Made by a program: the position numbers and the translations under genes
Assembly (NCBI GenBank): GCA_963699135.1
Contig: OY969415.1
Location: forward strand, 3,833,577 to 3,897,576
Source: an uncultured Armatimonadetes bacterium
Lineage (GTDB): Bacteria; Armatimonadota; Hebobacteria; Hebobacterales; Hebobacteraceae
Length of the DNA: 64,000 nucleotides
Direction of reading: 5' to 3'
Part shown: positions 1-64,000 of the stretch, piece by piece
Numbering within the stretch: the stretch's first letter is position 1
How the letters are laid out: each line of letters starts with the position of its first letter
Notes under the pieces: generated by a model
Databases searched by the model: none
The model's input: only the letters and a program-made list of their open reading frames with translations
Told to the model about the DNA's origin: nothing

Positions 1-547
1 GATAGAGTGGATCGAATCCCCCCAGCGCCAGCCACTTCTCCCGCCGGAACGCGAGCCCGCCACCATTTGCGTAGAGCTGCGGACAGGTCTCCGTAAGCCG
101 CGCCGGGTCGGTCTCATGGTGGATCGACAGCAGCCCCCGCTGCCACTCGCACGACGTGCGGTTCCCCAGCGTGTCCGTCAGCGAACCCTCCGGGTTGACG
201 AACTTGCATCCCACCGCAAACACGTCTTCCGCCGTCAAGTCTTCGAGTAGGGGAGGAAGGAAATCCGGCGCCACCACCATGTCGTTGTTCAGCAGCGCCA
301 CCACCTCGGTCTGCGCCGCCTCCACTGCCGCGTTGCAGGTGGCGCCGAACCCCCGATGGGGGAAGGCCATCACCTCCACCTCCGGGTGGACCGTGGCGAG
401 GTAATGGATGCTGTCGTCCGTGCTGCCGTCATCGGCCACCGCGACCACGTGGTCGCCGGCCGCTTTCGCTGCCGCCAGGGCCGCGGGCACGCATCGCTCC
501 AGCAGTTCGCGCCCATCGTAGTTGGCGAAGATCAGCGTCGCCTGCAT
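1..547 (-). CDS. Glycosyltransferase family 2 (5' part only; gene runs off the window start)
   Basis: Minus-strand translation from the ATG at 547 gives MQATLIFANYDGRELL...VAVADDGSTDDS...LLNNDMVVAPDFL, a typical GT2 N-terminal (DxD-type) domain. The ORF is open to position 1. It sits 5 bp downstream of the stop of the upstream GT gene. Confidence 0.8.
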   Translation of the reverse strand, partial: MQATLIFANYDGRELLERCVPAALAAAKAAGDHVVAVADDGSTDDSIHYLATVHPEVEVMAFPHRGFGATCNAAVEAAQTEVVALLNNDMVVAPDFLPPLLEDLTAEDVFAVGCKFVNPEGSLTDTLGNRTSCEWQRGLLSIHHETDPARLTETCPQLYANGGGLAFRREKWLALGGFDPLY

Positions 548-552
548 ACCCG

Positions 553-3459
553 TCAGGCCGATCTGCTTGCGCGAGCCGCCATTCGTTGGCGCAGCCTCCA
601 CACCAGCCCCTCGCCGCGCAAGCTTCCCCAGATAAGTCCCACCAGCGCCGTCAGCGCCGTCTTCTCCACCACCCCGACCGCCAACTGAACCAGCAGCAGC
701 AGCGGCTTGTAGGGCGCCAGCCACAGCACGTGCGCCGCCCCATCCGCTCTCACTTCGACCCGCCGCGCATGGCCTGCCAGCAGCGCCAGCAGTTCCGCCC
801 GCGCGCTGCCCTCGCCCGCCACCACGATGGAGTCGAACCGCATCTGCCTCAGCGCCGCCACCGTCTTGCGTGTGATCTGATAGCTCACTCCCGCCGCCCC
901 CGGCGCGGAGATCACCTGCTCTCCCGTCTCGTGCGCGGTCTCATCGCGAAGCGAGTCTGGCGACAGCACCGTGATCTCGACCCCGGGGTAGCGCGCCCGC
1001 ACCTGAGCCGCCGCCTCCCGCGCCAGCGCCGCCGATCCGGCCCGGATAATCAGCGTCACGTGGGGCGGCTCCCGCGGGTCCAGCCCCCACGGCGCGCTCC
1101 CGCGCCGCCGCACCAGTGCTTTCAGGCCCGCCTCCGCCAGCGCCGCCGGCAGCCTCCGCGCCAGCTCCCGCGGCGCGGGGGCGGCCACCTTTCGCACCGG
1201 CCGCGCGACCGGTATCGCCATCCGATCCGCAGTCCTCTCCGGCGACTGCATCCACCGCCGCAGCGGCGTCATCACCTGCGCCACCGTCCGATATCTGAAC
1301 GCGTATTCCTTCGCTCGCTCCGCGCAGCGCCGCCGCAGCGTCTCATCCCGCGCCAGTGCCAGTAGCGCCAGCTTCAGCCCCTGCGCGTCCCCCGGCGCGA
1401 ACGTTATTCCCAGGCGCGCGTCGTTGACCGCTTGGCTGATCTCCGTGCCCAGGCTCGTCACCACCGGCAGCCCCGCCCGCAGCATATCCAGTATTCGGTA
1501 CCGGCATCCGATCAGCATCTCGTAGCTGTATCGGTCGATGTTGATCCCCACGTCGCTCTCGAAGTAGTAATTGGGGACGGCCTCAGTCGGCGCCCAGCCC
1601 GTGAAGATGAACCGGTCCGCGAACTCACACCCCTCGATCCGCTCCCGGAACCGATAGAAGGTCTTCTCATCCCTCCCCGGCAGCGCCCCGCCCAGCGACA
1701 CGAACTTGATGCGCGCCTCCTCCGCCATCGCCGCCGTCAGGCCATCGAACAGCGTATCCACATCGGTCCAGGTGTTATAGCCTCCCGCCCACAACACCAC
1801 GAAGTCATCGTCCCCCACCAGCTTCCCTCGCATCACCGTTTCCCGGTGCCGATAGGGCGCATCCTCGATCGCGTTCGGCATGTATTGCACGCGGTCTTCG
1901 CCGTAGTTCCCCGCGCCCAGGCGTCCTATCGCGAACAGCTCCCCCACCGTCGCGTACTTCTGTCGCTGCGACACTACCGAGAACGCGTCACCCCGCGACA
2001 GCGCCGCCCGCTCCCGCGCCCAGGCCACGTGGATTGGCTCGTCGCTCCCATCCAATGCTGCCCGCGCCTGCGCTTCCGCCGGCGCGTACCCGTTCAGGTC
2101 CACCCACAACGGCGCCTCGGTCTTCAGCCGCGACGCGATCCACCCGCCATAGGCGTGCACCGCCACCACCGCCTCGGGTCGGACCTGATCGCAGATCCGC
2201 GCCAGCAGTTCCCCTCCCTCGAACGCCGCGTGCGCGGCCGAGTAGTAGGTCAAATGCTGGCCGCGGAATCGCAGCACCGGCGGCCGGCGATTCTCGTCCG
2301 CGTACGCGCCGGACATCCGCACCCCTACCACCGTCACCTCGTGCCCGTCGGCCATCAGCGCCTGCGCCACGTGCCAGGTGCGGAACGACAGCGCGCCCAG
2401 CCGCAGCTCCTTCTCGAATGGCAGCGGGCAGAAGCCGATCACCAGCACCCGCTTCCCCATCCCCGAGGAGCCGTAGGGGATCTCCCCGGCCTCCACTGCC
2501 TCCGGCGACACTGCGCCCGACGCCAGGCTCAGCACCTCCTCATCTCCCCGCGCCTGGCCCTGGCGTGATCGCTGCTTCGTCGCCAGCAACTCCGGCAACT
2601 GCGCCGCCGCCCGCAGAAACGCCGACCCCAAACGCGGGTTCAGTCGGGGCCGCATCAGCGCCCGCCACAGTTCCGCAAAATGCGCGTTCAGCAAGTGCGA
2701 GTCCGTCAGCGCCTTCCACGTGAACAGGATGCTGTTCTTGGCGAACATCAGGTCCACGTAACCGCCGGGGAAGTTCTTCGACGCATTGGTCTGGCGGTGC
2801 TGATGCACCATCCGGCTCGTCGGCTCGAACAGCAGCCGCCACCCCGCTTTCTGCGCCCGGTAAGAGATGTCAAGGTCCTCGAAGTAGAAGGGCCGGAACA
2901 GCCGGTCGAAACCGCCCAGCTTCAGGAACCGATTCCTGCGCCAGGCGCTCGACCCGCCCCCCGCGTAGATCACCGGGACCGCCTCCTCCGACTCCGGGTC
3001 CTCGTGGCGCAGCACGAACAACCCGCCCTCGAACCGCGCCCGCACCAGTCCCGTCTCTCGCACCAGACCGCCCCCGACTCGCTTCGGCGCCATCTGAATG
3101 TGCGCGGTCACCGCGAACACATCGTTATCCGCGAAGTGGCGCAGCAAGGGGGGGAGGAAGTCCGGCTCGACCAGCATGTCGTTGTTCAGGAAGACCAGCA
3201 CATCGCCGGTGGCGATGTCCGCCGCCGCGTTATTCGCCCCCGCGAAGCGCAGGTTGCGCGTTAGCGCCAGCACTCGGACTTGGGGGAATTCGCGGCGGAC
3301 GTACTCGACCGAATCGTCCGTGCTCGCATCATCGACCACGATCACCTCGTGGTCGCCGCCGGCCTGCTCGACCGCGCGCAGCGCCCGAGGCAGACAGGTC
3401 TCCAATAGCTGGCGGCCGTTCCAGGAAGAGACAATCAGGCTGGCGCGGACGGCGCTCAC
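553..3459 (-). CDS. Two-domain glycosyltransferase: N-terminal GT2 domain fused to a C-terminal GT4 (GT-B, family-1-like) domain
   Basis: The 997-aa track ORF spans 553..3546. It contains IVVDDASTDDS...LNNDMLVEPDF (GT2), then KRVLVIGFCPLP...EVTVVG and downstream GT-B motifs. The probable true start is the GTG at 3459, which overlaps the epimerase stop as GTGA. Confidence 0.85.
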   Translation of the reverse strand: MSAVRASLIVSSWNGRQLLETCLPRALRAVEQAGGDHEVIVVDDASTDDSVEYVRREFPQVRVLALTRNLRFAGANNAAADIATGDVLVFLNNDMLVEPDFLPPLLRHFADNDVFAVTAHIQMAPKRVGGGLVRETGLVRARFEGGLFVLRHEDPESEEAVPVIYAGGGSSAWRRNRFLKLGGFDRLFRPFYFEDLDISYRAQKAGWRLLFEPTSRMVHQHRQTNASKNFPGGYVDLMFAKNSILFTWKALTDSHLLNAHFAELWRALMRPRLNPRLGSAFLRAAAQLPELLATKQRSRQGQARGDEEVLSLASGAVSPEAVEAGEIPYGSSGMGKRVLVIGFCPLPFEKELRLGALSFRTWHVAQALMADGHEVTVVGVRMSGAYADENRRPPVLRFRGQHLTYYSAAHAAFEGGELLARICDQVRPEAVVAVHAYGGWIASRLKTEAPLWVDLNGYAPAEAQARAALDGSDEPIHVAWARERAALSRGDAFSVVSQRQKYATVGELFAIGRLGAGNYGEDRVQYMPNAIEDAPYRHRETVMRGKLVGDDDFVVLWAGGYNTWTDVDTLFDGLTAAMAEEARIKFVSLGGALPGRDEKTFYRFRERIEGCEFADRFIFTGWAPTEAVPNYYFESDVGINIDRYSYEMLIGCRYRILDMLRAGLPVVTSLGTEISQAVNDARLGITFAPGDAQGLKLALLALARDETLRRRCAERAKEYAFRYRTVAQVMTPLRRWMQSPERTADRMAIPVARPVRKVAAPAPRELARRLPAALAEAGLKALVRRRGSAPWGLDPREPPHVTLIIRAGSAALAREAAAQVRARYPGVEITVLSPDSLRDETAHETGEQVISAPGAAGVSYQITRKTVAALRQMRFDSIVVAGEGSARAELLALLAGHARRVEVRADGAAHVLWLAPYKPLLLLVQLAVGVVEKTALTALVGLIWGSLRGEGLVWRLRQRMAARASRSA

Positions 3460-4481
3460 GGCTTCGCCGACGCGCCCCCATGGGCGTTGCTCGTCCAGAT
3501 CGCGGGCGCCTTCGCGCTCGGCAGCTCCAGCGCCTCCTCGCTCCATGGCTGGGGCCCCATGGACTTCGCCCAGACCGCCATCGCCGCTATCGCCTCCTCG
3601 AAGCTGTGCCGCTCCTCATACCCGAGCAGCCGCTCCGACTTCTGCCAGGTGCTGAAGGCGTTCTTCACCTCCCGCGGCCGGTCGGGAACGTGGACGATCT
3701 CGGGCCGGGCGTCGAAGGCGGCACATACCGCCGTGCACATCTCATTCACCGTCACCGCCTGCTTCCCGCCCACGTTGATCACTTGCCGGTCCAGCTCCGG
3801 CCGGAGTTCCGTTGCCTTCAAGAACGCGGGCAGCGAATCGCCAATGTAGCTGAAGGCCCGCTTCTGCTCCCCGTCCCCGTAGACGTAGATCGGCTCCCCC
3901 CGCATGATGCGATTCATGAAGATCGCCACCACGTTGCGGAACGGATCGCACAGGCTCTGCCGGGCGCCGAAGACATTATGCGGGCGGATGATGGTGTAGG
4001 CGAACCCATGCACTTCGGCGAGGATCTCCGTGATCGCCTCCATCGCCGCCTTGTTCACCCCGTACACATCCACCGGTCGCCGCTCCATCACCTCGTCGAA
4101 CGGTGTCTCCTGCTCGCCGTAGACCGCCATCGAGCTGTACAGCACCACCTTTTTCATCCCCGCCCGAATCGCCGGCACCAGCGCGTTCACATACGCCATC
4201 AGGTTCCGGCCGGAGACATCGCGGGGCTGGAATTGCGATGCGCCCTCCCGCGCGTTCGCCGCCAGGTGACACAGCACATCCGGCGGATTGCTGGCGATCG
4301 CCTGTTCCGCGCCCGCCGGGTCCCGCAGGTCGAGCTGGATGAACTTCACCCCCGCGGGGAGGTTGCGCTCGAATCCCCCGCTCAGGTCGTCGATCGCGAC
4401 GACCTCGTGCCCCTGGGAGAGGAAGCCCTCCGTCACGTGCCCCCCCATGAACCCTGCCGCCCCTGTCACGATGATCCGCAC
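3456..4481 (-). CDS. NAD-dependent epimerase/dehydratase (SDR family, UDP-sugar 4-epimerase-like)
   Basis: MRIIVTGAAGFMGGHV (a GxxGxxG Rossmann motif) and a YxxxK-type SDR core. Length is 341 aa. Confidence 0.85.
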   Translation of the reverse strand: MRIIVTGAAGFMGGHVTEGFLSQGHEVVAIDDLSGGFERNLPAGVKFIQLDLRDPAGAEQAIASNPPDVLCHLAANAREGASQFQPRDVSGRNLMAYVNALVPAIRAGMKKVVLYSSMAVYGEQETPFDEVMERRPVDVYGVNKAAMEAITEILAEVHGFAYTIIRPHNVFGARQSLCDPFRNVVAIFMNRIMRGEPIYVYGDGEQKRAFSYIGDSLPAFLKATELRPELDRQVINVGGKQAVTVNEMCTAVCAAFDARPEIVHVPDRPREVKNAFSTWQKSERLLGYEERHSFEEAIAAMAVWAKSMGPQPWSEEALELPSAKAPAIWTSNAHGGASAKP

Positions 4482-4519
4482 TGGCGCTCCTCGGTTTTAG
4501 GAATCCGGCCCGGATGATA

Positions 4520-5038
4520 TCATTTCTGACCCGACCGCGGGGCCTTTCTTGCCCTGCCCACCAGTGCCTCCGTAAGGTCCGTCACCGCCATCCCCGCCAA
4601 GATCAGCAGCAGCGGCAGCACCAGCAGGGCGACACAGGCCTCGGCTATCACTCTCGCCCCCGCGCCCGCCACCCCCGCCGACAGTAGCTCCGAGCCGGAG
4701 AGCGGCCTGATCTCACCCCCCGCCTCCGCCTCCAGCAAGGCCTTCCCTCGCGCCCCCGAGAGCGCCGCCACCAGTGTCGCCTTCCAGAACGCACGGTGCA
4801 GGAACTGGTCACCGCCGTGAACCACCGCCGCCACCACGAACCCGCGCCGCCGCAGCTCCCGCACCACTCCCCGCGCCCCCAGCCCTCCCCAGGCTATCAC
4901 CTCGTCCGCATTCCGCGGCGGCTCCGAACCCACCAGCGCCGTCACCTGCGCCCCTGGATAGCGCGACTTCAGCGCCTCGATGGTCGCCTCCAGTGCCTCC
5001 GTCGGAACGATCGATATCAGCAGCGCCCGCGCTTCCAT
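4520..5038 (-). CDS. Hypothetical protein with a C-terminal TM helix; first member of a 3-copy paralogous 'domain-X' family in this locus
   Basis: 172-aa ORF with the pattern ALLISIVPTEALEATIEALKSRYPGAQVTALVGSE...RRRGFVVAAVVHGGDQ...PLSG and a hydrophobic C-terminus. It is paralogous to 11430..11906 and to the N-terminus of 13102..14557. Confidence 0.5.
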   Translation of the reverse strand: MEARALLISIVPTEALEATIEALKSRYPGAQVTALVGSEPPRNADEVIAWGGLGARGVVRELRRRGFVVAAVVHGGDQFLHRAFWKATLVAALSGARGKALLEAEAGGEIRPLSGSELLSAGVAGAGARVIAEACVALLVLPLLLILAGMAVTDLTEALVGRARKAPRSGQK

Positions 5039-5039
5039 G

Positions 5040-6011
5040 CTAATCCCTCGGCGGTTGCGCCGTGTGCCGCCATCCCATCGCCAGCAGTTCGTCGAAACGT
5101 GCCAGCGGAATCCGCCGCGCCCGCTGTATCCGCCGCCTCCGGCTCAGCATCCGCGGCGTCTGCCACAGCGCGCTCGCCACGATCGCCGCCACCAGCCCCA
5201 GCCCATCCCGCCGCGCGATCCCCAGCATCGACTCCCGCAGCCGCTTCGCCATCAGCGGAACCGTCGGCAGCAGCGCCCGCAGCGGCCAGTCCTTCGTCCA
5301 TACGTGCATCAGATTCCGCAGCCCTAGGAACACCGCCCGTCGGCTGTAGATCCCGCGCGATACTCCCTCCCGATGCCGCACCACTGCCGTCGGCACGTAC
5401 CGCGCCCGCCACCCCGCCAACTGCGCCCGCCAGTTCAAATCCGCATCCTCGTAGCTGATGAAGAAGTCGGGGTCGAACAACCCCACCTCCACCAGCATCG
5501 CCCGCCGATACAGCGCCGCCCCCGCGCAGGCCCCGAACACCTCCCGCGGCTGATCGAACCACTCCCCATCCCGCTGCCCCCGCCCGATGTCATACACCCA
5601 CCCGTCCCCGGTGCAGGCATGCCCGGCCGAGTTGATAAGCGTGGTGTCATCGTAGTACACCATCTTCGGCGCGCACATCCCCACCTGCGCCTCCGCCCGC
5701 ATCGTCCCGACCAGCTCCTCCAGGCAGCGCGCGTCCAGCTCCGTATCATTGTTCAGCGAGAACACGAACTCGCCCCGGCTTTCCCCCATCCCCGCATTCA
5801 TCGCCCGCGAAAACCCCATGTTGCGCGGAAAGCGGATCACTCTTACCTCGGGGTATCGCTCTGCGACGAGTTCGAGCGAGCCATCCGTCGAGCCGTTGTC
5901 CGGCATGATGATCTCGAAATCCTGGAACGTTTGCCCGCGGATGGAGTTGAGACAGGTGGGCAGCAGATGCGCCCCATTCCAGTTCAACAGCACGATCGTG
6001 AGCGCAGGCAT
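5040..6011 (-). CDS. Glycosyltransferase family 2
   Basis: MPALTIVLLNWNG...IIMPDNGSTDGS...SLNNDTELD (GT2 motifs). The start ATG overlaps the stop of the upstream gene (ATGA at 6011). Confidence 0.8.
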   Translation of the reverse strand: MPALTIVLLNWNGAHLLPTCLNSIRGQTFQDFEIIMPDNGSTDGSLELVAERYPEVRVIRFPRNMGFSRAMNAGMGESRGEFVFSLNNDTELDARCLEELVGTMRAEAQVGMCAPKMVYYDDTTLINSAGHACTGDGWVYDIGRGQRDGEWFDQPREVFGACAGAALYRRAMLVEVGLFDPDFFISYEDADLNWRAQLAGWRARYVPTAVVRHREGVSRGIYSRRAVFLGLRNLMHVWTKDWPLRALLPTVPLMAKRLRESMLGIARRDGLGLVAAIVASALWQTPRMLSRRRRIQRARRIPLARFDELLAMGWRHTAQPPRD

Positions 6012-7111
6012 CAGTCCGGCCCGGCCTCCCGGCCCAGCCCGAACCGCCGCAGCGCTTTCCACCCCGCCTTCGCCACCCACTCCGACACGCGGTACAGCCG
6101 CCGAGATGTCACCCGCTCGAACTCCTCCCGCATCAGGTGCATCTCCCGCCGGATCTTTATCATCTCCCCCTTGTCCGGGTCTAGCTCGCCGAACGCCTCC
6201 CTCACCCACGCCCGCCCCGCCTCCGCGAGATCGGCATCGCGCGTCAGCGCCCCCAGCTCCTCCTCCGGCGGCGGCGTCCGCCCCTTAAGCGCGTCCCTCA
6301 CCCCCAGCGCGTGGGCATAGCTCGTCACCGCCTCGTAGAACGAGTTCACTGTCACCGCCCGCGCCGCCTCGATGATCCCCAGGTCCTTCCTCAGCTCCGG
6401 GTGCTTCCGCCAGAACACCACCGCCGCCCGCCCGCACAGCCGCGTCCGCGCCAGGTGCCTGTCCAGGCTCGGCGCGTGGTGGTGATAGGTCAACGCGGCC
6501 CTCCGATACACGATTCGCAGCCCCCGCTGCACCATCCGGTACGCCAGCTCGATGTCCTCATAGGCCGCCTGCCGGAAGTCCTCGTCGAACCCCCCCGCCT
6601 CCTCCAGCCAGTGCCGCTGAATCGAGCAGTTCGCGGTGTAGAAGGTCCAGAAAGTCACGTTCTCCGGATCGTTGATGTAGGTGAAGCCGAACTGCGCCCC
6701 GTGATCCAGGAAGAACATCAGCGGCGTTATCTCCAGGTCCGGGTGCCACGACACGTGGCCCACCACGCCCACGTCACCGCTGCGTTCGTGCGCCTTCAGG
6801 TGCTCCTGGATCAGCCCCCGGTCGGGGATGCAGTCATCCCCCGTGAACAGGATGATCTGCCCCTTCGCCTCCCGTGTCCCCAGATTCCGGGCCGCCGCCG
6901 GCCCCTTGTTCTCCTGGCGGTAGTACCGCAGCCGCGACTCCGGCGCGCCCACCGCCGCCACCACCTCAGACGTCCCATCCGTCGCGCCGTCATCCACCAC
7001 CACTAGCTCATAATCATCCGCGCTCGCGCTCTGCTCGTGCAAGAGCTTCCGCAGAGTCTCGCCGAGCAGCTCGCTGCGATTGTAAGTAGGGACGACGACT
7101 GTCAGCCTCAA
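6011..7111 (-). CDS. Glycosyltransferase family 2 with a C-terminal coiled-coil extension and conserved tail motif
   Basis: LRLTVVVPTYNRSELL...VVVDDGATDGT...FTGDDCIP (GT2). The tail reads ...EEFERVTSRRLYRVSEWVAKAGWKALRRFG. The likely TTG start at 7111 overlaps the upstream stop and follows a GGGAG Shine-Dalgarno sequence. Confidence 0.75.
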   Translation of the reverse strand: MRLTVVVPTYNRSELLGETLRKLLHEQSASADDYELVVVDDGATDGTSEVVAAVGAPESRLRYYRQENKGPAAARNLGTREAKGQIILFTGDDCIPDRGLIQEHLKAHERSGDVGVVGHVSWHPDLEITPLMFFLDHGAQFGFTYINDPENVTFWTFYTANCSIQRHWLEEAGGFDEDFRQAAYEDIELAYRMVQRGLRIVYRRAALTYHHHAPSLDRHLARTRLCGRAAVVFWRKHPELRKDLGIIEAARAVTVNSFYEAVTSYAHALGVRDALKGRTPPPEEELGALTRDADLAEAGRAWVREAFGELDPDKGEMIKIRREMHLMREEFERVTSRRLYRVSEWVAKAGWKALRRFGLGREAGPD

Positions 7112-8583
7112 CGCTTGACTCCCAACGCGCGTAGCATACCCCACCCGGCCTGCGCCGCCTTCACCGACCACCGGTACAGCCGCCGTGAGGTGATCTCCCG
7201 AAGCTCCTGCCGCTGCTGCGCGAGCGACTCCTCGACGCTCCGCGCCCACCCCTCCACCTCCTGCGTGCGGGCGAACAGCCTCTGCACTTCGTACTCCCGG
7301 TCCGCCACCAGCCGCGCCAGCCAGTCCGCGTGCCGCCGCAGCGCCTCCACTTGCGCCGCCTGCCGCTCCGGGTCGCTCCGGTGTTCGTGCAGCGCCACCG
7401 CCAGCCGATACCCCTCCGCGGTCCTCTCCGCCGCCCGCTCCCAGGTATAGTTCGCCGCGATGTGCTCCTTCAGCCGCTCCGACTTCGGCGCGCCATAGGC
7501 CGCTAGCACCGCCTCCCGTATCGGGTCGATCCGCGCCGGATCGCAGTACCAGGCCATCTCCCCGAAGTACTCCGGCGGTGAACCGCGGTTCGTCGACACG
7601 ATGCTGCACCCCGCCGCCCCGGCTTCGAGCTGCGTCAGCCCCGGCAACTCCACCCAGCTCACCAGCGCGTGCACCTTCGCCGCCGCGTAAGCCGATGCCA
7701 GTTCCTCCTCGGATAGCGACGGGATGAAGTGCGTGTTCTCATCCGCATACCGCCGGCACAGATCGAGATAAGATTCTGGGTTCGCCTGCCCCACGATTAC
7801 CAGCGGAACCCCCGACCCCCGCATCGCCGCGATCAAGCTGAGCTGATTCTTCTTCTTCTCCACCCGCCCCACGCACAACACGAAATCCTGCACCCCATGC
7901 TTCTGCACGAACAGCTCCGGCCTCGCCTCGAACGACGTCGGCTTCGCCGCGTTCGGCACCACCACTGACCGGCTCAAGTCCATCCCGAACGCCTGACTCA
8001 AGTACTCGGCGTTCATCTGCGCGTTGGGCAGGTACACCGTCGCCAGATCGATCAGCGCCTGCCTCTGAAGCTGCTGCCGCGCCCGTCCCCGCATCTCGAT
8101 CGGATCCTGCGGCGGCGCTTTGCGCGGTGTGGGGTTTCCCTGGCCCGGCTCCGGCAGCTCCCAGTAATCCGTGTCCCCCCACTCCAAGAACTCCGTCAAA
8201 TCCGTGTGCACCGTCGACAGCGCCACCGGCTTCCCCTGAGCCAGCGCGTTCAGGCAGTGCTGATACGGCTCCTCCGGCCGGTCCAGGTTGATGGCATGCA
8301 CCAGATCATAGCCCGAGAGATCGACCTCCGTCTCCCCGGTCATCTCGGCCGAGACGCCCAGGTTCCGCAGGTGGGGGAGCATCATCTCCAACTGCACCAC
8401 ATCCCCGCCCGGCTTCTCCCGGAAGTCCGGCCTGATCTGCATCACCACCCGCAGCTCCCGCGTCGACGGGGCAACCGCCGCCCGCCGCGGCATCAGCCGC
8501 GCGCCCGTCTGCTGTTCCAGCAAGAACCGCGCCAACTCGGGCGACATCGCGGCCGCCTGCCGCATCCCCTCCCGCTTCCGCAT
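7108..8583 (-). CDS. Glycosyltransferase family 4 (GT-B) with a C-terminal coiled-coil and the same conserved tail motif
   Basis: Core FVLCVGRVEKKKNQ...EELASAYAAAKVHALVS...GLTQLEAGAAGCSIVST (GT4 EX7E region). The tail reads ...QELREITSRRLYRWSVKAAQAGWGMLRALG. Start chosen at MRKREG, downstream of the stop of the pyruvyl transferase gene. Confidence 0.75.
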   Translation of the reverse strand: MRKREGMRQAAAMSPELARFLLEQQTGARLMPRRAAVAPSTRELRVVMQIRPDFREKPGGDVVQLEMMLPHLRNLGVSAEMTGETEVDLSGYDLVHAINLDRPEEPYQHCLNALAQGKPVALSTVHTDLTEFLEWGDTDYWELPEPGQGNPTPRKAPPQDPIEMRGRARQQLQRQALIDLATVYLPNAQMNAEYLSQAFGMDLSRSVVVPNAAKPTSFEARPELFVQKHGVQDFVLCVGRVEKKKNQLSLIAAMRGSGVPLVIVGQANPESYLDLCRRYADENTHFIPSLSEEELASAYAAAKVHALVSWVELPGLTQLEAGAAGCSIVSTNRGSPPEYFGEMAWYCDPARIDPIREAVLAAYGAPKSERLKEHIAANYTWERAAERTAEGYRLAVALHEHRSDPERQAAQVEALRRHADWLARLVADREYEVQRLFARTQEVEGWARSVEESLAQQRQELREITSRRLYRWSVKAAQAGWGMLRALGVKR

Positions 8584-8656
8584 CACCTCGGCCGCCGCCG
8601 CTTCCCGGTTCGCCAGCAGCCTCTCGCACGATGCCAGCGCCGCCACCACGTCGAGA

Positions 8657-9694
8657 TCATCGGCCCCGTGCCGCGTACTCCTGCATCCCCATCGCCGCGC
8701 AGAAATCCCACACCTTCTGCACATACGGCAGCGCCACAAACGGAATCCCCGCGTCCGCCGCCAGCATCACCGCATGCAGCCGCATCCCTATCATCAGGTC
8801 GAACTGCGCCAGCGCCCCTACCAGCTCGGGCGGCCCCGCCGGCGGCTCGACAATCCGCGCTGCCCCCGGATTCCCCGCCGCCTCCAGCACCCGCTCCAGC
8901 GCCGTCCGGTCATCGTCGTGCAGCCGTTGCATCGGCAGCAGCGCCACCGTCGCCCCCAACCGCTCGACCAGTGCGCGCACCAGCTCGCCCGCCCGCGCCG
9001 TCAACCGCTCCATCGCCTCCGGCGCGCCCGCCTCTACCCCGCCGAACCGGAACCAGGGCCGCAGGTTCAGCGCGATCAGCGGACGACTCGCCGCCTCCAG
9101 CCCAGCGCGGCTGAGCCAATCCCGAGCCGCTCCTGCTTCACCGGGCTGCACCAACATCGCCGGATCGGCCGCCTCCTGCACCCGCGTCCGCGCCACCCCG
9201 CACTCCACCAGCAGCTCTGCCGAGGCCGCGTCGCGCACCGTGATCGCGCTCGCCTCCTCGCCGAGGAAACGCGCCACCCGCCGCGCCGTGTCCGTCATCA
9301 GCGGGCCCACCCCGACCCCGTACAACATCACCGGCCGGCTCGCCGCCCGCGCCGTCGCCGTGATCTTCGCCAGCTCGTATAGCCACTGCCGGTCCGGGGG
9401 TTCCGTGAGCAGACGCGCCAGGCTGGGGTTGTAGTCCACATCGTAGAGCAGCCCGCCCCCGCCGAGGATCACCAGATCGGCCTCCTCGATCGCGCGCGCC
9501 AACTCCGGCCGATCATCGTAGGAGAGTGCAGTCGCGTCGAAAGCCGAGGTGAGATGCGACAGCTCCGGCCCGCCCGCCACCTTCACCGCGCGGCCACCCG
9601 CCACCCCGTGCAGCTCGGTCAGCATGCCCCAGAGAATCGCATCATCGCCCAGATTAGAGTAGCCCGCCGCCCCGCAGACTAAGATGTGACCCAT
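8657..9694 (-). CDS. Polysaccharide pyruvyl transferase (CsaB/WcaK-like)
   Basis: MGHILVCGAAGYSNLGDDAIL...ADLVILGGGGLL...LMIGMRLHAVMLAADAGIPFVAL, the signature of the PS_pyruv_trans family. The upstream N-terminal ORF extension is discarded. Confidence 0.8.
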   Translation of the reverse strand: MGHILVCGAAGYSNLGDDAILWGMLTELHGVAGGRAVKVAGGPELSHLTSAFDATALSYDDRPELARAIEEADLVILGGGGLLYDVDYNPSLARLLTEPPDRQWLYELAKITATARAASRPVMLYGVGVGPLMTDTARRVARFLGEEASAITVRDAASAELLVECGVARTRVQEAADPAMLVQPGEAGAARDWLSRAGLEAASRPLIALNLRPWFRFGGVEAGAPEAMERLTARAGELVRALVERLGATVALLPMQRLHDDDRTALERVLEAAGNPGAARIVEPPAGPPELVGALAQFDLMIGMRLHAVMLAADAGIPFVALPYVQKVWDFCAAMGMQEYAARGR

Positions 9695-9833
9695 GGGCTT
9701 CGCCTCGGAAGAAGAGAGCGCAAAGAAGCTTCGTCGGGACACTGAGCTACTCCTGCGCTCGCGGGCCCGCCGTCCCTCCCCATCCCGTTGGGCAGGAGCT
9801 TGCTCCTGCCATCCCCCGACCCTGTCATTGCGA

Positions 9834-9872
9834 GGGGCAGCGCCGCGCGCTGCCCCGTGGCAGTTTCGCCGT
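9834..9872. repeat. Hairpin repeat, family A, R orientation (TGTCATTGCGAGGGGC...GCCCCGTGGCA)
   Basis: Imperfect palindrome shared with at least 16 other copies in the window. Confidence 0.7.
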
Positions 9873-10086
9873 TTATCCAAGCATCCGGGCCCCACTTCGC
9901 CTCTGCCCCACGCGCGCCCGCCTCGCACTCCACCAACCAGTGGCGTGGGCTTGTGCGCCTCCGGCGCATTCGCCGTGAGCAAGAGCGAGCGGTAACCCGC
10001 GTAGGCACGCTTCGCGTGCCTCTCCCTCCGCCCTGCGCTCACCCGGGTGGGGGGGGAGGGCGTCTTGCACCCCAGTCGCGGCTGCA

Positions 10087-11232
10087 CTACCTCCCGGCCA
10101 CCAACAGATAGCCCCTCTGCGTTAGCACCGTGAAGAGCAAGTGCAGTTGCACGCGCACCTGGTCTCGGATCGGGATGGCCTGCACGGCCTCCGGAGGAGC
10201 CTGCGAGGCTATGTACTGCCAGAACACGTCCTGGAGTGCGTCCGCCTCGCGCCCGTAGCCCTGACGTCGCAACACCCGCACCGCGCAGCATGACACCGCC
10301 AGCGCCTTCGCCCCGTCCTCCGGGCGAAGCTCCTTGGCGTGCCGCGCCTGGCTCCTCGCACTCTCGATGCGCACGACGTCGTCATCCTTGATGAGATCGA
10401 GAAGCTGCAGGTAGTGATCGATCGCGTCGCGCACGGTGGCCTGCTGGGAAGCGGACCAGTCGTGGTCGAGTGCGCTCGTGGAGAGCGCATAGCCGAGCAC
10501 TTCATCGAAGAAGGCAATACAGTCAGGGTTCACCTCGAAAGCGAAGGCGACGCTTCTCCGCGGATCCCGGATCGAGGAGGGAGGTGCGACGGGCTGGTCT
10601 GCGACCGGCATGCCCGTTGATCTCACGAAGGCAAGATGGGCATCCATCAAGCGCTCGTCGATCGCGGACGAGAGGAGGACGTAGTACCCGGGCGCGGGGA
10701 AGTGGCTCTCATCGTGCATGTCGAACAGGACGTCCGGCGCGAGCGCCGTCACGACCCGCGCGCCAGGCCGCCATCTCCGGGCAGGCAGTGGACGCGTTCC
10801 AGTACATGATCCGCTCATAGGGCGGCTCCCAGGACCCTCCGGCGAACACGCGCAGGTCCCCAGGGGCGAGGAACCACTCCTCATTGCGCAACACTCCGTC
10901 CGGATTGATGGTCGGGATAATCGCCCAGTTACACTGGAAGCGCATGACCTGCGGGTTCCGCTGTCGGAGCTGGTCACAGAGCCAGAACATGGTCAACGCG
11001 CAGACCGGCTCAGTTGGGTCCTCAAACCCCCACAGCAGCGCTGTTCTATCGTAGCCGCCATCGAAGCGGATCATGTCGATAGGCAGACCTTCCGCCGACT
11101 GACCGATTGTCTCGACGCTGAAGCCTGGCTGGCCTCGCAGCGCATCTGTCTGCGCCCGGATCTCTGCGAGCGTCAGATACCGCGCATACGTCGGCACAGA
11201 CGCCAGCAGCTCCTGTGGAAGCGCCTGCATGA
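10087..11232 (-). CDS. M14-family zinc carboxypeptidase, interrupted by one frameshift near 10780
   Basis: The N-terminal half (track ORF 10709..11473 frame, from MQALPQELL) contains ...IMYWNASTACPEMAAW. The C-terminal half continues in the 10087..10977 frame (...VLFDMHDESHFPAPGYY...). A 1-nt indel lies in a CGCGCG run. Confidence 0.6.
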
Positions 11233-11319
11233 CATCTCCTAACCGTTCGTTGCTTCGGCAGCTTGCTGCCGAAGCTTTCCCGCTGCCACCCTTTGTCCTC
11301 GCCGTTCCGCCCGCCATCG

Positions 11320-11420
11320 GCGGGCGCCAATCTGCGCAATCTGCGTAATCTGCGGTTACTGCCGTTGCCGTTCCCGCCGAAGGCGGCCCCCCCCTCTCTG
11401 CGCTCTCTGCGTCTCTGCGG
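11320..11420. repeat. Composite repeat, modules C and D, R orientation (GCGCAATCTGCGCAATCTGCGTAATCTGCGGTTACTGCCGTTGCCGTTCC...)
   Basis: Reverse complement of the GGAACGGCAACGGCAGTAACCGCAGATTGCGCAGAT... module found at 33.85, 46.8 and 47.5 kb. Confidence 0.7.
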
Positions 11421-11429
11421 TGAATGCCT

Positions 11430-11906
11430 CTACCCCTCCGCCTCCCCGACCCTCCCCACCAACCCGCTGCCATACAACCACACCGCCACCAACCCGAACC
11501 ACATCAGCGCCACCGGCGCCAGCAGGAATTGATCCACTATCGCCCACGCCAGCGCGAGCGCGCCGCGTCGCATCCCGAAGCGATAGAAGTAGTCCGGTGA
11601 CGGCACCAGCAGCTTGTGCCGCGCGCCGCTGAGCAGCGCCCTCATCCGCGCTCGCTCATGCCCGCCCGACATCGCGATGCAGACCGCGTCGAACCGCATG
11701 CCGCGCAGCCGAAGGAGCCCCTCGCTCCCGAGCGTATGGAAGCTCGCGCCCGGGAACGCGCGCTGTATCGCCCCCAGACACTGCTCGTCGAGGCCGGGGG
11801 TGACCAGGACGCGCAGCACCGGCGGCGTGCCGAGGTCGGCCCCTGTCACCCGCTCGCGGAAGAAGTCCAGCACATACCCGGCGCAGTAGCGCAGCAGGCC
11901 CCTCAT
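11430..11906 (-). CDS. Hypothetical protein, domain-X family member 2 (C-terminal TM helix)
   Basis: MRGLLRYCAGYVLDFF...AIQRAFPGASFHTLGSEG...RGMRFDAVCIAMSGGHERARMRALLSGARHKLL is paralogous to 4520..5038. Its ATG overlaps the probable GT4 stop (ATGA). Confidence 0.5.
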   Translation of the reverse strand: MRGLLRYCAGYVLDFFRERVTGADLGTPPVLRVLVTPGLDEQCLGAIQRAFPGASFHTLGSEGLLRLRGMRFDAVCIAMSGGHERARMRALLSGARHKLLVPSPDYFYRFGMRRGALALAWAIVDQFLLAPVALMWFGLVAVWLYGSGLVGRVGEAEG

Positions 11907-13105
11907 CGCCGCGCCCCGCGGCCCGCGTGAGTGCATCTTCCAGCCGCTCCGCCAGCCGGTCGTTGTCGTGCTCGCGCGCCGCCAGGTCACGACCAGCGGC
12001 CGACAGCCGCGCCTGCAGCCCCGCGTCACTCAGTGCTCGCGCCAATTGGTCGGCGAACGACCTCGCGTCATCTGCGACCAGCAGCTCCCGTTCGTGCGCG
12101 ACGTTGAGCCCCTCCGCGCCGCGGCTCGTCGTCACCACTGGCAGGCCCGCCGCTATCGACTCGACCACCTTGTTGCGCACCCCGGACCCCAGGCGCAGCG
12201 GCGCGGCCAGCGCGGCCGCCTCGTCCATCGTCGCGCGCAGATCGGGCACGAAGCCCACGATCTCCACGCTCGCGTCGCGCTCCATCCGGCCCAGCGCCTC
12301 CGGCGCCACTCGCGCCAGTTCCTCTCTCGTGCCGGTTCCGACCACCACTAGGCGCGCCGCGGGATTCGCCTTCACTACCTGTGGCCAGATCCTCCTGATA
12401 GAGGAAGAGCAGACCGTCGAGATTGGGGAAGTGCTCCATGTGCCCGAGGAAGAGCACGCGACCCGGCGCCGGCCGGCGCGGCCGCAACGCGAGCTGCTCG
12501 GGATCGACTCCGGGGGGGATGGCGGTGGTCTGCGTGCGCGGCGCCATCGCGTTGGTGATCCGCGCCTCTCGCTCCGAGACCGCGACCACGTGATCGGCCT
12601 TCCGGAACACCCCGGTCTCGTAACGCAGCATCCGCAGCCAGTCGAGCCGCGCCCGACACCGCTCCCAACCGCGCGCGGCCTCCATGCGCCGGCGATAGGC
12701 TAGCGATGTGAGTTCCAACGCAGTAACTACGCACGGCGCCGGCCGCGTCCATCGCCGGTACTGCGCCATGTTGCTGCTCGCGAACTGCACCACCTCCGGC
12801 CGGAAGTGGCGCGTCACCTCCGCGACGTCCGCCGCCAGCTCCTCCGAGTAGTACTCCGTCACCCATCGGGGCAGTTCCGCGAAGGAGCTGTAAGCATGTG
12901 GTGTTGGCTTCCGCAGCCGCGCCCTCGCCGGCTCGCAGTGACGCCCGATCTCTGCCAGCCCGGCCGCTTCCGCCTCCCGCTCGTAGCACCCCACGAACGC
13001 CACCTGATGCCTCTGCGCCAGCCGCCGCAGCCAACCCCAGATCTCCGCGTGGCCGCCTGCCACCGGCGGATAGGGGAGGAACGGGCTGACGAGTAGGATC
13101 CTCAC
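11903..13105 (-). CDS. Glycosyltransferase family 4, interrupted by at least two frameshifts (near 12385 and near 11940)
   Basis: N-terminal domain VRILLVSPFLPYPPVAGGHAEIW... is in track frame 12068..13336. The C-terminal domain ...KANPAARLVVVGTG...RLGSGVRNKVVESIAAGLPVVTT... is in frame 11656..12375. The GTG start overlaps the upstream stop (GTGA). Confidence 0.65.
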
Positions 13106-14557
13106 TCCGATTCCCCGCCCGCCTCCGGAGTTGCCAGCGCCAGGATATCGCGGTCCCCCAGATCGCCTCGACGCCGCGCCCGCCATCGCCTCAGCAGCGC
13201 CGTCGGCAGCATTGGTAGCGCCGCCAGCAGCGCCCGGCACATCATCCCCTCGCCCACTGGCAGCTCGCGATACAGCCGCGCGCACACGTACGCCCAGTGC
13301 TGCGCCAGCATCCCCGGATCGCGCATGTTCTTCCACGTGAAGATCAGCGCGTTCTTCAGAAACGCCTCATTCGCGTAGGCGTCCCCGAACCGCTTGCCAA
13401 TCCACGCCCGCCGCTGGTGCCACACCGACGCCTCCGGCTCGAACACCGAACGCCACCCCCGCCGCCACGCCCGATAGCCCAGCTCGATGTCCTCCCAGTA
13501 GAGCGGCCGGAAGATGGTCTCGAATCCGCCCAGCGCGGGTACCGCGCGCGGTGATACACCGACGACGCGCCGCCCGCGTAGAGGATCGGCCCGGCCTTCA
13601 GCGGTGGCAGGTGATAGGGTTCGGTAATGCCCGAGAACGCGGGCACGACGTTCCCCGTCTCCATTTGCGAGCCCTCGGGCAGCTCGATCCGCGAGCACAC
13701 CGCGAACGTATCCTCTCGATCGAAGTGAGGCAGGATCGCTCGCAGAAATCCCGGCCGCACTTGCACGTCGGTGTTGATCAGCGCGAACAGCGGCGTTGTG
13801 GTCGCCGAGATACCCGCCCTCACCGCGCCCGCGAACCCCTGGTTCCTCTCCAGCCGCAGCACCTTCACACTCGGGTATTGCTGCCGCACATACTCCGCCG
13901 TCCCATCCGTGCTCGCGTCGTCCACCACCATCACCCGATGCTGCCGCCCCGCCTCCGCCAGCAGCGGCGGCAGACAGAAGTCCATCAACTGCTTCTGGTT
14001 GTAGGTGGGGACGATGAACGTAACGGTGCGGCCGATGGGTGGGCCGGGGTCGGGGATCGGTGGCCTTACCACTGCCAGCCGCCAGATCCAGTCGGCCCCG
14101 CGCACCTTCAGCATCACGCCCAGGTACAGGTATGATAGCGATTTCGCGAGGATCATGCGCGCCCACCATCGCCCGCTCAGCGGGCGATAGGGAGGCAGGT
14201 GAAGTTGGTGCCACTCGCCCGCCCTGCCGTACGCGAGCGTGACCCGCGCCCCGGCCAGCGCCCCCGTCAGCTTCCCGCGCCGGCCGCCCTCTCCCGTCAG
14301 CAGCAACACCGCCACGTCATACCGCCGCCCCCGCGCGCCGATCATCCCGCGCGGCCCCCCCGCTTCTCCCAGCGCTTCTATGGAGAGATCTGGGGCAATC
14401 GCGCGCAGCTCCGCCAGCGCTTGCTGACCGGCCGCGGACTGCGTGGAGCCGGCGAGGAGCCCGCGCCGCCATTCCTTCGCGCCGGGGAGATCGGTGAGAT
14501 CGACAGGGGTGAGATAGACGTTTCCTACAGTTCTGATCAGCTCAGACAGGAGGGGCA
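13102..14557 (-). CDS. Fusion protein: N-terminal domain-X (member 3), TM segment, then GT2 domain; one frameshift near 13555
   Basis: MPLLSELIRTV...RAIAPDLSIEALGEAGG...RGRRYDVAVLLLTGEGGRRGKLTGALAGARVTLAY...PLSG (domain X), then MILAKSLSYLYLGVMLKV (TM), then TFIVPTYNQ...VVDDASTDGT (GT2). The GT2 C-terminus continues in frame 13102..14214. Confidence 0.65.
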
Positions 14558-15325
14558 TAGGGAGCCCTCGCTTGCGCCGCCGCGCGCTCCACTTCGTCCA
14601 CCGACGTCCGATACTTCGCCACCACGTCTTCGCTCGCGCCATCCATCATCATGTGCCCATGGTCCAGCCAGATCGCCCGCTCGCAGAACTTCCTGATCGA
14701 GTTGAGTTCGTGCGACACCACCAGGATCGTCTTCCCCTACTTGCTTGAACTGCCGCAGCCGCTCGAACGACTTGTGCTGGAAATGCTCGTCGCCCACCCC
14801 CAACACCTCGTCGATCAGCAGCACATCCGGGTCCAGATGCACCGCCACCGAGAACCCCAGCCGCACCACCATCCCACTCGAATACGTCTTCACCGGCGCG
14901 TCCATGAACTCGCTCAGCTCGGCGAAATCCACGATCGCATCGTACTGCTGCGCGGTCTGCTTGCGACTGAGGCCCAGCAGGCTCGCATTCATAAACACGT
15001 TCTCGCGGCCGGTCAGGTCGGGGTGGAATCCTGTCCCGAGTTCCAGCATCGGGCACACCCGCCCCTCCACCTGCACCGACCCGCGCGTTGCCACCAGCAC
15101 CCGCGCCAGGATCGCCAGCAGCGTGCTCTTCCCCGATCCGTTGGGCCCCACCACGCCCACCACCTCGCCGGGGTTCACCGTGAACGACACGCTCCGCAGC
15201 GCCCAGAACTCCTCGTAGCCCGTCTGCCCCCGGAAGAACGCCACCAGCGCCTCCTTCAGCGTGTTCACCCGCTGATGAGGCCGCCGGTACTGCTTCCAGA
15301 GATCGCGGACCTCGATCCTGCTCAC
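14543..15325 (-). CDS. ABC transporter ATP-binding protein (Wzt/TagH-like polysaccharide exporter ATPase), one frameshift near 14720
   Basis: GVVGPNGSGKSTLL (Walker A), YSSGMVVRLGFS (ABC signature) and LLIDEVLGVGD (Walker B). The C-terminus GKTILVVSHELNSIRKFCERAIWLDHG is in a different frame. The GTG start overlaps the permease stop, and the stop overlaps the next gene by 15 nt. Confidence 0.7.
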
Positions 15326-16233
15326 TACGCCCGCTCCGCAAAAAGATACGACTTCCGATGGAAGATGATGTGCCCCGCCACCGCGAACACGATCGCGATC
15401 GCGGCCGATCCGAGCACATACCACCCCATGGGATACTGCGCCTGCAACTGCGCCTGCAGCGCCGCCGCCGCCTCGGGGGTGCGAGTCGCGCCCGAGCTCA
15501 CCACGATCGGATTCCCCCCGCCCTCCAGCAGTCCGCTGCGATAGCCCAGCACGCACATCGCCACCGGGTCCAGCAGATAGAGCTGCTTGATCTGCGGCAG
15601 GTAGTCCGAGATGATCTGCGTCAGCCAGTTCTTCCCCGTCACCTGCTTGCCCAGGAAGTTGCCCAGCGGATACAGGATCGGTGTCAGGAAGAACCACAGC
15701 GACAGCAGGTTGCCGACGATGAACTTCACATCGGCATAGAACACGCTCCACGCCGCCAGCATCGACGACAGCCCATAGGCGAACACGGCGATCAACACCG
15801 TCGCGGGGATCACCAGCCAGTAGTGATAGTTGACATCCACCCGCCAGATCGCGAACAGCCCCAGCAGCACCAGGAAGGCGAGCGCAAGGTGCACCAGGTT
15901 GGAGATCAGCGCGGCGATCGGCAGAATGCAGCGGGGGAAATAGGCCTTCTTCACCAGCGCCAGCTCCGCCGTCACACAGGCGGTGCTGTCGAGCACGGTC
16001 TGGGAGAAGAACAGCCACGGCAGGAACCCGGTGATGAGGAACGCGGTGTAGTCCTTCTGCGGGTTCTCCATGATGATCTTGAAGACGAAATACCACACCC
16101 CGATCTGCATCAGGGGATTCAGCAGCGACCAGAAGAACCCCAGAATCGAGTTCTTATAGCGCACCCGGAGATTGCGTCGGACGAGGTTCCACAGCACCTC
16201 CCGATAGCGCCAAAGCTCGGCGATTTCCTTCAT
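15325..16233 (-). CDS. ABC-2 type transporter permease (Wzm-like)
   Basis: 302 aa with six hydrophobic segments. The N-terminus ...NLVRRNLRVRYKNSILGFFWSLLNPL is the characteristic ABC-2 permease motif. Confidence 0.8.
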   Translation of the reverse strand: MKEIAELWRYREVLWNLVRRNLRVRYKNSILGFFWSLLNPLMQIGVWYFVFKIIMENPQKDYTAFLITGFLPWLFFSQTVLDSTACVTAELALVKKAYFPRCILPIAALISNLVHLALAFLVLLGLFAIWRVDVNYHYWLVIPATVLIAVFAYGLSSMLAAWSVFYADVKFIVGNLLSLWFFLTPILYPLGNFLGKQVTGKNWLTQIISDYLPQIKQLYLLDPVAMCVLGYRSGLLEGGGNPIVVSSGATRTPEAAAALQAQLQAQYPMGWYVLGSAAIAIVFAVAGHIIFHRKSYLFAERA

Positions 16234-16319
16234 AATGTGGCCCGCAAACGCCTCCGCCGGCGATTATACAGGGCGCAGCAGTGGCAGTCAAAGCGGCGGT
16301 TGCTCCGTGGCGGCCTCGC

Positions 16320-16600
16320 CATTGCTGTCATCCCGAGCGACTCGCCACTCCGAGCAGAGCGAGAAGGCGAGTTATGCGAGGGATCAAGACCTGCGGAGCC
16401 GACCGGAGGAAGGCGACTCCCCATTCCCAGGGCAAGAGTCCCTAGGCTGCCATCGGCGGCCGGGATGGCGGCCTGCGAAGCCGGCTTAGCCACTCGTCTC
16501 CTGCCATGGCCTCTGCCGTTTCCGTCCGTAGGGGCGTGATTCATCACGCCCTCCCATCTGTCATTGCGAGGGGCGGCCGCTTCCGCCCCGTGGCAATCTC
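16320..16600. repeat. Composite repeat region in R orientation (TGATCC/CAGGATGACAGCAACGGC module, GGCGTGATTCATCACGCC module, family-A hairpin)
   Basis: Reverse-complement matches to modules present downstream of 21 kb in forward orientation. Confidence 0.55.
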
Positions 16601-16796
16601 GCAGTTCCCTCCGGCGCAGGTGGCCTCTGACTATCCGCGTCCATCACACCCCCACCCTTGTCCGCCCACCAACCACCATGTCCCACTGCCGGCCTTCTTC
16701 CCGGCCGGCCCTCCCACTACCATGGCTCCGGCGTGGGAAGGCGTCACGGAGTCACCCGACAGAGCCGACCCCGCCCAAGTGAGAAAGGGGATCAGA

Positions 16797-17102
16797 ATGA
16801 AGATGCTCATGCACGCCAGGATGCCTCACAAGGAGTTCAACGCCGCCCTCCGTGATGGCACCGCCGAGAAGAAGATGAAGCAGATCCTCGAGGCCACGAA
16901 GCCCGAAGCCGTCTACTTCACCGAGTGGAAAGGCCAGCGCAGCGCCCTCATGATCGTCAACCTGAATGACCCATCAGGGGTGCCCGCGCTCGCCGAGCCG
17001 TGGTTCCTGACCTTCAACGCAGACGTCGAGTTCCACATCGTCATGACCCCGGAAGACCTGGCCAAAGGTGGGCTGGAGGCTCTCGCGAAGAAGTGGGCCT
17101 AG
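16797..17102 (+). CDS. Small conserved hypothetical protein (about 100 aa; DUF3303-like by pattern, uncertain)
   Basis: ATG at 16797 preceded by AAAGGGG. The product is MKMLMHARMPHKEFNAAL...EAVYFTEWKGQRSALMIVNLND...PWFLTFNADVEFHIVMTPEDL. The upstream part of the track ORF lies in repeat DNA and is rejected. Confidence 0.5.
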   Translation: MKMLMHARMPHKEFNAALRDGTAEKKMKQILEATKPEAVYFTEWKGQRSALMIVNLNDPSGVPALAEPWFLTFNADVEFHIVMTPEDLAKGGLEALAKKWA

Positions 17103-17177
17103 CACAGGCCGATCGCACGCCCGAACGGAGCTGACGGGGAGCCACCGACTCCCCTCCCTGCCCACGCGCCGCCCCTC

Positions 17178-17224
17178 CCACTGTCATTGCGAGGGGCGGC
17201 CGCCTTCGCCCCGTGGCAATCCCG
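17178..17224. repeat. Hairpin repeat, family A, R orientation
   Basis: CTGTCATTGCGAGGGGCGGCCGCCTTCGCCCCGTGGCAATCC. Confidence 0.7.
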
Positions 17225-17306
17225 CCGTCGCCGTTCCGCTGCTGAAGCAGCGGAGACGCGCCGCGAAAAGCGGCACGAAAAGTGGCGTTTTCGCAAGAGT
17301 GCACCG

Positions 17307-17324
17307 ATGTTCCACGTGGAACAT
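17307..17324. promoter_or_regulatory. 18-bp perfect palindrome ATGTTCCACGTGGAACAT (candidate operator or recombination site)
   Basis: Exact inverted repeat in a 1.15-kb non-coding region. It is followed by repeated GCATTTCGGGG motifs. Confidence 0.4.
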
Positions 17325-18249
17325 TTCGGGGATTTCCGGGGTGTTCACATTGGCGGAATCGGAGGGTGGGGTGGGAGGCGAGGGAGTGAAGGGGAACTGA
17401 GGGGGCGGAGAGCGGGAATCGGCATAAGTAAGCAAGGCATTTGTAGTACAAGAGGCAAGCTGAAATGGGGTCGATTTCCGTACGCGGGCCTTTTGGCATC
17501 TGCCCTGGAAGGTGGCTAGATGGGCCCAGGAGAGGGAGGGCGAGTTAGGTCCGCGTCGCGAAATGCGCCTATCAGGGTTTTTTCGGGGGAGGGCCGAACT
17601 ATTTCACGTAGGGCAATCCAGGGGGGTCAGAGGGGAAGCTGGGGGCATTTCGGGGTCTGATGGCAGGTGCGCGCAGGGGTGCATAGGGTGCACGAAATGC
17701 GCGGTTCGAGGGGTGGGATTGGGCTGTTTCCGGGGGTTCGGGAGCGTGCATTTCGGGGCTGGAAATGGGCCCGGATCGGGGTGTACTAAGGGGTTAGTAC
17801 AGTGGGTTTGGGCATAGGCATAAGTGGAATGGGGGCGGGAGGACTTCGCTCACGCATCGGCTTCTGTGGCCATGCCCGCGACATGAGAGAAAGAGCTTGC
17901 TGCCTCTGCCCGGATGACTCTGGTTCCGAGTGCTACGGGAATGGAGGCAGTGCCCGCCGTCGATAGCCCGACACAGCGCGGTGTCACTCGCGGGCAGGTC
18001 AGGGCCGAGGATAGGCGGAAGTGATGGCGACATGAGGGATCGTCTGTGGCAGATCATTGGTTGCGCGGCCGTGCTGTCGGGAATCGTACCGCGTAGCGAA
18101 AGCTGCACTTCGGTCAAACTTGCTCCGTCTGACAGCGGCGGCTCCTTCGATCAGTGGCCCAGGACATGGGAGGCGGTGAGCCGCCGGTATGCGCAGCAGG
18201 AGGGCGGCGGGATGCGCGGCTTCCGCGGGCGGGACGATGGGGATGACGC

Positions 18250-19956
18250 ATGACACGGGAGGAGTTGCTTGAGCTGATCGCCAGCGTCCGCCGATATGAG
18301 AGCGAACTTGGCTCCGTAGAAGTGAAGTCTGCTCATCGGGGCACGCCGAAACGCCTCTTCGAACTCCTCTCTGCACTCGCCAACCGCACTGGTGGCGGCG
18401 CTATCCTCTTCGGGCTGGAGGAAAGCACGGACTACCGAGTCGTGGGAGTGGGCGATGCTAGCCGTCTACAAGAGGATGTTGCCAGCATTGCAGCCGAGAT
18501 GGAGCCCCCTCTTCGTCCGGAATTCACGGTTGACGAGGTGGAAGGCCACACTGTCGTCGCAGTGGAAGTGCCAGAGGTGCCCGTGCAGCAGCGCCCCTGC
18601 CACCTCAGGTCCTCTGGCCTACAGAAGGGCTCGTTCATCCGAGTCGGCAATAGCAACCGCTTGATGACCGACTACGAGATTCTTCGGATACATCAGCGCC
18701 CGCATCCAACCCACATATGACGGGGAGGTAGTGAGTGAAGCAACACTTCGAGGACCTAGACGACACGAAGCTGCTCGCGTATCTCAGCGCCCTGAGGCAG
18801 AGCCGCACGGACGCCTCTTACCTTGAGCAGCCGCGGGAACGGGTGCTAATGCAGTTCCGCATCGCAAAGGAAGACGAGGGTGTCCTGCGGCCGACTCTGG
18901 CTGGGTTGCTGGCCTTCGGGAGATATCCGCAGAGCTTCGAGCCGCAGCTCGTTATCACCTACATTCAGTTCTACGGCACGAGCGAAAATGAGAAGACGCC
19001 TCGGGGTGAGCGCTTCCTGGATAGCCGCAAGTTCGAGGGTGCACTGCCAGACCTCGTTGATGCCGCTGTGCGGCACGTCATGGCCAGCCTGCGCAAGAGC
19101 AGTCTGATAGAAGGACTCTACCGAAGAGATATACCAGAGTATCCTGAGGAGGCCGTCCGTGAGGCCGTGGTGAATGCAGTCGTTCACCGCGATTACAGCA
19201 ACTACGTGCGAGGCAGCTATGTCCAGATTCGGCTTTTCGCGGATCGCCTGGAGATCCAGAGCCCGGGTGGCCTCTACGGCAATGTGACCGAGGACACCCT
19301 CGAAATGGAGCACTCGACCCGGAATCGAGTCCTGATGCGATTCCTAGAGGACCTCCGAATCGCAGAGAATCGCGGCAGCGGCATCAGCGCTATGAACCGC
19401 GCCCTGCGCGATGCCAATCTGGAGCCACCCAGGTTCCAGGACAAGAGGAGTTCGTTCTGGGTCACTTTTCGAAGTCACTCGCTGATGAGTCCAGACACCA
19501 TCACGTGGCTCAACCAGTTTGCCGCGCAGCCTCTCAACGACCGCCAGCGACTCACGCTCGCCTACCTCCGTAGCAACGAACAGATCACCAACCCTATCTA
19601 CCGCCAGCTCAACCATGTGGACCCGCTGACCGCTACCAAGGAGCTGCAGGAGCTCGCCAGGACCGGGCTAGTAGAGCAGCACGAAGTGAGGAGATGGGCT
19701 CACTGACGTTCTGAATCCCTTACTTGTCCAGCCTGCGAGGGCAGAGACGCGGACCAATGAGGAGAAGGTTCTGGCATATGTTCAGGAGCATGGTTCCATT
19801 CGCAACCCGGAATGTCGGGATCTGCTGGGCCTACGCAGGCATCAAGCGCGCTTGCTCCTGAAGGGGCTCGTTGAGAAGCGTCTCTTAAGGCGTACGGGAG
19901 AGACGCGCGGCACTCGCTACGTGCTCCCCTATGCCCTGGCCCCGCGGGATAGCTGA
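18250..19956 (+). pseudogene. Fragmented COG2865-type regulator gene (AlbA_2/Schlafen-like N-domain + HATPase_c_4 + C-terminal wHTH), split into three frames
   Basis: Fragment 18250..18720 is an AlbA_2-like domain (frame 1). Fragment 18735..19706 is an HATPase_c_4-like domain (frame 3). Fragment 19732..19956 (frame 1, no start codon) reads EEKVLAYVQEHGSIRNPECRDLLGLRRHQARLLLKGLVEKRLLRRTGETRGTRYVL, the typical wHTH tail of this family. Confidence 0.65.
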
Positions 19957-19966
19957 TGCGCGGGGC

Positions 19967-20009
19967 TTTGCAAAAGTTTTGCAAAGTTTTGCAAAGATTT
20001 TGCAAAAGC
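19967..20009. repeat. Tandem repeat, 4 copies of TTTTGCAAA(A)G
   Basis: CTTTGCAAAAG TTTTGCAAAG TTTTGCAAAG ATTTTGCAAAAG. It is AT-rich in a 70% GC background and lies 230 bp upstream of the NHL lipoprotein gene. Confidence 0.8.
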
Positions 20010-20238
20010 TCTGCAGACGGCCATGGCAGGCGGCATCTCAGGCCTGCGACAGGTTCACGACGTGCCTGGATATCCCCACCGCGAACCCTCCACATAACCG
20101 GCCGACAAGCCCGCGCCGCTGGTCGGTGGGACGTGGAGGGGGCGGGCGCGGGGGCAGAGACGGGTTCGCATTGACAGCGGCCCCCCTGAAGGAGAATCCA
20201 GACAGTAGTGGTAAAGTGGTGTTAGTCTCTGAAGGAGA

Positions 20239-21219
20239 ATGTCCATGTCTATGGTGCGCAGGGGTGCGCTGATGGCGCTGGCGGCGGTGGCCGCGGCGGG
20301 GTTGCTGGCCGGGTGCGGCGGGCCGGTGATTGGCGGGACGAAGTATGTCGCCCAGTGGACCGAGTACGCCGGCGCGGGGAAGATCGATCACCCGGAAGGG
20401 CTGTCCGTCGATGGGCAGGGGAACCTGCTGGTGGTGGACACCTGGAACAACCGGGTCCTGCGCGCCGATGGCAGCGGGAAGCTGCTGACCTCCTTTGGGG
20501 AGAGGGGCAGCAAGGCCGGGCAGCTCATGTCGCCCCGCTCGGTGACCACGGACAAGGACGGCAACATCTACGTCGTCGATAACTGGAACCACCGGATCGA
20601 GAAGTTCTCGCAGGACGGGAAGTTCCTGCTGACGATCGGGAAGAAGGGGAGCCCGAAGGGATACAACGAGGCGAAGGGTCAGTTCCTGTATCCCTATGGG
20701 ATCGCGGTGGACTCGAAGGGGTACATTTACGTCTCCGACTTCAACCAGAACCGGATTCACAAGTTCGATTCCGCGGGCAAGTTCGTGATGATGTGGGGCA
20801 CAGAAGGCCGCCAGGACGGGCAGTTCAGCAAGCCCGCGGGATTGGCGATAGACAAGACTGACCGGCTCTACGTAGCCGATCTGGGCAATGATCGGGTGCA
20901 GGCGTTCCGGTCGGATGACACCGGGAAGAAGATGAACTTCGACGGGAAGTGGGGGGAAACGGGCAAGGACCCGGGGCAGTTGGACCGGCCGTATAACGTG
21001 GGCGTGGACGCGCAGGGCGACGTGTATGTGGTGGAGATGGGCAATCACCGACTGCAGAAGTTCACGGCGTCGGGGAAGTTGGTGTTCGTGTCGGGCAAGT
21101 GGGGCGAGGGCGAGAACGACTTGAACTGCCCCATCGCGGTGGCGGTGGGGGCGGACAAGGCGATCTACATCTCGGACCTGGGGAACAATCGCATTCTGAA
21201 GTGGACGCCCGCGTCGTAG
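20239..21219 (+). CDS. NHL-repeat lipoprotein (six-bladed beta-propeller)
   Basis: Signal peptide with lipobox LLAGCGG. Six repeats of the NHL pattern (e.g. GNLLVVDTWNNRVLR, GNIYVVDNWNHRIEKF, GYIYVSDFNQNRIHKF, DRLYVADLGNDRVQAF, GDVYVVEMGNHRLQKF, KAIYISDLGNNRILKW). Shine-Dalgarno GAAGGAGAA. Confidence 0.8.
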   Translation: MSMSMVRRGALMALAAVAAAGLLAGCGGPVIGGTKYVAQWTEYAGAGKIDHPEGLSVDGQGNLLVVDTWNNRVLRADGSGKLLTSFGERGSKAGQLMSPRSVTTDKDGNIYVVDNWNHRIEKFSQDGKFLLTIGKKGSPKGYNEAKGQFLYPYGIAVDSKGYIYVSDFNQNRIHKFDSAGKFVMMWGTEGRQDGQFSKPAGLAIDKTDRLYVADLGNDRVQAFRSDDTGKKMNFDGKWGETGKDPGQLDRPYNVGVDAQGDVYVVEMGNHRLQKFTASGKLVFVSGKWGEGENDLNCPIAVAVGADKAIYISDLGNNRILKWTPAS

Positions 21220-21240
21220 GGGCGATGCAGGGGGGTTGCG

Positions 21241-21522
21241 ATGCTGCCCTCTGAGAGGAGTGAGAAGTGGGTGCGGCGCCTGGCCTGGGCCGCATTCATT
21301 TTTGTGATCCTGTACTTGCTCATCTGGATGATCAAGTTCATCGTACCGGTGTTCGGGAATGTGATGAAGCAGCGGGAGCCGCCGCCGGAGGCGCGGGGGA
21401 CGGGAACGGCGGGGAAGGCTGCGAGGATCGTTGCCCGGCACGATTGTGCCGGGCAGAAGCCCGCTGGGGGACAACTGGCCGTTCGTCCCCCAGACCCCCT
21501 CACCGGCTTCTGGCGTTTCTGA
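21241..21522 (+). CDS. Possible small membrane protein whose 3' end runs into repeat family B
   Basis: MLPSERSEKWVRRLAWAAFIFVILYLLIWMIKFIVPVFGNV... has one TM helix. The last 30 codons are encoded by repeat B, so the C-terminus is doubtful. Confidence 0.3.
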   Translation: MLPSERSEKWVRRLAWAAFIFVILYLLIWMIKFIVPVFGNVMKQREPPPEARGTGTAGKAARIVARHDCAGQKPAGGQLAVRPPDPLTGFWRF

Positions 21523-21634
21523 CGAGGGCATGGGGTGGCAGCGGAGGGGATGGCAGGAGCGATTTCCTGCCGAGCGGAGGAACGGCGAGATTGCCACGGG
21601 GCGGCGACTGCGTCGCTGCCCCTCGCGGTGACAG
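21431..21634. repeat. Repeat family B (about 110 bp, two hairpins) followed by a family-A hairpin, + orientation
   Basis: TTGCCCGGCACGATTGTGCCGGGCAGAAGCCCGCTGGGGGACAACTGGCCGTTCGTCCCCCAGACCCCCTCACCGGCTTCTGGCGT...GGGTGGCAGCG, then GAGATTGCCACGGGGCGGCGAC...CCCCTCGCGGTGACAG. Confidence 0.8.
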
Positions 21635-21689
21635 CGGGGGCGGCGCTGGTGATCGCAGGGGTGTCGCTGATCATGATGCACCAGCGAGT

Positions 21690-22661
21690 CTACGGGGAGG
21701 GCGGTTCCTCGGCGGCGTAGGCTTCGCCGACGGGGGCTTCGATGCGGGAGGCGATCTGGTCCAGCACGGCGGCGGGGTGGCGGCCGGAGAGCCTGGCCTC
21801 GGGGGTGAGGATGAGGCGGTGGGCGAGGGCGGGGAAGAGCAGCGTCTTGACGTGGTCGGGGAGGACGAAGCTGAGGTGGTCGCAGGCGGCCGCGGCCTGG
21901 CCGGCGCGCAGGAGGGCGAGGGAGCCGCGGGGGCTGGCCCCGAGCGCGATGTCGGGATGGCTGCGGGTGGCCTGCACCAGGCGGACGATGTAGTCGCGCA
22001 CGTTGGTATGCACGAAAATGCGGCGCACCTGCTGCTGGGCATCCAGCAGCTCATCGCTCGTTACCACCTGCTGCACTTGCTCGATGGGATGGGAGAGCTG
22101 CAGCTTCTGCAGGATCTCCCTCTCCGACTCGGCTGAGGGGTAGCCGATGGTCATGCGCAGCAGGAAGCGGTCGAGCTGGGCCTCCGGCAGCGGGAAGGTG
22201 CCTTCGTACTCGATCGGGTTCTGGGTGGCGATGACGCAGAAGGGCCGCGCGAGGACGCGGGTGACGCCATCGACGGTCACTTGGCGCTCGGCCATCGCTT
22301 CGAGCAGTGCGGACTGGGTGCGCGGGGGCGCGCGGTTGATCTCATCAGCCAGGACGATGTTAGCCATAATCGGGCCGGGGCTGAACTCGAACTGGCCGGT
22401 CCGCTGGTTGAAGATGGAGAGGCCGGTGATGTCGCTGGGCAGGAGATCGGGGGTGCACTGGATGCGCCGGAAGGTGGCGCCGATGGAGGCGGCGAGGGCG
22501 CGGGCGAGCATGGTCTTGGCGACACCGGGCACGTCCTCGATGAGGATGTGCCCATCGGCGAGGAGGCCGACGACGACGAGGCGGACGGCATCGGGCTTGC
22601 CGACGACCACTTTCTCGATGTTGCCGATCAAGCGCCTGGCGAGGAGGCCGGGAGTCGCCAT
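21690..22661 (-). CDS. MoxR-family AAA+ ATPase
   Basis: GHILIEDVPGVAKTMLARALA (Walker A), VLADEINRAPPRTQSALLEAMAERQVTV (Walker B / sensor) and VIATQNPIEYEGTFPLPEAQLDRF. Confidence 0.9.
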   Translation of the reverse strand: MATPGLLARRLIGNIEKVVVGKPDAVRLVVVGLLADGHILIEDVPGVAKTMLARALAASIGATFRRIQCTPDLLPSDITGLSIFNQRTGQFEFSPGPIMANIVLADEINRAPPRTQSALLEAMAERQVTVDGVTRVLARPFCVIATQNPIEYEGTFPLPEAQLDRFLLRMTIGYPSAESEREILQKLQLSHPIEQVQQVVTSDELLDAQQQVRRIFVHTNVRDYIVRLVQATRSHPDIALGASPRGSLALLRAGQAAAACDHLSFVLPDHVKTLLFPALAHRLILTPEARLSGRHPAAVLDQIASRIEAPVGEAYAAEEPPSP

Positions 22662-22780
22662 CTAGCGGCGGTCCTTCCGCGCGGATAGGGTGGTGCTCGA
22701 CGGAGGGCTTCTTCGATGTGGGGAGGGGGGAATCCTGCGGGGCGCGGGGGGGCAACGGCCGGGAGAACTGCGGGAACCAT

Positions 22781-22950
22781 TGCCCGGCACAATTGTGCCG
22801 GGCAGAAGCTCGCTGGGGGACGACTGGCCGTTCGTCCCCCAGACCCCCGCACCGGCTTCTGGCGTTGCTGACGAGAGCACGCAGTGGTAGCGAGGGAAAC
22901 GGCAACGCCGAGATTGCCACGGGGCGGCGACGGCCGCCCCTCGCAGTGAC
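22781..22950. repeat. Repeat family B + family A hairpin, + orientation
   Basis: Same modules as at 21431, 95% identical over the B core. Confidence 0.8.
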
Positions 22951-23025
22951 AGGTTTGGGCGGCGACAGGAATGTGGGGGCGGCGGCGTAATATCAGAGCC
23001 AGATGCTGGGAGGAGGAGAGTGGGA

Positions 23026-23531
23026 TGGAACTGATGGAGGTGGTGCGGCAGCGGCGCAGCGTGCGTAAGTACCGGCCGGATCCGGTGCCGCAGGCGAAGC
23101 TGGACCTGGTGCTGGAGGCGGCGCGGTTGGCGCCGTCGTGGGCGAATGGGCAGTGTTGGACGTTTATCGTGGTGACCGATCCGAAGGTGAAGCAGGAGTT
23201 GGCGAAGGCGGGGAATGAGTGGATCGAGCAGGCTCCTGCCATTATCACTGCCTGCGCGGACCCGAAGGCGAGCGGCACGAAGGGGGATCAGGGCTACTAT
23301 CTGCTGGATATCGGCATCGCGATGGAGCACCTGGTGCTGGCGGCGGCCGAGCAGGGGCTGGGCACGTGCTGGATCGGCTGGTTCGATGAGGCGAAGGCGA
23401 AGAAGGCGCTGGGGGTGCCCGACGGGATCAGGGTGGTGGCGACGACGCCGCTGGGATATCCGGACGAGGAGCCGGAGGCGCGGTCTCGCAAGCCGCTGGA
23501 GGAGATCGTGCGGAAGGATCGGTGGGGGTAG
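23026..23531 (+). CDS. Nitroreductase family protein
   Basis: MELMEVVRQRRSVRKY...LEAARLAPSWANGQCW...GTCWIGWFDE, the classic NADH/nitroreductase fold motifs. Shine-Dalgarno GAGGAGGAGAG. Confidence 0.85.
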
Positions 23532-23534
23532 GGA

Positions 23535-23885
23535 GGCGGCATTCACCGCAGAGACGCAGATGACGCAGAGAGCGGAAAGGCGTGATCCCTCGCTTCGCTC
23601 AGGATGACAACAGGGAGGGAGTGGCAGGACCGAGGTCCTGCCGAACGGGAGGAAGGGGAGAGGCACGCCGGGGACGGACGCGAGGAACGAGCACCGAGAT
23701 TGCCACGGGGCGGCGACTCTGTCGCTGCCCATCGCAATGACAGATAGCAGTGAGTGGCAGGAGCACGGGATGAATCCCGTCCCTGCGGGGGCATCGGCGA
23801 CAGGCTACCGAAGGAACCAACACCGAGATTGCCACGCGCGCCTCGGCTCCGGTCGGAGCCGAGGCGGCTCGCAATGACAGAGCGA
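23535..23885. repeat. Composite mosaic repeat array (modules C, TGATCC/CAGGATGACA, F, A, A-variant)
   Basis: Non-coding. Contains CGCAGAGACGCAGATGACGCAGAG, GGCAGGACCGAGGTCCTGCC, GAGATTGCCACGGGGCGGCGAC...GCAATGACAG, and a long-stem variant GCCTCGGCTCCGGTCGGAGCCGAGGC. Confidence 0.75.
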
Positions 23886-24187
23886 GTGAGAGGTTGGGGG
23901 GTGGGGGAGCGGAAAGCGGGATTATTGGGGTTTATGGCGCGGGTCTGAGGGGGTATGTGGCAAGTAAGGCCTGCCGATTCGGTCTGTGATCGAACTGGGC
24001 TTCTCATCTTTGCGGATTGCCGAGGATCGCTTCGCGTTCCGGTGCGGACCGGGTTGGGAGAATGCGTCGGTCTCCCATGCACGCGGGGCGATGCTCGCGC
24101 GGCGCGATGGCGCGACAGCCCGCAGCCTCAGTACGGTCCCGCGGCATGGGTCCAACTTCAGCCGAGTGTGGCAAGATTCTGCAGACC

Positions 24188-25246
24188 ATGACCATTAGTG
24201 GCCAGAACTGTAGGAACTGCGGTCATGAGTTGGCGGAAGGCACTGCGTTTTGTTCGCGGTGTGGTCGCCACGTGGTGGGCGCAGAGGGGCTGGTCTCGAG
24301 CAACGGGGAAACCTACCTGGCGCTGATGACGGCGAATGTGATGCGCCTCCGGCGGCAGTGGGAAATGGCCGAGGCGAAGTGCAGCGAGGTGCTGCAGAGA
24401 GACCCGCAGAATGCGGCGGCCTGCTCGGTGATGGGCGACATCACCCGCGACCAGGGGAAGCTGAGAGACGCGATCGAGTGGTACAAGATGGCGCTCGATC
24501 ACAACCCCGGCAGCTCGAGCGACCGCAAGAAGCTGGAATCGCTGATCGATGAAGTGTTCGCCCCGGGCCGGGAAGGCGCGGTGCAGAGGGCGGTGGATGC
24601 GGTTTCGCACGGGGTGTCGGATGCCCTGGCGGAAGTGCGCATCGCGCGTCCTCCGAAGCCGCTGGCGCTGGTGGTGGGCACGGTGCTGCTGGTCATTCTC
24701 CTCATCGCCCTCTCCACGGTCTTGATGGGACGCAAGGTGGGGACGCCGCAGTCTTCGGAAGACCGCCCCGCATCGCTGATCCCCCCCAGGGCGACATCGC
24801 CGGGGCCGAAGGATCGGAGCCCGGGCGGCGCGGTGGCGAAACCGCGGGAGGCAGCGCCAGATCTGCTGGCGCGGGAGGTGGAGCTGAAGCAGCGGCTGGA
24901 GAAGGACGCCCGCCAGACAGATCCGAACTGCGAGGTGCTGCAGGTGGAGATCGACCCGCGCGACGCCAGCGTGGATATGCACATAACCATGCTGCGCCTG
25001 TGGTCGGCGCCGGCGATGAGGAAGTCGATTCTGGGTGAGATGTCGACGTTGGCGAGCAGCGCGGCCGAATGGGACAGCCGGGTGTCGAAGGTGAGGCAGA
25101 GATACGCGCTGAGAGGGCCCGGGGGCGCGGAGGAAGTGGTGGCGCTGGCGGAGGGAAACCGGGAGCAGGTGGCCAGGCTGCGGGACGTGGGCGAGGACAC
25201 CGAGAAGGTGCTGCAAGTCTGGTGGGCGCCGGAGCTGAGGGAGTGA
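24188..25246 (+). CDS. Zinc-ribbon + TPR + single-TM protein (hypothetical)
   Basis: CRNCGHELAEGTAFCSRCG (zinc ribbon), a TPR-like segment (EWYKMALDHNPG), and TM helix LALVVGTVLLVILLIALSTVLM. The start is uncertain; an alternative lies upstream at about 24149. Confidence 0.55.
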   Translation: MTISGQNCRNCGHELAEGTAFCSRCGRHVVGAEGLVSSNGETYLALMTANVMRLRRQWEMAEAKCSEVLQRDPQNAAACSVMGDITRDQGKLRDAIEWYKMALDHNPGSSSDRKKLESLIDEVFAPGREGAVQRAVDAVSHGVSDALAEVRIARPPKPLALVVGTVLLVILLIALSTVLMGRKVGTPQSSEDRPASLIPPRATSPGPKDRSPGGAVAKPREAAPDLLAREVELKQRLEKDARQTDPNCEVLQVEIDPRDASVDMHITMLRLWSAPAMRKSILGEMSTLASSAAEWDSRVSKVRQRYALRGPGGAEEVVALAEGNREQVARLRDVGEDTEKVLQVWWAPELRE

Positions 25247-25276
25247 AGCGGGTGGGGGCCGCTTCGGAGACGACTC

Positions 25277-25720
25277 ATGGGTGATATTCCCGTCCGGGTC
25301 TCGTGGGTGGGGCGCAGCTCGGAGTCGTCTTACCTGCTCGTTCTGCGCGATGGCGCCGGCACCGCGCTTCCGATGACCATCGGCCCGTGCGAGGCGATCG
25401 CGATCTGGAGCGCGCTGCGACACGACGAGGAGCAGGGGATCCCTGAGGGGCCAGGCACCGACGATCTGCTCTGCGCACTCCTCGGGCAGCTGGGCTGCCG
25501 GCTGACGAAAGTGGTGATCGATGACCTCTGGAACGAGGTCTATTACGCGAAGCTGCACGTGGCGGTCGATGGGGAGGCGATGACGATCGATGCCAGGCCC
25601 AGCGACAGCGTGGCGATGGCGTTGAGGGCGGAGGCGCCGCTATTTGTGGCGTCGTCAGTGATGGAGGCGGCGGGGACGACGGAGGAGCAGGAGGAGGGGG
25701 GGTCGCTGGAGGCGGAGTGA
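25277..25720 (+). CDS. Bifunctional nuclease family protein (DUF151/BFN domain)
   Basis: 147 aa. VRVSWVGRSSESSYLLVLRDGAGTALPMTIGPCEAIAIWSAL matches the DUF151 pattern (nuclease domain followed by an acidic tail). Confidence 0.7.
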   Translation: MGDIPVRVSWVGRSSESSYLLVLRDGAGTALPMTIGPCEAIAIWSALRHDEEQGIPEGPGTDDLLCALLGQLGCRLTKVVIDDLWNEVYYAKLHVAVDGEAMTIDARPSDSVAMALRAEAPLFVASSVMEAAGTTEEQEEGGSLEAE

Positions 25721-25729
25721 GGGGGGGGA

Positions 25730-25996
25730 CGGCAACGGCTTCCGCGGTAGAGGCGCAGAGGGCGCAGAGGAACGGCGGTACGACTGGCACCTATTGCCCG
25801 GCACGATTGTGCCGGGCAGAAGCCCGCTGGGGGACGACTGGCCGTTCGTCCCCCAGACCCCCTCACCGGCTTTGGGCGTCCTGACGAGAGCATGAGGTGG
25901 CAGCGAGGGAGTGGCCAGCGGCTTGCGGCAGGGCCTGCCAGATGGCGGAACACCGAGATTGCCACGGGGCGGCAACGGCCGCCCCTCGCAATGACA
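25730..25996. repeat. Composite repeat (module C, family B, family A), + orientation
   Basis: GAGGCGCAGAGGGCGCAGAGG, then TTGCCCGGCACGATTGTGCCGGGCAG..., then GAGATTGCCACGGGGCGGCAACGGCCGCCCCTCGCAATGACAG. Confidence 0.8.
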
Positions 25997-26105
25997 GCTG
26001 GGGCTCTGACTTTGGTGTCGTAATGGCCTGTGGGGGCGCGACTTCCGCTACTGGCTGGTGTCAAATCGCTCGGAAGTTGAGCGTTAGACGCCCGCGAGGG
26101 TAGCA

Positions 26106-27233
26106 ATGAGTCGGCGGCACCTTACTGAGATCGAGCTTGTCGAGTATGCAGATGGCGAGATGGTCCCCGCTAGGATGGATCGGGCGGAGGAGCATCTGCG
26201 CCAGTGTGACGCCTGTGCGGCGGCTTTGGCGACGTCTCGCCGGACGGTGGCCGCAGTCAAGCGGCTGAGCCTTCAGCCCACGCCGGTCGATCTGCGTTCC
26301 CGCGTTCGCGCCAAGCTGGCGGTGGAGCTGGAAGCGGCTCTGAGTTGCCGGCAGGCGGCGCCACTTCTTCACGAACACATCGACCGCTGTATCTCCCCGA
26401 TCTTGGGCCTGCGCTTGCAGCGTCACCTGGAATCCTGCTCGGCTTGCCGGCAGGAACTGGCGCGACTCGAAGCCGCAACTCACCTGGTCCGCACGCTAAC
26501 CCCGGTGGTCGCTCCCGCGCAGGTGCGCGAGCGGGTGGCCGCGGCGGCGGGCGGGCGGGTGCGTCGGAGCGGATGGGAGCTGCGGCTGCGACCGGCGCTG
26601 GCGATCGCCGGAACCGCGGCGGTGGCAACGCTGGCGCTGTTGATGCGACCCGCGCTGCAGCCGAGCACAGAACCGTCTGCGCCGATGATGGCGGCCCTGC
26701 CACATGGTCCGGCCGCGCTGGTTGAGCGGGCGACGGTGACTCCGCCTCCAGTGGCGGTAGCCCAGGCAGAGGTCAGCACGGAGGCGCCGGCGGAGATGGT
26801 GACCGCTTCCGCTTCGGTGGAGCCGGCTCCGACCAGGCGGGTGAGGTCGGCGCTCGCGAATCGGGGCAGCTCACCAAGGGCGGTCCCGGCTGTGGTGCGG
26901 CAGCGGCCGAACCAGACGGTACCGATGGTGGTCGCTGTCTCCACTACCCCGACGCCAGCGGCGATGCAGGCGTTGAGGACGGTGGCGACGAGCGTCGAGT
27001 ATGACAAGGACGCGCGACGGGCGATGGACGAGGCGGCGGCGAGCTACGCAGTGTTGCATTCGGAAGACACACTGAATCAGGTGCCGGAGCTAGGGATTCC
27101 GACGGCGAGCGAGAAGGCCCCGGAACGGCCGAGCGCGGGGACGCCCGCGACGATCCCGGCAGGGGCGAAGTCCGGCCACAACGCGGCGTCCGGGCCTGAC
27201 GAGGGCGATCTCCTATCCGGCCCGCTGGTGTAG
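26106..27233 (+). CDS. Putative anti-sigma factor with two tandem zf-HC2 (ZAS-like) motifs, a TM helix and a Pro/Ala-rich extracytoplasmic domain
   Basis: HLRQCDACAAAL and HLESCSACRQEL (H-x3-C-x2-C twice), then TM LAIAGTAAVATLALLM, then a low-complexity periplasmic tail. No sigma-factor gene is adjacent. Confidence 0.55.
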   Translation: MSRRHLTEIELVEYADGEMVPARMDRAEEHLRQCDACAAALATSRRTVAAVKRLSLQPTPVDLRSRVRAKLAVELEAALSCRQAAPLLHEHIDRCISPILGLRLQRHLESCSACRQELARLEAATHLVRTLTPVVAPAQVRERVAAAAGGRVRRSGWELRLRPALAIAGTAAVATLALLMRPALQPSTEPSAPMMAALPHGPAALVERATVTPPPVAVAQAEVSTEAPAEMVTASASVEPAPTRRVRSALANRGSSPRAVPAVVRQRPNQTVPMVVAVSTTPTPAAMQALRTVATSVEYDKDARRAMDEAAASYAVLHSEDTLNQVPELGIPTASEKAPERPSAGTPATIPAGAKSGHNAASGPDEGDLLSGPLV

Positions 27234-27277
27234 GCGGGCTGTTTCTGCGGAATAACCGCCTGAAGGGCGGGGGTGCG

Positions 27278-27520
27278 GTGAATCTGTTCGGTCGGACAAC
27301 TCCTGCAGGTTCGTGGACGGTGCGCTTGGCGGCGCCGGTACTGGCCGCGTGCCTGCTGGCGGCCGCGATGGGCACGGCCTGCGCGCTGAGCGGCTCCACG
27401 GTCGACAGCGTTTCGCCTCTCACCCTCAGCTACCAGCCACCCAACCCTCTGAGCCGCGCTTCCACTTCGGGCGGCCAGAGGGGCCGCTGCAACTGGCGCT
27501 TGGGGGGACGGGGGGCATGA
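27278..27520 (+). CDS. Possible small secreted protein (80 aa), stop overlapping the next start (ATGA)
   Basis: Signal-peptide-like N-terminus MNLFGRTTPAGSWTVRLAAPVLAACLLAAAMGTACA. Alternatively it is the frameshifted leader of the downstream gene. Confidence 0.3.
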   Translation: MNLFGRTTPAGSWTVRLAAPVLAACLLAAAMGTACALSGSTVDSVSPLTLSYQPPNPLSRASTSGGQRGRCNWRLGGRGA

Positions 27521-29520
27521 GGCTGGAGGCGCTCGCCTTCATCGGTGGGAAGGCGACGCGGCTGGCGGATACGTCGCCGTCGCTCGCGCTAGCCGGGCCG
27601 TCGGCTATCGGCAGCCGGAGCGTGGGCGCGATGGGGCCTCTGGGGTCATCGAGCGCGGCGTCTGATGAAGCGACTTACTATCGGCTCGGGCTGACCCGGG
27701 GCGCGATGCAGTTCCAGGCGAGGCTGATGGATGTCGGGGCGCGGTTCGCGCCGTCGGCGCAGGCCCTGGAGCAGATCGACCCGGCCGATGCGAAGGCGCT
27801 GAAGGAAGCGGCCGGAACGCAAAACCTGGATGTGAGCATCGGATGGAAGCTGTCGCGCGGGGCCTCGCTAACCTCCCAGCTCACTAGCTTGCGCAACGAT
27901 CGGCCGGGGGATGGGAACCGGGGCCGCACGGTCTCTGACATGAACCACGCGCTGGCGCTGGCGCTTGGACCTAGGAGCGCGTTCCAGGCGACGATGAGCG
28001 AGCACGACGAGAAGTGGGACCCAACGCTGGGCAAGATGAATCTGCAGCGGAGCACGGGCGGGATGGAGTTCCGTACGCAGTTTGGCGCGAACAGCGGCAA
28101 CACGATGCGGATGGCGATGACGAACACGCGAACGAAAGAGGGCGGCAGCGAGAAGACGGAGTCGGTGCGGGAGATGCACCTGAACCTGGCGCCGATGAGC
28201 CGACTGCAGCTTGCCGCGGATTCGGTCGCGAAGAGTTCGGGCCGAGGTCAAGGCCAGAAGACGGATAGCGTGGCTGCGACCATGAAGCTGGCGCCGAGCG
28301 CGCAGTTCGCGGCGATCCTGAAGTCGCTGACGGCCGAGAGCGGAAGCTGGAGCCGGGAGTCGGAGATGAAGTTCGACTCGACGCTGGGGCACGGAACGAG
28401 CACGGCGCAGTTGACGGCGCAGCAGAAGACGGTGCGGGCGGCCGATCCGAGCGGATCGCGGCAGACGGGCAATGTCGGTGTGGATGGCGGCATCGGGTCG
28501 GGCTTGGGGCGGACGAACCTGCGCATGGCGATGGCGACGGAACGGTCGCTGGGGCCGGCCCAGGCGACGAGTCGGAACACGACGACGCATGTCGACCGGG
28601 CGCTGGGGCCGCGGCTGAGGCTGTCGGCGGACCGGGAGGCGCGGCTGGCGACGGGCTCACAGCGGACGACGAGCGTGAAGTCATCCTACCAGGCGGTGGC
28701 CGACCTGGGCCCGCGCACGAAGCTGACGACTCAGCTCAATACGCAGCGGACGAGCCAGAGCGAGCGGCAGATGATGCGGGATATGGTCTTCGAGCACCAG
28801 GCTCGAGCATTCCGGCTGCGCTCGCAGCAGCAGATGTGGCGCGAGGGCGCGGTGAAGCGGGCCGCCTCACAGTACGCGGTGGACCTGCCCAGCGGGCAGG
28901 TGCCGGAGTGGGCGAAGGACATCACCCGCGGGCACCAGTTCGCGGACGCGCATGACTATATGGCGCCGAAAGATCCGGCCTGGTTGGACATGCCGTTCTC
29001 GGGATTCCGGGTGTGGACGAAGCGCTACCGGGGCGGGAACGACGATCACGTGAAGAGCGTGGGCCTGGCGCATCGGACGATGATCTCGGATCGCTGTCAC
29101 CTGCAGGTGGCGATGCAGAAGCGGCCGGAGGGGGAGGATGGCGAGCTGAAGGGGCGGCCGCTACCCGTGGCGCGCAAGGTGGTGGAGGTGGGCACGCTGG
29201 TGACGGGCCGGCTGGTGGCGCACACGCGGTACACGGATGATGAGAGCACGTCGGGGCCGTTCGTGCGGCGGCACGATATCGGGTTTGGGCTGAGGGGTCT
29301 GCTCTCGGATCAGGAGCAGTTGGAGGCGGTGGTCTCGCGGGAGATCAGCAACGGTCTGGACAAGGCGAGCGGGCGCACCAGCGTAACGCTGATGTATGCG
29401 CTGAAGGCGAGCGACGAGCAGCAGGTGAGCTTCAAGGGGGGCTATGCCTGGCCGACGACGGGGGCGCAGGCGCCGCGGCCGGAGTATCGCTGGAGCCTGG
29501 GGTATAGTAAGCCGATCTGA
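27517..29520 (+). CDS. Large Ser/Thr/Gln-rich hypothetical protein (667 aa), possibly a beta-barrel or porin-like outer-membrane protein
   Basis: Long ORF with alternating polar/hydrophobic short strands and no strongly hydrophobic helices. There is no signal peptide in this frame, which raises the possibility of a frameshift against 27278..27520. Confidence 0.5.
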   Translation: MRLEALAFIGGKATRLADTSPSLALAGPSAIGSRSVGAMGPLGSSSAASDEATYYRLGLTRGAMQFQARLMDVGARFAPSAQALEQIDPADAKALKEAAGTQNLDVSIGWKLSRGASLTSQLTSLRNDRPGDGNRGRTVSDMNHALALALGPRSAFQATMSEHDEKWDPTLGKMNLQRSTGGMEFRTQFGANSGNTMRMAMTNTRTKEGGSEKTESVREMHLNLAPMSRLQLAADSVAKSSGRGQGQKTDSVAATMKLAPSAQFAAILKSLTAESGSWSRESEMKFDSTLGHGTSTAQLTAQQKTVRAADPSGSRQTGNVGVDGGIGSGLGRTNLRMAMATERSLGPAQATSRNTTTHVDRALGPRLRLSADREARLATGSQRTTSVKSSYQAVADLGPRTKLTTQLNTQRTSQSERQMMRDMVFEHQARAFRLRSQQQMWREGAVKRAASQYAVDLPSGQVPEWAKDITRGHQFADAHDYMAPKDPAWLDMPFSGFRVWTKRYRGGNDDHVKSVGLAHRTMISDRCHLQVAMQKRPEGEDGELKGRPLPVARKVVEVGTLVTGRLVAHTRYTDDESTSGPFVRRHDIGFGLRGLLSDQEQLEAVVSREISNGLDKASGRTSVTLMYALKASDEQQVSFKGGYAWPTTGAQAPRPEYRWSLGYSKPI

Positions 29521-29589
29521 GGGGATAGGTCGTAGAGGGTGCTGATCGCGGCAGATAGGCATCGCCGTCGAGCTTAGGAGGGAGCGACG

Positions 29590-31671
29590 ATGCGTCTTGA
29601 CATGCGAGCTGGCCTACTCTTGGTAGCGCTGATGCTGGCCTCTTTCCCCGTAGTATCCTGGTGCGATACACCGCCGCGGGACGCTCTGCAGCCGTGGAAC
29701 CCCAGTCTGTCGTCACAGGGCCAGCCGGGCTATGACGCCCGACTCGATGAGCCGGTGAAGTTCTGGCAGCCTGGCATCACGCTGGCCGAGGTGTTTGCCA
29801 GCATCAGGCAGCAGACCGGCGTAACTCTGGGCTTCTTCCCCGCGGACGACGAGAACCAGCGAGTGCGCGTGCACCTGTTCCTGAACCCCGGTGAGCCTCC
29901 GTCACTCCGCAGCCTCCTGGTGCAGCTCGCGTGGGTGACTGACTGCTCGTTCTCCGAGGCCGAGCAGGATGGGCAGATAGCCTACTATCTCATGGCGACC
30001 AGCATCGCGCGAGGCGCCGACGAGGGGTTGAAGGCGCGCGAGGTGCAGGCGCATACGGAGGTGGCTCAGACGCAGCGGGCAGTCCTGGACAAGCTGGCGG
30101 AACTGCGGGAGGCGTTGGAGCTTCCGCGAGAAGAGGCGATCGCCCGCTATCAGGGCAAGGATGATCGCATGCTGCTCGGCCTGCTCGATCCACCCCACCG
30201 GGCAGCGGCGCAGATCGCGGTGCTGCGCCTCCTGCCCTGGGTCGGCACGCTGCAGATGGAGCCGGATGAGCCGCCGATCTACCGCGGGTATGGCCTCGGG
30301 TACACCGCCGGGGCGATGACGCCGGAGGAGCAGGCCGCCTGGGTCACGGCGTTCGGCATTGACCCGAATGGGATGGAGTTCCAGAACGACAAGGTGTGCT
30401 TCGGCGCTGGCGTGATGTCGGCAGGTTCCGCGGAAGTGTCATGCCCGACGCTCTTGACCGCGACCGGGGGAGTCGAGAACGCGGGAGTGTATCCAACCGA
30501 TCGCTACACGGTTCTCGACCTCGGCCGGGAAGCCGCCCTCGCCCCGGAGGAGCAGATCACGCTGCGGCGCGAGCTCGGCGAGCAGATCAGCCAGGCGGAC
30601 GAGAAGACGTTCGTGGATCAGCGAAAGAAGGAGCTGGCAGTCGCGGCCGAGGTCGCGCAGGTGGAGGCCTCCGGCGCGGCGCTAACCTCCCAGTTCTCCA
30701 ACGCACTGGCGGGAGCAGCGCTGGTGCTAGAGCCAGGGAAGACCTACCAGGCATGGCAGATCGAGGAGGCGGTGGCACGGGCAACCGGCCTTAGCGTGGT
30801 GTCTGACGGCCTGCTCTACGCCTCCGCGGCTGCGGCCCCGTCGGGACAGGCCCGCGTCTTGGCAACGCTGGAGGCGCTCTGCTCGATACCGTCCCGAGAC
30901 TTCATGCACTCTCCTGAGTGGGAGTGGGGAGACGTAGGGAGCTTCCTGCGCTTCCGCACCTCGAATCGTGATGTCTGGCGGGCGGCCATGCTGCTGCAGG
31001 CGACGGTCGACTGGCTAGACGTCGAGGTCCGCCCCTTCCTCCCGAAGCCGGAAGAGAGCGCGAAGTCCGTGGGGTTCACCCTCACCATCGATCCCGAGCA
31101 GTGGACGCGACAGTTCGCCCGCCTGAGCGATCTCCAGATGCGGTACGGCGCGCGCGTGCTGCATGGGGATCCACGCGATCCGGCCGAAGTTGCGCGGCAC
31201 GCGACCTGGGAGTTGGCTTCCCAGTACGTGCAGGCCGGCATGCTGCTGCTGCGCTTCCTGGGCGACATGGACAGCGCCCAGTGGGAGCTTGCCCGCGCCG
31301 GCACGCTTCGCTTCCCCGAGGACGTGACGCCGGACCAGGGAAGAGCGCTGGCGCAGGCACTCGCCGAGAACGTGTTGGTCCCGCCCGCGGCCAATGACTA
31401 TCCGCACATTCGCATCTCACTCGACGAGGCCGAACTGCGCCAGTACCCGAAAACCGGAGCCAGTCTGGTATTCTGGACCTACTCATCGGCGGGCAAGGGC
31501 GAGGGCGGTGGGAGTTACGACGTCTTGGTAGGGGCCCCGCCGAAGGCCTGCTATCGAATAAAGCTATCAGCCAGCCCAACGGAGGGGGCATCGGCGGAAG
31601 ATGCCCGCCGCTTCGAGAAGCAGGTTACGTTTCTGCCCAAGACGCTCACTGTGGAGGCGCAGATCCCCTAG
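29590..31671 (+). CDS. Secreted hypothetical protein (693 aa)
   Basis: N-terminal signal peptide MRLDMRAGLLLVALMLASFPVVSWC. I recognised no known domain. Confidence 0.55.
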   Translation: MRLDMRAGLLLVALMLASFPVVSWCDTPPRDALQPWNPSLSSQGQPGYDARLDEPVKFWQPGITLAEVFASIRQQTGVTLGFFPADDENQRVRVHLFLNPGEPPSLRSLLVQLAWVTDCSFSEAEQDGQIAYYLMATSIARGADEGLKAREVQAHTEVAQTQRAVLDKLAELREALELPREEAIARYQGKDDRMLLGLLDPPHRAAAQIAVLRLLPWVGTLQMEPDEPPIYRGYGLGYTAGAMTPEEQAAWVTAFGIDPNGMEFQNDKVCFGAGVMSAGSAEVSCPTLLTATGGVENAGVYPTDRYTVLDLGREAALAPEEQITLRRELGEQISQADEKTFVDQRKKELAVAAEVAQVEASGAALTSQFSNALAGAALVLEPGKTYQAWQIEEAVARATGLSVVSDGLLYASAAAAPSGQARVLATLEALCSIPSRDFMHSPEWEWGDVGSFLRFRTSNRDVWRAAMLLQATVDWLDVEVRPFLPKPEESAKSVGFTLTIDPEQWTRQFARLSDLQMRYGARVLHGDPRDPAEVARHATWELASQYVQAGMLLLRFLGDMDSAQWELARAGTLRFPEDVTPDQGRALAQALAENVLVPPAANDYPHIRISLDEAELRQYPKTGASLVFWTYSSAGKGEGGGSYDVLVGAPPKACYRIKLSASPTEGASAEDARRFEKQVTFLPKTLTVEAQIP

Positions 31672-31689
31672 TAGGCGTTGGGCGTCGCA

Positions 31690-31925
31690 TGGTCCGGGGG
31701 CGGACGCGAGGAACGAACACCGAGATTGCCACAGGGCGGCGACTCTGTCGCTGCCCCTCGCAATGACAGTGGGGGAGGGAGTGGCAGGACCGAGGTCCTG
31801 CCGAACGGGGGAAGGGGAGAGGCACGCCGGGGGCGGACGCGAGGAACGAACACCGAGATTCCCGCTAGAGGCGGGCAAGGCCACGGGGCGGCGACTCTGT
31901 CGCTGCCCCTCGCAATGACAGTGGT
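31690..31925. repeat. Composite repeat (module F + family A, twice), + orientation
   Basis: GGCGGACGCGAGGAACGAACACCGAGATTGCCAC...GCAATGACAGTG occurs twice, separated by GGGAGTGGCAGGACCGAGGTCCTGCCGAACGGG. Confidence 0.8.
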
Positions 31926-32060
31926 GGGGGGGGCAGGAGGCGGGCGGCTGCTCTCTGCGGGGCTCCTGCGAAGCTTACGAGAATGTGGAATAAGCGGTTG
32001 TGGTGCGGCGGTTCCACACCGGCACTTCACCTTTTGCACTTGTAGAAGTGGAGTCTTTCC

Positions 32061-33434
32061 ATGGCAGTAAGCCGCAATTCCAAGCCAGCACAGCAGAAAA
32101 AGGGGATACCGCGAGGAGCGATCGCGGCTGGTCTGCGCTGTCTGGTGTTGGTGACAGTGTTTGCGCTGACGCGCCTGCAGGGGGCGGCGCATTCCCATCT
32201 GTTCGAGATCGCGGTGGCGGCGGGGGCGGTGTATGTGATGGTGACGACGTTCGTGCCCCTGAGCCGGCGCGATCCGCGACGGGCGGCGATGCTGACGCAG
32301 GCGATCGATGTGGCGCTGATCACGCTGCTGGTCTACGCGGACTCGGGTGTGACCAGCAACTACTACCTGCTCTATTTCGTGCCCATCCTGGTGGCCGGGG
32401 CGAAAGCGGACTTCCGAGACGCGATCGTGGCGGCGGGGCTGTCGGCCGCGGGCTATCTGGTAGTGGGCGCGCTGCAAGGCCCGACGGCGGTCGTGACCAC
32501 AAGCGCGATGTCGCGGGCGCTCTCGTTCGGCATCCCGATGGGCATGATGGCGATCTTCTTCGCGATTCTGGTGAACGAGCAGCAGAAGCATGCACGGCTG
32601 GCCCAGCAGTATGACGACGCGATGCGGGCGAAGGCCGATTTCCTGTCGAAGGTGTCGCACGAGTTCCGGACGCCGCTGACGGCGATCGTGGGGTTCAGCC
32701 AGTTGCTCTACGAGCATAGCGGTACGCTGGATCCGAAGCGGCAGAAGGAGTACCTCGTCATCGTGCGAGAGCAGTCGCAGCACCTGGCGCGCATGATCGA
32801 GGATATCCTCGACCTGACCAAGATCGAGGAGGGCCGGCTGAAGCTGAAGCGGGAAGCGATGCAGGTGTCGGATGTGATCGAGACGGCGCTGATGCTGCTG
32901 GACCACCCGGAGGATCGCGAGCGGGTCGCGCTCTCGGTGGAGCCGCGGACGCGGGCGGTGTACGCCGATCGCAGCGAGATCGAGCAAGTGATGGCGCGGC
33001 TGCTGCACACCGCGTTCAAGCTGTCGGAAGTCGGGGCGTCGGTGCCGGTGCGGATCGGCCCGGCGGTCGAGGAAGATACGATACAGGTCAGCATACACCT
33101 CACGCCGCTGGACGAGTGTGAGGAGACGCTGGCGCCGTTGACCGAGAGCGCCGAGAAGATGGTGGCGCGGAAGTCCAACGGGAAGAGTCTTGGCCTCGCG
33201 GTGGCCAGGGCGCTGATCGAACTGCATGGCGGTCGTATCTGGGTGGAGGAGAGCTATGATACCGGCGTAGCTCTCACGTTCGTGCTCCCGGTGTGCCAAC
33301 CAAAGGAGATCGGGCCAGAGGTGATTGTGGGTTTGACCATCGGGTCCGAGGCGGCAGGAGCGGAGGCTCATGGCGAGGATAATGATCGTGGACGACGACC
33401 CGTTCGCGCGGAGGCTCATGCGGGACAGCCTTGA
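32061..33434 (+). CDS. Sensor histidine kinase (multi-TM N-terminal domain, HisKA + HATPase_c)
   Basis: FLSKVSHEFRTPLTAIVGF (H-box). The C-terminal GKSLGLAVARALIELHGGRIWVEES (G2-box region) follows four or five N-terminal TM helices. Confidence 0.8.
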   Translation: MAVSRNSKPAQQKKGIPRGAIAAGLRCLVLVTVFALTRLQGAAHSHLFEIAVAAGAVYVMVTTFVPLSRRDPRRAAMLTQAIDVALITLLVYADSGVTSNYYLLYFVPILVAGAKADFRDAIVAAGLSAAGYLVVGALQGPTAVVTTSAMSRALSFGIPMGMMAIFFAILVNEQQKHARLAQQYDDAMRAKADFLSKVSHEFRTPLTAIVGFSQLLYEHSGTLDPKRQKEYLVIVREQSQHLARMIEDILDLTKIEEGRLKLKREAMQVSDVIETALMLLDHPEDRERVALSVEPRTRAVYADRSEIEQVMARLLHTAFKLSEVGASVPVRIGPAVEEDTIQVSIHLTPLDECEETLAPLTESAEKMVARKSNGKSLGLAVARALIELHGGRIWVEESYDTGVALTFVLPVCQPKEIGPEVIVGLTIGSEAAGAEAHGEDNDRGRRPVRAEAHAGQP

Positions 33435-33753
33435 TCTGTCGGGTGAGCACTATCAGGTCTTCGATATGGATCGAGGTAAGCTCGCGCTGGAGCTGATCGC
33501 GGTGGAACGGCCGGACGTCGTGCTGCTCGATATCAGCATGCCCGAGATCGGCGGGATCCCGGTGTGCACGGAGATCAAGCGGAACCCGGCGACGACGGAG
33601 GTGAGGATCATCATCGTGAGCGCGCACTGCGGGAGTGACTTCATCGCGGAATGCTTGAGCGCGGGCGCGGATGATTATGTCACGAAGCCGTTCCAGCCGG
33701 ATGAGCTGGCGCGACGCGTGAGGAAGGTGCTGGCCGAGGCGGTGATGGCGTAG
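33370..33753 (+). CDS. Single-domain response regulator (CheY-like receiver)
   Basis: RIMIVDDDP...DVVLLDISMPEIGG...IIIVSAH...KPF (receiver-domain motifs D-D-K). It overlaps the kinase 3' end. Confidence 0.85.
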   Translation: MARIMIVDDDPFARRLMRDSLDLSGEHYQVFDMDRGKLALELIAVERPDVVLLDISMPEIGGIPVCTEIKRNPATTEVRIIIVSAHCGSDFIAECLSAGADDYVTKPFQPDELARRVRKVLAEAVMA

Positions 33754-33759
33754 GGGGTA

Positions 33760-34390
33760 TCCACCGCAGAGACGCAGAGGGAATGGCAAGGCGCGATCCC
33801 CGCCGGAGGCGGGCAAGTTTCGCTGTGCTCAGGATGAGAGCAACGGCGGAACGGCAACGGCAGTAACCGCAGATTGCGCACCCTCCTCACGGCCGGCGGG
33901 CAGGGATTGCGCAGATTAGGCCCGCCTACCGGCGGGCGAACGGCAACGACGAAGCACCGCGGGGCAGCGACTGTGTCGCTGCCCTTCGCAATGGCAACGG
34001 GAGGAGGGAGGGCGTGATGAATCACGCCCCTACGGGAGGGGCTTCGGCAGTAGAACTACCGAAGCAACGGGAAACCCCCTCACCGGCTCTTAGCGTCCTG
34101 GCGAGAGCATTGGGTGGCAGCGGCGGGAGGGAGTGGCAGGAGGCAAGCTCCTGCCCAACGGGGAGACGGCGGGATTGCCACGCGCGCCTCGGCTCCAGTC
34201 GGAGCCGAGGCGACTCGCAATGACAGTGAGGGAGGAAGTGGCAGGACCGAGGTCCTGCCGAACGGGAGGAGGGAGGGCGTGATGAATCACGCCCCTACGG
34301 GAGGGGCTTCGGCAGTAGAACTACCGAAGCAACGGGAACGGCGAGATTGCCACGGGGCGGCAACGGCCGCCCCTCGCAATGACGGCAGGA
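33760..34390. repeat. Longest composite mosaic repeat array, about 630 bp (modules C, D, A-variants, B-tail, F, G x2)
   Basis: Non-coding. It contains two copies of GGGCGTGATGAATCACGCCCCTACGGGAGGGGCTTCGGCAGTAGAACTACCGAAGCAACGGGAA (module G), the hairpin GCCTCGGCTCCAGTCGGAGCCGAGGC, and two family-A hairpins. Confidence 0.8.
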
Positions 34391-34480
34391 GGTCGGCGTT
34401 GACACCCCTTATCGGCTGACTTAGAATGCACGCGGGCGTCGCGGTGCTGGCGGCGCGGATTTCACGTACGGGGGAGTGCG

Positions 34481-34927
34481 GTGCCTGATGTGCATTCCGA
34501 GGTGGTGATCGATTCGCCGCCGCCGTCTGTGTATGCGCTGGCGAAGGACGTGGAGGGGTTGCCGGAGTTCCTGCCCAACGTGCAGAGCGTGGCCATCCGG
34601 GAGCGGGATGGCTCCCGCACGGTGAGCGAGTGGGTGGGGCTGGTGCCGGAGTTCAGGCGGACCATCAAGTGGGTGGAAGAAGATGTCTGGGACGATGGCG
34701 CGATGCGTTGCCAGTTCCGCTCTCTGTCCGGGGATTGGGACCGCTATGAGGGGTTCTGGACATTTGCGGCGGAGGGAGCGGGCACACGAGTGACGCTGGG
34801 CATCAGCTATGACTACAATGTGCCGCTGATCGGTCCGCTGATCCAGAAGCTGCTGCAGAAGCTGGTGCAGCGCAATGCAGAGGAGACACTGGACGGGCTG
34901 AGGCGGCGGGTGATGAAGGAAGGCTGA
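34481..34927 (+). CDS. SRPBCC-family protein (polyketide cyclase/dehydrase-like, START/Bet v1 fold)
   Basis: 148 aa. The pattern VVIDSPPPSVYALAKDVEGLPEFLPNV...TRVTLGISYDY is typical of SRPBCC ligand-binding proteins. Confidence 0.65.
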   Translation: MPDVHSEVVIDSPPPSVYALAKDVEGLPEFLPNVQSVAIRERDGSRTVSEWVGLVPEFRRTIKWVEEDVWDDGAMRCQFRSLSGDWDRYEGFWTFAAEGAGTRVTLGISYDYNVPLIGPLIQKLLQKLVQRNAEETLDGLRRRVMKEG

Positions 34928-34928
34928 G

Positions 34929-36308
34929 TTGGCGGAACCGAAGGAAATCGCAATCATAGGGGCGGGTCCGGCCGGGATCTTCGCGGCGCTGGCGCTATCA
35001 GGGGTCGAGGGGACGCGGGTGCGCGTCTTCGACAAGGGCCCGGACATCGACGAGCGGCTGGCGAACCGGGAGGCGGAGAAGGGGGAGCGCGATCCGAAGT
35101 GGATGCTCTGCGGGTGGGGCGGGGCGGGCGCGTTCTCGGATGGCAAGCTGACGCTCTCGACAGAGATCGGCGGGCAACTCACCACCTATCTGCCGCGGCC
35201 GCAGGTGGAGGCGCTGCTGGACGAGGTCGACCGGATGTGGCTGAGGTTCGGGGCGCCGGAGCAGTTGTACGGCGCGGATGAGGAGGCGATGGCCGGGTTG
35301 GCGCACCGCGCCACGGCGGCGGACCTGGAGTTCATCGGCACTCGCATCCGCCACCTGGGAACGGATCGGTGCCCGGTAGTGCTGCAGGAGATGCGACGTT
35401 CGCTGGGCGGGAACGTGGAGGTCCATGCGCGGGAGGCGGTCGAGCGGGTGATGGTGGAAGACGGCGCGGTGGCGGGGGTGGAGACATCGGAGGGCAAGAA
35501 GTACCGAGCCGATTTCGTGATCGCGGCTCCGGGTCGCGAGGGCTCCGAGTGGTTCATGAAGGAGGCGGCGCGACTGGGCCTGGAGCGCGCGGACAACCCG
35601 GTGGATGTGGGGGTGCGGGTGGAGGTGGCGGCGGAGACGCTGGCGGAGATCACGAGCGTGGCCTATGAGTCGAAGCTGATCTTCTACTCGCGCAGCTTCG
35701 ATGACAAGGTGCGCACGTTCTGCATGTGCCCGTATGGGGAAGTGGTGACGGAGCAGTCGGATCACGTGGTGACGGTGAACGGGCACAGTTACGCGCACAA
35801 GCGGACACCGAATACGAACTTCGCGCTGCTGGTGAGCACTCGCTTCACGGAACCGTTCCACGATCCCATCGCCTACGGCCGGTATCTGGCGCGGCTGGCG
35901 AACCTGATCAGCAACGGGGTGATCTGCCAACGCCTGGGCGATCTGCGATTGGGGCGGCGCTCGACGGAGCAGAGGATCGCGCGGGGGCTGGTGCGGCCCA
36001 CGTTGGAGTCGGCGACGCCGGGCGATCTGAGCTTCGTGCTGCCGCACCGGCATCTGACAGGGATACTGGAAGCATTCGACGCGCTGGATCGCTTTGTGCC
36101 CGGGCTCGGATCGCGTCACACGCTGCTCTATGGGATCGAGATCAAGCTCTACTCGGCGCGGCCGCGGCTGAGCGATGCGCTGGAGACGAAGGTGGGGAAT
36201 CTGTTCGCGGTGGGCGATGGGGCGGGGGTGACGAGGGGGTTGCTACAGGCGAGCGCGAGCGGGTTCCATGCGGGGCAAGAGGTGTGCCGCCGGATCGGGT
36301 CCGGCTAG
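34929..36308 (+). CDS. FAD-dependent oxidoreductase (COG2509-type, NAD(P)/FAD-binding)
   Basis: IAIIGAGPAGIFAALAL (GxGxxG) ... FAVGDGAGVTRGLLQASASG (C-terminal FAD motif). The start is a TTG. Confidence 0.8.
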   Translation: MAEPKEIAIIGAGPAGIFAALALSGVEGTRVRVFDKGPDIDERLANREAEKGERDPKWMLCGWGGAGAFSDGKLTLSTEIGGQLTTYLPRPQVEALLDEVDRMWLRFGAPEQLYGADEEAMAGLAHRATAADLEFIGTRIRHLGTDRCPVVLQEMRRSLGGNVEVHAREAVERVMVEDGAVAGVETSEGKKYRADFVIAAPGREGSEWFMKEAARLGLERADNPVDVGVRVEVAAETLAEITSVAYESKLIFYSRSFDDKVRTFCMCPYGEVVTEQSDHVVTVNGHSYAHKRTPNTNFALLVSTRFTEPFHDPIAYGRYLARLANLISNGVICQRLGDLRLGRRSTEQRIARGLVRPTLESATPGDLSFVLPHRHLTGILEAFDALDRFVPGLGSRHTLLYGIEIKLYSARPRLSDALETKVGNLFAVGDGAGVTRGLLQASASGFHAGQEVCRRIGSG

Positions 36309-36319
36309 CGTCGCGGGTT

Positions 36320-37141
36320 TCACTTGGCCGGGAGGGGAATCCCGGCGGCGGCGAGGTCCGGCTGCATGGCGGCGCTGCGCACGAAGCCGATGAAGTCCTG
36401 CGCGAGAGCGGTTCTGGGGCTGCCTTTGCAGATGCCCATCTGCATGCTGGCCGGCCGCTCGTTCGGATAGCTGATGGACGGCCCCAGCGTAATCATGGCG
36501 GCGTCCGCCCGGCCCGGCAGTTTCAGCAGCAGACAGGGGTCATAGATCACACCCGCCGAGGCCTCGCCCTTGGCGATCGCGCTGAGGGCTTCGCTTCCAC
36601 TCCGCTGTAGTTCCAACTTGTGCTGCGCGTTGGCCCAGAGGCCCAGGCGCTCGAGCGCATGCTTGGCTTCAGTGCCGAGGGAGGTGACGCCGGCGAGGGG
36701 CATGACGATGGACTTGATGGAGTCGGAGGCGAGGTCTTCGGGCCTGCTGATGGGGGGATTGGAGGCGGGGCTGGCGATGGTCAGGGTGAAGCGACCGACA
36801 CTGCGCCGCATGGAAGCGTCCATGCGGCCGTCGCGCTCCAACATGCCGAACTCGGATTCCCCAAGGCAGATGAAGAGGTCAGGCGTCGCTCCGCCCTCGA
36901 TCTTCTGCACGAGGGCGGCGGGCTCTCCGCCTTCGACCTTCAGCTTCTTGCCGGGGTTGGCGGCAGCGAACTTGGCGCCGGCGGACTCGATCACGGGGAC
37001 GAGGGCGCAGGCGACATAGGCGGTGAGGGTATCGGGGTCGCCGGACGCGGCAGATGGAGCCGGCTTCCTGGCGCGCGAGCAACCGACCGCCAGTACCAGC
37101 ACTCCCAACAGGAGCGGTGTCAGTCTTTTCAGGTTCAGCAT
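36320..37141 (-). CDS. Periplasmic substrate-binding protein, molybdate/tungstate ModA-like (PBP2 fold)
   Basis: Signal peptide and lipobox MLNLKRLTPLLLGVLVLAVGCS, then an SBP-like body. The track ORF's N-terminal extension is rejected because it overlaps tRNA-Pro. No permease or ATPase partner is adjacent. Confidence 0.6.
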   Translation of the reverse strand: MLNLKRLTPLLLGVLVLAVGCSRARKPAPSAASGDPDTLTAYVACALVPVIESAGAKFAAANPGKKLKVEGGEPAALVQKIEGGATPDLFICLGESEFGMLERDGRMDASMRRSVGRFTLTIASPASNPPISRPEDLASDSIKSIVMPLAGVTSLGTEAKHALERLGLWANAQHKLELQRSGSEALSAIAKGEASAGVIYDPCLLLKLPGRADAAMITLGPSISYPNERPASMQMGICKGSPRTALAQDFIGFVRSAAMQPDLAAAGIPLPAK

Positions 37142-37242
37142 CACAGCCGCGCCTCGGCCCTCGCTTGGCGCTAGGGAGGGCGAACAGAACGTCCCATCCG
37201 TCGCCTGGGATGGGAGCAAGTCTGCACCCTCACGATGCGAAG

Positions 37243-37317
37243 TCGGGGTGGGCAGATTTGAACTGCCGACCTCACGGTCCCGAACCGTGCGCTCTAGCCA
37301 AGCTGAGCTACACCCCG
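37243..37317 (-). tRNA. tRNA-Pro (anticodon CGG)
   Basis: Minus-strand sequence CGGGGTG TA GCTC AGCTTGGCTA GAGC G CACGG TTCGGGA CCGTG AGGTC GGCAG TTCAAAT CTGCC CACCCCG A gives a perfect cloverleaf. The C1:G72 pair and G37 are typical of tRNA-Pro. Confidence 0.85.
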
Positions 37318-37516
37318 GCACTGAAGCGGCCGCCGCAGGAGGCCGGCGAAGCGCTTCCGACTCCGCATGATAGCATGCGCGGGAGGCATCGTCAACGCGG
37401 GGGAGGAGGGAGGACTGAGAGGGGAAAGGGGAGAGGCGAACGGCAACCAGGCGCCGGCGCGTTGTGGGGCGGCTGGGGGTGTGCTAGAATCGGCGGCGGG
37501 GTCAGGAGGCGCGCGA

Positions 37517-37900
37517 TGGAGTGCCCGAACTGCGGACGGAAGGCGGAGGAGGGGACGAACTTCTGCGCTCATTGCGGGGCTTCGCTGCGCTCGCAGGCGC
37601 TCGATCGCATGATCCAGGACGCGCGCCGGTTGGTGGACGCAAACCCCGAGGAACGCTTCCGCGCGCTTCAACCTGGCCCTGGCCTGCAAGTTGGGCGGGC
37701 TCGATGAGCTGGCGCGGGAGGAGTTCGGGCGGGTGGCGGCGATGCAGCCTGACTATGGGGACGCATACTATGAGATGGGGGCGCTGTACGCGAAGGCGGG
37801 TCAGTTGGAGGAGGCGCGGGCGGCGCTGCGGCGCGCGCTGGAGGTGGAACCGGGTCACGCGAAGGCGGCGCGGTTGCTGGAGCGGTTGGAGGGGAGGTAG
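37517..37900 (+). CDS. Zinc-ribbon + TPR protein, one frameshift near 37665 (paralog of 24188..25246)
   Basis: MECPNCGRKAEEGTNFCAHCG... in track frame 37054..37707. The TPR part (...LGGLDELAREEFGRVAAMQPDYGDAYYEMGALYAKAGQLEEA...) continues in frame 37691..37900. Confidence 0.5.
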
Positions 37901-37904
37901 GCGG

Positions 37905-38297
37905 AAATCATCATCCGCAGATGGCGCAGATTACGCGGATTGGTGCCCGCTGACGCGGGCGGAACGGCATTCACCGCAGAGGCGCCCGCCTACGCCAAGG
38001 TCGCCTGAGGCGACTGAAGCTTCGGCGGGCGGGCTCCGGGCGCGGAGAAGGTAAGCCGCCTTCGGCGGAGGGAACGACGAGATTGCCACGGGGCGGCAAC
38101 GGCCGCCCCTCGCAATGGCAGGCAGGGACGTAGTGGCAGGAGCAAGTCGCCGGAGACGACCAAGGCTTCTGCCAAACGGGAGGAGGGCGCAATGAATTGC
38201 GCCCCTACAGGCTGGGGGAGAGGCGCGTTGGGCGCGGGAGCAGATACCGAGATTGCCACGGGGCAGCGCCTGTGTCGCTGCCCCTCGCAATGACATC
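37905..38297. repeat. Composite mosaic repeat array (modules C/D, G-variant, two family-A hairpins)
   Basis: ATCATCCGCAGATGGCGCAGATTACGCGGATTGG..., GGCGCAATGAATTGCGCC, and GAGATTGCCACGGGGCGGCAACGGCCGCCCCTCGCAATGGCAG. Confidence 0.75.
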
Positions 38298-38307
38298 TTG
38301 GGGCAGG

Positions 38308-39446
38308 TCAGGACGGGATGGCTTGTTTGAGCAGTTCGAGGGTTTCGGGCTCGTTGACGGGGCGGGGGTTGGTCTTGACGGCTCCGGCGAGGAGGCCGTC
38401 TTTGGCGAGTTTGGGTAGGTGGTTGGAGGGGATGTCGAGTCCGGCGAGGCCGAGGGGGACGTGGAGGTCCCGCATCAGTGATTCGACGGCCTCGGCGGCG
38501 TCATCGGCGGTGGCAGTGGGACGGCCGGTGAGGGCCTGGCCGACGCGGGCGAGCTTGGCGTGCGCGTGGGTGTCGTTGTAGCGCATGACGGCGGGCAGCA
38601 TGCGGCCGCAGGCTTCGCCATGGGGAACGGCGTAGCGGGCGCCGATAGGGTGGGCGAGCCCGTGCACGAGCCCCAGGCCGGCGTTGGCGAAGGCCATTCC
38701 CGCGGTCATGGAGGCGAAGGCCATGCCTTCGCGGGCCGGCCGGTCGGCGCCGTCGGCGAATGCCTGGCGCAGGTGGATGCCAACGAGTTCGATGGACTGT
38801 AGAGCCAGCCCCTCGCTGGGCGCGGTGGCGCCGGTGGAGAGGTAGGATTCGGTGGCGTGGGTGAGGGCGTCTAACCCGGTGGCGGCGGTGATAGCCGGAG
38901 GCAGGCTGACGGTCAGTTCGGGGTCGGTGATGGCAACCCGGGCGAACCAGTAGGGGCTCCGCATTCCCATCTTGATCTCCCTCTCGTCGTCCATCAGCAC
39001 GGCGACGGAGGTGATCTCGCTGGCGGTGCCGGAGGTGGTGGCGATGTTGATGAGAGGGAGGCCGGGGCGGTCGATGGCCTTGCCGCGCAGGTAGTCGAGG
39101 ATGGAGCCCTCCAGGACGGCCGTGGCGGCGATAGCGCGAGCGGCGTCCATGGGACTGCCCCCGCCCAGGCCGATGAGCAGGTCGCAGCTCTCGGTCCGCG
39201 CGATGTTGGCGGCGCGGTCAACGGTTCTGGTGCTGGGGTCGGACTCGACCTCGTCGAACAGCACGACGCTGACGCCGGCGGCGGAGAGCAGCTTGGTGAC
39301 CCGGTCGGCGATGCCAGATCGCTTCATGGCGGACCGGCCGGTGACCAGCAGGGCGTGCCGGCCGAGCTTGGCCGCCTCTTCGCCAACCTTCTCAACCGCG
39401 CCCCACCCGAAGTGGGTTACGCCGGGAAGCCTGAATTCGTATGGCA
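38308..39446 (-). CDS. Iron-containing alcohol dehydrogenase (Fe-ADH family)
   Basis: GVTHFGWGAV...LLIGLGGGSPMDAARAIA... and a conserved His cluster (HGLAHPIGARYAVPHG). GTG start preceded by AAGGAGTG. Confidence 0.85.
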
Positions 39447-39524
39447 CGATGTCACTCCTTGGAGGGGAACAGCCAGGGAAGGAGGTTCTGCTTGGGGGCG
39501 GGTGGGTCCTGGCGGTGGGGGGGG

Positions 39525-39780
39525 GAGGAACGGCAACGGCGATCATCCGCAGATGGCGCAGAGGACGCAGAGGGATGGCGGTACGGCTGGCACCCATTGC
39601 CCGGCACGATTGTGCCGGGCAGAAGTCCGCTGGGGGCGACTGGCCGTTCGTCCCCCAGACCCCCTCACCGGCTTCTGGCGTCCTGGCGAAAGCACGGGGT
39701 GGCAGCGGGGGAAAACGAAGCCACGGACGGTGACAAACACCGAGATCACCACGGGGCGGTGACGGAGCCGCACGACGCGA
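39525..39780. repeat. Composite repeat (module C + family B + degenerate A), + orientation
   Basis: GGAACGGCAACGGCGATCATCCGCAGATGGCGCAGAGGACGCAGAGGG, then TTGCCCGGCACGATTGTGCCGGGCAG.... Confidence 0.8.
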
Positions 39781-39798
39781 TGGCCGTGAAGTACAACG

Positions 39799-41067
39799 CT
39801 AGAGCTTGAGGCGAAAGATGACGGTCTCGGTCATCTGGAGGAGGATGGCGGCGGCGAGGACGCCGGCGAGGATGACGACGGCGTTTTCGGCGGAGAACCA
39901 CTGGGCCTCCTGGAGGGGCTGGGCATAGGGAACGGCGGCGACGGTGCCGGCGAGGAGGCTGCCCAGGTACTGGTCGAGGTACTGGTAGCCGTCCCGGAGG
40001 GGGGTGATGAGCATGCCGATGATGGCGGCGGCGGCCGGGTAGGCGAGCCAGGAGAGGACGCGGTACTTGAACTTCTGGTGGTCGAGGTAGATGGGGCACT
40101 CGCCGCAGGGAGGTCGGTTGCGACGGACCCGGGAGGGGGCCTTCTTGAGGGGCGCGGGTCGCTTGGCCTGCATCTGCTGAGCCCGAGACTGGACAGTCTG
40201 CATCTCTTCGGCGACCTGGACCTTGGCGCGGGAGCCGACGGTATCGAGCAGCCGGGTAGCAAGCCCCTGGTCGCAGTAGCAGCCGGAGCGGGCCTTCCAG
40301 CAGGATTTCTGCTCGTGGTAGCGGGGACAATGCACCCGGAGACTGCCGCGGCAGAAGTGAAGCTCCCAGCACTTGCGCATGAGGGAGGGCTTGCCGCCGA
40401 TGGGCTCCTCGGACATGTTGGCCATGGCAGAGGCGAAACCGGCGTGGCGGGTGATGGCACCGGTGCGGGGGGCATAGGACACGAGGATGACGCGCCCGAT
40501 GACGGCCCGCAGGAAACCGAGGACCATCATGATGCCGCCGGAGGTCTGGAAGCTGCCGATCATGGAGTAGGAGAGGTCAACCAGGTCCTGGGCGCTGGTG
40601 GCCGGGACGCGGCTGCGGATCACGATTGGGAGAACAAGCCAGCAGGCAACCCCCGCCACGAGCAGCATGAGGCCGGTCGCTTCGGCCCGGTAGTGGCGAA
40701 TGCTTGCCGCGAGCAGACAGAGCCAGAGCCCCCAGAGGAAGACTTGGCTGATGAATCCGACATTGCGCTTGACGCCCTCGAGGGCGGTGCCGGCGATGAT
40801 GGGGGCGGCCAGCCCACCTGACATGAGGATGAACATGAGATAGGTGAGGCTGAGGAGCGCGGCGACGGCGCTAAGGCAGATGCACTGCTCCAGCGCTCTC
40901 TGCCAGGCAGGTCGAACTACCCGTTCGGGCTCGGTGCGGGGCTTCGGTCTACGGCCACCCATCCCGATCGTCTCCCTCGGCGCATCCCGTCTTGAGATGG
41001 CCCACAATCGCAGTATAGCCGAGGCAGAGGCGGCTGACAAGGGCTGGAGGGCGCTGTATCCACCCAA
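39799..41067 (-). CDS. Hypothetical multi-pass membrane protein with a cytoplasmic Cys-rich segment
   Basis: About 8 hydrophobic segments. A central loop reads CWELHFCRGSLRVHCPRYHEQKSCWKARSGCYCDQ...CGECPIYLDH. The start is uncertain (ATG at 41067, or at about 40960). Confidence 0.5.
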   Translation of the reverse strand: MGGYSALQPLSAASASAILRLWAISRRDAPRETIGMGGRRPKPRTEPERVVRPAWQRALEQCICLSAVAALLSLTYLMFILMSGGLAAPIIAGTALEGVKRNVGFISQVFLWGLWLCLLAASIRHYRAEATGLMLLVAGVACWLVLPIVIRSRVPATSAQDLVDLSYSMIGSFQTSGGIMMVLGFLRAVIGRVILVSYAPRTGAITRHAGFASAMANMSEEPIGGKPSLMRKCWELHFCRGSLRVHCPRYHEQKSCWKARSGCYCDQGLATRLLDTVGSRAKVQVAEEMQTVQSRAQQMQAKRPAPLKKAPSRVRRNRPPCGECPIYLDHQKFKYRVLSWLAYPAAAAIIGMLITPLRDGYQYLDQYLGSLLAGTVAAVPYAQPLQEAQWFSAENAVVILAGVLAAAILLQMTETVIFRLKL

Positions 41068-41109
41068 GGAGGGCGGGAGACCGGGCTGCGAATTTCTCCC
41101 AATTCCCCC

Positions 41110-41138
41110 TTGACAGGGCCCTGGGGGGTCGCTATACT
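41110..41138 (+). promoter_or_regulatory. Consensus sigma-70-type promoter TTGACA-17 bp-TATACT
   Basis: -35 box TTGACA at 41110..41115, a 17-bp spacer, and -10 box TATACT at 41133..41138. Confidence 0.6.
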
Positions 41139-41144
41139 CCGTGC

Positions 41145-41262
41145 AACAAACCGCATATGACCCCTGGTGGCGGGTCTACATAAGTGACAGGCTAACCCCA
41201 CCCCAAACCCCACCCCACCACGAGGCGGCAGACTCCCCCGGTCTGCCGCCTCACCTTTTTTT
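41145..41262 (+). ncRNA. Candidate small RNA of about 118 nt with a C-rich motif (CCCCACCCCAAACCCCACCCCACCAC), between the consensus promoter and a strong intrinsic terminator
   Basis: No plausible ORF. The promoter lies directly upstream. The 3' end is formed by a 12-bp GC stem plus a T7 tract. The C-rich stretch is complementary to G-rich Shine-Dalgarno-like sequences. Confidence 0.45.
41222..41262 (+). terminator. Rho-independent terminator
   Basis: GAGGCGGCAGAC-TCCCCCG-GTCTGCCGCCTC (a perfect 12-bp stem), then ACC TTTTTTT. Confidence 0.75.
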
Positions 41263-41269
41263 GGGGGGG

Positions 41270-41413
41270 GGGGGCGGCATTCGCCGCAAAGGCGCAGAGG
41301 GCGCAGAGAACGGCGAAGGCGTGATCCTTCGCTGCGCTCAGGATGACAGCAACGGCGGAACGGCGACGACGAGATTGCCACGGGGCGGCGACGGCCGCCC
41401 CTCGCAATGACAG
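41270..41413. repeat. Composite repeat (module C, TGATCC/CAGGATGACAGCAACGGC module, family A)
   Basis: GCGCAGAGGGCGCAGAG ... GTGATCCTTCGCTGCGCTCAGGATGACAGCAACGGCGGAACGGCGACGAC GAGATTGCCACGGGGCGGCGACGGCCGCCCCTCGCAATGACAG. Confidence 0.8.
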
Positions 41414-41541
41414 TAAGGTGGGCCAGTTGCGTGACTGGCTTGACAGTGTCGTCGGTGATTGGTAGGGTCAGCAGAAGCGCTGATGGCGGCGCGGGACGAG
41501 GGGGGGGACGCAAGAATTAGCCGAATCGGAGGGAAGTAGCT

Positions 41542-41707
41542 GTGTCAAAGTGGCAATGCACCGCCTGTCCTTACGTCTATGACCCCACGGTGGGGGATCC
41601 GGAGAACGGGGTGGCGCCCGGGACGGCATTTGAGGAACATCCCGGACGACTGGACGTGCCCGGTGTGCGGGGTGTCGAAGGACCTGTTCGAGGAGGTCGT
41701 GGAGTAG
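41542..41707 (+). CDS. Rubredoxin, interrupted by a 1-nt indel near 41636
   Basis: [32 protein letters not shown], then a frame change. The +1 frame continues ...[21 protein letters not shown], giving the second CxxC. The indel sits in a C-run. Confidence 0.7.
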
Positions 41708-41742
41708 TCGGGAACCACGCGGAAAGCTGAGGTGTAGGGATA

Positions 41743-42768
41743 GTGCGAGCGGTTTTGCAGCATGGGATTCGGGATGTGCGCACGGGGGAGATGGCGGACC
41801 CGAAGCCGGGGCCTGGGGAGGCGTTGCTGCGCACCCGGGCGGTGACGATCTGCGGGTCGGATATCCACGCCTGGGCGGAGGGGGCGGTGGGCGGGGTGAA
41901 GTGGGACATCCCCTTCGTGCCCGGCCATGAGGCGTCGGCGGTGGTGGAAGACCCGAACGGGTCCGGCCTGAAACGCGGCCAGCCGGTGGTGGTAGACCCG
42001 GCGGCCTCCTGCGGCGAGTGCGATATGTGCCGGATGGGAGACTTCCATCTCTGCCGGAAGGTCAGATTCCTGGATCTACCGCCGATACACGGAGCGATGA
42101 GGGAGCTGTTCGCCTGGCCCACGTTCCGAGTCTTCCCGCTTCCCGAGGCGATGGACCCGGTGGAGGCGCCGCTGCTGGAGCCGCTGTCGGTGGCGGTGCA
42201 TGCGGTGGAACTCACCCTGAACCTGGAGGGGGCGACGGTGGCGGTGGTCGGGTGTGGCGCGGTGGGGCTGCTGACGCTGCAGGCGGCGCGTCTGAAGGGT
42301 GTGAAGAGGGTGATCGCGGCGGACCTGATCCCGGAGAGGCTGGCGCTGGCGAGCAAGCTCGGCGCGGATGAGGTGATCCGGGCGGACCAGGTGGCGACGG
42401 CGGAGGAACTGATGAAGGCGACGGGCGGCCGGGGGGTTGACGTCTCCTTCGAGGCAGCGGGGCCGCCGGAGGCGCTGCGAGTCTGCATCGAGGCGACGCG
42501 GCCGAAGGGTCATGTCACGGTGATCGGGGTGCCCTCGGAGGACGACTACCTGCTGCCAGCGCAACCGCTGCGGCGGCACGAGTTGACGCTGCAGTTCGTG
42601 AGGCGACAGAACGAGAACTTCCCGGAGTCGATCGCGCTGGCGGGGGAGGGGCGAGTGAAGCTGAGCCCACTGCTCACGCACCGGTTCCCGATGGAGCGGG
42701 CGCGAGAGGCGTTCGAACTCGCTGAGCGAAAAGGGGACGGAGCGGTTCGGGTCGCGGTCACGTTCTGA
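41743..42768 (+). CDS. Zinc-dependent alcohol/polyol dehydrogenase (MDR family, sorbitol/threonine dehydrogenase-like)
   Basis: CGSDIH...GHEASAVV (catalytic Zn), CGECDMCRMGDFHLC (structural Zn), and VVGCGAVG (NAD Rossmann). Confidence 0.85.
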   Translation: MRAVLQHGIRDVRTGEMADPKPGPGEALLRTRAVTICGSDIHAWAEGAVGGVKWDIPFVPGHEASAVVEDPNGSGLKRGQPVVVDPAASCGECDMCRMGDFHLCRKVRFLDLPPIHGAMRELFAWPTFRVFPLPEAMDPVEAPLLEPLSVAVHAVELTLNLEGATVAVVGCGAVGLLTLQAARLKGVKRVIAADLIPERLALASKLGADEVIRADQVATAEELMKATGGRGVDVSFEAAGPPEALRVCIEATRPKGHVTVIGVPSEDDYLLPAQPLRRHELTLQFVRRQNENFPESIALAGEGRVKLSPLLTHRFPMERAREAFELAERKGDGAVRVAVTF

Positions 42769-42808
42769 CGCGAGCATCTACCCAGCGACCCCGCCGCGGG
42801 GGAGGGAG

Positions 42809-44495
42809 ATGTCGCGCCGCAGGTTCTCACTGGGTATCGACTTCGGGACGGAGAGCGGCCGGGCGCTGCTCGTCGATGTCGCGCACGGGCGAGGAGGTCG
42901 CCACCTGAGGTCTACCCGTATGCCGACGGCGTGATCGACCGCACGCTGCCCGAACGGCGCAGCCGCTGCCGCCGGACTGGGCGCTGCAGAACCCCGCGCG
43001 ACTACCTCGAAACCCTCCGCCAGCACCATTCCCGCGGTGCTGAAGTCCTCGGGGATCTCCCCCGACGATGTGATCGGCATTGGCATCGACTTCACGGCCT
43101 GCACCATGCTCCCCACGGATGCCAGCGGCACGCCGCTCTGCCTGAGGCCGGAATGGCGCAAGCAACCCGCACGCCTGGGTGAAGCTGTGGAAGCACCACG
43201 CGGCCCAGCCGGAGGCGGACAGGATCAACGCCATCGCCCAACAGCGCGGCGAGACCTGGCCTCAGCGGTATGGCGGCAAGTACTCCTCCGAGTGGTTCTT
43301 CTCCAAGGTGCTGGCAGATCCTGGACGAGGCGCCGGAGGTGTACGCGGCGGCCGACCGGCTGCTGGAGGCGGCCGACTGGTCGGTGTGGCAGCTCACCGG
43401 CCGGGAGACGCGCAACCTGCCGCCGGCGGGCTACAAGGCGATGTGGGAGAAGCAGCGCCGGGTTCGTGAGCAACGAGTTCCTGGCAGCGCTTGGACCCGC
43501 GGCTGGAGCGGCGTCGTGGACGAGAAGATGCTGCGCGACGGTCTCGCGCGCTGGGCAGAAGCGCGGGCGGCCTGACGGAGGAGATGGCAAAGCTGACCGG
43601 GCTGCGGGCGGGCACTCCGGTGGCGGTCGCGCAACGTGGACGCGCACGCCGCGGTGCCCGCGGCCGGGATTCGCGAGCCTGGCAAGATGCTGATGATCAT
43701 GGGCACATCCATCTGCCACATGCTGCTGGGCACGGAGCAGCAAGCCGGTCGCCGGGATGTGCGGGGTGGTGGAGGACGGGATTCTGCCCGGGCTTCTTCG
43801 GCTACGAGGCGGGGCAGTCGGGCGCGGGGGACATCCTCGCCTGGTTCGTGCGGACCTTCGCGCCGCCAGACGGGAGCCGCGACCCGCATGAGGCGCTGGA
43901 GCGCGAAGGCGGCCAAGCTCGCAGCCGGGCGAGTCGGGCCTGCTCGCCCTGGACTGGTGGAACGGCAACCGCTCGGTGTTGGTGGACACGCACCTGTCGC
44001 GGGCTGCTGCTGGGGGCGACACTGGACACGACGCCGGTCGAGATCTACCGAGCGCCGATCGAGTCCATCGCCTTCGGCACCCGCGACCATCATCGAGAAC
44101 TTCGAGCAGTACGGCATCGCGGTGAATGAGCTGTACGCCTGCGGGGGGATGCCGGAGAAGAACACGCTGCTGATGCAGATCTTCGCCGACGTGACGGGGC
44201 GGTCGATCAAGCTCGCCCGCTCGTCGCAGACGTCGGCGCTGGGGGCGGCGATGTTCGGGGCGGTGGTGGCGGGAGGCGAAGGCCGGCGGGTACGCAAGCA
44301 TCTACGATGCCATCGCGCAGATGGGCGGGCGTGAGGGATACGGTCTACACGCCGAAGGCGGAGAACCACGCGAGTTACGGGGAGCTGTTCAAGGAGTACG
44401 TGCAGCTCCACGATCACTTCGGGCGCGGGGGCAATGAGGTGATGAAGCGGCTGCGGGCGACGAAGGCGCGAGCAGCGGAATCGCCAGGCCTAATG
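42809..44495 (+). pseudogene. araB: L-ribulokinase (araB-like, FGGY kinase) disrupted by many frameshifts
   Basis: MSRRRFSLGIDFGTESGRALLVDVAHG... Typical FGGY/ribulokinase segments ([85 protein letters not shown]) are spread over at least 6 different reading frames. Confidence 0.7.
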
Positions 44496-44516
44496 GGTAG
44501 AGACAGGAGAAATAGG

Positions 44517-45931
44517 ATGAAGAAGGTGAAGATCGGGTTCATCCCCTCGCACCGGATGCCGTTCGGCGAGCAAGTGGGCGGTGGAGATGCGGGCGCGCTG
44601 TCTGAAGGCGATGAAGAAGGTCCCCGGGGCGGAGATCGTCGTGCCCGACGACAAGCTCACGTTCAAGGGCGTGGTGCGCAACCTGGAGGACGCGAAGAAG
44701 ACGCTGGCAGCTCTTCCAGGAGCAAGGACGTGACGGGCGTGATCGTGGGCGGGATGACCTTCGGGCAGGAGGTCTCGGCGGTCGGCGTGATCATCGCGGG
44801 GCTGCCGAAGGGCGACGCCGGTGCTGCACTTCGCCACGAAGGGGCAGGTGGACCCGGACGGGACGCGCCCTTCCGACTCGTGGTGCGGGCAGTTCATGAT
44901 CGCATCGGCGATGAAGCGGCGAGAGATCCCGTTCGAGCACATCCCGACCTGCTTCCCGGAGGAGCCGGTGTTCGAGCAGGCGGTGTCGCGCTTCACGCGC
45001 GCCTGCGCGGCGCACGAAGGTGTTCCGCGGCAGCGCGCATCGGGCAGCTCGGCGTGCGACCGGAGGAGTTCGAGTCGGTGTGGTGGGACGAGGCGTCGCT
45101 GCAGCGCGACTTCAACCAGACGGTGGTCCCGATCGACCTGGCCGACATCTTCATGCGCCTGGACGAGGTGCGGCGCGAACGACGCCGAGGTGAAGAAGGT
45201 CGCGCGGAAGATCATCGGCCGGGGCCAAGATCGCCGGCGGAGGCGAAGGAGTTCGTGACGCACGCTCGCCCGGATGGAAGTGGCGATGCTGCGCCTGGCG
45301 CAGGAGAAAGAACCTGGACGCGCTGGCGGTGAACTGCTGGGAGCAGGTCCAGAAGCGCTATGGCATCTGCGTCTGCTCGGTGCTGGGCCGGCTGACCGAT
45401 CAGGGCCTGCCTGTGCGCGTGCGAGGTGGACGTCTACGGCGCGGCGACACATGCTGGCCGCGTTCGGCGCGAGCCTGGGCAAGACGCCGCCGCACTTCAT
45501 CGACTGGACCGAACTGCACCCGACGAAGGAGAACGTGTGGCTGGCCTGGCACTGCGGCAATGCCCCGCCGAGCCTCGTGCGCGCAGGCGACTGCGACGTC
45601 GTGCATCAGCAGCACAGCATCATCCCGCGCCGGCCGGCCTGGGGGACGCGCGAGTTCCGGCTGAAGACCGGCCCGGTGACCTGCTGCCGACTGGTGGAGT
45701 ACGATGGCGTGGTTCACGATGTTCATCGGCAGCGGCGAGGTCGTGGACATGACGCCCAACGTCCGCGGGTCGTACGGCTGGGTGAAGGTGAAGGACGTGA
45801 TGGATTGGGAGCAGAAGATGGTCGAGCACGGGATCATCCATCACGGGGTGCTGATCCACGACCCGGAGGTGGCGGACGCGCTGGAGAGTTTCTGCAAGTT
45901 CAATGGAATCGATGTGGTGAGGGGGGCGTAG
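44517..45931 (+). pseudogene. L-arabinose/L-fucose isomerase-family protein (COG2407-type) disrupted by many frameshifts
   Basis: MKKVKIGFIPSHRMPFGEQ..., ...MTFGQEVSAVGVIIAGLPK, ...WCGQFMIASAMKRREIPFEHIPTCFPEEPVFEQAVSRFTRACAAHEG..., ...RVVRLVEYDGVVH..., ...GSGEVVDMTPNVRGSYGWVKVKDVMDWEQKMVEHGIIHHGVLIHDPEVADALESFCKFNGIDVVRGA. The segments are distributed over several frames. RBS GGAGAAATAGG. Confidence 0.65.
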
Positions 45932-45955
45932 GAGTACGGCAGTACGGCTAGCACT

Positions 45956-46065
45956 GACTGCCCGGCACAATTGTGCCGGGCAGAAGCCCGCTGGGGGACG
46001 ACTGGCCGTTCGTCCCCCAGACCCCCTCCCCGCCTTCTGGCGTTCTGACGATAGCGCGGGGTGGC
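45956..46065. repeat. Repeat family B, + orientation
   Basis: TGCCCGGCACAATTGTGCCGGGCAGAAGCCCGCTGGGGGACGACTGGCCGTTCGTCCCCCAGACCCCCTCCCCGCCTTCTGGCGT...GGGTGGCAGCGACAGG. Confidence 0.8.
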
Positions 46066-46128
46066 AGCGACAGGCCCTGCTTGTTGGCGGCCGGTTGGTG
46101 TGCTAGACTCAGGGTGAGGGAAGCGACC

Positions 46129-46488
46129 ATGGGACTGACACATGTTGACATGGAGATCGCGAACCCGGCGGACCCGAAGTCGAGGGCTACGGTTCGGCTG
46201 TTAGTGGATTCTGGGGCAACGCTGTCCGTGGTGTCGGGCACGCTCCTGCGCCGGCTCGGGATTCGCCTCCACTCGAAGCGCAGTTCCATCCTGGCAAACG
46301 GGGAGAAGATAGAGCGCCAGATCGGAAACGCTGACTTCCTGTTCCAGGGGCAGCACGGGGCCTCGCCGGTGATCTTTGGGAAAGCCGGCGATAGCGATCT
46401 GCTGGGGGTGGTCACGCTGGAGGCGCTTGGGTTCATCCTCGATCCGCTGCGTAGGGAGCTGCGGCCGCTGCCGATGATGTTGGCGTGA
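46129..46488 (+). CDS. Retropepsin-like aspartic protease (clan AA, bacterial single-domain form)
   Basis: 120 aa. RLLVDSGATLSVV carries the catalytic D-S/T-G-A motif, and GVVTLEALGFILD is the flap/dimerisation region. RBS AGGGTGAGGGAAG. Confidence 0.65.
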   Translation: MGLTHVDMEIANPADPKSRATVRLLVDSGATLSVVSGTLLRRLGIRLHSKRSSILANGEKIERQIGNADFLFQGQHGASPVIFGKAGDSDLLGVVTLEALGFILDPLRRELRPLPMMLA

Positions 46489-46555
46489 GGCCCTCAAGGA
46501 TCAGTCACGCTCTCGACCTGTTCTGGCTTCCAGCGATGTGGTAAACTCCGATAGC

Positions 46556-46632
46556 GCGCCCGTAGCTCAGCTGGATAGAGCACCAGACTTCGGATCTGGG
46601 TGTCGGGGGTTCGAATCCCTCCGGGCGCGCCA
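46556..46632 (+). tRNA. tRNA-Arg (anticodon TCG), CCA encoded
   Basis: GCGCCCG TA GCTC AGCTGGATA GAGC A CCAGA CTTCGGA TCTGG GTGTC GGGGG TTCGAAT CCCTC CGGGCGC G CCA. All stems pair. Confidence 0.85.
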
Positions 46633-46639
46633 GGGGAAC

Positions 46640-46800
46640 CCATGGCACAATCTCGACTGTCGGCGATCTCCTCGCGCTCTGGCCAAGGGAAGAGGTGATC
46701 GATCCGGAGTCGCATCACCCCAACACGCAGATGCCGGCGCAGGCGATGCCGAAGAGGCAATTGGATGCGTTAGCGGATTATCTGGAGGGGCTGAAGTGGG
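46640..46800 (+). other. Possible 3' remnant of a c-type cytochrome gene directly after tRNA-Arg
   Basis: Frame 3 reads ...TVGDLLALWPREEVIDPESHHPNTQMPAQAMPKRQLDALADYLEGLKW and then runs into repeat DNA. It resembles cytochrome c C-terminal tails. There is no start codon and no CxxCH motif. Confidence 0.25.
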
Positions 46801-46810
46801 GGGACGCCGA

Positions 46811-47044
46811 CGGCGGGAACGGCAACGGCAGTAACCGCAGATTGCGCAGATGACGCAGATTGGCGCCCGCCTAACGGCGGGCGGAACGGCAACGACGTGA
46901 TCCTTCGCTGCGCTCAGGATGACAGCAACGGCACACGGCCCCACCCCTGCTGCGCAGGGGTAGGCTACTGGCTGAGGATGACAGTAGTGGGGGCGAACAC
47001 CGAGATTGCCACGGGGCAGCGACGCGGTCGCTGCCCCTCGCAAT
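46811..47044. repeat. Composite repeat (modules D, TGATCC/CAGGATGACAGCAACGGC, E and family A); left copy of a direct-repeat pair flanking 47135..47407
   Basis: GGAACGGCAACGGCAGTAACCGCAGATTGCGCAGATGACGCAGATTGGCGCCCGCCTAACGGCGGGCG...GTGATCCTTCGCTGCGCTCAGGATGACAGCAACGGC...GGCCCCACCCCTGCTGCGCAGGGGTAGGCTACTGGC...GAGATTGCCACGGGGCAGCGACGCGGTCGCTGCCCCTCGCAATGACAG. Confidence 0.8.
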
Positions 47045-47134
47045 GACAGCAGGAGAGCTACTTGCGCGGGACGACGTTGCTGGTGACGGGTGGGCCGCCG
47101 AAACGCGAAGGGATTCCACGCAGGGAGGACTTGA

Positions 47135-47407
47135 ATGACGGCACGGAAGAGCTTCACCGCGGACGAGGCGAAGGCGATCGGCGAGCAGCTCGGGATCGAT
47201 TGGGGCAAGTTCAATGTCGAGGAGTTCCGGATGGGGATGGACGTGGAGCTGGAGCATGGGCTGCGCGATCCACAGACGAATGTGACGAATGATGATCCGC
47301 TGATGACGGGGAGGATTGCGCTGGCGCACCTGAATGAGTTCCCGGATTACTATCAGCGGCTGGAGGGGATGGAGAAGGTGGCGGAGGCGTACTGGGAGGG
47401 GAAGTAG
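47135..47407 (+). CDS. Small conserved hypothetical protein (90 aa) carried between two composite direct repeats
   Basis: MTARKSFTADEAKAIGEQLGIDWGKFNVEEFRMGMDVELEHG... RBS CAGGGAGGAC. Confidence 0.6.
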   Translation: MTARKSFTADEAKAIGEQLGIDWGKFNVEEFRMGMDVELEHGLRDPQTNVTNDDPLMTGRIALAHLNEFPDYYQRLEGMEKVAEAYWEGK

Positions 47408-47454
47408 AGGGGATGATTAGCCGCCGATGAACGCCGATGGACGCAGATGAGGGG

Positions 47455-47625
47455 AGGCCGCCTTCGGCGGAGGAACGGCAGCGACAGTAACCGCAGATTG
47501 CGCAGATTACGCAGATGCAGCGGGCGAACGGATGCCCGCCGCGGGAAGGCGTGATCCCTCGGCTTCGCCTCAGGATGACAGCAACGGCCCCACCCCTGCT
47601 GCGCAGGGGTAGGCTACTGGCGCTA
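47455..47625. repeat. Composite repeat (modules D, TGATCC/CAGGATGACAGCAACGGC, E); right copy of the direct-repeat pair
   Basis: GGAACGGCAGCGACAGTAACCGCAGATTGCGCAGATTACGCAGATGCAGCGGGCG...GTGATCCCTCGGCTTCGCCTCAGGATGACAGCAACGGCCCCACCCCTGCTGCGCAGGGGTAGGCTACTGGC. It ends at the stop codon of the metallopeptidase gene. Confidence 0.8.
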
Positions 47626-47994
47626 GCAGCCGAGTTCGCGGAGGCGTTGGTCGGAGATGCCGAAGTGGTGGGCGATTTCGTGGAGGACGGTGTGGCGGAC
47701 CTGGGTGATGATGTCGGCGGGGGTGCGGGTCACTTGCTCGATGGGGCCCTGGAAGATGGTGATGCGGGCGGGGAAGAGGGGGGAGCCCCAGGCGGAACGC
47801 TGGGTGAGGGGGACGCCGTGGTAGAGCCCCAGCAGCAGATGGCCGGGCGGTAGTTCACGCTCGCCCAGGTGCTCGGCAGTTGGGTGGTTCTCGACGATGA
47901 CCTCGACGTTCTCGAGCTTCTCCCGGAAGTCAGGTGGCAGACCCTCTAGGGCCTCGGTGACAAGTCGCTCGAACTCGGCGCGGGGGATTCGCAT
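47623..47994 (-). CDS. Zincin-like metallopeptidase family protein (Zn-dependent protease, HExxH)
   Basis: MRIPRAEFERLVTEALEGLP...VRHTVLHEIAHHFG (HEIAH is a zinc-binding motif). Confidence 0.7.
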   Translation of the reverse strand: MRIPRAEFERLVTEALEGLPPDFREKLENVEVIVENHPTAEHLGERELPPGHLLLGLYHGVPLTQRSAWGSPLFPARITIFQGPIEQVTRTPADIITQVRHTVLHEIAHHFGISDQRLRELGC

Positions 47995-48014
47995 GGGGGG
48001 ATTATAGCATGGGA

Positions 48015-48185
48015 GGGTCCTGAGGCGCAGAGGACGGCGGGACGGCTGCACTTATTGCCCGGCACAATTGTGCCGGGCAGAAGTCCGCTGGGGGACGACT
48101 GGCCGTTCGTCCCCCAGACCCCCTCGCCGGCTTCTGGCCTCCTGGCGAAAGCGCGGGGTGGCAGCGGAGTATGGAGGGGAGCCGA
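48015..48185. repeat. Composite repeat (module C + family B), + orientation
   Basis: GAGGCGCAGAGGACGGCGGGACGGCTGCACTTATTGCCCGGCACAATTGTGCCGGGCAGAAGTCCGCTGGGGGACGACTGGCCGTTCGTCCCCC.... Confidence 0.8.
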
Positions 48186-48206
48186 ATAGGCTCCCCTCCG
48201 CGATAC

Positions 48207-48968
48207 TCAGACGCCGAGGACTTTGAGGTAGTCGCGGCTGATGCGGCAGGATTCGGTGGGGTCGAGCTTGGTGGTGTCTTGCTCGACGACGATCCATTCG
48301 GGGTTGCAGGCGCGGGCGACTCCGAGGGCGGCAGGGAGGTCGACGGCCCCGCGGCCCAGCTCACGGAAGTCGTCGGCGCCGTCGCCACCAGTGCCATCTT
48401 TGAAGTGGAAGTAAAGGCAGCGGTCGCGATAGCAGTCGATGAACTCGGCCGGCTTCTCGCCACCGGCGTGCACCCAGTAGACGTCGGTGCAGAGCTTGAC
48501 CAGCTCAGGATCGGTGGCGGCGAGCATGGTGTAGAAGGGCGTGGCGCCGTCGATCTTGCGGAATTCCCAATGGTGGTTGTGATAGCAGAGGGTGACACCG
48601 GCATCACGGCAGGCGCGGCCGGCGTCGTTGAGGACCCGGGCTACCGCGAGGTAATCGTCAATGGACTTGAGGGAGCTGTCGCCGGAGCTGATGACGAAGC
48701 GGCCGCCGAGCGCCTTGACGAGGGGAATGCGTTTCTTCAGCCCCTCCAGGTCTCTGAGATCATTGAGGCCGCCGTGGCCGCCGGCATAGGCGAGGCCGGC
48801 CTTCTTGGCGGCCGCCTGAACATTGTCAACCTCGGCCTGACTTGAGGGGATCCCGCCCTCGAAGCCGTCATAGCCGGCCGCGGCGACGCCGGCGAGGACG
48901 CCGGGAAGGTCGCTCTGCGCACGGCGTCCGTAGATGATGAGTTGGACCCCGACCTGCATCTTTGCCAT
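48207..48968 (-). CDS. Sugar phosphate isomerase/epimerase (xylose-isomerase-like TIM barrel)
   Basis: 253 aa. ...YDGFEG..., HNHHWEF, and ...VEQD... are TIM-barrel metal-ligand motifs of the AP endonuclease 2 / xylose isomerase-like fold. Confidence 0.75.
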   Translation of the reverse strand: MAKMQVGVQLIIYGRRAQSDLPGVLAGVAAAGYDGFEGGIPSSQAEVDNVQAAAKKAGLAYAGGHGGLNDLRDLEGLKKRIPLVKALGGRFVISSGDSSLKSIDDYLAVARVLNDAGRACRDAGVTLCYHNHHWEFRKIDGATPFYTMLAATDPELVKLCTDVYWVHAGGEKPAEFIDCYRDRCLYFHFKDGTGGDGADDFRELGRGAVDLPAALGVARACNPEWIVVEQDTTKLDPTESCRISRDYLKVLGV

Positions 48969-49370
48969 CTCAGTCCCTCCATGTCGCGATATTCGGTCGC
49001 GTTCGCCTGGTTGCTTCTTCGGCGGGGCGGGAAACGCCTGCGGGTGCAGAGGAAGCGTTTCCAGGCGGTCAGGGCTACGCGGGGCGGCAGGTCCAGCAGG
49101 GGCGGCGGACTCCCAAACCAGGGCGTTTTGTGGAATAGGACCACCGGTTGCACCAAGGAAGCCCCGGGCGCGCGGCTCGGCTTCTCGGACGGCGGCAACG
49201 CAGCGGTTTGCGATGCGGGAAGTCCCGAAAGGGGCACGCCGACGAGAGGGCGAGTTCTGCGTGGGAAGCTCGGGGAGCGCGGGAAGGTCGGCGCAGACGG
49301 AATAGAGTGGTTCCGCGGAGCACGATTCTGCGCGTCTCCTTCCCTCACGGAAACGGCGGAGGTATCGGCA

Positions 49371-50267
49371 ATGGAGAGCAGTCGAATCGACGGGACGGCC
49401 CTGGCGCCCTATGGGAACACGTCAGTGATCGCGTTCGTGAACGAGAAGGGCGGGGTAGCCAAGACCACTTCCTGCGTGAACCTGGCGGCGGCTTTGGCAC
49501 AGCGTAACCAGCGAGTACTCTGCATCGACCTCGACCCACAGGCGAACGCGACGACGGCCTTCGGCATAGCCGCCGACCAGGCCATTTCCCGGGAGGCGCA
49601 CTGCCTGCTGACGATGCCTCGCTTCCCACTGGAGCGCGCCATCGTCTCGACACAGATCGAAGGACTCGACCTGATTCCTTCGAGCGCGCGGCTGGCCGAC
49701 TGCGATAAGACGCTGGTGATGGAAGTGGGCCGAGAGGGAAGGCTGCGGGGGAAGCTCCGTGACTTCTACCGGAGCGTGCTCACGGATAAGTATGACGCGG
49801 TGCTAATCGACTGTCCGCCGTCGCTGGACATGCTGACCATCAACGCGCTGACCGCGGCGACGCATATGATCGTGCCGGTGACGACGAAGTTCTACGCGCT
49901 GAAGGGAATGGCGCTGCTGGGAGACCTGGTGGCGACTCTGCACGAGCAGATCGGCGCCTCGGTGAAGCTGCTGGGCATTCTGATCACGATGTTCGACAAG
50001 AAGACGGCGCTCGACCTCACCATCTATCGTCTGCTGAAGGAGAAGGTCGAGAGCGAGTATGGAGATTACCTGTTCTCGACCATCATCTCGAAGAGCGTGG
50101 TGGTGAGCGAAGCGGAGGCCGGCGGGCTGCCGGTGCTGATGCGGGAGCCCGAGTCGCGAGCAGCGACGGCCTACCACGAGCTGGCGGCGGAGATGCTCGA
50201 CCGGCTTCGGTTCAGCGTTCCCGGACTGGTCGGATCGGCCCCCGGGCATATGATGGCGCAGGTCTAG
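49371..50267 (+). CDS. ParA/MinD-family ATPase (Soj-like)
   Basis: IAFVNEKGGVAKTTSCVNLAAAL (deviant Walker A KGGxxKT) and DAVLIDCPPSLD (Walker B). Confidence 0.85.
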   Translation: MESSRIDGTALAPYGNTSVIAFVNEKGGVAKTTSCVNLAAALAQRNQRVLCIDLDPQANATTAFGIAADQAISREAHCLLTMPRFPLERAIVSTQIEGLDLIPSSARLADCDKTLVMEVGREGRLRGKLRDFYRSVLTDKYDAVLIDCPPSLDMLTINALTAATHMIVPVTTKFYALKGMALLGDLVATLHEQIGASVKLLGILITMFDKKTALDLTIYRLLKEKVESEYGDYLFSTIISKSVVVSEAEAGGLPVLMREPESRAATAYHELAAEMLDRLRFSVPGLVGSAPGHMMAQV

Positions 50268-50291
50268 TAGCCCGAGGAGGGAGAATTGGCA

Positions 50292-51515
50292 ATGACTACG
50301 ATAGGCGATTCGAAGCTGACAGAGGCCTCGCCGTTCTCAGGTGAAGATTGCTCAGCGCTGATTACGGTGAGCACCCCTGACTGCGAGACCCCGATTTGCC
50401 GCCTCGGCGGCGCCAGGGACATCCTCGGCGATCTGACCGTGCGTCAGCTTATCGAGCGAGTGGTTAGCCCTAATTCGCTTCTTTCGGTGCAAGTGCCGAT
50501 GACGCAGTTGGAGGCCGAGACGCCGACGGCGATGGCGATCAGTGAGTTGCTGACGGCGGGGTGCGAGGTCATCCTCGAAGGCGATGGCAGCGCGCCGGTT
50601 CCGCTGGACCAGCCCGCGGCGGCGATCACCGAGGCGCAAGTGGGCGCGCAGGGCAGCTCGTTCGTTAGTATCAGCCTGGAAGTGCGAGCGGCAAGCGACG
50701 GCGTGGACGCCGCACACGAGCGAAGGCAGGTCTCTGTCCCGGAGGTGGTTGAGGTGGAGGCGCCCGCGGCGCAGGTGCAGATGGCCGAAGAGGCGCCCGC
50801 CGGCAACCAAGGACAGGTCTCGGATCCCGAGGTGGCAGAAGTGGCCCCCGTCTCGGCCGCCCAGTCCGAGGAGACGCCCCCGGCGGAGCCGATGCCGGTG
50901 GAGAAGATCGAGGAGCTGTTCGCGGAGGTGTTGGCGGAGCCAGAGGAAGAGGTGGCTCCCGCGCCAGTGGCCGAAGTGAACCTGGCCCCCATGGCCCCCG
51001 CCTCGAACATCGTCGCGATCGTGGCTGAGACGCCGGCAAGGCAGCCTCGATCGACGGGGAACTCGGACACCCGCAAGGAGTACATCCGCAAGAGCGACTG
51101 GCTGCGAGCACAGTTCTTGCCAGAGGTGCAGGCGCTGGACTTCAGCGGGCTCTTCGTCGGCAACCTGGGCATGGGCGTACGGGAGGAGCAGGCGCGGCGG
51201 ACGGTGGTGTTGGCGGATCCTTCCCGCATCACCGAAGTGCTGCTGCGCGGCAACAGCTACCGGCGCACCGGCGATCACGCCAGGGCCCTGATCTGCTATC
51301 AGGAGCTGGTGGACATGGATTCGAGCAACGCCGACTTCCGGTTCCTGCTGGGCAAGACGCTGATCGAACTCGGTCAGTACGAGCAGGGGATCGAGGCGCT
51401 CAATCGGGCGAAGGAACTCGGGCACGAGGGAGCGCGCAAAGAGCTGGAGACGGTGAAGACATCCATACCAAAGGCGCGGAACCCGCTGGGCTTCCTCAAG
51501 TTCTGGAAACAATAA
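50292..51515 (+). CDS. Hypothetical protein with an acidic Pro/Ala/Glu-rich linker and a C-terminal TPR-like domain; probable ParA partner
   Basis: It lies 25 bp downstream of parA, with RBS GAGGAGGGAGAA. The C-terminus ...ALICYQELVDMDSSNADFRFLLGKTLIELGQYEQGIEALNRAKELG is TPR-like. A terminator follows. Confidence 0.55.
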   Translation: MTTIGDSKLTEASPFSGEDCSALITVSTPDCETPICRLGGARDILGDLTVRQLIERVVSPNSLLSVQVPMTQLEAETPTAMAISELLTAGCEVILEGDGSAPVPLDQPAAAITEAQVGAQGSSFVSISLEVRAASDGVDAAHERRQVSVPEVVEVEAPAAQVQMAEEAPAGNQGQVSDPEVAEVAPVSAAQSEETPPAEPMPVEKIEELFAEVLAEPEEEVAPAPVAEVNLAPMAPASNIVAIVAETPARQPRSTGNSDTRKEYIRKSDWLRAQFLPEVQALDFSGLFVGNLGMGVREEQARRTVVLADPSRITEVLLRGNSYRRTGDHARALICYQELVDMDSSNADFRFLLGKTLIELGQYEQGIEALNRAKELGHEGARKELETVKTSIPKARNPLGFLKFWKQ

Positions 51516-51548
51516 CGGCTTCAGGCCGTTCCTCAATAAAGCCCTCGA

Positions 51549-51590
51549 ACCAGAGATGGTTCGGGGGCTTTCGTTTTGGCCGAGGGAGGG
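51549..51590 (+). terminator. Rho-independent terminator after the parA operon
   Basis: AGCCCTCGAACC-AGAGAT-GGTTCGGGGGCT followed by TTCGTTTTGG. Confidence 0.5.
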
Positions 51591-51617
51591 ACAGCAGCGG
51601 AAGCGAATACAGGCCAC

Positions 51618-52310
51618 ATGCAGAACGACGCGGCGCTGGTACTGTTCGCGCGCGGACCTTCGCCCGGCGCGACGAAGACGCGCCTGATCCCGGCGCTCGG
51701 CGCGGAGGGAGCGGCGGAGCTGTACCGGTGCTTCCTGCTCGACACGCTGGCGTCGGTCTCGCAGGTCCCGGCGGCGATGGTGGTGGCGGCGTCCGACCCG
51801 GATCAGATGGAAGCGGTGCGAGCGCTGGCGGCCGAGGGGTGCCCGCGAGCAGTGGTGACGGCGCAGTCCGGCGGTGACCTGGGAGCGCGGATGGCGCACG
51901 CGTTTCGGGAGGCATTCGCGCAGGGCTATCGGCGGGTGGTGATCCTGGGGACGGACCTACCGAGCTTGCCGCCGGAGCGGGTGGGGCAGGCGCTGGAGTT
52001 GCTGCGGGATCGGCGGCTGGTGCTGGGCCCATGTACTGACGGCGGCTACTACCTGATCGGGCTGAGCGCGCTGCTGCCTCAACTCTTCGAGGGGATAGGG
52101 TGGGGGGGCGACGCCGTGCTGGCGGACACGCAGCGCCGGGCGGAGTCGCTGGGGGTATCGGTCGCGCGGCTCGACCCCTGGTCGGATGTCGATACACCGC
52201 AGGACTTGGAGGCGCTGCGGGCGGATCTCGACGCGCGGTCGCGAGCCGGGGAACCGATCCCGTGCCCGCACACCTGGCGGTATCTGTGCCAGGAGATGAG
52301 GGGCCAGTAG
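51618..52310 (+). CDS. DUF2064-family protein (TIGR04282-like 'transferase 1' of the rSAM/selenodomain-associated pair; assignment from memory)
   Basis: ALVLFARGPSPGATKTRL...VILGTDLPSLP...GPCTDGGYYLIG...PWSDVDTPQDL are conserved DUF2064 motifs. The stop abuts the next start (TAGATG). Confidence 0.65.
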   Translation: MQNDAALVLFARGPSPGATKTRLIPALGAEGAAELYRCFLLDTLASVSQVPAAMVVAASDPDQMEAVRALAAEGCPRAVVTAQSGGDLGARMAHAFREAFAQGYRRVVILGTDLPSLPPERVGQALELLRDRRLVLGPCTDGGYYLIGLSALLPQLFEGIGWGGDAVLADTQRRAESLGVSVARLDPWSDVDTPQDLEALRADLDARSRAGEPIPCPHTWRYLCQEMRGQ

Positions 52311-53006
52311 ATGGGACCAAGCCCGCGCATCGCCGTCATCATCCCCGCGCTAAACGAGGAGCAGTCTATCGGCCGGGTGATCCAAGCGATCCCGGCGGAG
52401 TTGGACTGCGACATCGTGGTGGTGGATAACGGATCGAGCGATGGGACGGCGCGGGTGGCGGTGGAGCACGGAGGGCGGGTGGTGGGGGAGTCCGAGAGGG
52501 GCTATGGGGCGGCGTGTCTGGCCGGACTGGCGGCGCTGCGCGACCCGGAGGTGGTGGCGTTTCTGGACGCGGACTTCAGCGACGATCCGGCGCTACTGGG
52601 GGCGCTGGTTTCCCCGATTCTCGACGGGCAGACCGACTTCGTGATCGGCTCGCGGATGCTGGGGAAGCGGGAGCCGGGAGCGATGCCATTCCACACTGTC
52701 TTCGGGAACTGGCTAGCCGGGCGGATACTGACACACCTCTATCGCCAACCAGCAACGGACCTGGGGCCATTCCGGGCGGTTCGATACTCGGAGTTGCTGC
52801 GCCTGGGGATGCGCGACCGCGGATACGGGTGGACGATAGAGATGCAGGCGAAGGCGGCGCGGCTGGGGCTGAGGACAATCGAGGTCGCGGTTCCCTATCG
52901 GAAGCGGGTGGGGCGGTCGAAGATCAGTGGGTCGCTGGTGCCGTCGGTGAAGGCGGCAGTGGTGATCCTGAGCACGGCGTTTCGACTGCTGAGGTGGAGA
53001 GGCTAG
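52311..53006 (+). CDS. Glycosyltransferase family 2 (TIGR04283-like 'transferase 2'; partner of the DUF2064 protein)
   Basis: IAVIIPALNEEQSI...IVVVDNGSSDGT...FLDADFSDDP...FGNWLAGR, a DPM1-like GT2. Confidence 0.75.
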   Translation: MGPSPRIAVIIPALNEEQSIGRVIQAIPAELDCDIVVVDNGSSDGTARVAVEHGGRVVGESERGYGAACLAGLAALRDPEVVAFLDADFSDDPALLGALVSPILDGQTDFVIGSRMLGKREPGAMPFHTVFGNWLAGRILTHLYRQPATDLGPFRAVRYSELLRLGMRDRGYGWTIEMQAKAARLGLRTIEVAVPYRKRVGRSKISGSLVPSVKAAVVILSTAFRLLRWRG

Positions 53007-53102
53007 GGAGGGCTGTGTCGCGAGAAGTCTGCACTCGGCCGCGGCGGGCGACAGGGGTAGGCGCGGGAGCCACCTAACCTGGAGCGAGCAGGAGGTGGGG
53101 GC

Positions 53103-54185
53103 ATGCAGCAGGAGCGGTGTCTCGCGCGCCCGCGTCTCCACCAGGCGCGGTTCGATGTGCTCTCAGGCGGAAGGCTGTTGGTCGTCGTCGCATTGGTGGT
53201 GCTGTTCGGGGGGCGCAAGCTGGCGGAACTGACCCATCATCCGCTTCCCCCAGGGCTGGATGAGTTCACCGGACTGGCCATCTGGTGGATCTACTGGGGC
53301 AGCGTGGTCGGGTTCGGCCTGGTGGTGATGGCGCGGTGGCGGAATACCTACTTCCGGTGGCGGACCGTCAGCGCGATGGTGAGCCAGACGCTGTTTGGCA
53401 TCCTCCTGGGGGGCCCACTCGCGCCGGGGCTGCACGTGCCGGATTTCGCGCGCCGCTTGCACCTGACGTGGCCGCTTCACATGGGCGTGATCACACCATA
53501 CGCGCGGGAGCACGATCCACCGGCCTTCGTGTACGGGATCATCATCTCCCTCATCGCCTGGCCTGTCATCACGAGCTTCCTGGGGATGCGCTACTGCTCT
53601 TGGTTCTGCGCGTGCGGGAACCTGGCCGAGACGATGGGGGATGTGTACCGCGTGCGCGGGCCGAAGGGGCCGGCGCGCCAGTCGCTGGATAACATGGGCT
53701 ATGGCGTGCTGGCGCTGGCGGCGGTGGCGACGGCGCTGTTGTGGGTGCGGGTCGATGGCGGGTTCCGGTGGTACGACCTGGTGATCGCGTTCCTGATCGC
53801 GGACATCATCGGGATTGGCGCCTACCCGATACTCGGGAGTCGGGTGTGGTGCCGATTTTTCTGCCCGCTGCGGGCAACGCTGGGGTGGTTCTCGCGGCGG
53901 GGGCGGTTCGCCATCTACACCAGCCGGCAGAGGTGCATCGAGTGTGGGACCTGCAACCGGTACTGTGAGATGGGGATCGATATCCGGAGGAGGGCGAGGC
54001 AGGGGATTCCGCTGCGGGACACGGAGTGCGTGGCGTGCGGCGCGTGCATCGCGGTGTGCCCGCGATACGCGCTGAGCTTCCACCCATTCCCGTCGGCGGA
54101 GGAGGCGGTGAGGGCGAGGAACGCGCGGCGGTTTCGGGTGCGGTTCAAGCGGCAACTGGCGACGCCGCGGGAGGGGAGAGGATGA
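53103..54185 (+). CDS. Integral-membrane 4Fe-4S ferredoxin-type protein (NapH/MauN-like)
   Basis: Several TM helices, then CSWFCACGNL, CRFFCPLRA, CIECGTCNRYC and CVACGACIAVCP (iron-sulfur cluster motifs). Confidence 0.7.
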   Translation: MQQERCLARPRLHQARFDVLSGGRLLVVVALVVLFGGRKLAELTHHPLPPGLDEFTGLAIWWIYWGSVVGFGLVVMARWRNTYFRWRTVSAMVSQTLFGILLGGPLAPGLHVPDFARRLHLTWPLHMGVITPYAREHDPPAFVYGIIISLIAWPVITSFLGMRYCSWFCACGNLAETMGDVYRVRGPKGPARQSLDNMGYGVLALAAVATALLWVRVDGGFRWYDLVIAFLIADIIGIGAYPILGSRVWCRFFCPLRATLGWFSRRGRFAIYTSRQRCIECGTCNRYCEMGIDIRRRARQGIPLRDTECVACGACIAVCPRYALSFHPFPSAEEAVRARNARRFRVRFKRQLATPREGRG

Positions 54186-55410
54186 CGCCATACGTGATCA
54201 TTGGGAACGGCGTGGCGGCAGTGACGGCCGCGGAGGCGATCCGAGAGCGAGGGGATACGACACCGATCGTGGTCCTAACCGATCAGGAGTGCGCTTTCTA
54301 TTCTCGGCCATGCCTCTACTACATCATGTTGGGGCGGATCGAGTGGGGGGACGCGTGGGGGAGGCCGGATGATTTCTACTCGCGCAGCGGCATCGAACTC
54401 AGATGCAGCACTCACGTCACCGGGATCGACCCGGTGGGTCACACGGTGGAGGTGGAGGGGCAGGGCAAGCTACCGTACTCGCGTCTGCTGGTGGCGGCGG
54501 GGACGCGGGGGCGGATGCCGCCGTGGGCGCAGACGCCACTGCGCGGAGTGGTTGGCCTGAACACGCTGCTCGACGTGTCGGCAATGACCGACGCGGTGAG
54601 CAGCGGAGGCGGGGCGGTGGTGGTCGGGGGAGGCCTGACCTCGATCGAGATGGTGGAGGTGTGTCGGCGGTGGGGGATTCCGACGACCTTCATCATGCGG
54701 GGGGAGCGGTTCCTCGAATCGCAGCTCGACGGGGAGGAGGCGGAGATGATCCACCGGCGGCTGCGGGAGGCCGGGGTGGAGGTGGTGACGGGGGATGAGA
54801 TCGTGTCTCTGGAGGAGCGGGAGGGCCGCGTGTCGGGCGCGGCCACCAAGTCTGGACGGCGGATCGAGTGTGACATCGTAGGCTGTGCGGTGGGGGTGCT
54901 CCCGAACAAGGAACTGGTGGCGGAGGCGGGAGGGGAGGTGGCGGCGGGAGTGGTGGTGGACGATCAGATGCGGACGACGCTGCCGAACGTCTACGCGGCG
55001 GGGGATTGCGCGCAGGTGCGGCAGCCGGATGGCACGGTCGCGCCGCCGGAGATGCTGTGGTATGTGGCGGGCGATATGGGTCGGGTGGCGGGAGCGAACA
55101 TGGCCGGCGAAGGGGCGACGTACCGGCGTCGCGTGTTCCTGAATGTGTCCGAGTTCTGCGGGCTGGATTTCTGCGGGGTGGGAGAGATCCGACCCGGCCA
55201 AGCTGGGGTCGAAGAGACAAGGACTCGCGAGGCGAAGGGGAGCGCAGCGCGCGGCTGGTGACCCGCGAGGGGAGGCTGGTCGGCGCGTGCTTCGTGGGAG
55301 ACATCCGACTGTCGGATATCGCGTGGGGAGTGATTGAGAAGGGCGCGAGGATCGACGAGTTGCACTCGTCCCATCCATTCCGTTTGCTGGCGGAAAGGGG
55401 TTCGCCATGA
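54182..55410 (+). CDS. FAD-dependent pyridine nucleotide-disulfide oxidoreductase (NAD(P)H-dependent, nitrite-reductase/NADH-oxidase-like), one frameshift near 55200
   Basis: MTPYVIIGNGVAAVTAAEAI (FAD GxGxxA), AVVVGGGLTSIEM (NAD) and YAAGDCA. The C-terminal dimerisation domain ...GRLVGACFVGDIRLSDIAWGVIEKGARIDEL is in frame 55006..55410. The start overlaps the upstream stop, and the stop overlaps the next start (ATGA). Confidence 0.7.
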
Positions 55411-56231
55411 ATCCGCGTCACGTCGCTGCTGCTGGTGTCGCGCTCCTTGTGCTGGCGGCTCTCGCCGCTGGGGCCGGGCAAGCGCCGGAGGGCGGGGTGA
55501 GTGGTCACCCGGCCTGGGGAGCCTCCATTCATTGGAACTTCTATGAGACCATGCGCAAGAACGTGGTCGACGGGAGGCTCGACTACGGGAGGATGAAGCG
55601 AACGAGCAAGCCCGTGCTCGACAAGTACCTCCGGGATCTGGCGAAGGACGACCTGAAGGGCCCTTCGTGGAGGCCGTGGGACAGCAATGACAGGCTGGCG
55701 TTCTGGCTGAACGCGTACAACGCGTGCGTGATCTCGGGAATCATCGAGCGCTATCCGAGGATCAAGAGCGTGCAGGAGGTGAAGGGGTTCTTCGACGACA
55801 AGCGGTGGAAGGTGGCGGGGCAGGTGATGTCGCTGAACGAGATCGAGAAGAAGGTGCGCTCGTTCGGGGACCCGCGCATCCACTTCGTGTTGGTGTGCGG
55901 GGCGAAGAGTTGCCCGCCGCTGCGGCCGTACGCGATGATGGGCGATGAGCTGCAGGGGAAGCTGGAGGAGATCACGAGGAAGGTGGTCAATGACGAGCGG
56001 TACGTGCAGGTTGACGCGAAGTCGAAGCGGCTGCGGCTGACCCGCACCATGAGCTGGTATCAGCAGGATTTCGCGGACAAGTATGGGTCGCTGGAGAAGT
56101 TCCTGCTGCGCTATCTGAAGGAGCCGAAGCGCGCGGAGTTGGCAGCGGGGGGCTACACCACCGAATTCATGCCGTATGACTGGGCGCTGAACGACGCGAG
56201 CGGAGCCGCCACCAAAGGAACTGCGCGATGA
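55407..56231 (+). CDS. DUF547 domain-containing secreted protein
   Basis: Signal peptide MNPRHVAAAGVALLVLAALAAGAGQA. LAFWLNAYNACVISGII and HFVLVCGAKSCPPL are characteristic of DUF547. Confidence 0.7.
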   Translation: MNPRHVAAAGVALLVLAALAAGAGQAPEGGVSGHPAWGASIHWNFYETMRKNVVDGRLDYGRMKRTSKPVLDKYLRDLAKDDLKGPSWRPWDSNDRLAFWLNAYNACVISGIIERYPRIKSVQEVKGFFDDKRWKVAGQVMSLNEIEKKVRSFGDPRIHFVLVCGAKSCPPLRPYAMMGDELQGKLEEITRKVVNDERYVQVDAKSKRLRLTRTMSWYQQDFADKYGSLEKFLLRYLKEPKRAELAAGGYTTEFMPYDWALNDASGAATKGTAR

Positions 56232-57531
56232 GAAGAGCGTAGACCGGCAGATACCCGGCCCAGAGGAGGGTGTGGTGCACGGGGATGTTGCCGGGGTAGA
56301 GCCAGCGAATGTAGTATTGAAGCGAGAGGGTGAGGGTGAGGAGCAGCCATCCCGGGACGGACCACCAGCAGAGCAGGGGAGTGGTCCAGATGCCGTACCA
56401 GGGCATGGTGGGGGCGCCGAGGAGAAGCTGGGCGCAGATGGTGGTGAAGGTGGCGCCCATCAGCCACTCCAGGCCGGGCTGCTGACGCCAGACGAGCCAG
56501 GCGACGAGGGTGAGGAGGGCGATGGTCGTCAGGCCGCGGGCGATGGCGAAGTGGTACTCGGTGATCGGGGTCAGATGCCAGTTGATGAGGAAGAAGATGC
56601 TGCTGTTCGTCTCCCAATGGCCTATGAACTCGGAGAGGCCGGTGAAGAGGCGGCGGCCGATGCCGACGTAGGGCACGAGCAGGAGAAGGCAGGCGAGGCC
56701 GAACCAGGCCAGCGCTCTGACCCCACCGCGCTTGATGAAGAACGGCAGCGCGGGAAGCGCGAATCCCTTGGCCAGCACTGCTCCGGCAAAGGTGACGGCG
56801 GAGGCGGCGCGCACTTGGGAGTCGCGGCGGGCAGCGAACCAGAAGGCGAGCAGCAGCAGAAGCAACCCGAAGCAGTCCACATGCAGGCCGATGGCCGCTT
56901 CCGTGACCGGCAGGGGACACCAGGCATACCAGATGACGCGCTCGGGCGGGCGGCCGGTCTTGCGCAGCAGGGCGATGAGGAGCAGGACGCTCGCCAGATC
57001 GCAAGCCACGAAGACCCAGCGGAACAGCTCAGGGTCAGCGGGGTGGAGGCGGGCGATCCCGGCGAACAGCAACTCGGCCGACGGGGGGTAGATGGTCGGG
57101 ACTTCCTTGTGCCAGATCTGCTCCCAGCTCGCGTCTCGCAGGTGGCTTAGCTCGGGGGCGTTGGGGGGGTAGAGGTAGGGGTTGACGCCGGAGTTGCTGA
57201 CCCGGCCGTCCCAGAGGTAGCGCCAGTAGTCGGTGGTGAGGGGAAGGCGCGTTTCGAGGGCGACGATGCGGAGGCCGAGGGCGGCGACCACGATCCAGAC
57301 CAACCACCAGCGAGGCGCGTTCCTCACGCGCGCGACGATGAGCGCGGCGGGGAGATAGCAGAACCAGGCGAGCGCATAGGCGCGAACAAACGCGGACGCC
57401 CATTCGCCGTGGCCGGCAGTATGAAGGGCGGCGGCGGAGGCGAGGCCGAGGGCGATCAGCGCGAGGCCGGCCGCGAGCAGCGGCCAGCCTGCGCGGGCAC
57501 GCGAAGCAACACCCCCGGCCGCCGGCGACAT
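56167..57531 (-). CDS. DUF2029-family integral membrane protein (GT87/PMT-like polyprenol-sugar-dependent glycosyltransferase fold)
   Basis: 454 aa with about 12 TM helices. The N-terminal loop ...TTDYWRYLWDGR...GVNPYLYPP is typical of DUF2029 mannosyltransferase-like proteins. Convergent overlap with the DUF547 3' end. Confidence 0.6.
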   Translation of the reverse strand: MSPAAGGVASRARAGWPLLAAGLALIALGLASAAALHTAGHGEWASAFVRAYALAWFCYLPAALIVARVRNAPRWWLVWIVVAALGLRIVALETRLPLTTDYWRYLWDGRVSNSGVNPYLYPPNAPELSHLRDASWEQIWHKEVPTIYPPSAELLFAGIARLHPADPELFRWVFVACDLASVLLLIALLRKTGRPPERVIWYAWCPLPVTEAAIGLHVDCFGLLLLLLAFWFAARRDSQVRAASAVTFAGAVLAKGFALPALPFFIKRGGVRALAWFGLACLLLLVPYVGIGRRLFTGLSEFIGHWETNSSIFFLINWHLTPITEYHFAIARGLTTIALLTLVAWLVWRQQPGLEWLMGATFTTICAQLLLGAPTMPWYGIWTTPLLCWWSVPGWLLLTLTLSLQYYIRWLYPGNIPVHHTLLWAGYLPVYALLIAQFLWWRLRSRRSAPSHTA

Positions 57532-57532
57532 G

Positions 57533-58390
57533 CTAGCGACTCGACCGCCCGCGTTCGGCCTTAGTCTTGAGCGGTTGGGCTGACCTGATGTAGAACTCGG
57601 TTTGGAGCTTGAGGGTGGTGGTATCCTTCTTCACCGCCTGGTAGACCTTCACCAGACCGCGGATGTGGGCCTCGAGCTGGAGCTGGCCCATCTCGGCGGT
57701 GGCGGTGGCGGGATCCCCCGCGAAGTGGTTGGGGTAGTTGGCGTACCAGAACATACCGGTGTGGAAGGGAACGCCGGCGAGGCGCTTCCGGGGCAGGCCG
57801 CTCTCGGAGGCGGCCTTCTCCATCTGCACCAGGTCGGGCCGAATGGCGAGCATGCCAGCGGTCTCGGGCTCACAGGCATGGCCTCCCCAGTCGGTCTTGC
57901 GCAGCTTTCGCACCTGCTCCATGAGCTTCGGGTCGGACTCCGGGTGGGCGATGTAGACGGCGTAGTCGCGGGGCGAGGAGAGCTGGGTGAGGCAGAAGAA
58001 GGGCAGCCAGTCGTTGTTGCCGCCGTGACCGTTCACGATGAGGATCTTCTCGAAGCCGTTGCGAGCGATGGTCTCGCAGACCGCCTGCAGCAGTTGGCTC
58101 AGCAGCTCGGGCGGGATGGTGACGCAGCCGGGCTGATGGCGGGCCTCGTAGATCTGGCCGAAGTAGTAGTGGGGGAAGACCACGGCGTACTCCCTCTGGG
58201 CAGCGCCGATGGAAGCGGCCCGGGCGGCCATGACGTCAGTGCCCAGCGGAAGATGGGGGCCGTGCTTCTCGATCACGCCGATGGGCAGGACGCAGACGCG
58301 CTTGGCGCGGGCCACGGCGCCGGGAAAATCGGAGGCGGTCAGCTCCTCCCACTGCACCGATAGGGACTTCGATGGGGATTTCGCTCTCAT
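57533..58390 (-). CDS. Creatininase (creatinine amidohydrolase) family protein
   Basis: VLPIGVIEKHGPHLPLGTD...IVNGHGGN...HACEPETA are metal-binding motifs of the creatininase family. Confidence 0.8.
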   Translation of the reverse strand: MRAKSPSKSLSVQWEELTASDFPGAVARAKRVCVLPIGVIEKHGPHLPLGTDVMAARAASIGAAQREYAVVFPHYYFGQIYEARHQPGCVTIPPELLSQLLQAVCETIARNGFEKILIVNGHGGNNDWLPFFCLTQLSSPRDYAVYIAHPESDPKLMEQVRKLRKTDWGGHACEPETAGMLAIRPDLVQMEKAASESGLPRKRLAGVPFHTGMFWYANYPNHFAGDPATATAEMGQLQLEAHIRGLVKVYQAVKKDTTTLKLQTEFYIRSAQPLKTKAERGRSSR

Positions 58391-58482
58391 GGTCACACTC
58401 CTTGACCCAGAGAGTTAGCGAAGGCGCGGGGGGATTCCTTTCGGGGGGGGAGGGAGGGAGGGAACGGCAACGGCGGCACGGC

Positions 58483-58600
58483 GGTTGCCCGGCACGATTG
58501 TGCCGGGCAGGAGCCCGCTGGGGGACGACTGGCCGTTCGTCCCCCAGACCCCCTCACCGGCTTCTAGCGTCCTGGCGATAGCTTTGGGTGGCAGCGGAAA
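58483..58600. repeat. Repeat family B, + orientation
   Basis: TTGCCCGGCACGATTGTGCCGGGCAGGAGCCCGCTGGGGGACGACTGGCCGTTCGTCCCCCAGACCCCCTCACCGGCTTCTAGCGT...GGGTGGCAGCGG. Confidence 0.8.
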
Positions 58601-58956
58601 GCGGGGACGGCCGGAAGAGCCACGCCACTGGTCGGCGGGGTGCATGGTGGGGACAACGGAGAAGCCACAAGGCCCTGTTGAACGGGTATCGGAGGCAGTT
58701 GGAATGACGTTCTTGGGGCTGTGGGGGTATTCTGGGGCGGTTTGGGGCTTCTGGGAGGCGCTGAGAGGGGGGTGGGTGCCGCTTCGCGGGTGGTCTTAGA
58801 GTGGCCTGGGCAAATGGGGTATATGTTTGTGGGCGGCTCCGTGTTGGGGCGCCCTAATGGGGACCGCAACCCCCCACCACCCATAGGCGCCCCGGCGACC
58901 GCCTCCGTCGGGGCGCCACCTTTTCCGGTTCTGGCAGGCGCTGATGGGCCGCGATC

Positions 58957-59727
58957 TTGCTGTGGAGGTTTCTCATGGAAGTGCAGGTTTCGTTTGACTC
59001 GCAGGGCCAGGCGATCTCCGGCATGCTCCATCTCCCCGAGAAGGAAAGAGGCCCCGGGATCATCATGTGCCACGGGTTCACGGGCAGCAAGTCGGAGGCG
59101 CATCGTCTGTTCGTGAATACAGCCCGGGATCTCTGCGCGCATGGGGTCGCGGTGCTGCGATTCGATTTCCGCGGGTCGGGAGGCAGTGCGGGCGAGTTCC
59201 GGGAGATGACGACATCGGGCGAGATCGAGGACGCGGGGGCGGCGCTGGGCTACCTGGCATCGCGGCCGGAGGTGGAAGCCGACCGCTTGGGGGTACTCGG
59301 GCTGAGCCTGGGCGGGTGTGTGGCGGCCTGTCTGGCGGGACGCGACGGGCGGGTGAAGTCGCTGGTGTTGTGGGCGGCGACGGCGCACCCGGAGGGATTG
59401 CACGAGCGGCTGAAGCCGGAGTTTGGGGACCGGGAGGTGCTCGATTTCAGCGGCTGGGGTCTGGGGCGAGGATTCCTGGATGATCTGCTGGAAGTGCATC
59501 CTCTCGCGGACGCGGCGAAGTACACTGGGCCGACGCTGATCGTCCACGGGGAGAACGACCAGGCGGTAGCGCTGTCGCACGCACACGATTACGAGAAGGC
59601 ACTGGGCGGAAGCAAGCGGGTGCGGGTGATCGCCGGAGCGGACCACGTGTTCTCGAATCTGACGTGGCAGTCGGAAGCGATCTCGGTTTCCCGACAATTC
59701 CTGCTGGACACGATCGGGAAGGTATGA
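58957..59727 (+). CDS. Alpha/beta hydrolase (dienelactone hydrolase / BAAT-like)
   Basis: HGFTGSKSE..., GLSLGG (nucleophile elbow GxSxG), and ...ADHVF (catalytic His region). Confidence 0.75.
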   Translation: MLWRFLMEVQVSFDSQGQAISGMLHLPEKERGPGIIMCHGFTGSKSEAHRLFVNTARDLCAHGVAVLRFDFRGSGGSAGEFREMTTSGEIEDAGAALGYLASRPEVEADRLGVLGLSLGGCVAACLAGRDGRVKSLVLWAATAHPEGLHERLKPEFGDREVLDFSGWGLGRGFLDDLLEVHPLADAAKYTGPTLIVHGENDQAVALSHAHDYEKALGGSKRVRVIAGADHVFSNLTWQSEAISVSRQFLLDTIGKV

Positions 59728-59753
59728 GGGTGTGATGCGATGAGGGCAAGCAC

Positions 59754-60149
59754 GTGGTGACCAAGTTCCGGACGCTCGATGAGATGGTGACGTATCTGAA
59801 GGCGCGAGGCGTAAGCGAAGCGCGGGTGACCGGGAAGGTGGCGACGAGCACCAGCCCGGGCGGGGGGCAGGTCACGTTCCGCGGGCGGCTGATCGTGTCG
59901 GCCGAGCTGGAGGGGGAGGAGAAGGCGGCCTACGAGGAGCGCGTGCATCGGGTGGTGAGTGACACGGGAGCCCCGACGCTGCCGACCGACACGAAGCGAG
60001 AGGGGGATCTGCACGCGGCGCAGACAGCGCTGCTGGGGCAACTGAAGGCCTACCGGGCTGAGTACCAGGCGGTGATGCAGTCGGCGCGGGAAGCGGTCAC
60101 GAGGGCGCTCGACATGGCCGGCATCACCGTGGTCGAGGGGGGCGACTAG
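59754..60149 (+). CDS. Hypothetical protein (131 aa)
   Basis: ORF with coding-like composition, four bases upstream of the next ORF. No recognisable motif. Confidence 0.35.
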   Translation: MVTKFRTLDEMVTYLKARGVSEARVTGKVATSTSPGGGQVTFRGRLIVSAELEGEEKAAYEERVHRVVSDTGAPTLPTDTKREGDLHAAQTALLGQLKAYRAEYQAVMQSAREAVTRALDMAGITVVEGGD

Positions 60150-60153
60150 CGCG

Positions 60154-60417
60154 ATGCGGATCACGATTGCGGTTCACGGTCACTTCAGATCTACCTCCTC
60201 GGTGGGCAATGACGAGATGACTTTCACCTTGCCCGACGCCGACGGGCTTCGCATCCGGGACTTGCTGGAGACGCTGAACATCGTCGAGGAAGAGATCAAG
60301 CAGGTTACCTTCAACGGCCGCAACGGCCGGCTGGACGAGGCGGTCCGGCACCGGGCGCGGCTGGAGTTCTTCCCGCGAGAGCGGGCGAGGGGGGCGCGCT
60401 CGTCGGTCGAGGGCTAG
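60154..60417 (+). CDS. Possible MoaD/ThiS-like beta-grasp small protein (atypical C-terminus)
   Basis: MRITIAVHGHFRS...LRIRDLLETLNIVEEEIKQVTFNGRNGRLDEAV...LEFFP resembles a ubiquitin-like sulfur carrier. It lacks the terminal GG, so the end may be frameshifted. Confidence 0.35.
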   Translation: MRITIAVHGHFRSTSSVGNDEMTFTLPDADGLRIRDLLETLNIVEEEIKQVTFNGRNGRLDEAVRHRARLEFFPRERARGARSSVEG

Positions 60418-60476
60418 CAACCTCGGCAGATGAGAGTGATGGTCGGACTGCGGCCGGGCGGCATCCGCCCGCGGCG

Positions 60477-62220
60477 CTACCAGCCTACCGCGTAGCTGAC
60501 GCTGCGGGGGGAGGCGGCGCCGGAGATGACGCCGGTGTCGGCGTCGAAGCGGATGGCGAGGGCGGCGCCATTCACCCAGTCCCCAGTGGCCTGCACTTTG
60601 TGGCCGCGCGCCTCCAGCTCTTTGCGCACCGACTCCGGTATCCTTCCCTCCACTACCACCAGGCCGGGCGTGTGGCCGCGCGGGTAGAAGGAGCTGCGGA
60701 AGTGGCCACTGTGGAAGTTGGGCGCGTCGATGGCCTCCTGGAGGTTCATACCGAAGTCGACGTGATTCAGGAAAAGCTGGAGCGTCCACTGGTCCTGGTT
60801 GTCGCCACCGGGAGTGCCGAAAACCATCCAGGGGCGGCCGTCCTTGGTGACGAGGGAGGGGGTGAGGGTGGAGCGGGGCCGCTTGCCGGGCTGGAGGCAG
60901 TTGGGGTGCGCGGGGTCGAGCCAGAACATCTGGCCGCGGGTGCCGAGGGGGAAGCCGAGGCCCGGCACGACGGGCGAGGAGGAAAACCAGCCGCCGCTGG
61001 GCGTGATGGAGATCATGTTGCCGAAGCGGTCGATGGCGTCGAGCTGGGTGGTGTCGCCGATGTGCAAGATAGGCCAATCATTGCTGGGCTCGGGCGGGGT
61101 GATCTTCGGGACGGCGATGTCGAGGCCGGGGCGATCCTCCAGGGAGGCGCGCTCACCGACGAGCTCGCGGCGCTCGGCCGCGTACTGTTTCGAGAGGAGC
61201 TTGTCCCATGGCATGTTCACGAACTGAGGGTCGCCGTAGTAGGACTCGCGGTCGGCGAAGGCGAGCTTGGCGCACTCGATGACGGTGTGGATGTACTCGG
61301 GGGTGTTGTGGCCCATGGCGGCGAGGTCGTAGCCCTCGAGGAGGGTGAGCTGCTGAAGGAAGACGGGGCCCTGACACCAGCTATTGCACTTGTGGACGGT
61401 GAGCCCGCGGTAGTCCACGTTCACGGTCGGTTCGACCTGGGCGGCGTAGGAGGCGAAATCCTCCTCGGTGAGCAGGGCGGAGTGAGGCTTGCCGCTGGCG
61501 TCCATGACCTCGTGGTTGCGGGCGAACTTCACGATCTCGCGGGCGATCTCGCCGCGGTAGAAGACATCGCGGGCGGCGCGGAGGGCGGCGACGCGGCCCT
61601 TGCGGGCGGCCTTGCGCTCGGCCTCGATCAGCAGGTCCATGGTGGCGGCCCAGTCGGACTGGACGAAGACTGCACCGACCTCGGGGGCCTTGTCGCCGGG
61701 GGCGAAGGCTTTGATGCTGCTGGGGTAGTGCTTGCGCCAGTGGGGGAGGTTGTTGCTGATGGAGCCGCGCAGCTCATCGTGCATCGGGAAGCCGTCGCCG
61801 GCGAGTTCGATGGCGGGCGCCAACACATCCTCGAGGGTCATGGTGCCGAAGGTGGCGAGGGCGGTGATGTAGGCGTCGCAGGTGGCGGGGACGACGGCGG
61901 GCAGGAAGCCGTCGCCGGGGATGAGCTCGATGCCCAGCTCCCGGTAGCGCTCGATGGTGGCTTCCCGCGGGCGCGACGCCATGGCCGTTGACGGCGAAGG
62001 CGCGGCGCTGGTCGGCGGAATAGATGAGGGTGGGGGCTTCGCCGGCGATGCCGTTCTGGTGGGGCAGTAGCACGGCAAGGGCGAATCCGGCCGCGACACC
62101 GGCGTCGATGGCGTTGCCGCCGGCCTCCAGCATGCTCAGCCCGGCCTGGGCCGCAAGGTAGTGTCCCGCGGCAACCACACCGTTAGTCCCGTAGATGACG
62201 GGTCGGGTCGTGAAACTCAT
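60477..62220 (-). CDS. ggt: Gamma-glutamyltransferase (GGT, Ntn-hydrolase), one frameshift near 61965 in a G-run
   Basis: The N-terminal part MSFTTRPVIYGTNGVVAAGHYLAAQAGLSMLEAGGNAIDAGVAAGFALAV... is in frame 61774..62397. The rest (...GDTTQLDAIDRFGNMISITPSGG... with catalytic Thr region, ...GTPGGDNQDQ...) is in frame 60477..62099. Confidence 0.8.
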
Positions 62221-62228
62221 GATGGCTC

Positions 62229-63335
62229 CTACTCCAGCTTCTTTCTGAACCGCAGGGCGCTCAGGGTGAAGATGACTCCGCCGAGGGCGACGAGGGCGAC
62301 CACCTGCGGCCACAGCTCTGCTATTCCAGCACCCCGCAGGAAAATCCCCCGGACGATTTCGACGAAGTAGCGGAGGGGGATGAGGCGGGTGATCCACTGC
62401 ACCAGGAGGGGCATGTTCTCGATGGGGAACATGAAGCCGGAGAGAATGACGGAGGGCATGATGACGAAGAAGGCGGTGAGCATGGCCTGCTGCTGAGTGC
62501 GGGAGACGGTGGAGATGAACATTCCGAGGCCGAGGGTGGTGAGGAGGAAGGCAACGGAGAGCAGGAGGAGGAGGGGGCCGCTGCCGACCATGGTGATGCC
62601 GAACCAGAAGCGGGCGAGGATGACGATGAGGATGACGTCGAGCAGGCCGATGGCAGCGAAGGGGAGGGTCTTGCCAAGCATCAGCTCCATGGGCCGAAGG
62701 GGGGTGACGATCAATTGCTCCAGAGTTCCGGTTTCCCGCTCCCGAACGAGGGCCAGCGCGGTCATGGCGGTCATGACGGTGCCCAAGATAGTGCAGATGA
62801 CGCCGGGGACCATGTAGTCCAGGCTTTTCAGGTTCGGGTTGTAGTAGATGCGGGGGTGGTTTTCGATCGGCGCTTTCGCCACCAGTGCGGGCTGCTGGTT
62901 GCGGGCGAACTGGGCGATGAGCGCGCCGGTGTAGCCGGCGGCGACGCCGGCGGTGTTCACGTCGGCGCCGTCGATGATGACCTGCAAGCGGGCGGGCTCG
63001 CCGTGGGCGAGCCGTTTGGAGAAGTCATCGGGGATATAGAGCCCCAGGGTGGCGCGGCCGGATTCGATGGGCTCGTCGAGCTGATCGGGCGAGTCCACCT
63101 GGCCGCGGAGCGTGAAGTACCCGGAGCGGCGGAAGCTATCGACCAGCTCGCGGCTGTCAGACTGTCGATTCCGGTCGCAGACCACGAGGCCGATGTCTTT
63201 CACGTCGAGCGTGACTGCATAGCCGAAGACGAGGAGCTGGAAGATGGGCGCGAAGATGAGCGGCATCAGCATCCGCGGATCGCGGCGGAGCTGAAGCAAC
63301 TCTTTGCGCATCAGCACGCGTAGTCTTCGACGCAC
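62229..63335 (-). CDS. ABC-2 type transporter permease
   Basis: 368 aa. MRKELLQLRRDPRMLMPLIFAPIFQLLVFGYA is the ABC-2 N-terminal motif, followed by a periplasmic loop and 5 C-terminal TM helices. Confidence 0.8.
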   Translation of the reverse strand: MRRRLRVLMRKELLQLRRDPRMLMPLIFAPIFQLLVFGYAVTLDVKDIGLVVCDRNRQSDSRELVDSFRRSGYFTLRGQVDSPDQLDEPIESGRATLGLYIPDDFSKRLAHGEPARLQVIIDGADVNTAGVAAGYTGALIAQFARNQQPALVAKAPIENHPRIYYNPNLKSLDYMVPGVICTILGTVMTAMTALALVRERETGTLEQLIVTPLRPMELMLGKTLPFAAIGLLDVILIVILARFWFGITMVGSGPLLLLLSVAFLLTTLGLGMFISTVSRTQQQAMLTAFFVIMPSVILSGFMFPIENMPLLVQWITRLIPLRYFVEIVRGIFLRGAGIAELWPQVVALVALGGVIFTLSALRFRKKLE

Positions 63336-63346
63336 ACTTGCTCCGA

Positions 63347-64000
63347 TCAGAGAGTCTTCTTGAACCTGCGCACGCTGCCGAGGAGGACGGCAGCGGCGAT
63401 GGCGGTCATCGCGAGCGCGCGGGGCCAGAGTATGCCAAGCCCCGCGCCTTTGAGCATGATGGCGCGAGCGATCACCATGAAGTGGGTCGCCGGGTGGAGC
63501 TGCACGAGCAACTGGAGGGCGCGGGGCATGCTGCTGAGAGGGAAGACGAATCCGGTGAGCAGCATCGTCGGCAGGAGGGTGGCGACGAGGGCGATGAGGT
63601 AGGCGACCTGCTGACTCTGCGTGGAGACGGAGATCAGCAGCCCGATGGCGAGGGCGGCGAGGAGATAGATGAAGGTGAGGAGGGCGAAGAGGGCCGGGTC
63701 GCCGCGGAGGGGCACGTGGAACAGTAGTCGCCCCGCGCCGAGGATAAGGATGACGTCCATCCAGGCGATGCCGACATAGGGGAGCATCTTCCCGAGCATT
63801 AGCTCGCCGGCGGTAATCGGCGAGACTACCAGCCCTTCGATGGTGCCGAGTTCTCGCTCCCGCACGATGGTCTGGGAGGTGAGGAGGGCGGCGAGCATCA
63901 TCAGGATCACGACGAGCAGGCCGGGAACGATGAAGGTGGTGCTCGACAGGTCCTCGTTGAACCAGATGCGAACCTCGGGCTGGATGGTGGCGAGGGAGGC
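63347..64000 (-). CDS. ABC-2 type transporter permease (3' part; start lies beyond the window end)
   Basis: The reading frame stays open to position 64000 (...IQPEVRIWFNEDLSSTTFIVPGLLVVILMMLAALL...). It is paralogous to 62229..63335. Confidence 0.75.
   Translation of the reverse strand, partial: ASLATIQPEVRIWFNEDLSSTTFIVPGLLVVILMMLAALLTSQTIVRERELGTIEGLVVSPITAGELMLGKMLPYVGIAWMDVILILGAGRLLFHVPLRGDPALFALLTFIYLLAALAIGLLISVSTQSQQVAYLIALVATLLPTMLLTGFVFPLSSMPRALQLLVQLHPATHFMVIARAIMLKGAGLGILWPRALAMTAIAAAVLLGSVRRFKKTL

Follow-up and report, generated by a model that had tools for sequence, protein, structure and literature searches.

A truncated GT9 heptosyltransferase N-terminal domain with a hydrophobic C-terminal segment is coupled to individual enzymes of a glycan locus in uncultured Armatimonadota-type bacteria

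Why would a polysaccharide locus encode the same small domain three times, once in fusion with a glycosyltransferase, and what could such a domain do? The question is raised by a stretch of 64,000 nt (hereafter, the window) from an uncultured Armatimonadetes bacterium (GCA_963699135.1, contig OY969415.1, forward-strand positions 3,833,577 to 3,897,576), in which a sequence-only reading had proposed that an unassigned domain recurs in three proteins. The three ORFs are all present on the minus strand, although the third gene starts at 14558 and not at 14557. Copy 1 (4520..5038; family F1) encodes a 172-aa protein whose residues 1-118 form a GT9-N-like globular part; six homologues were found. 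Copy 2 (11430..11906; family F2) encodes 158 residues that comprise an N-terminal helix and a shortened GT9-N-like domain that lacks the GD loop and the beta2-alpha2-beta3 region. Its start is supported by 28 homologues and its family carries the conserved motif LLVPSPDYxYRFGMRRG. Copy 3 (14175..14558; family F3) corresponds to residues 1-128 of a GT2 fusion protein and contains an N-terminal helix and a GT9-N-like domain. All three are intact, with a third-position GC of 0.82-0.91. A scan of the whole window revealed no further copies; the count of three holds for this window, but relatives hold up to five. AF2 models of copies 1 and 2 (pLDDT 68 and 81.7, respectively) have the same secondary-structure order, which in copy 1 consists of strand-helix repeats, followed in both by a long C-terminal helix.

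When compared in pairs by BLASTP, the copies gave no significant match (E 0.026, 0.32, and 0.72), and profiles were therefore required. Since the search for homologues of copy 3 yielded one fragment only, its orthologues were drawn from the neighbours of copy 2 homologues. Using hhalign on the globular parts only, the families of copies 2 and 3 matched with a probability of 95.7% (E 1e-8), those of copies 1 and 2 with 81.8% (E 1.1e-5), and those of copies 1 and 3 with 58% (E 1e-4). Reversed-profile controls for all cross-family pairs gave probabilities ≤1.5% and E ≥0.03. The profile comparisons, at E 1e-8 to 1e-4, are thus far above the reversed controls and establish the proposed shared domain. 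The motif on which that proposal was based does not exceed chance in the three sequences alone, but F1, F2, and F3 align in mutual register once homologues are added (MAFFT). The family HMMs also match members of one another within the loci, and identity within families falls to about 42-44% while invariant motifs are kept. Finally, membership of a fourth family, F4, has a single comparison behind it, as F1 versus F4 gave E 8e-6 (hhalign) and F2 and F3 versus F4 were at control level.

The domain is distantly homologous to the acceptor (N-terminal) half of GT9 heptosyltransferases. Neither Pfam nor NCBIfam returned anything relevant for the copies, with no Pfam family matched even at E up to 1. 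Using a GT9 N-domain reference alignment that includes E. coli WaaC and WaaF, hhalign gave probabilities of 96.7% for F1 (E 4.4e-10), 96.1% for F2 (E 3.5e-9), and 73.8% for F3 (E 2.9e-5), whereas GT4 N-domains taken from the loci as controls reached no more than 3.8%. When 1.84 billion representatives were searched with a profile built from all copies, just 68 proteins matched. Three of these are full-length PF01075 heptosyltransferases aligned over their N-terminal 120-130 residues, and the F1, F2, and F3 HMMs used separately each match the same three. The family HMMs do not directly detect E. coli WaaC or WaaF, and HMM searches of PDB sequences with all three families gave nothing significant and no GT9. 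In Foldseek searches, the best match of the copy 1 model was WaaF (1psw; 110 columns, rmsd 3.4, probability 1.0, E 1.3e-3). The copy 2 model returned generic alpha/beta folds only (E ≥0.028), with GT9 absent among the top 50, so the GT9 link rests on the copy 1 model and the sequence profiles. The weak resemblance to a GT9 N-half that had been remarked on earlier is accordingly one of homology, by hhalign, by HMM matches to PF01075 proteins, and by the Foldseek match to 1psw. The domain lacks a Pfam or NCBIfam model but is no longer unassigned, because its profile match to the GT9 N-domain is confident. A known domain was thus found, yet its truncated, anchored form is specially tied to loci of this kind.

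In common with WaaC and WaaF (PF01075, 1psw), the copies have a homologous N-terminal Rossmann-like domain with a matching order of strands and helices and share the 'RRxR(F/Y)D - strand - GG' and 'LSGAR' motifs. Unlike these enzymes, they have no donor-binding C-domain, their Gly-Asp loop is lost or deleted, and the anchor follows directly after the domain. Moreover, a locus carries four to five such paralogues, every one with its own partner enzyme, and is an ABC-transporter glycan cluster rather than an LPS core cluster.

The absence of a catalytic half, also claimed from the sequence at the outset, was confirmed on three counts. First, the donor-binding C-terminal half is absent: in copies 1 and 2, at 158-172 aa, the domain stops after ~120 residues and the protein ends in a hydrophobic helix, and in the fusion gene a GT2 (GT-A) domain stands where the GT9 C-domain would be. 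Second, no PF01075 match was found in the copies, even at E up to 1. Third, the Gly-Asp loop is deleted in F2 and replaced by Ser-Ala in F3 and Glu-Ala in F1, where the Ala is invariant; F4, off the window, has Gly-Glu at this position in a low-confidence alignment. In heptosyltransferases, Asp13 is the proposed catalytic base of all members and the donor is bound by the C-domain (PMC5713226). The copies are not enzymes on their own.

The segments that follow the domain differ among the copies. The anchor of copy 1 (4580..4639, minus strand; residues 134-153, ACVALLVLPLLLILAGMAVT) contains a Pro conserved across F1 and precedes a Lys/Arg-rich tail. The hydrophobic region of copy 2 (11454..11561, minus strand; residues 116-151) begins with a short helix bearing a highly conserved Asp, then an Arg in most homologues (Gln in the window), and continues with 24-27 uncharged residues that include a nearly invariant Pro. 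In all stand-alone members, the C-terminus carries a hydrophobic segment that is 20-27 or more residues long and includes a conserved Pro. In the fusion, a hydrophobic or amphipathic helix lies between copy 3 and the GT2 domain (14103..14168, minus strand; WWARMILAKSLSYLYLGVMLKV). In this window, no more than 11 uncharged residues follow one another in it, so this helix, previously called a TM segment, is unlikely to span the membrane in a simple way.

The locus around the copies encodes a Wzm/Wzt-dependent (ABC-transporter) route to a pyruvylated glycan, and all its features described here are on the minus strand. Genes for a Wzt ABC ATPase (PF00005) and a Wzm ABC-2 permease (PF01061) stand at the head of the locus (14650..16233, with Wzm at 15325-16233), and export genes head the cluster in the same order in L005, L008, L011, L012, L014, and L016-L019. 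The GT2 catalytic domain of the fusion, GT2f, spans 13102..14027 (PF00535, E 2.6e-23, residues 209-319 of the ORF from 14642). GT4a (11905..13030; 375-400 aa in relatives) is directly upstream of copy 2, and GT2b, a soluble GT2 (PF00535) of about 323 aa in relatives, is directly upstream of copy 1 (5040..6011). The rest of the conserved locus (553..10291) comprises genes for a pyruvyl transferase (PF04230), GT4b, GT2a, GT2b, copy 1, an NAD epimerase, and a GT2-GT4 fusion protein of 997 aa. M14-like ORFs of the window have no counterpart in the other loci; a 420-aa protein of L006 considered as such a gene actually matches the pyruvyl-transferase part of the Pyr-GT4 protein.

Several genes of this locus are frameshifted in the window. 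The Wzt ATPase gene has a 1-nt insertion near 14739, and GT4a is split by another near 12395. The pyruvyl transferase and GT4b, one protein in relatives, are split near 8700. The fusion gene has a 1-nt deletion near 13536 as compared with intact orthologues of 485 aa (L005) and 499 aa (L008). Thus, 13102..14557 is not one gene frame, as had been supposed, but two ORFs, 13356-14642 and 13102-14214, and the GT2 fusion is intact in orthologues but not here. A window-wide sequencing error is not supported as the cause: four other overlapping ORF pairs are simply separate genes. The frameshifts reflect either real decay or local assembly error. As they affect several partner genes, the system may not function in this window.

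Translational coupling or fusion of each module to one enzyme is nevertheless consistent in the relatives. About 19 related loci, whose named sources are Armatimonadota-type MAGs, share the layout, with four to five diverged paralogues per locus. F3 is fused to GT2f in 10/10 loci; F2 follows GT4a in 16/16, F1 follows GT2b in 12/12, and F4 follows GT2c in 4/4. The latter pair bears on the count of copies, as F4 would fall outside the window because GT2c runs past its start. A further paralogue, F1', is fused to a radical SAM/SPASM enzyme in 10/10 loci. The spacing between module and partner is a stop/start overlap of 4 nt, as for GT4a and F2 in L007, L008, and L009, or a 1-nt gap, and the start codon of copy 1 lies 1 nt past the stop of the preceding GT2 gene. 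In L014, GT4a and F2 are fused in frame, as are GT2b and F1. A distinct GT4-domain-anchor fusion is P0079, for whose domain the F3 model gives the best score; P0096 is a methyltransferase-domain-anchor fusion, and six genomes encode an F2~F1'~rSAM fusion. Four distant members, P0090, P0082, P0094, and P0102, each begin at or inside the final codons of a GT4 or GT2-GT4 gene. The suggested association with GT2 and GT4 genes is therefore tight in the window and in related loci, real fusions included, and gene order is conserved in about 19 loci. The module is not specific to glycosyltransferases, because one partner is a radical SAM enzyme.

Since the half-enzyme copies are each coupled or fused to a different complete enzyme, they are most likely non-catalytic membrane adaptors. 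Judged from sequence, a membrane-tethering or acceptor-presenting adaptor is the best reading, and we give it about an even chance of being correct. A GT9 heptosyltransferase-type ancestor would have given rise to a 'half GT-B' that retained the acceptor-side, Rossmann-like N-terminal domain, lost both the Gly-Asp loop and the C-terminal domain for donor binding, and gained a C-terminal hydrophobic membrane anchor. Each paralogue would then serve one otherwise soluble enzyme: F3 for GT2f, F2 for GT4a, F1 for GT2b, F4 for GT2c, and F1' for the radical SAM enzyme. The anchored module may tether its partner at the cytoplasmic side of the membrane through a re-entrant or interfacial anchor, and the retained acceptor-side surface may bind the acceptor or neighbouring modules, such that the enzymes would form an ordered assembly line beside the exporter. 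Counting against the adaptor reading, GT2 and GT4 enzymes of other pathways work without such a module. More tentatively, and with a distinctly lower probability, the four to five half-GT9 modules may bind one another and their partners as a hetero-oligomeric membrane platform. Next to the Wzm/Wzt exporter, such a platform would set the sequence in which the GT2, GT4, radical SAM, and pyruvyl-transfer steps proceed.

There is some precedent for such an adaptor. Cps14F/Cps14G is a bacterial split GT-B pair. As in that pair and in Alg14/Alg13, a separate membrane-anchored GT-B N-half would here bring a soluble partner to the membrane. In contrast to the copies, which are of GT9 lineage with a C-terminal anchor, Alg14 belongs to the GT28/MurG lineage and is anchored N-terminally; its partner is the missing C-half of the same fold, whereas the modules here are partnered by complete enzymes (GT-A, GT-B, radical SAM, or methyltransferase). 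The copies had no Pfam match that would place them in the Alg14 family (PF08660). In the ABC-transporter-dependent O9a O-antigen pathway of E. coli, WbdD recruits the soluble mannosyltransferase WbdA to the membrane (PMC3482155). The likeness lies in the recruitment of a soluble glycosyltransferase, within a Wzm/Wzt-type pathway, by a membrane-associated region that is not itself catalytic, a role that the modules would share. However, the recruiting region of WbdD is the coiled coil and amphipathic C-terminus of a kinase/methyltransferase that lacks a GT-B half domain, and a single recruiter serves the whole pathway, where the modules number one per enzyme.

The resemblance to Alg14 also bears on an alternative that we consider unlikely, in which the module supplies the acceptor half of a GT-B enzyme made of two polypeptides and becomes catalytic on docking a donor-binding half. 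Its being a membrane-anchored GT-B N-half, the Gly-Glu that the low-confidence alignment places at the Gly-Asp position of F4, and the acidic residues often found near the beta1-alpha1 loop in F1 and F2 are consistent with this possibility. However, neither the Pfam scan of the window locus nor the listed precomputed Pfam matches of the related loci contained a lone C-half gene or a C-half partner of the Alg13 or Glyco_tran_28_C type. Further, the GT4 genes all have both halves, the GT2 genes encode complete GT-A enzymes, a GT-B half cannot be made whole by a radical SAM or methyltransferase partner, and F1, F2, and F3 have lost the Asp position.

The orientation of the adaptor is challenged by the tails of F1 and F2. 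According to the positive-inside rule, the Lys/Arg-rich tails after the helix in these families would place the domain outside the cell, which counts against a cytoplasmic adaptor. The helix would then be a true single-pass span with the domain facing the periplasm or cell wall, an arrangement we regard as improbable. That the domain acts there on exported glycan, for instance by binding it, controlling its length, or attaching it, is similarly improbable. A single span in the F3-helix-GT2 and F2-helix-F1'-rSAM proteins would likewise put the first domain opposite the cytoplasmic enzyme. However, the copies have no signal peptide, the fold descends from a cytoplasmic enzyme, and the fusion helix of the window is short of uncharged residues. 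Moreover, no hydrophobic segment separates the domain from the cytoplasmic enzyme in the P0079, P0096, and L014 fusions, and F1' is joined directly to the radical SAM enzyme.

It is very unlikely that the copies are evolutionary debris, that is, remnants of degraded GT9 genes without a role. The frameshifts of the window locus and the want of catalytic parts fit such a history, but the three copies are themselves intact with high third-position GC, the families keep invariant motifs at the identities given above, position and coupling are kept in about 19 loci and in distant lineages, and five paralogues in one locus together with repeated fusions point to selection. Least probable is a chance resemblance in which there is no common domain and the motif reflects Ala/Arg/Gly-rich, high-GC composition: the BLASTP results would allow it, but it is contradicted by profile-profile scores far above both the reversed-profile and the same-genome GT4 N-domain controls, by an identical predicted secondary-structure order, and by families that cross-match by HMM.

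With 68 representative clusters among 1.84 billion, the family is rare, and all its named sources are metagenome-assembled genomes of uncultured organisms, both of which limit its impact for now; half-GT9 modules have so far been seen mainly in uncultured Armatimonadota-type bacteria. Literature searches turned up no account of this locus or of GT9 N-domains that stand alone. How soluble glycosyltransferases are held and ordered at the membrane in ABC-dependent pathways is known for few models, such as WbdD-WbdA. Here, a recognizable half of an enzyme seems to have become a modular membrane adaptor, one for each enzyme, that occurs up to five times per locus and is also joined to enzymes other than glycosyltransferases, namely radical SAM enzymes and a methyltransferase. 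If this is correct, the modules would define a protein family that has no Pfam or NCBIfam model and would provide a label for such 'hypothetical proteins'. They would also be the second independent case, after Alg14, in which half of a GT-B acts as an anchor subunit. If the modules do form a platform, these bacteria would possess a dedicated glycan assembly-line scaffold made from a recycled enzyme half.

The gene cluster that carries the three domain copies spans 553-16233 on the minus strand, in DNA of approximately 68% GC. In transcription order, it begins with the genes for the ABC-2 permease Wzm (15325-16233) and the ABC ATPase Wzt. These are followed by a domain-helix-GT2 fusion with copy 3 at its N-terminus (13102-14558), GT4a (about 11905-13030), copy 2 (11430-11906), an M14-like ORF in two pieces (10087-11473), a PS_pyruv_trans pyruvyl transferase plus GT4b (7108-10291), GT2a, GT2b (5040-6011), copy 1 (4520-5038), an NAD epimerase (3456-4481), a 997-residue GT2-GT4 protein (553-3546), and a further GT2 of which only the start precedes the window edge. 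The three ORFs of the sequence-only reading are all real; the third begins at 14558 and is not one open frame. Indeed, the fusion gene lacks one base near 13536 relative to its intact 485-residue orthologue in the related locus L005. Wzt, the fusion GT2, and GT4a each carry an uncompensated single-base indel relative to L005, at approximately 14739, 13536, and 12395, respectively. Relatives encode the pyruvyl transferase and GT4b as a single protein, which here is broken in two near 8700; the M14-like ORF spans two frames. All three module genes, each encoding the domain and its C-terminal hydrophobic helix, are intact. Elsewhere in the window, four further pairs of overlapping ORFs are normal, distinct genes, so the damage seems local: either the genes have decayed or the assembly is faulty at this place.

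Several other features of the region were recorded. The M14 carboxypeptidase-like pieces, flanked by copy 2 and the pyruvyl transferase, have a counterpart in none of the roughly 19 related loci. The C-termini of GT4b (7108-7250) and GT2a (6011-6150) each contain a predicted coiled-coil-like stretch followed by a common motif, (I/V)TSRRLYR(W/V)S...AGW..LR, which may be a shared docking or membrane-association tail. GC falls to 0.60-0.63 between 16400 and 20000, where Schlafen AlbA_2 (18250-18720) and HATPase_c_4 (18735-19706) genes separate Wzm from NHL, MoxR, nitroreductase, and TPR genes. This stretch looks like an inserted segment; the NHL gene adjoins Wzm directly in L005.

Taken alone, the three sequences share the proposed domain no better than chance: pairwise BLASTP gave no significance (E 0.026, 0.32, and 0.72). 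Among 5.8 billion clusters, copy 1 had 6 homologues and copy 2 had 28; every one of them is metagenomic and lacks a Pfam domain. Orthologues of copy 3 were taken from genes adjoining the copy 2 homologues. All copies and homologues fell in register in a MAFFT alignment. Profiles of the families represented by copies 1, 2, and 3 (F1, F2, and F3) were compared using hhalign without the hydrophobic helix, so that the helix could not produce spurious similarity. The probabilities were 95.7% for F2 and F3 (E 1e-8), 81.8% for F1 and F2 (E 1.1e-5), and 58% for F1 and F3 (E 1e-4); F1 also matched F4, a fourth family from relatives (83.6%, E 8e-6). Chance resemblance is disfavoured by the reversed-profile controls, in which every cross-family pair scored at most 1.5% with E of at least 0.03. 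Further, the family HMMs match each other's members within the loci. The AF2 models of copy 1 (pLDDT 68.3) and copy 2 (pLDDT 81.7) have the same strand and helix order, followed by one long C-terminal helix. The recurrence of one domain in three genes is thus borne out.

The sequence-only reading had also noted that the domain weakly recalls GT9 heptosyltransferases in their N-terminal half. No Pfam or NCBIfam model matched the domain, and a sequence search of the PDB with the domain profiles returned no significant match. Three independent lines of evidence nevertheless point to remote kinship with this half. First, with a cut-off of E 1e-3, a profile of all copies retrieved only 68 of 1.84 billion representative proteins. 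Among them, P0089, P0095, and P0097 are full-length Glyco_transf_9 proteins aligned through their N-terminal 120-130 residues, and the source annotation of one cluster member is 'lipopolysaccharide heptosyltransferase II'. Second, the F1, F2, and F3 HMMs, used separately, each match these three proteins. The family profiles were also compared by hhalign with a small set of aligned GT9 N-domains, which includes E. coli WaaC and WaaF and was seeded with proteins found by the domain profile itself; F1 scored 96.7% (E 4e-10), F2 96.1% (E 3.5e-9), and F3 73.8% (E 2.9e-5). The GT4 N-domains of the same loci, used as controls, scored at most 3.8%; F4 alone was below significance. Third, when the copy 1 model was compared with the PDB by Foldseek, WaaF ranked first (1psw; probability 1.0, E 1.3e-3, with rmsd 3.4 Å over 110 columns), whereas the copy 2 model had no GT9 among its top matches.

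The catalytic half is absent, as proposed. The modules lack the donor-binding C-terminal domain of GT9. In addition, the Gly-Asp loop, whose Asp13 is the proposed catalytic base of GT9 heptosyltransferases (PMC5713226), is deleted in F2, is Ser-Ala in F3, and in F1 has an invariant Ala in place of the Asp. Because both elements are missing, the modules are, judged by sequence, relatives of GT9 enzymes outside the enzyme family itself. In a low-confidence alignment, F4 has Gly-Glu where GT9 has Gly-Asp. The possibility that the modules are halves of a split enzyme is disfavoured, as no gene for a C-terminal half alone was found in the window's locus or among the Pfam hits listed for the related loci.

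To map related loci, homologue neighbourhoods and nine GTDB genomes were used, with genes assigned using reference proteins; six of the nine are Armatimonadota or 'Hebobacteria' MAGs, and one is labelled Bacillota. Approximately 19 loci share the order Wzm - Wzt - F3~GT2f - GT4a - F2 - (F1'~radical SAM/SPASM) - Pyr~GT4b - GT2a - GT2b - F1 - epimerase - GT2d~GT4d - GT2c - F4 - GT4c - ECF sigma, where ~ denotes fusion in one frame. Counting only loci whose contig reaches the neighbour, F2 lies downstream of GT4a in 16/16, F1 downstream of GT2b in 12/12, and F4 downstream of GT2c in 4/4; the F3~GT2f and F1'~radical SAM fusions each occur in 10/10. Between partner and module genes, the stop and start codons overlap by 4 nt or are separated by a single nucleotide, an arrangement suggestive of translational coupling. 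In L014, GT4a~F2 and GT2b~F1 each occupy one frame, and F2~F1'~rSAM does so in six genomes. The representative library contains a GT4-domain-anchor protein (P0079) and a methyltransferase-coiled coil-domain-anchor protein (P0096). Four distant members on other contigs, one of 8 Mb, each start at, or a few codons before, the end of a gene encoding a GT2-GT4 or GT4 protein; two of their loci also hold a Wzm/Wzt or Wzy_C gene. The expected co-occurrence with GT2 and GT4 genes thus holds in other genomes. Because partners are conserved in the approximately 19 loci and distant members also abut glycosyltransferase genes, the association with glycan-building enzymes is family-wide, and it is wider than glycosyltransferases. 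Non-functional debris is a disfavoured reading given the strong conservation of sequence and position.

The relatives also contain copies that the window lacks. A radical SAM/SPASM gene lies between the copy 2 equivalent and the pyruvyl transferase in L008 (7863-9344), L009 (3276-4793), L012, L013, and L015-L019. The N-terminus of its product is a further domain copy, F1'; six genomes have this gene in one frame with the copy 2 equivalent, yielding a domain-helix-domain-rSAM protein. F4 is a fourth stand-alone copy of 170-203 residues (L001 14046-14657, L002 6184-6795, L007 11278-11790). It comes after the GT2 of which the window contains only the start, and would fall just beyond window position 1. 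In L008, an SLH-domain protein (298-2955) adjoins Wzm. This neighbour and the PS_pyruv_trans gene suggest that the locus product is a pyruvylated glycan of the cell wall, serving as an anchor for SLH proteins.

The anchors differ between families. F1 members have 20-21 uncharged residues including a conserved Pro. In F2 members, a short helix bears a highly conserved Asp, in most cases with Arg after it, and leads into a stretch of 24-27 uncharged residues in which one Pro is nearly invariant. The F3 helix in the window has just 11 uncharged residues, flanked by lysines. The P0079, P0096, and L014 fusions begin with a cytoplasmic enzyme and continue to the domain without an intervening hydrophobic stretch, which places the domain in the cytoplasm and disfavours an extracytoplasmic location. 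In F3-helix-GT2 and F2-helix-F1'-rSAM, the cytoplasmic enzyme comes after the helix. From these two arrangements, we infer that the anchor is probably re-entrant or interfacial rather than a simple span, returning to the cytoplasmic side. The Lys/Arg-rich tails argue against this topology.

We give roughly even weight, for and against, to the module being a non-catalytic adaptor dedicated to one soluble pathway enzyme. A GT9-type enzyme would have given rise to a non-catalytic descendant that retained the domain of the acceptor side and has an anchor in the membrane. Each module, dedicated to a single soluble enzyme of the pathway, would hold this partner at the cytoplasmic membrane face, beside the lipid-linked glycan. 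It may add acceptor binding or module-module contacts, ordering an assembly line next to Wzm/Wzt. Alg14 is likewise a membrane-anchored GT-B half, which recruits Alg13. However, Alg14 is of GT28 lineage and the module of GT9 lineage, the module's anchor is C-terminal, unlike that of Alg14, and, as the main difference, the module pairs with complete enzymes that belong to several unrelated folds. A second precedent for the adaptor concept is WbdD, which brings WbdA to the membrane (PMC3482155).

Because the fold and nearest family are known, the module is not categorically new. What seems new is a stand-alone, anchored GT9 N-terminal half present in four to five copies per locus, each paired with a different enzyme; a literature search found no paper describing such a stand-alone half. 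The reach of the finding is limited by the rarity of the family, its origin in uncultured organisms, and the putative nature of the adaptor function. The finding provides a clear, testable hypothesis on the organisation of glycan assembly lines.

Follow-up and report, generated by a model that had tools for sequence, protein, structure and literature searches.

[quoted passage not shown] WbbB of K. pneumoniae O12 and ORF6 of serotype O7 are single polypeptides uniting terminator, coiled coil and polymerase glycosyltransferase (GT) modules. Proteins of the MinD/FtsA type carry at their extreme C-terminus a basic, aromatic amphipathic helix of the kind G[WF]xxLRR[FL]G, and the tail described below is alike. 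The pyruvyltransferase CsaB makes the ligand of SLH domains, and OmpM/SLH systems have been reported in Armatimonadetes. For WbbZ, terminal pyruvylation is reported to end polymerisation in vitro, and pyruvyltransferase candidates were proposed for chain-length control (PMC10629545). Pyruvate is thus a literature-based candidate for the chain terminator at the locus presented here.

The window, i.e. the whole 64-kb stretch of DNA that was analysed, contains an ABC-transporter-dependent glycan-assembly operon with two adjacent genes whose products share a C-terminal tail; all window features given below lie on the minus strand. The GT2 gene (6011..7111) encodes a glycosyltransferase of 366 aa with GT-A fold (PF00535, E=1e-28, 100.6 bits), and the GT4 ORF (7108..8583) one of 491 aa with GT-B fold (PF00534, E=1e-16, 61.3 bits), both scores being above the curated cut-offs. 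An EpsD-like model covers only residues 3-240 of the GT2 protein. For the GT4 protein, the best Foldseek matches were GlgM, MshA, BshA and PimA, the first three with E-values from 1e-15 to 1e-11. The tail-bearing genes overlap stop to start: the TTG start codon of the GT2 gene shares 4 nt with the GT4 stop codon, and the GT2 stop codon in turn overlaps the start codon (ATG) of the GT2 gene that follows (5040..6011). The translations of both genes end in the common motif [VI]TSRRLYRxSxxxAxAGWxxLRxxG, which reads EEFERV-TSRRLYR-VSEWVAKAGWKALRRFGLGREAGPD in the GT2 protein (T335 at 6109) and QELREI-TSRRLYR-WSVKAAQAGWGMLRALGVKR in the GT4 protein (T465 at 7191). In a BLASTP comparison of the two proteins the tails alone aligned (21/59 identical residues, E=3e-7). 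Thus, the C-terminal ends quoted in the sequence-only reading of this DNA, the difference between the catalytic folds and the presence of one motif on two unrelated folds were all borne out. The GT2 tail scored 70.9 bits with the tail HMM, and a search of the 64-kb window with this HMM yielded no third copy of the tail.

In Armatimonadota, the tail forms an ancient C-terminal module of approximately 45 residues that is restricted to this lineage. Its helical and heptad character is apparent, and it can be divided into three parts. The first consists of the final two or three heptads of an alpha-helical coiled coil (ELxRLxxEFxRV), followed by a near-invariant core, (T/S/E)(S/A)RRL(Y/H)R, which is sited at a skip of the heptad register. 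The protein terminates with an amphipathic helix of some 20 residues (xSxxxAxAGWxxLRxLGxxR), which is basic and contains Trp/Tyr. In the GT2 protein the module extends from D313 to D366 (6014..6175) and comprises a short helix, the core, the amphipathic end and five extra residues. Its core motif V334-S343, VTSRRLYRVS, is located at 6083..6112, the corresponding GT4 motif I464-S473, ITSRRLYRWS, at 7165..7194. The basic aromatic amphipathic ends, E344-R361 of GT2 (6029..6082, EWVAKAGWKALRRFGLGR) and V474-R491 of GT4 (7111..7164, VKAAQAGWGMLRALGVKR), have hydrophobic moments of 0.67 and 0.55, respectively, which are among the highest within each protein, and a net charge of +5 to +6. The last 33 residues contain 8 K/R, 3 D/E and 4 aromatic residues in GT2, and 8 K/R, 2 D/E and 3 aromatic residues in GT4. 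Ala and Gly abound on the hydrophobic face of this terminal helix, so that its hydrophobicity is only moderate, which speaks against the membrane-bound foot proposed below.

Of 42 related loci, which are all of Armatimonadota type, 31 carry both tails, again on this pair of neighbouring genes. The tail HMM matched only 32 members of the pyruvyltransferase-GT4 family introduced below, 35 members of the GT2 family and six end-of-contig fragments, while a profile search against 1.84 billion representative proteins retrieved essentially nothing outside these two families of orthologues, both from a single phylum. The tail is uncatalogued: it has no match in Pfam, whose matches are confined to the GT domains, in NCBIfam or in the PDB. 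With the 93-aa tail, NCBIfam gave a spurious amidase as its sole match (E=0.015), and the profile search of the PDB, which does not contain the C-terminal region of WbdD, yielded best E-values of 4 or more. A known generic domain such as a PilZ fragment, named in the sequence-only reading as a result that would speak against a specific module, was therefore not detected in these three databases. The module proposed there is indeed discrete, conserved at the protein level and attached to two folds within one operon; it is not general, being confined to two families of one phylum. When 36 orthologues were compared in pairs, identity was 0.68 in the catalytic core and 0.71 in the tail, as against 0.49-0.50 in the stalk preceding the tail, a pattern that corresponds to a spacer plus a functional end. 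Where the GT2 gene is duplicated in tandem, the tail is kept in both copies. In the clade of the window, the GT2 tryptophan has moved from position 8 to position 11 (RLYRWSEG to RLYR[AV]SEW), so that the same face of the helix is retained. Distant GT4 homologues (35-44% identity) end just past the catalytic domain and lack the tail, which marks it as an add-on.

The two proteins differ strongly in what precedes the tail. In the GT4 protein, a coiled-coil stalk of 72 aa (residues 393-464, 7192..7407) connects the end of the GT-B core to TSRRLYR. The AlphaFold2 model (pLDDT 90.7) consists of the GT-B core and a single 83-residue helix (residues 404-486), for which pLDDT values of about 86-93 were obtained up to residue 460, and the hydrophobic periodicity of the stalk peaks at 3.5 residues. 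A stalk length of 65 aa predominates (25 of 33 orthologues); the remaining ones have 72, 86 or 93 aa, i.e. variants quantised in heptads (+7, +21 and +28), as well as 76 or 82 aa. The motif keeps a distance of precisely 27 residues to the C-terminus in 31 of these 33 proteins. In the GT2 protein, only about 20 helical residues, from DPDK at residue 311, lie before the motif, and the preceding 60 residues are interrupted by Pro and Gly. Its structural model is of low confidence (pLDDT 52.7) and shows a helix break at S336-R337. The coiled-coil segment of roughly 60 residues which had been ascribed to both proteins was thus recovered for GT4, by spacer length, periodicity and predicted helix alike, and not for GT2. 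Since only one of the two proteins possesses a long coiled coil, a WbdD-like stalk geometry is indicated.

In the relatives, the GT4 protein is the C-terminal part of CsaB-like pyruvyltransferase-GT4 fusions of about 840 aa, the pyruvyltransferase being the N-terminal domain of the tail-bearing protein. In the window, a CsaB-like polysaccharide pyruvyltransferase ORF (8657..9694; PF04230, E=9e-31) is situated upstream of the GT4 ORF. TIGR03609 (CsaB) is its best-matching family (E=2e-43), with a score of 148.7 bits that is below the curated equivalog cut-off of 213.1 bits. The two ORFs are separated by a frame change at 8684..8700, which adjoins a G4 run, and the fusion is intact on the metagenome contig of a close relative, the tails of which differ at only four positions. 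Hence, the GT4 ORF was previously taken as a whole gene, but probably makes up no more than the 3' two-thirds of one that encodes a pyruvyltransferase-GT4 fusion.

The operon also encodes an ABC exporter (14596..16233), which consists of Wzm (15325..16233, PF01061) and a Wzt protein comprising the nucleotide-binding domain (NBD) only (about 14596..15325). The wzt gene has an internal frame change near 14733, and tblastn coverage extended over residues 1-243 of 260. A carbohydrate-binding module (CBM) of Wzt is absent, the orthologues having 238-260 aa and the NBD only. The synteny of Wzm and Wzt is the same in the loci L001-L003, and the cluster of L001 has flanking SLH proteins. The cluster also holds four modules made up of domain X and a transmembrane (TM) helix, some of which are fused to other enzymes while others stand alone after tail-less GT2 genes.

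How can the presence of one tail on two unrelated enzymes be explained? We tentatively favour, at slightly less than an even chance, that the tail is a membrane-proximal foot by which both enzymes are co-localised in a WbdD-like geometry. The coiled-coil part of the tail would oligomerise, and the terminal amphipathic helix would rest on the membrane from its cytoplasmic side, where Arg residues would bind anionic lipids and Trp/Tyr residues would lie at the interface. In this way, both enzymes might be held at one assembly site beside the Wzm/Wzt exporter, possibly as mixed oligomers. As the GT2 protein is joined to the foot via about 20 helical residues, we propose that it sits near the membrane; the pyruvyltransferase-GT4 fusion, joined via a stalk of 65-93 residues, would sit away from it. 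Fully extended, the stalk could reach approximately 10-14 nm, and pyruvylation together with the sugar added by GT4 is a candidate for a distal, late or capping step. We infer membrane binding, oligomerisation, co-assembly and a role as ruler or terminator, each of which may apply. A more far-reaching version, which we regard as rather improbable, assumes that both tails form one parallel hetero-oligomeric foot and that GT2 and the stalk-mounted fusion constitute a ruler setting the length of, and capping with pyruvate, a secondary cell-wall polymer. The capped polymer would then be the SLH/OmpM ligand in diderm Terrabacteria, the partner would be recruited by a shared copy of the tail instead of a separate docking domain, and a carbohydrate-binding module of Wzt would not be needed.

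Other explanations have to be weighed against a foot on the membrane. Membrane-targeting helices are usually poorly conserved, and the tail equals the catalytic core in conservation, a level to which a specific protein contact fits at least as well. It is possible, albeit rather unlikely, that the tail docks both enzymes onto one protein partner instead of lipid, with the invariant RRLYR core and the small-residue stretch AxAGW packing against another helix. Candidate partners would be Wzm/Wzt or one of the domain-X modules, which would then be the real membrane anchor; these modules make membrane-anchoring subunits a theme of the cluster. Being small, the A and G residues of the conserved face would suit tight helix-helix packing, and WbdA is likewise recruited through a protein-protein contact with the C-terminal region of WbdD. 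By contrast, the strongly basic and aromatic composition of the last residues is what is typically seen with interfacial lipid binding, and a reduced cluster (L012, a messy assembly) keeps both tails with no stand-alone domain-X genes called nearby. It is still a little less likely that the tails are independent, simple membrane-targeting sequences of the MinD/FtsA type. Each enzyme would then have to be membrane-peripheral, and the likeness of the tails would mirror nothing but the shared descent of a convenient anchor, without co-assembly and without a ruler stalk. Their extreme C-terminal position, amphipathicity and net positive charge agree with this, as does the lack of a clear co-evolution signal: the GT2 and GT4 tails of one genome are barely more alike (0.522) than those of different genomes (0.511; permutation p of about 0.05, uncorrected for phylogeny). 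A Wzt without CBM does not indicate terminator-coupled export either; in classical WbdD systems, this module of Wzt couples termination to export, and its absence from the orthologues speaks against a WbdD-like reading. However, the similarity continues for another 20 residues or so on the N-terminal side of the amphipathic helix, into the heptads and the invariant RRLYR core. With 27 aa plus heptads, the shared region is longer, and also more conserved, than membrane targeting requires. The heptad-quantised stalk with its conserved modal length also favours a spacing role.

Finally, the similarity might be an artefact or originate at the nucleotide level, by a recent 3' duplication or gene conversion, by an RNA or translational-coupling element conserved at the gene junctions or by chance likeness in Arg/Ala-rich sequence of high GC content. 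Both motifs are located just upstream of overlapping stop/start junctions, and a genome with 68% GC is enriched in Arg, Ala and Gly codons. Nevertheless, this origin is hardly credible and was refuted by several lines of evidence. The tail DNAs of the window differ at 26 of 78 bases (about 67% identity), with 8, 7 and 11 differences at the first, second and third positions of the 26 codons, respectively, which excludes the recent duplication of identical DNA that the sequence-only reading had considered as a refutation; even the TSRRLYR codons differ at synonymous sites. Between GT2-type and GT4-type tails of all loci, the nine-codon core revealed mean differences of 1.18, 0.27 and 4.66 at the three codon positions; across the relatives, about half of the third positions are different while the first and second positions are conserved. 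The two tail types stay distinct across all loci without homogenisation within a genome. A degenerate DNA pattern of the motif matched the 64-kb window twice, at the two tails, and not once in 100 dinucleotide-preserving shuffles, and chance likeness is also at odds with the near absence of other profile matches among the 1.84 billion proteins.

If the tail is a foot of the kind preferred above, the principle of the coiled-coil ruler, so far established in proteobacterial O-antigens, would extend to a deep-branching uncultured phylum and to a system with a pyruvyltransferase and a CBM-less exporter. Placing the same terminal helix on each enzyme would be a simple route to a complex of differing folds, and the product may be the pyruvylated polymer by which Armatimonadota tether SLH/OmpM proteins. 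In practical terms, the outcome is of modest value: an unannotated 45-residue module was defined, and gene models in these genomes were corrected.

Compared to WbdD, the locus has in common an ABC-transporter-dependent glycan operon with Wzm/Wzt and, for the pyruvyltransferase-GT4 protein though not for GT2, the order of an N-terminal modifying enzyme, an extended coiled coil varying in length by whole heptads and a short C-terminal element proposed to be membrane-sited and to recruit a GT. The tail is predicted to be amphipathic, basic and aromatic; in WbdD-type systems, a membrane-associated amphipathic helix at the C-terminus also recruits the polymerase. By contrast, no sequence relationship to WbdD was detected by searching the PDB with the tail profile, the stalk of 65-93 aa is much shorter than the WbdD coil of about 200 Å, and the distal position is taken by a CsaB-like pyruvyltransferase together with a GT4, not by a kinase or methyltransferase. 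Moreover, Wzt lacks the C-terminal module that recognises the terminal cap in WbdD-type systems, and the partner GT bears a copy of the same tail in place of a distinct recruitment site. With MinD and FtsA, the tail shares, as judged in silico by its moment and its eight K/R residues, a short C-terminal amphipathic helix with a basic and a hydrophobic face; it differs from them in being longer, preceded by the invariant RRLYR core and heptads and conserved like a catalytic domain. The pyruvyltransferase, upstream or fused, resembles CsaB and WbbZ in its PF04230 domain. Unlike these stand-alone enzymes, it is combined with a GT4 domain, a coiled coil and the tail. As in WbbB and ORF6, a coiled coil would lie between a terminating module and polymerising GTs in an ABC-dependent system, and the distribution of such modules over polypeptides is known to be flexible. 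However, in WbbB and ORF6 the coil is followed by the GTs within one polypeptide, whereas the present protein ends with its coil and the matching end belongs to a second one.

The minus-strand glycosyltransferase genes GT2 (6011..7111) and GT4 (7108..8583) encode proteins ending in ...EEFERVTSRRLYRVSEWVAKAGWKALRRFGLGREAGPD and ...QELREITSRRLYRWSVKAAQAGWGMLRALGVKR, respectively. These translations agree exactly with the C-termini quoted in the sequence-only reading, which had noticed the resemblance of the two tails. The TTG start codon of GT2 and the stop codon of GT4 have 4 nt in common, and a third glycosyltransferase gene (5040..6011) has an ATG that overlaps with the stop codon of GT2. Pfam assigned PF00535 to the catalytic part of GT2 and PF00534/PF13692 to that of GT4; in a BLASTP comparison of the two proteins, only the tails aligned (21 of 59 residues identical, E=3e-7). 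A degenerate DNA pattern of the motif matched exactly both tails in the window and gave no match in 100 shuffles, and a third copy in the window was not found with the tail HMM. Searches of Pfam, NCBIfam and PDB sequences yielded no tail matches. By these empty searches a known domain was ruled out. A sorting or secretion signal or a tail-anchor transmembrane helix was also rejected, since the last 18 residues include charged ones and form too short and too polar a stretch, and since both enzymes are cytoplasmic.

The intact proteins of the related locus L001 were compared with the window by tblastn. Four minus-strand genes each showed one frame change adjoining a short G or C run: the genes for Wzt (~14733; 14733-14735), a 491-aa GT2 (~13537; 13536-13539), a 400-aa GT4 (~12395; 12392-12399) and a fusion of a CsaB-like pyruvyltransferase with GT4, termed PyrT-GT4 (~8684-8700). 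They are either assembly indels or the result of very recent pseudogenisation. In L031, a closely related metagenome contig whose tails differ at only 4 positions, the fusion is intact. ORF 8657..9694 matched PF04230 and, below the curated cut-off, TIGR03609 (E=2e-43). The GT4 reading frame 7108..8583 is therefore most likely not a separate gene but the 3' part of a PyrT-GT4 gene, the 5' part being the CsaB-like pyruvyltransferase ORF 8657..9694.

The similarity of the tails does not stem from a recent local duplication of the 3' end, an origin that the first reading had named as one that would refute its proposal. The tail DNA of GT2 and GT4 differs at 26 of 78 bases, including synonymous sites in the TSRRLYR codons. 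Among tails gathered from 13 related loci, first and second codon positions were conserved, but approximately half of the third positions (13-14 of 26) differed; within the 9-codon core, differences averaged 1.18, 0.27 and 4.66 at positions 1, 2 and 3. This divergence of third positions with retention of the other two shows that selection acts on the tail peptide. GT2-type and GT4-type tails were distinguishable at every locus, and tails of the same genome were hardly more similar (0.522) than tails of different genomes (0.511; p ~0.05, uncorrected for phylogeny). By these comparisons, gene conversion between the tails is not ongoing, and there is no clear signal of co-evolution. On the basis of the codon-position counts and the same- versus cross-genome comparison, recent duplication or gene conversion was ruled out, as was an RNA or translational-coupling element.

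An AlphaFold2 model of GT4 (65-sequence alignment, mean pLDDT 90.7) predicted a GT-B core followed by one unbroken helix comprising residues 404-486 and including TSRRLYR (465-471). The pLDDT was ~86-93 up to residue 460 and 75-48 across the last 40 residues. Foldseek related the core to the retaining GT4 enzymes GlgM, MshA, BshA and PimA and was uninformative on the helix. The spacer between core and TSRRL measures 65 residues in 25 of 33 orthologues; the remainder have 72 residues (the window plus two more sequences), 86 or 93 (+7, +21 and +28), or else 76 (+11) or 82. In 31 of the 33, a distance of exactly 27 residues separates the motif from the C-terminus. Along the spacer, the averaged hydrophobicity is most strongly periodic at 3.5 residues, the value of a coiled coil. 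In the consensus, inspected by eye, the a/d seam extends to the Val preceding TSRR and resumes one residue off register (L, W, A, A/G, V/L, L), which places the core at a heptad discontinuity. Pairwise identity among 36 orthologues was 0.68 in the catalytic core, 0.49-0.50 in the stalk and 0.71 in the last 28 residues; by this measure, the stalk resembles a spacer and the C-terminal end a functional site. The hydrophobic moment of the terminal helix (0.55 in GT4, 0.67 in GT2) is among the top values of each protein, and the last 33 residues contain 8 Lys/Arg versus 2-3 acidic residues and 3-4 aromatic ones.

The earlier description of a long coiled coil in front of both tails thus holds for GT4, but not for GT2, in which a conserved DP(D/E)K only ~20 residues before the motif marks the start of the helix leading into it. 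From the conserved GRAW to TSRRL, GT2 proteins have 32, 35 or 39 residues. A GT2 model (AlphaFold2, nine sequences, pLDDT 52.7, usable for secondary structure only) weakly suggested a break at S336-R337. The truly invariant part of the tail is RRL(Y/H)R; some GT2 tails have SS, SA or EA in place of TS, and a divergent lineage, L012, has retained TSR(R/K)LYR with the rest of the tail changed. The GT2 Trp is displaced by three residues in the clade to which the window belongs (RLYRWSEG to RLYR(A/V)SEW), leaving the helix face unchanged.

Close relatives of GT4 (53-75% identity), detected with the full-length protein, are mostly ~840-aa proteins in which a polysaccharide pyruvyltransferase domain (PF04230) forms the N-terminal part, followed by GT4 and the same tail. 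Distant homologues (35-44% identity, 330-380 aa) end directly after the catalytic domain, indicating that the tail is an add-on. No candidates came from a word-indexed homologue search based on just the two tails, and 16 tails retrieved only short fragments from contig ends. With a profile of 18 tails, 1.84 billion representative proteins yielded only 21 matches at E<=0.001, all belonging to the two tail families or fragments thereof, except for a few repeat-protein artefacts. DNA-pattern scans detected 29 metagenome stretches and eight loci in GTDB species representatives; four of the latter are labelled Armatimonadota/Armatimonadetes (including Candidatus Hebobacterum), three 'uncultured bacterium' and one, a short contig, Bacillota. 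The tail HMM recognized 35 GT2-family ORFs, 32 PyrT-GT4-family ORFs and six end-of-contig fragments in 42 loci. Both tails occurred on adjacent genes in 31 of these loci, the others being truncated by contig ends. In L004 (OY970296.1, 33..2092), tandem GT2 paralogues have both kept the tail, the second with the variant core VSARRFYRWSEW. As far as these searches reach, the tail occurs only in two orthologous families of a single phylum; it is truly a module shared within one assembly system, as proposed, but not a general one.

Two further sequences deserve mention. The 12-kb contig labelled Bacillota bacterium (L006, JAUVSA010000035.1) encodes a GT4 tail identical to the Armatimonadota-type tail of L001 and a GT2 tail differing from that of L001 at only three positions; it is probably mis-binned. 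P0046, a GT4 homologue of 485 aa (35% identity) from a 3-kb contig with low GC, has a coiled coil of ~100 aa and the end ...ERIRSTPAYRVYRYFKDRRFF. It also combines GT4, coil and a basic aromatic end, with a different terminal sequence, which hints at a recurrence of this design outside Armatimonadota. A coiled coil followed by S-x-S-W-R-x-T occurs in other polysaccharide enzymes and might be a wider relative of the tail.

On contigs bearing the fusion, the cluster is conserved in the order Wzm, Wzt, GT2 (491 aa), GT4 (400 aa), radical-SAM/SPASM protein, PyrT-GT4 with tail, GT2 with tail, GT2 (324 aa), a 170-aa hypothetical protein, epimerase, GT2-GT4 (~985 aa), HAD hydrolase, GT2, a second 170-aa hypothetical protein and GT4. 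In the window, only the first ~158 codons of the radical-SAM/SPASM gene are left (11436..11906); the region 10087..11906 continues with an M14-carboxypeptidase-like ORF (10709..11473) and an ORF without family (10087..10977), both absent from the related loci L001 and L002. The cluster also contains four copies of a module, domain X, that consists of ~150 aa and a subsequent transmembrane helix; they are located at 4520..5038, at the C-terminal end of 553..3546, at the N-terminal end of 13356..14642 and at 11430..12029. Domain X is fused to either end of enzymes or stands alone after tail-less GT2 genes; its copies matched each other in BLASTP with E from 4e-6 to 0.02, and neither Pfam nor NCBIfam gave a match. 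It appears to provide this pathway with a second kind of membrane anchor. At the upstream end of the cluster, coding strand and GC-skew sign flip, and GC falls from ~0.68 to 0.60-0.63 (~16200-20000). The first large ORF beyond it (18735..19706) contains a HATPase_c_4 domain; at the equivalent position of L001, SLH-domain proteins flank the cluster. CsaB/SLH/OmpM systems have been reported in Armatimonadetes (bioRxiv 10.1101/2021.05.31.446380).

The architecture seen here combines four elements: a modifying enzyme, a stalk whose length is quantised in heptads, a conserved end that is basic and amphipathic, and an operon with Wzm/Wzt. Its one well-studied counterpart is WbdD, the coiled-coil chain-length ruler of ABC-transporter-dependent O-antigen assembly. 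Terminal pyruvylation by WbbZ ends polymerisation in vitro, and pyruvyltransferases are regarded as candidate chain-length terminators awaiting validation (PMC10629545). We therefore propose that the shared tail is a common membrane-proximal foot, a model whose functional steps we infer throughout. The foot would put GT2 near the membrane and the pyruvyltransferase-GT4 ~10-14 nm off, and both enzymes could possibly be joined in one oligomer via shared heptads.

Several features argue against a strict WbdD-like system. Wzt lacks a carbohydrate-binding module, the stalk is short and the Ala/Gly-rich face of the terminal helix is weakly hydrophobic. Moreover, conservation of the tail is very high, and a specific protein partner would explain this just as well. 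As an alternative, the tail may be a peptide that docks onto Wzm/Wzt or onto the recurring domain-X plus transmembrane modules of the cluster. It is also conceivable that the tails are two independent simple membrane-targeting helices. With the membrane-proximal foot as the preferred reading, the tail represents a variant of the known principle of a coiled coil with a C-terminal anchor, the principle itself not being new.

Follow-up and report, generated by a model that had tools for sequence, protein, structure and literature searches.

Mosaic hairpin repeats in an Armatimonadota-like chromosome form head-to-tail arrays whose strand follows GC skew

The stretch of DNA analyzed here, 64 kb long and referred to as the window, belongs to an Armatimonadota-like chromosome. 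It contains 18 mapped arrays of intergenic repeats, amounting to about 4.5 kb or 7.0% of the window (Table 1), which bears out the ‘several percent’ estimated in a sequence-only reading of the same DNA. Together the arrays hold about 18 family-A hairpins, seven near-identical B units, modules C to G, and modules H (CCCGCYNGAGGCGGGCAAG) and J (CCCACGCCACTGGYCGG...); a further hairpin is designated G2. The sequence-only reading had described a dense mosaic after 21 kb, and arrays do make up 12.9% of the segment from 21 to 48.2 kb, but none lies at 48.2–58.4 kb or past 58.7 kb, because long intergenic gaps are nearly lacking there. Four of the arrays lie left of 17.3 kb, all on the minus strand, and the accompanying flip of strand had been missed. 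At 42.8–45.9 kb the window is frameshifted relative to intact orthologues, and some sequence errors are possible.

Table 1. Positions of repeat arrays, family-A copies and the skew switch in the window.
Feature	Position	Strand	Remarks
J-A-F array	9785..9960	-	A copy GAAACTGCCACGGGGCAGCGCGCGGCGCTGCCCCTCGCAATGACAG at 9822-9867
C5/C array (CGCAGAKNN units), small hairpins, H-type and G2-like hairpins	11262..11440	-	starts directly past a minus-strand gene's stop codon
A (16558-16600), G (16533-16550, GTAG-type) ... D (16326-16338)	16326..16610	-	
Lone A copy	17172..17235	-	last minus-oriented module; at cumulative GC-skew minimum
GC-skew sign switch	17000..17400	.	cumulative G-C minimum ~17.2 kb; module orientation flips
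B, F-like hairpin, A	21385..21634	+	
B-A	22734..22952	+	divergent intergenic region: MoxR gene -, nitroreductase +
C5/C, D, F, A (long stem), G-like hairpin, A (cargo type 3, 23825-23878)	23534..23880	+	
C, B, A (short stem)	25724..25997	+	
A, F, A	31694..31925	+	second A split by H, 31861-31879 (GAGATT/CCCGCTAGAGGCGGGCAAG/GCCACGG)
Largest array: C, D (H nested 33800-33818), C, H, degenerate A, G, G2, 3' third of B, F-like, A (type 3), F, G, G2, A	33752..34385	+	78-nt segment twice at 100% identity (33996-34073, 34261-34338); sigma-70-like promoter just past the array (34399-34427)
C, H-like hairpins, A, F-like, G-like (GGGCGCAATGAATTGCGCCCCTAC), A	37905..38296	+	between convergent stop codons; matching gap 11 bp in relative L112
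C, B, decayed A	39530..39790	+	between two minus-strand genes; antisense to both
C5/C, D, A	41263..41413	+	between conserved terminator hairpin and rubredoxin promoter; absent in L112
Solitary B unit	45912..46082	+	
C, H, D, E, D-like, A	46812..47049	+	downstream of tRNA-Arg
C, hairpins, C, D, E	47420..47620	+	orthologous gap of L119 (~90% relative): C5-B-J-A instead
Solitary B unit	48040..48175	+	between two minus-strand genes; relative L117 there: B-G'-J-A
B, then decayed J and decayed A right arm (..TTGGAATGACG)	58440..58720	+	relative L122: B and intact A
A copies (n=15)	21587, 22910, 23696, 23825, 25955, 31722, 31855, 33955, 34171, 34343, 38079, 38249, 39742, 41371, 47002	+	both arms, degenerate copies included
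A copies (n=3)	9822-9867, 16558-16600, 17181-17223	-	

The arrays are head-to-tail, never inverted pairs, and their modules keep a fixed order: C leads, D or B follows, J or F comes next and A closes the array, at times with G after it. G-runs such as GGGGAGGGAGGGAGGG serve as spacers. Most arrays start only a few bases past a stop codon and end ahead of the next promoter, many of them beginning 1–10 nt 3′ of the stop codon of a co-oriented gene. For this reason many arrays are probably transcribed as 3′ UTRs, this being a consequence and not what determines their orientation. The array of about 630 bp noticed in the sequence-only reading is real and includes the perfect 78-nt duplication.

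The left arm of family A (GAGATTGCCACGGGGCGGCGAC) is matched 12 times when up to 3 mismatches are allowed, where shuffles predict 0.01; with both arms considered and degenerate copies taken in, the count is about 18, 15 on the plus and three on the minus strand, where ‘at least 17’ had been claimed. The family-B palindrome gave seven matches, all on the plus strand, against 0 expected, and its core of about 110 nt is almost invariant, as the claim of seven near-identical copies of about 110 bp had it. The remaining modules of that reading, C to G, are likewise all present. RNA and DNA folds of the hairpins returned z = -2.5 to -5.7; D folded alone forms no stable hairpin (z = 0.2). With H, J and G2, the modules number more than the seven first listed.

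The modules are hairpins whose stems are kept by compensatory changes. In A a foot of 5 bp leads through an internal loop (CAC/TC) to a distal stem of 8–12 bp, 41–54 nt in total, and this frame hosts at least four different inner stems. Double compensatory changes occur at four base pairs of the A stems, and 98.3% of cells are paired, a value reached by 0 of 500 shuffles. Stem intermediates with G·T and with A·C on the G-rich strand are about equally common, which favors neither strand as the active one. One module can nest in another, and does so at a fixed position, H following GAT(T/C) in an A frame, in a D frame and once more in L115. When recurrent composite arrays from different loci are aligned, they share a right end at ..GCAATGACAG, and similarity is lost past ..AATGACA(G), a sharp right boundary. 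The individual hairpins are tagged as well, with [GC]AACGG after F and H in 8/8 cases and CTACGG/CTACAG after G in 4/4. Among the roughly 18 A copies, right ends are mostly ..GCAATGACAG or ..GACAT (TGTC on the other strand), with a minority of one ..GACGG (CGTC) and two ..ATGGC; D ends in ..GGATGACAG. The stem feet, ATTGC/GCAAT in A and ATCCT/AGGAT in D, are paired in the folds. All four copies of G read GGGCGTGATGAATCACGCCC followed by CTAC, and are thus GTAG-tagged on the other strand.

These repeats are of the known REP/BIME/NIME kind. The BIME/REP-type mosaic seen by the sequence-only reading is supported by tagged, intergenic, multi-copy hairpins that the orthologous gaps of a more distant relative lack; its verdict that the modules were unrecognized holds in part, since A, C, D and G are recognizable whereas B and F look lineage-restricted. 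A REP super-family with CGTC/TGTC tags, to which Neisseria dRS3 and Rickettsia RPE-4 and RPE-6 belong, has been described (Di Nocera et al., 2013; PMC3733652). It is defined by an unpaired CGTC tag at one hairpin end, with TGTC or CCTC allowed, and by a stem that opens with complementary A-T and T-A pairs; stems are 8–9 bp and loops 4–5 nt, the untagged end has a 3-nt unpaired tail of consensus CCA, units are mostly head-to-head dimers, and CGTC-type REPs were reported without a dedicated transposase (PMC3733652). A and D fit this super-family in tag and stem start: their C-rich strand reads TGTC (or CGTC) and then a stem starting A-T, T-A (ATTGC.../ATCCT...). They also bear a short unpaired tail after the stem, and are multi-copy, intergenic, present in many phyla and without an adjoining transposase. 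They depart from it in the bipartite A stem, where the conserved internal loop separates the 5-bp foot from an exchangeable 8–12-bp distal stem, and in having one orientation tied to GC skew in place of head-to-head dimers. At its untagged end A has a conserved unpaired triplet, reading CTC (GAG on the G-rich strand) where the super-family consensus is CCA.

Since they lack inverted REP pairs, the arrays resemble Neisseria NIMEs more than E. coli BIMEs in their architecture; no inverted module pair was found in the window or in 25 related contigs, where 259 of 261 module hits keep a single orientation per contig. In NIMEs, CGTC-type hairpins punctuate many 20–200-bp repeat families in long intergenic arrays (Bentley et al., 2007; PMC1797815), and position is kept while content differs between strains; they were reported as Neisseria-specific, with one 20-bp dRS3 inverted repeat as the building unit, whose copies flank RS segments (PMC1797815). 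The arrays described here are likewise long, intergenic and hairpin-punctuated, with syntenic position kept while content differs. Unlike NIMEs, for which neither strand polarity nor a fixed module order is described (PMC1797815), they mix several tag classes in the order C ... A, in an Armatimonadota-like host, and their punctuating hairpins are related to dRS3 (ATTCCC-N8-GGGAAT) in frame (ATTGC...GCAAT) but are 41–54 nt long and are not dRS3. With the REPs, BIMEs and REPINs of E. coli and Pseudomonas that are linked to RAYT (TnpA-REP) they have in common imperfect hairpins that carry tags, clustering into mosaics, and covariation within the stems. With its GTAG 5′ of the hairpin foot, G would class as a GTAG-tagged REP on its tag, as in RAYT-linked REPs, for which the same single-stranded DNA mechanism is proposed (PMC3333891; PMC6006769). 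The BIME or REPIN unit, however, is an inverted REP pair with a linker, neither PMC3333891 nor PMC6006769 describes a replication polarity of BIMEs, and the scanned window ORFs include no RAYT gene.

Several modules are also found elsewhere: many IMG/VR viral contigs contain A, C, D and G, the A frame is present in distant phyla, and inverted pairs of the A frame exist in viral and rumen contigs. In viral contigs C (TTCACCGCAGAGRCGCAGAG...) forms the two inverted ends of small MITE-like units of 80–170 bp and is their terminal inverted repeat. In the window and its ~90%-identical relative, C was seen on one side only, as a block of single orientation with which arrays open at their 5′ end; unlike MITEs, the arrays run from C to A, with unrelated ends, and neither an inverted C partner nor a target duplication was evident.

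The arrays are lineage-specific insertions with quick turnover between relatives. The same modules recur on 25 independently assembled JGI metagenome contigs of the ~90%-identical relative, and an assembly artefact is thereby excluded. Orthologous gaps of this relative hold different module sets at conserved array positions. In the more distant relative, L112, orthologous gaps have no modules and measure 11, 74 and 70 bp, against 407, 350 and 608 bp in the window. No target-site rule or duplication could be extracted from these filled and empty sites, whose boundaries are ragged. Small genes that lie between arrays, one encoding DUF5661 and one a weakly aspartyl-protease-like ORF, have no counterpart in L112.

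All modules lie on the G-rich strand, whatever the direction of neighboring genes. In the window every module left of 17.3 kb is on the minus strand and every one right of 21 kb on the plus strand, and the switch coincides with the cumulative GC-skew minimum at 17.2 kb. Across the window and the 25 contigs of the ~90% relative, orientation matches the local masked skew in 77 of 78 arrays and in 259 of 261 module hits; some contigs overlap, so the independent number of arrays is lower than 78. The skew itself is independent of transcription: on the right side it is, on the plus strand, +0.18 in minus-strand genes versus +0.20 in plus-strand genes. Of the 78 arrays, 27 are co-oriented with both flanking genes, 19 have an antisense gene upstream and 4 are antisense to both neighbors. 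In the right part 14/14 arrays are plus-oriented, with p ~0.003 if orientation followed transcription (~66% of genes being leading-strand). Strand asymmetry of this kind usually reflects replication direction. Judging from skew alone, the switch at 17.2 kb may be a replication origin; no DnaA-box cluster or origin-linked gene was found near it.

A Pfam scan of 60 window ORFs, the longer or coding-like ones, found no transposase or recombinase, in line with the earlier claim that none is present, and gave no Y1_Tnp match and no IS or phage genes. Approximate IS200 and RAYT queries, a weak probe, retrieved nothing by tblastn from all fetched DNA (the 64-kb window and about 140 kb of related contigs). 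Against Rfam only two tRNAs passed, with nothing in the arrays at E ≤ 1. Between 21 and 41 kb there were 4 terminator-like sites (GC-rich hairpin plus T-run) against 5.9 expected, none inside an array.

How, then, did the arrays arise? That they are artefactual, or ordinary IS or prophage pieces at one or two copies genome-wide, has practically no chance of being true: the frameshifted stretch could be cited for it, but recurrence on the independent contigs has already refuted an artefact, and dozens of copies lie within 64 kb whose scanned ORFs hold no IS or phage genes. It is conceivable, if rather unlikely, that a recombinase, site-specific or encoded by a phage (one of the IS110 family, say, as for Neisseria dRS3), acts at the tagged hairpins, and that recombination with other arrays or incoming DNA, not single-unit transposition, is the main way in which arrays grow and change. 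Wholesale differences between syntenic arrays of ~90% relatives at kept positions, as in NIMEs (PMC1797815), would follow, and the viral occurrences of A, C, D and G, the 78-nt duplication and the small genes missing from L112 also fit. Recombination by itself, however, explains neither the G-rich-strand location of every module nor the precise nesting of the 19-nt hairpin at equivalent positions in two frames, and the scanned ORFs yielded no recombinase gene.

We consider it improbable that the arrays are kept for a role in RNA, as 3′-UTR stabilizers, terminators or translation modulators whose orientation is set by transcription of the gene they serve. REPs are known to stabilize mRNA and affect translation (cited in PMC6006769 and PMC3733652), and the placement just past co-oriented stop codons and before promoters, together with the 27 arrays co-oriented with both neighbors, agrees with such a role. 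Yet the skew is obeyed even where the upstream gene or both flanks are antisense, as in the window at 39.5 and 48.1 kb (between minus-strand genes) and 22.7 kb (divergent); at 21–41 kb no T-run terminator coincides with an array and such sites are no more frequent than expected, and no Rfam family matches. Selection on polarity, with G-rich arrays acting as polar chromosome signals (KOPS- or Chi-like) or one orientation harming replication through G-quadruplexes or hairpins, is very improbable. The strict tie to skew and G-run spacers such as GGGGAGGGAGGGAGGG point that way, but composition alone makes any G-rich word polar when the skew is 0.2, the hairpins are almost symmetric, evidence for a specific conserved 8-mer is lacking, and module syntax, nesting and turnover are left unexplained.

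The explanation we favor, with modest confidence, is that these are non-autonomous elements of REP type, which spread through a strand-specific process coupled to replication and are reshuffled by recombination. The set comprises the short tagged hairpins A, D, F, G and H, the 110-nt multi-hairpin B and the tandem 9-mers of C. A trans-acting enzyme, for which a Y1 HUH transposase (RAYT or IS200/IS605 type) and other strand-specific recombinases are candidates, would copy and insert units by acting on one DNA strand at the replication fork. It would recognize the hairpin foot together with the unpaired tag, which reads ..ACGG/..ACAG on the G-rich strand and is of CGT type on its complement. Local duplication, along with ectopic recombination or gene conversion, would then reshuffle the arrays. 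Against this reading count the lack of a transposase or recombinase among the 60 scanned ORFs, the reported absence of a dedicated transposase for CGTC-type REPs (PMC3733652) and the failure to extract a target-site rule. Y1 transposases use tagged hairpins in single-stranded DNA of the lagging-strand template (PMC3333891; PMC6006769), and replication-oriented bias is known for the IS200, IS200/IS605 and IS607 families (PMC3971601). Like the IS200/IS605 family and its transposase-less derivatives, the arrays have two different end hairpins, no terminal inverted repeats, no evident target duplication and a replication-related orientation bias (PMC3971601). They differ in being variable mosaics and not a fixed element, in having no demonstrated sequence relation to any IS, and in a polarity that is near-absolute where that of the family is a statistical bias. 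Because every unit has a single orientation and is not an inverted pair, replication polarity would be imprinted on the whole population.

Newly seen here are the fixed-order head-to-tail arrays, nested insertions, compensatory stem changes and wholesale turnover between relatives, and above all the strict strand polarity following GC skew, which is the most unusual property of these repeats. Their skew-tied single orientation hints at how such repeats spread.

The dense mosaic of hairpin modules described in the sequence-only reading was confirmed, and its counts held. Reading the intergenic DNA and scanning with both arms gave about 18 copies of family A where at least 17 had been claimed, the left arm matching at 12 sites with ≤3 mismatches where shuffled sequence would give 0.01, and the palindrome of family B matched at all seven proposed copies with none expected. 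An independent repeat finder recovered the same families, and modules C (tandem CGCAGAKNN blocks), D, E, F and G were all present, together with three that the earlier list had lacked: H (a CCCGCY-NGA-GGCGGG+CAAG hairpin), G2 (the hairpin next after G) and J (a segment of about 100 nt beginning CCCACGCCACTGGYCGG). The modules form 18 arrays, or head-to-tail intergenic clusters, that span about 4.5 kb or 7.0% of the window, in line with the "several percent" first estimated, and 12.9% of the stretch from 21 to 48.2 kb. An assembly artefact, raised at the outset as a possible cause, is contradicted by 25 contigs from JGI metagenomes of the Ga0315273-Ga0315289 series that bear the same modules; these were retrieved with a 25-mer from B, and their coding DNA is about 90% identical to that of the window (hereafter the ~90% relative). 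Several array starts hold G12 homopolymers and G-run blocks such as GGGGGGGGAGGGAGGGAGGG, potential G-quadruplex motifs that are invariably on the G-rich strand (minus to the left and plus to the right of the skew switch described below), with the proviso that their homopolymer lengths may not be accurate should the assembly derive from long reads.

The surrounding DNA is ordinary chromosome. Beyond a polysaccharide glycosyltransferase cluster lie housekeeping and metabolic genes and two tRNAs, and the Fe-alcohol dehydrogenase has named homologues from Armatimonadota. As had been claimed of transposases and IS elements, no transposase was found among the 60 longer or coding-like ORFs scanned, nor any integrase or phage gene. 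A CRISPR or integron cassette array was considered and rejected on sequence anatomy, since a regular repeat-spacer period and attC core sites are both lacking; nor did any scanned ORF match cas or intI. The fucose isomerase and FGGY-kinase genes are split into several frames in the window and intact in two relatives (L134 and the more distant syntenic L112); they are either real pseudogenes or local assembly indel errors. A candidate small RNA gene, whose terminator is a GC hairpin with a T-run, has no Rfam match. Its 3′ ~73 nt are identical in L112, where the flanks are only about 75% identical, and its C-runs complement the G-runs with which the repeat arrays are filled.

Array orientation follows GC skew almost without exception. 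Left of 16 kb the plus strand has a skew of about −0.19, and right of 20 kb one of about +0.19; the cumulative curve reaches its minimum at 17.2 kb. Every module before 17.3 kb lies on the minus strand and every module beyond 21 kb on the plus strand. Across the window and the 25 related contigs, some of which overlap so that the independent count is below 78, orientation agreed with the local skew sign, computed with arrays masked, in 77 of 78 arrays and 259 of 261 module hits. The sole disagreeing array sits at the skew switch, where skew is about 0. In the right part of the window, skew was +0.18 over eleven minus-strand genes and +0.20 over plus-strand genes; it is thus independent of transcription, the pattern expected of replication-associated skew. 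With composition-based gene calls on the related contigs, the upstream gene was antisense to the array in 19 cases, and both neighbours were antisense in four. Arrays antisense to their neighbours include those at 39.5 and 48.1 kb of the window. The switch may be either a replication origin, for which the skew itself is the evidence, or a rearrangement boundary; a search for a DnaA-box cluster there found none. It adjoins a stretch of lower GC (59-63%) that holds a split Schlafen-type gene. In L112 GC skew is nearly nil (0.03), and the same genes in the window (36087-47865) show +0.15 to +0.2. Every repeat module is likewise missing from L112, so that strong skew goes together with polar arrays in one lineage, and one underlying replication change could account for both.

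The modules are structured units. Family A is a bipartite hairpin. An unpaired GAG precedes the 5-bp foot (ATTGC), which a conserved internal loop (CAC/TC) separates from a distal stem-loop; GCAAT then closes the foot, and GACAG after it is unpaired. Folded as DNA, the hairpin has an energy of −14.5 to −15.3 kcal/mol (z about −4). Within this invariant frame sit at least four unrelated versions of the distal stem. Across nine copies of a single version, double compensatory changes occur at four base pairs, and 98.3% of cells are paired, a value reached by 0 of 500 shuffles. The D frame (GATCC...GGATGACAG) is of the same kind, D alone not being stable, and modules F, G, G2, H and E each form a simple hairpin rich in GC, with z between −2.8 and −5.5. 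Module B, of about 110 nt, comprises two strong hairpins and a weaker third domain; it is nearly invariant across 26 distinct copies, and covariation is uninformative there because the stems do not vary. A self-cleaving ribozyme in B was suggested by a CTGACGAG motif and rejected, as the motif varies between copies (CTGGCGAA and others) and Rfam finds nothing in B. No module matched an Rfam family, and no T-run terminator coincided with an array.

The hairpins also carry short conserved tags. Read on the G-rich strand, F and H are followed 3′ by [GC]AACGG (8/8 cases), G by CTACGG or CTACAG (4/4), and A and D by ..ATGACAG; on the opposite strand these appear at the 5′ foot as GTTC/GTTG, GTAG and TGTC, respectively. 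All tag classes (TGTC/CGTC, GTAG and GTTC/GTTG) have a common ..ACGG/..ACAG 3′ flank on the G-rich strand.

Arrays obey a head-to-tail syntax in which C5/C opens the array, D or B comes next, J or F third and A after that, with a G behind it in some cases. In composite B-x-J-A arrays from different loci, similarity ends directly after ..AATGACA(G). The 19-nt H hairpin is found nested in an A frame and in a D frame, and the H-interrupted A form appears again, at another locus, in the ~90% relative (L115). In the largest array, a 78-nt F-G-G2 segment is duplicated with 100% identity. Array content turns over quickly, and orthologous gaps hold different arrays in the window and the ~90% relative; three gaps that measure 407, 350 and 608 bp in the window are 11, 74 and 70 bp long in L112, at ~76-81% nucleotide identity. 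The window-relative junctions (L112 and the ~90% relative) showed neither target duplication nor a clean target motif. A small zinc-ribbon/TPR gene shared by the window and L112 is replaced by an array in the ~90% relative, a replacement that is consistent with array-mediated deletion. Two further small genes lie between arrays around tRNA-Arg, one weakly aspartyl-protease-like and one encoding DUF5661. Both are missing from the corresponding L112 gaps, and the DUF5661 gene is array-flanked in the ~90% relative too (L119).

Features of the window in window positions, with the corresponding content of the ~90% relative
Position	Feature	Strand	In the window	In the ~90% relative
up to ~16 kb	polysaccharide glycosyltransferase cluster	minus		
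17172-17235	last minus-oriented A	minus	at skew switch	
18250-19706	split Schlafen AlbA_2/HATPase_c_4 gene		within lower-GC stretch, 16-20 kb	
31861-31879	nested H hairpin		in A frame, after GAGATT	
33800-33818	nested H hairpin		in D frame, after GCGATCC	
37.3-38.3 kb	orthologous gap		small TPR gene between repeats	C-H-C-D-A array, no gene
37516-37900	small zinc-ribbon/TPR gene		present	array (L137 3048-3262)
41110-41262	candidate small RNA gene		TTGACA-17-TATACT promoter (41110-41138), C-rich body CCCCACCCCAAACCCCACCCCACC, terminator	
41260-41275, 58440-58475, others	G-run blocks		at array starts	
42800-45930	fucose isomerase and FGGY-kinase genes		split into several frames	
46100-46488, 47135-47407	two small genes around tRNA-Arg		between arrays	
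47.4 kb	orthologous gap		C-D-E	C5-B-J-A
48.1 kb	orthologous gap		B alone	B-G'-J-A
58.6 kb	orthologous gap		B + decayed J-A	B + intact A

Few non-coding repeats in bacteria are as abundant as REPs. Two super-families are told apart by their unpaired tag, GTAG in one and CGTC in the other, TGTC and CCTC being accepted variants. In CGTC repeats the stem is 8-9 bp long and "almost invariably" begins with A-T and T-A, the loop has 4-5 nt and the tail 3 nt; most form head-to-head dimers, they occur in five phyla, and they have no associated transposase, none dedicated to their spread having been found (Di Nocera et al., PMC3733652). Modules A and D share the tag and the A-T start of this class but differ from it in size and in not forming dimers, and G carries the GTAG tag of the other. 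The nearest architectural match is the NIMEs, mosaic arrays of stable position and variable content that are punctuated by the Neisseria dRS3 repeat (ATTCCC-N8-GGGAAT), a member of the CGTC class (PMC1797815); NIMEs are described as Neisseria-specific, and neither polarity nor module order is reported for them. The likeness to BIME/REP elements proposed earlier holds up, as a REP/NIME-like mosaic; the inverted pairs on which BIMEs and REPINs are built are absent here. Of the modules, which the earlier reading did not recognise, A, D and G fit known super-families; they sit among lineage-specific modules. No published description of these modules, or of arrays like these in Armatimonadota, was found, and literature searches by sequence string for A, D and C returned unrelated primer matches or nothing.

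Some of the modules are cosmopolitan. MAGs and genomes that carry the full A frame (GAGATTGCCACG...CTCGCAATGAC) bear the labels Ruminococcus, Dehalococcoidia, Atribacterota, Fibrobacter, Brocadiales, Alphaproteobacteria and Thioalkalivibrio, among others; as we estimate about 280 chance matches for a 16-mer scan of that collection, only the ~30 matches with a complete hairpin frame were used. Among contigs classed as viral by IMG/VR, which may include prophage or host DNA, the 23-base A frame was found on at least 120 (34-67% GC, often as inverted pairs), the D frame on 96, the C5 block on 49, as inverted ends of 80-170-bp MITE-like units, and G on 16; B and F were found on none. The inverted ends of the MITE-like units (L355, L356, L359, L367, L371, L390 and L398) consist of TTCACCGCAGAG and then two to three CGCAGAGNN units, the same block that opens the window arrays, and the units often lie just 3′ of a stop codon. 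Several rumen Clostridiales/Ruminococcus MAGs carry, on many contigs, a conserved composite of about 75 nt (L003, L004, L006, L008, L011, L020 and others), made of GGTTGAGATTGCCACGGGGCGCATTTCAGATT and then an inverted full A-type hairpin ending ...GGCAATCTCAACC. No protein family recurred beside the A frame across taxa (43 genome and 120 viral loci), the exception being structural genes of phages on a single group of related viral contigs (L191, L201, L214, L149, L166 and others; ~53% GC), where several A-frame hairpins (GAGATTGCCACGCTYCGCTCGCAATGAC) sit between portal-like and other structural-looking genes. A GIY-YIG-like ORF beside one hairpin (L019) was a single case and was taken as coincidence. 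The same short frames on many putative phage contigs and in distant phyla suggest a route for distribution across phyla.

What is unusual in this mosaic is its near-absolute GC-skew polarity, its head-to-tail syntax and its mixing of lineage-specific modules with cosmopolitan ones that are also on putative phage contigs. Transcription does not explain the polarity, because the skew is transcription-independent and arrays follow it even beside antisense genes, and neither does composition alone, because the hairpins are nearly strand-symmetric. What is needed is a process, either of placing or of filtering, by which the two strands are told apart at the fork. A replication-oriented bias is known for the IS200, IS200/IS605 and IS607 families, where it is explained by single-stranded DNA transposition at the fork (PMC3971601, PMC3333891, PMC6006769). 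A recombinase acting alone, in the manner proposed for NIMEs, would account for the turnover of arrays but leaves their polarity unexplained. Many arrays lie between a stop codon and the next promoter, a position that makes an RNA function plausible for them, but such a function does not set their orientation.

The favoured explanation, held with moderate confidence, is that REP-type units are mobilised in trans as single strands and that the arrays are later reshuffled by recombination and duplication. Such mobilisation would fit the tagged hairpins with their structure-preserving stem variation, the nested insertion at a fixed position and the sharp right end, as well as the absence of inverted repeats and of evident target duplication. 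The fuller reading, that the arrays record strand-specific, fork-coupled insertion acting on several REP tag classes at once, with the cosmopolitan A, C, D and G supplied across phyla by phages, is a tentative one that we consider rather unlikely. Polarity leaves the kind of the mosaic unchanged, as it is still REP-type junk or regulatory DNA.

Were the arrays a product of fork-coupled insertion, this lineage would be a natural system in which to identify the missing mobilisation machinery of the "orphan" CGTC-type REPs. That CGTC-type, GTAG-type and lineage-specific modules are all strand-locked to GC skew is a directional clue, one suggesting that the placing or filtering process sees the replication fork. 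Since arrays differ between relatives that are ~90% identical, the process must be recent, and population data could capture it under way; together these observations make the mechanism of REP spread testable.
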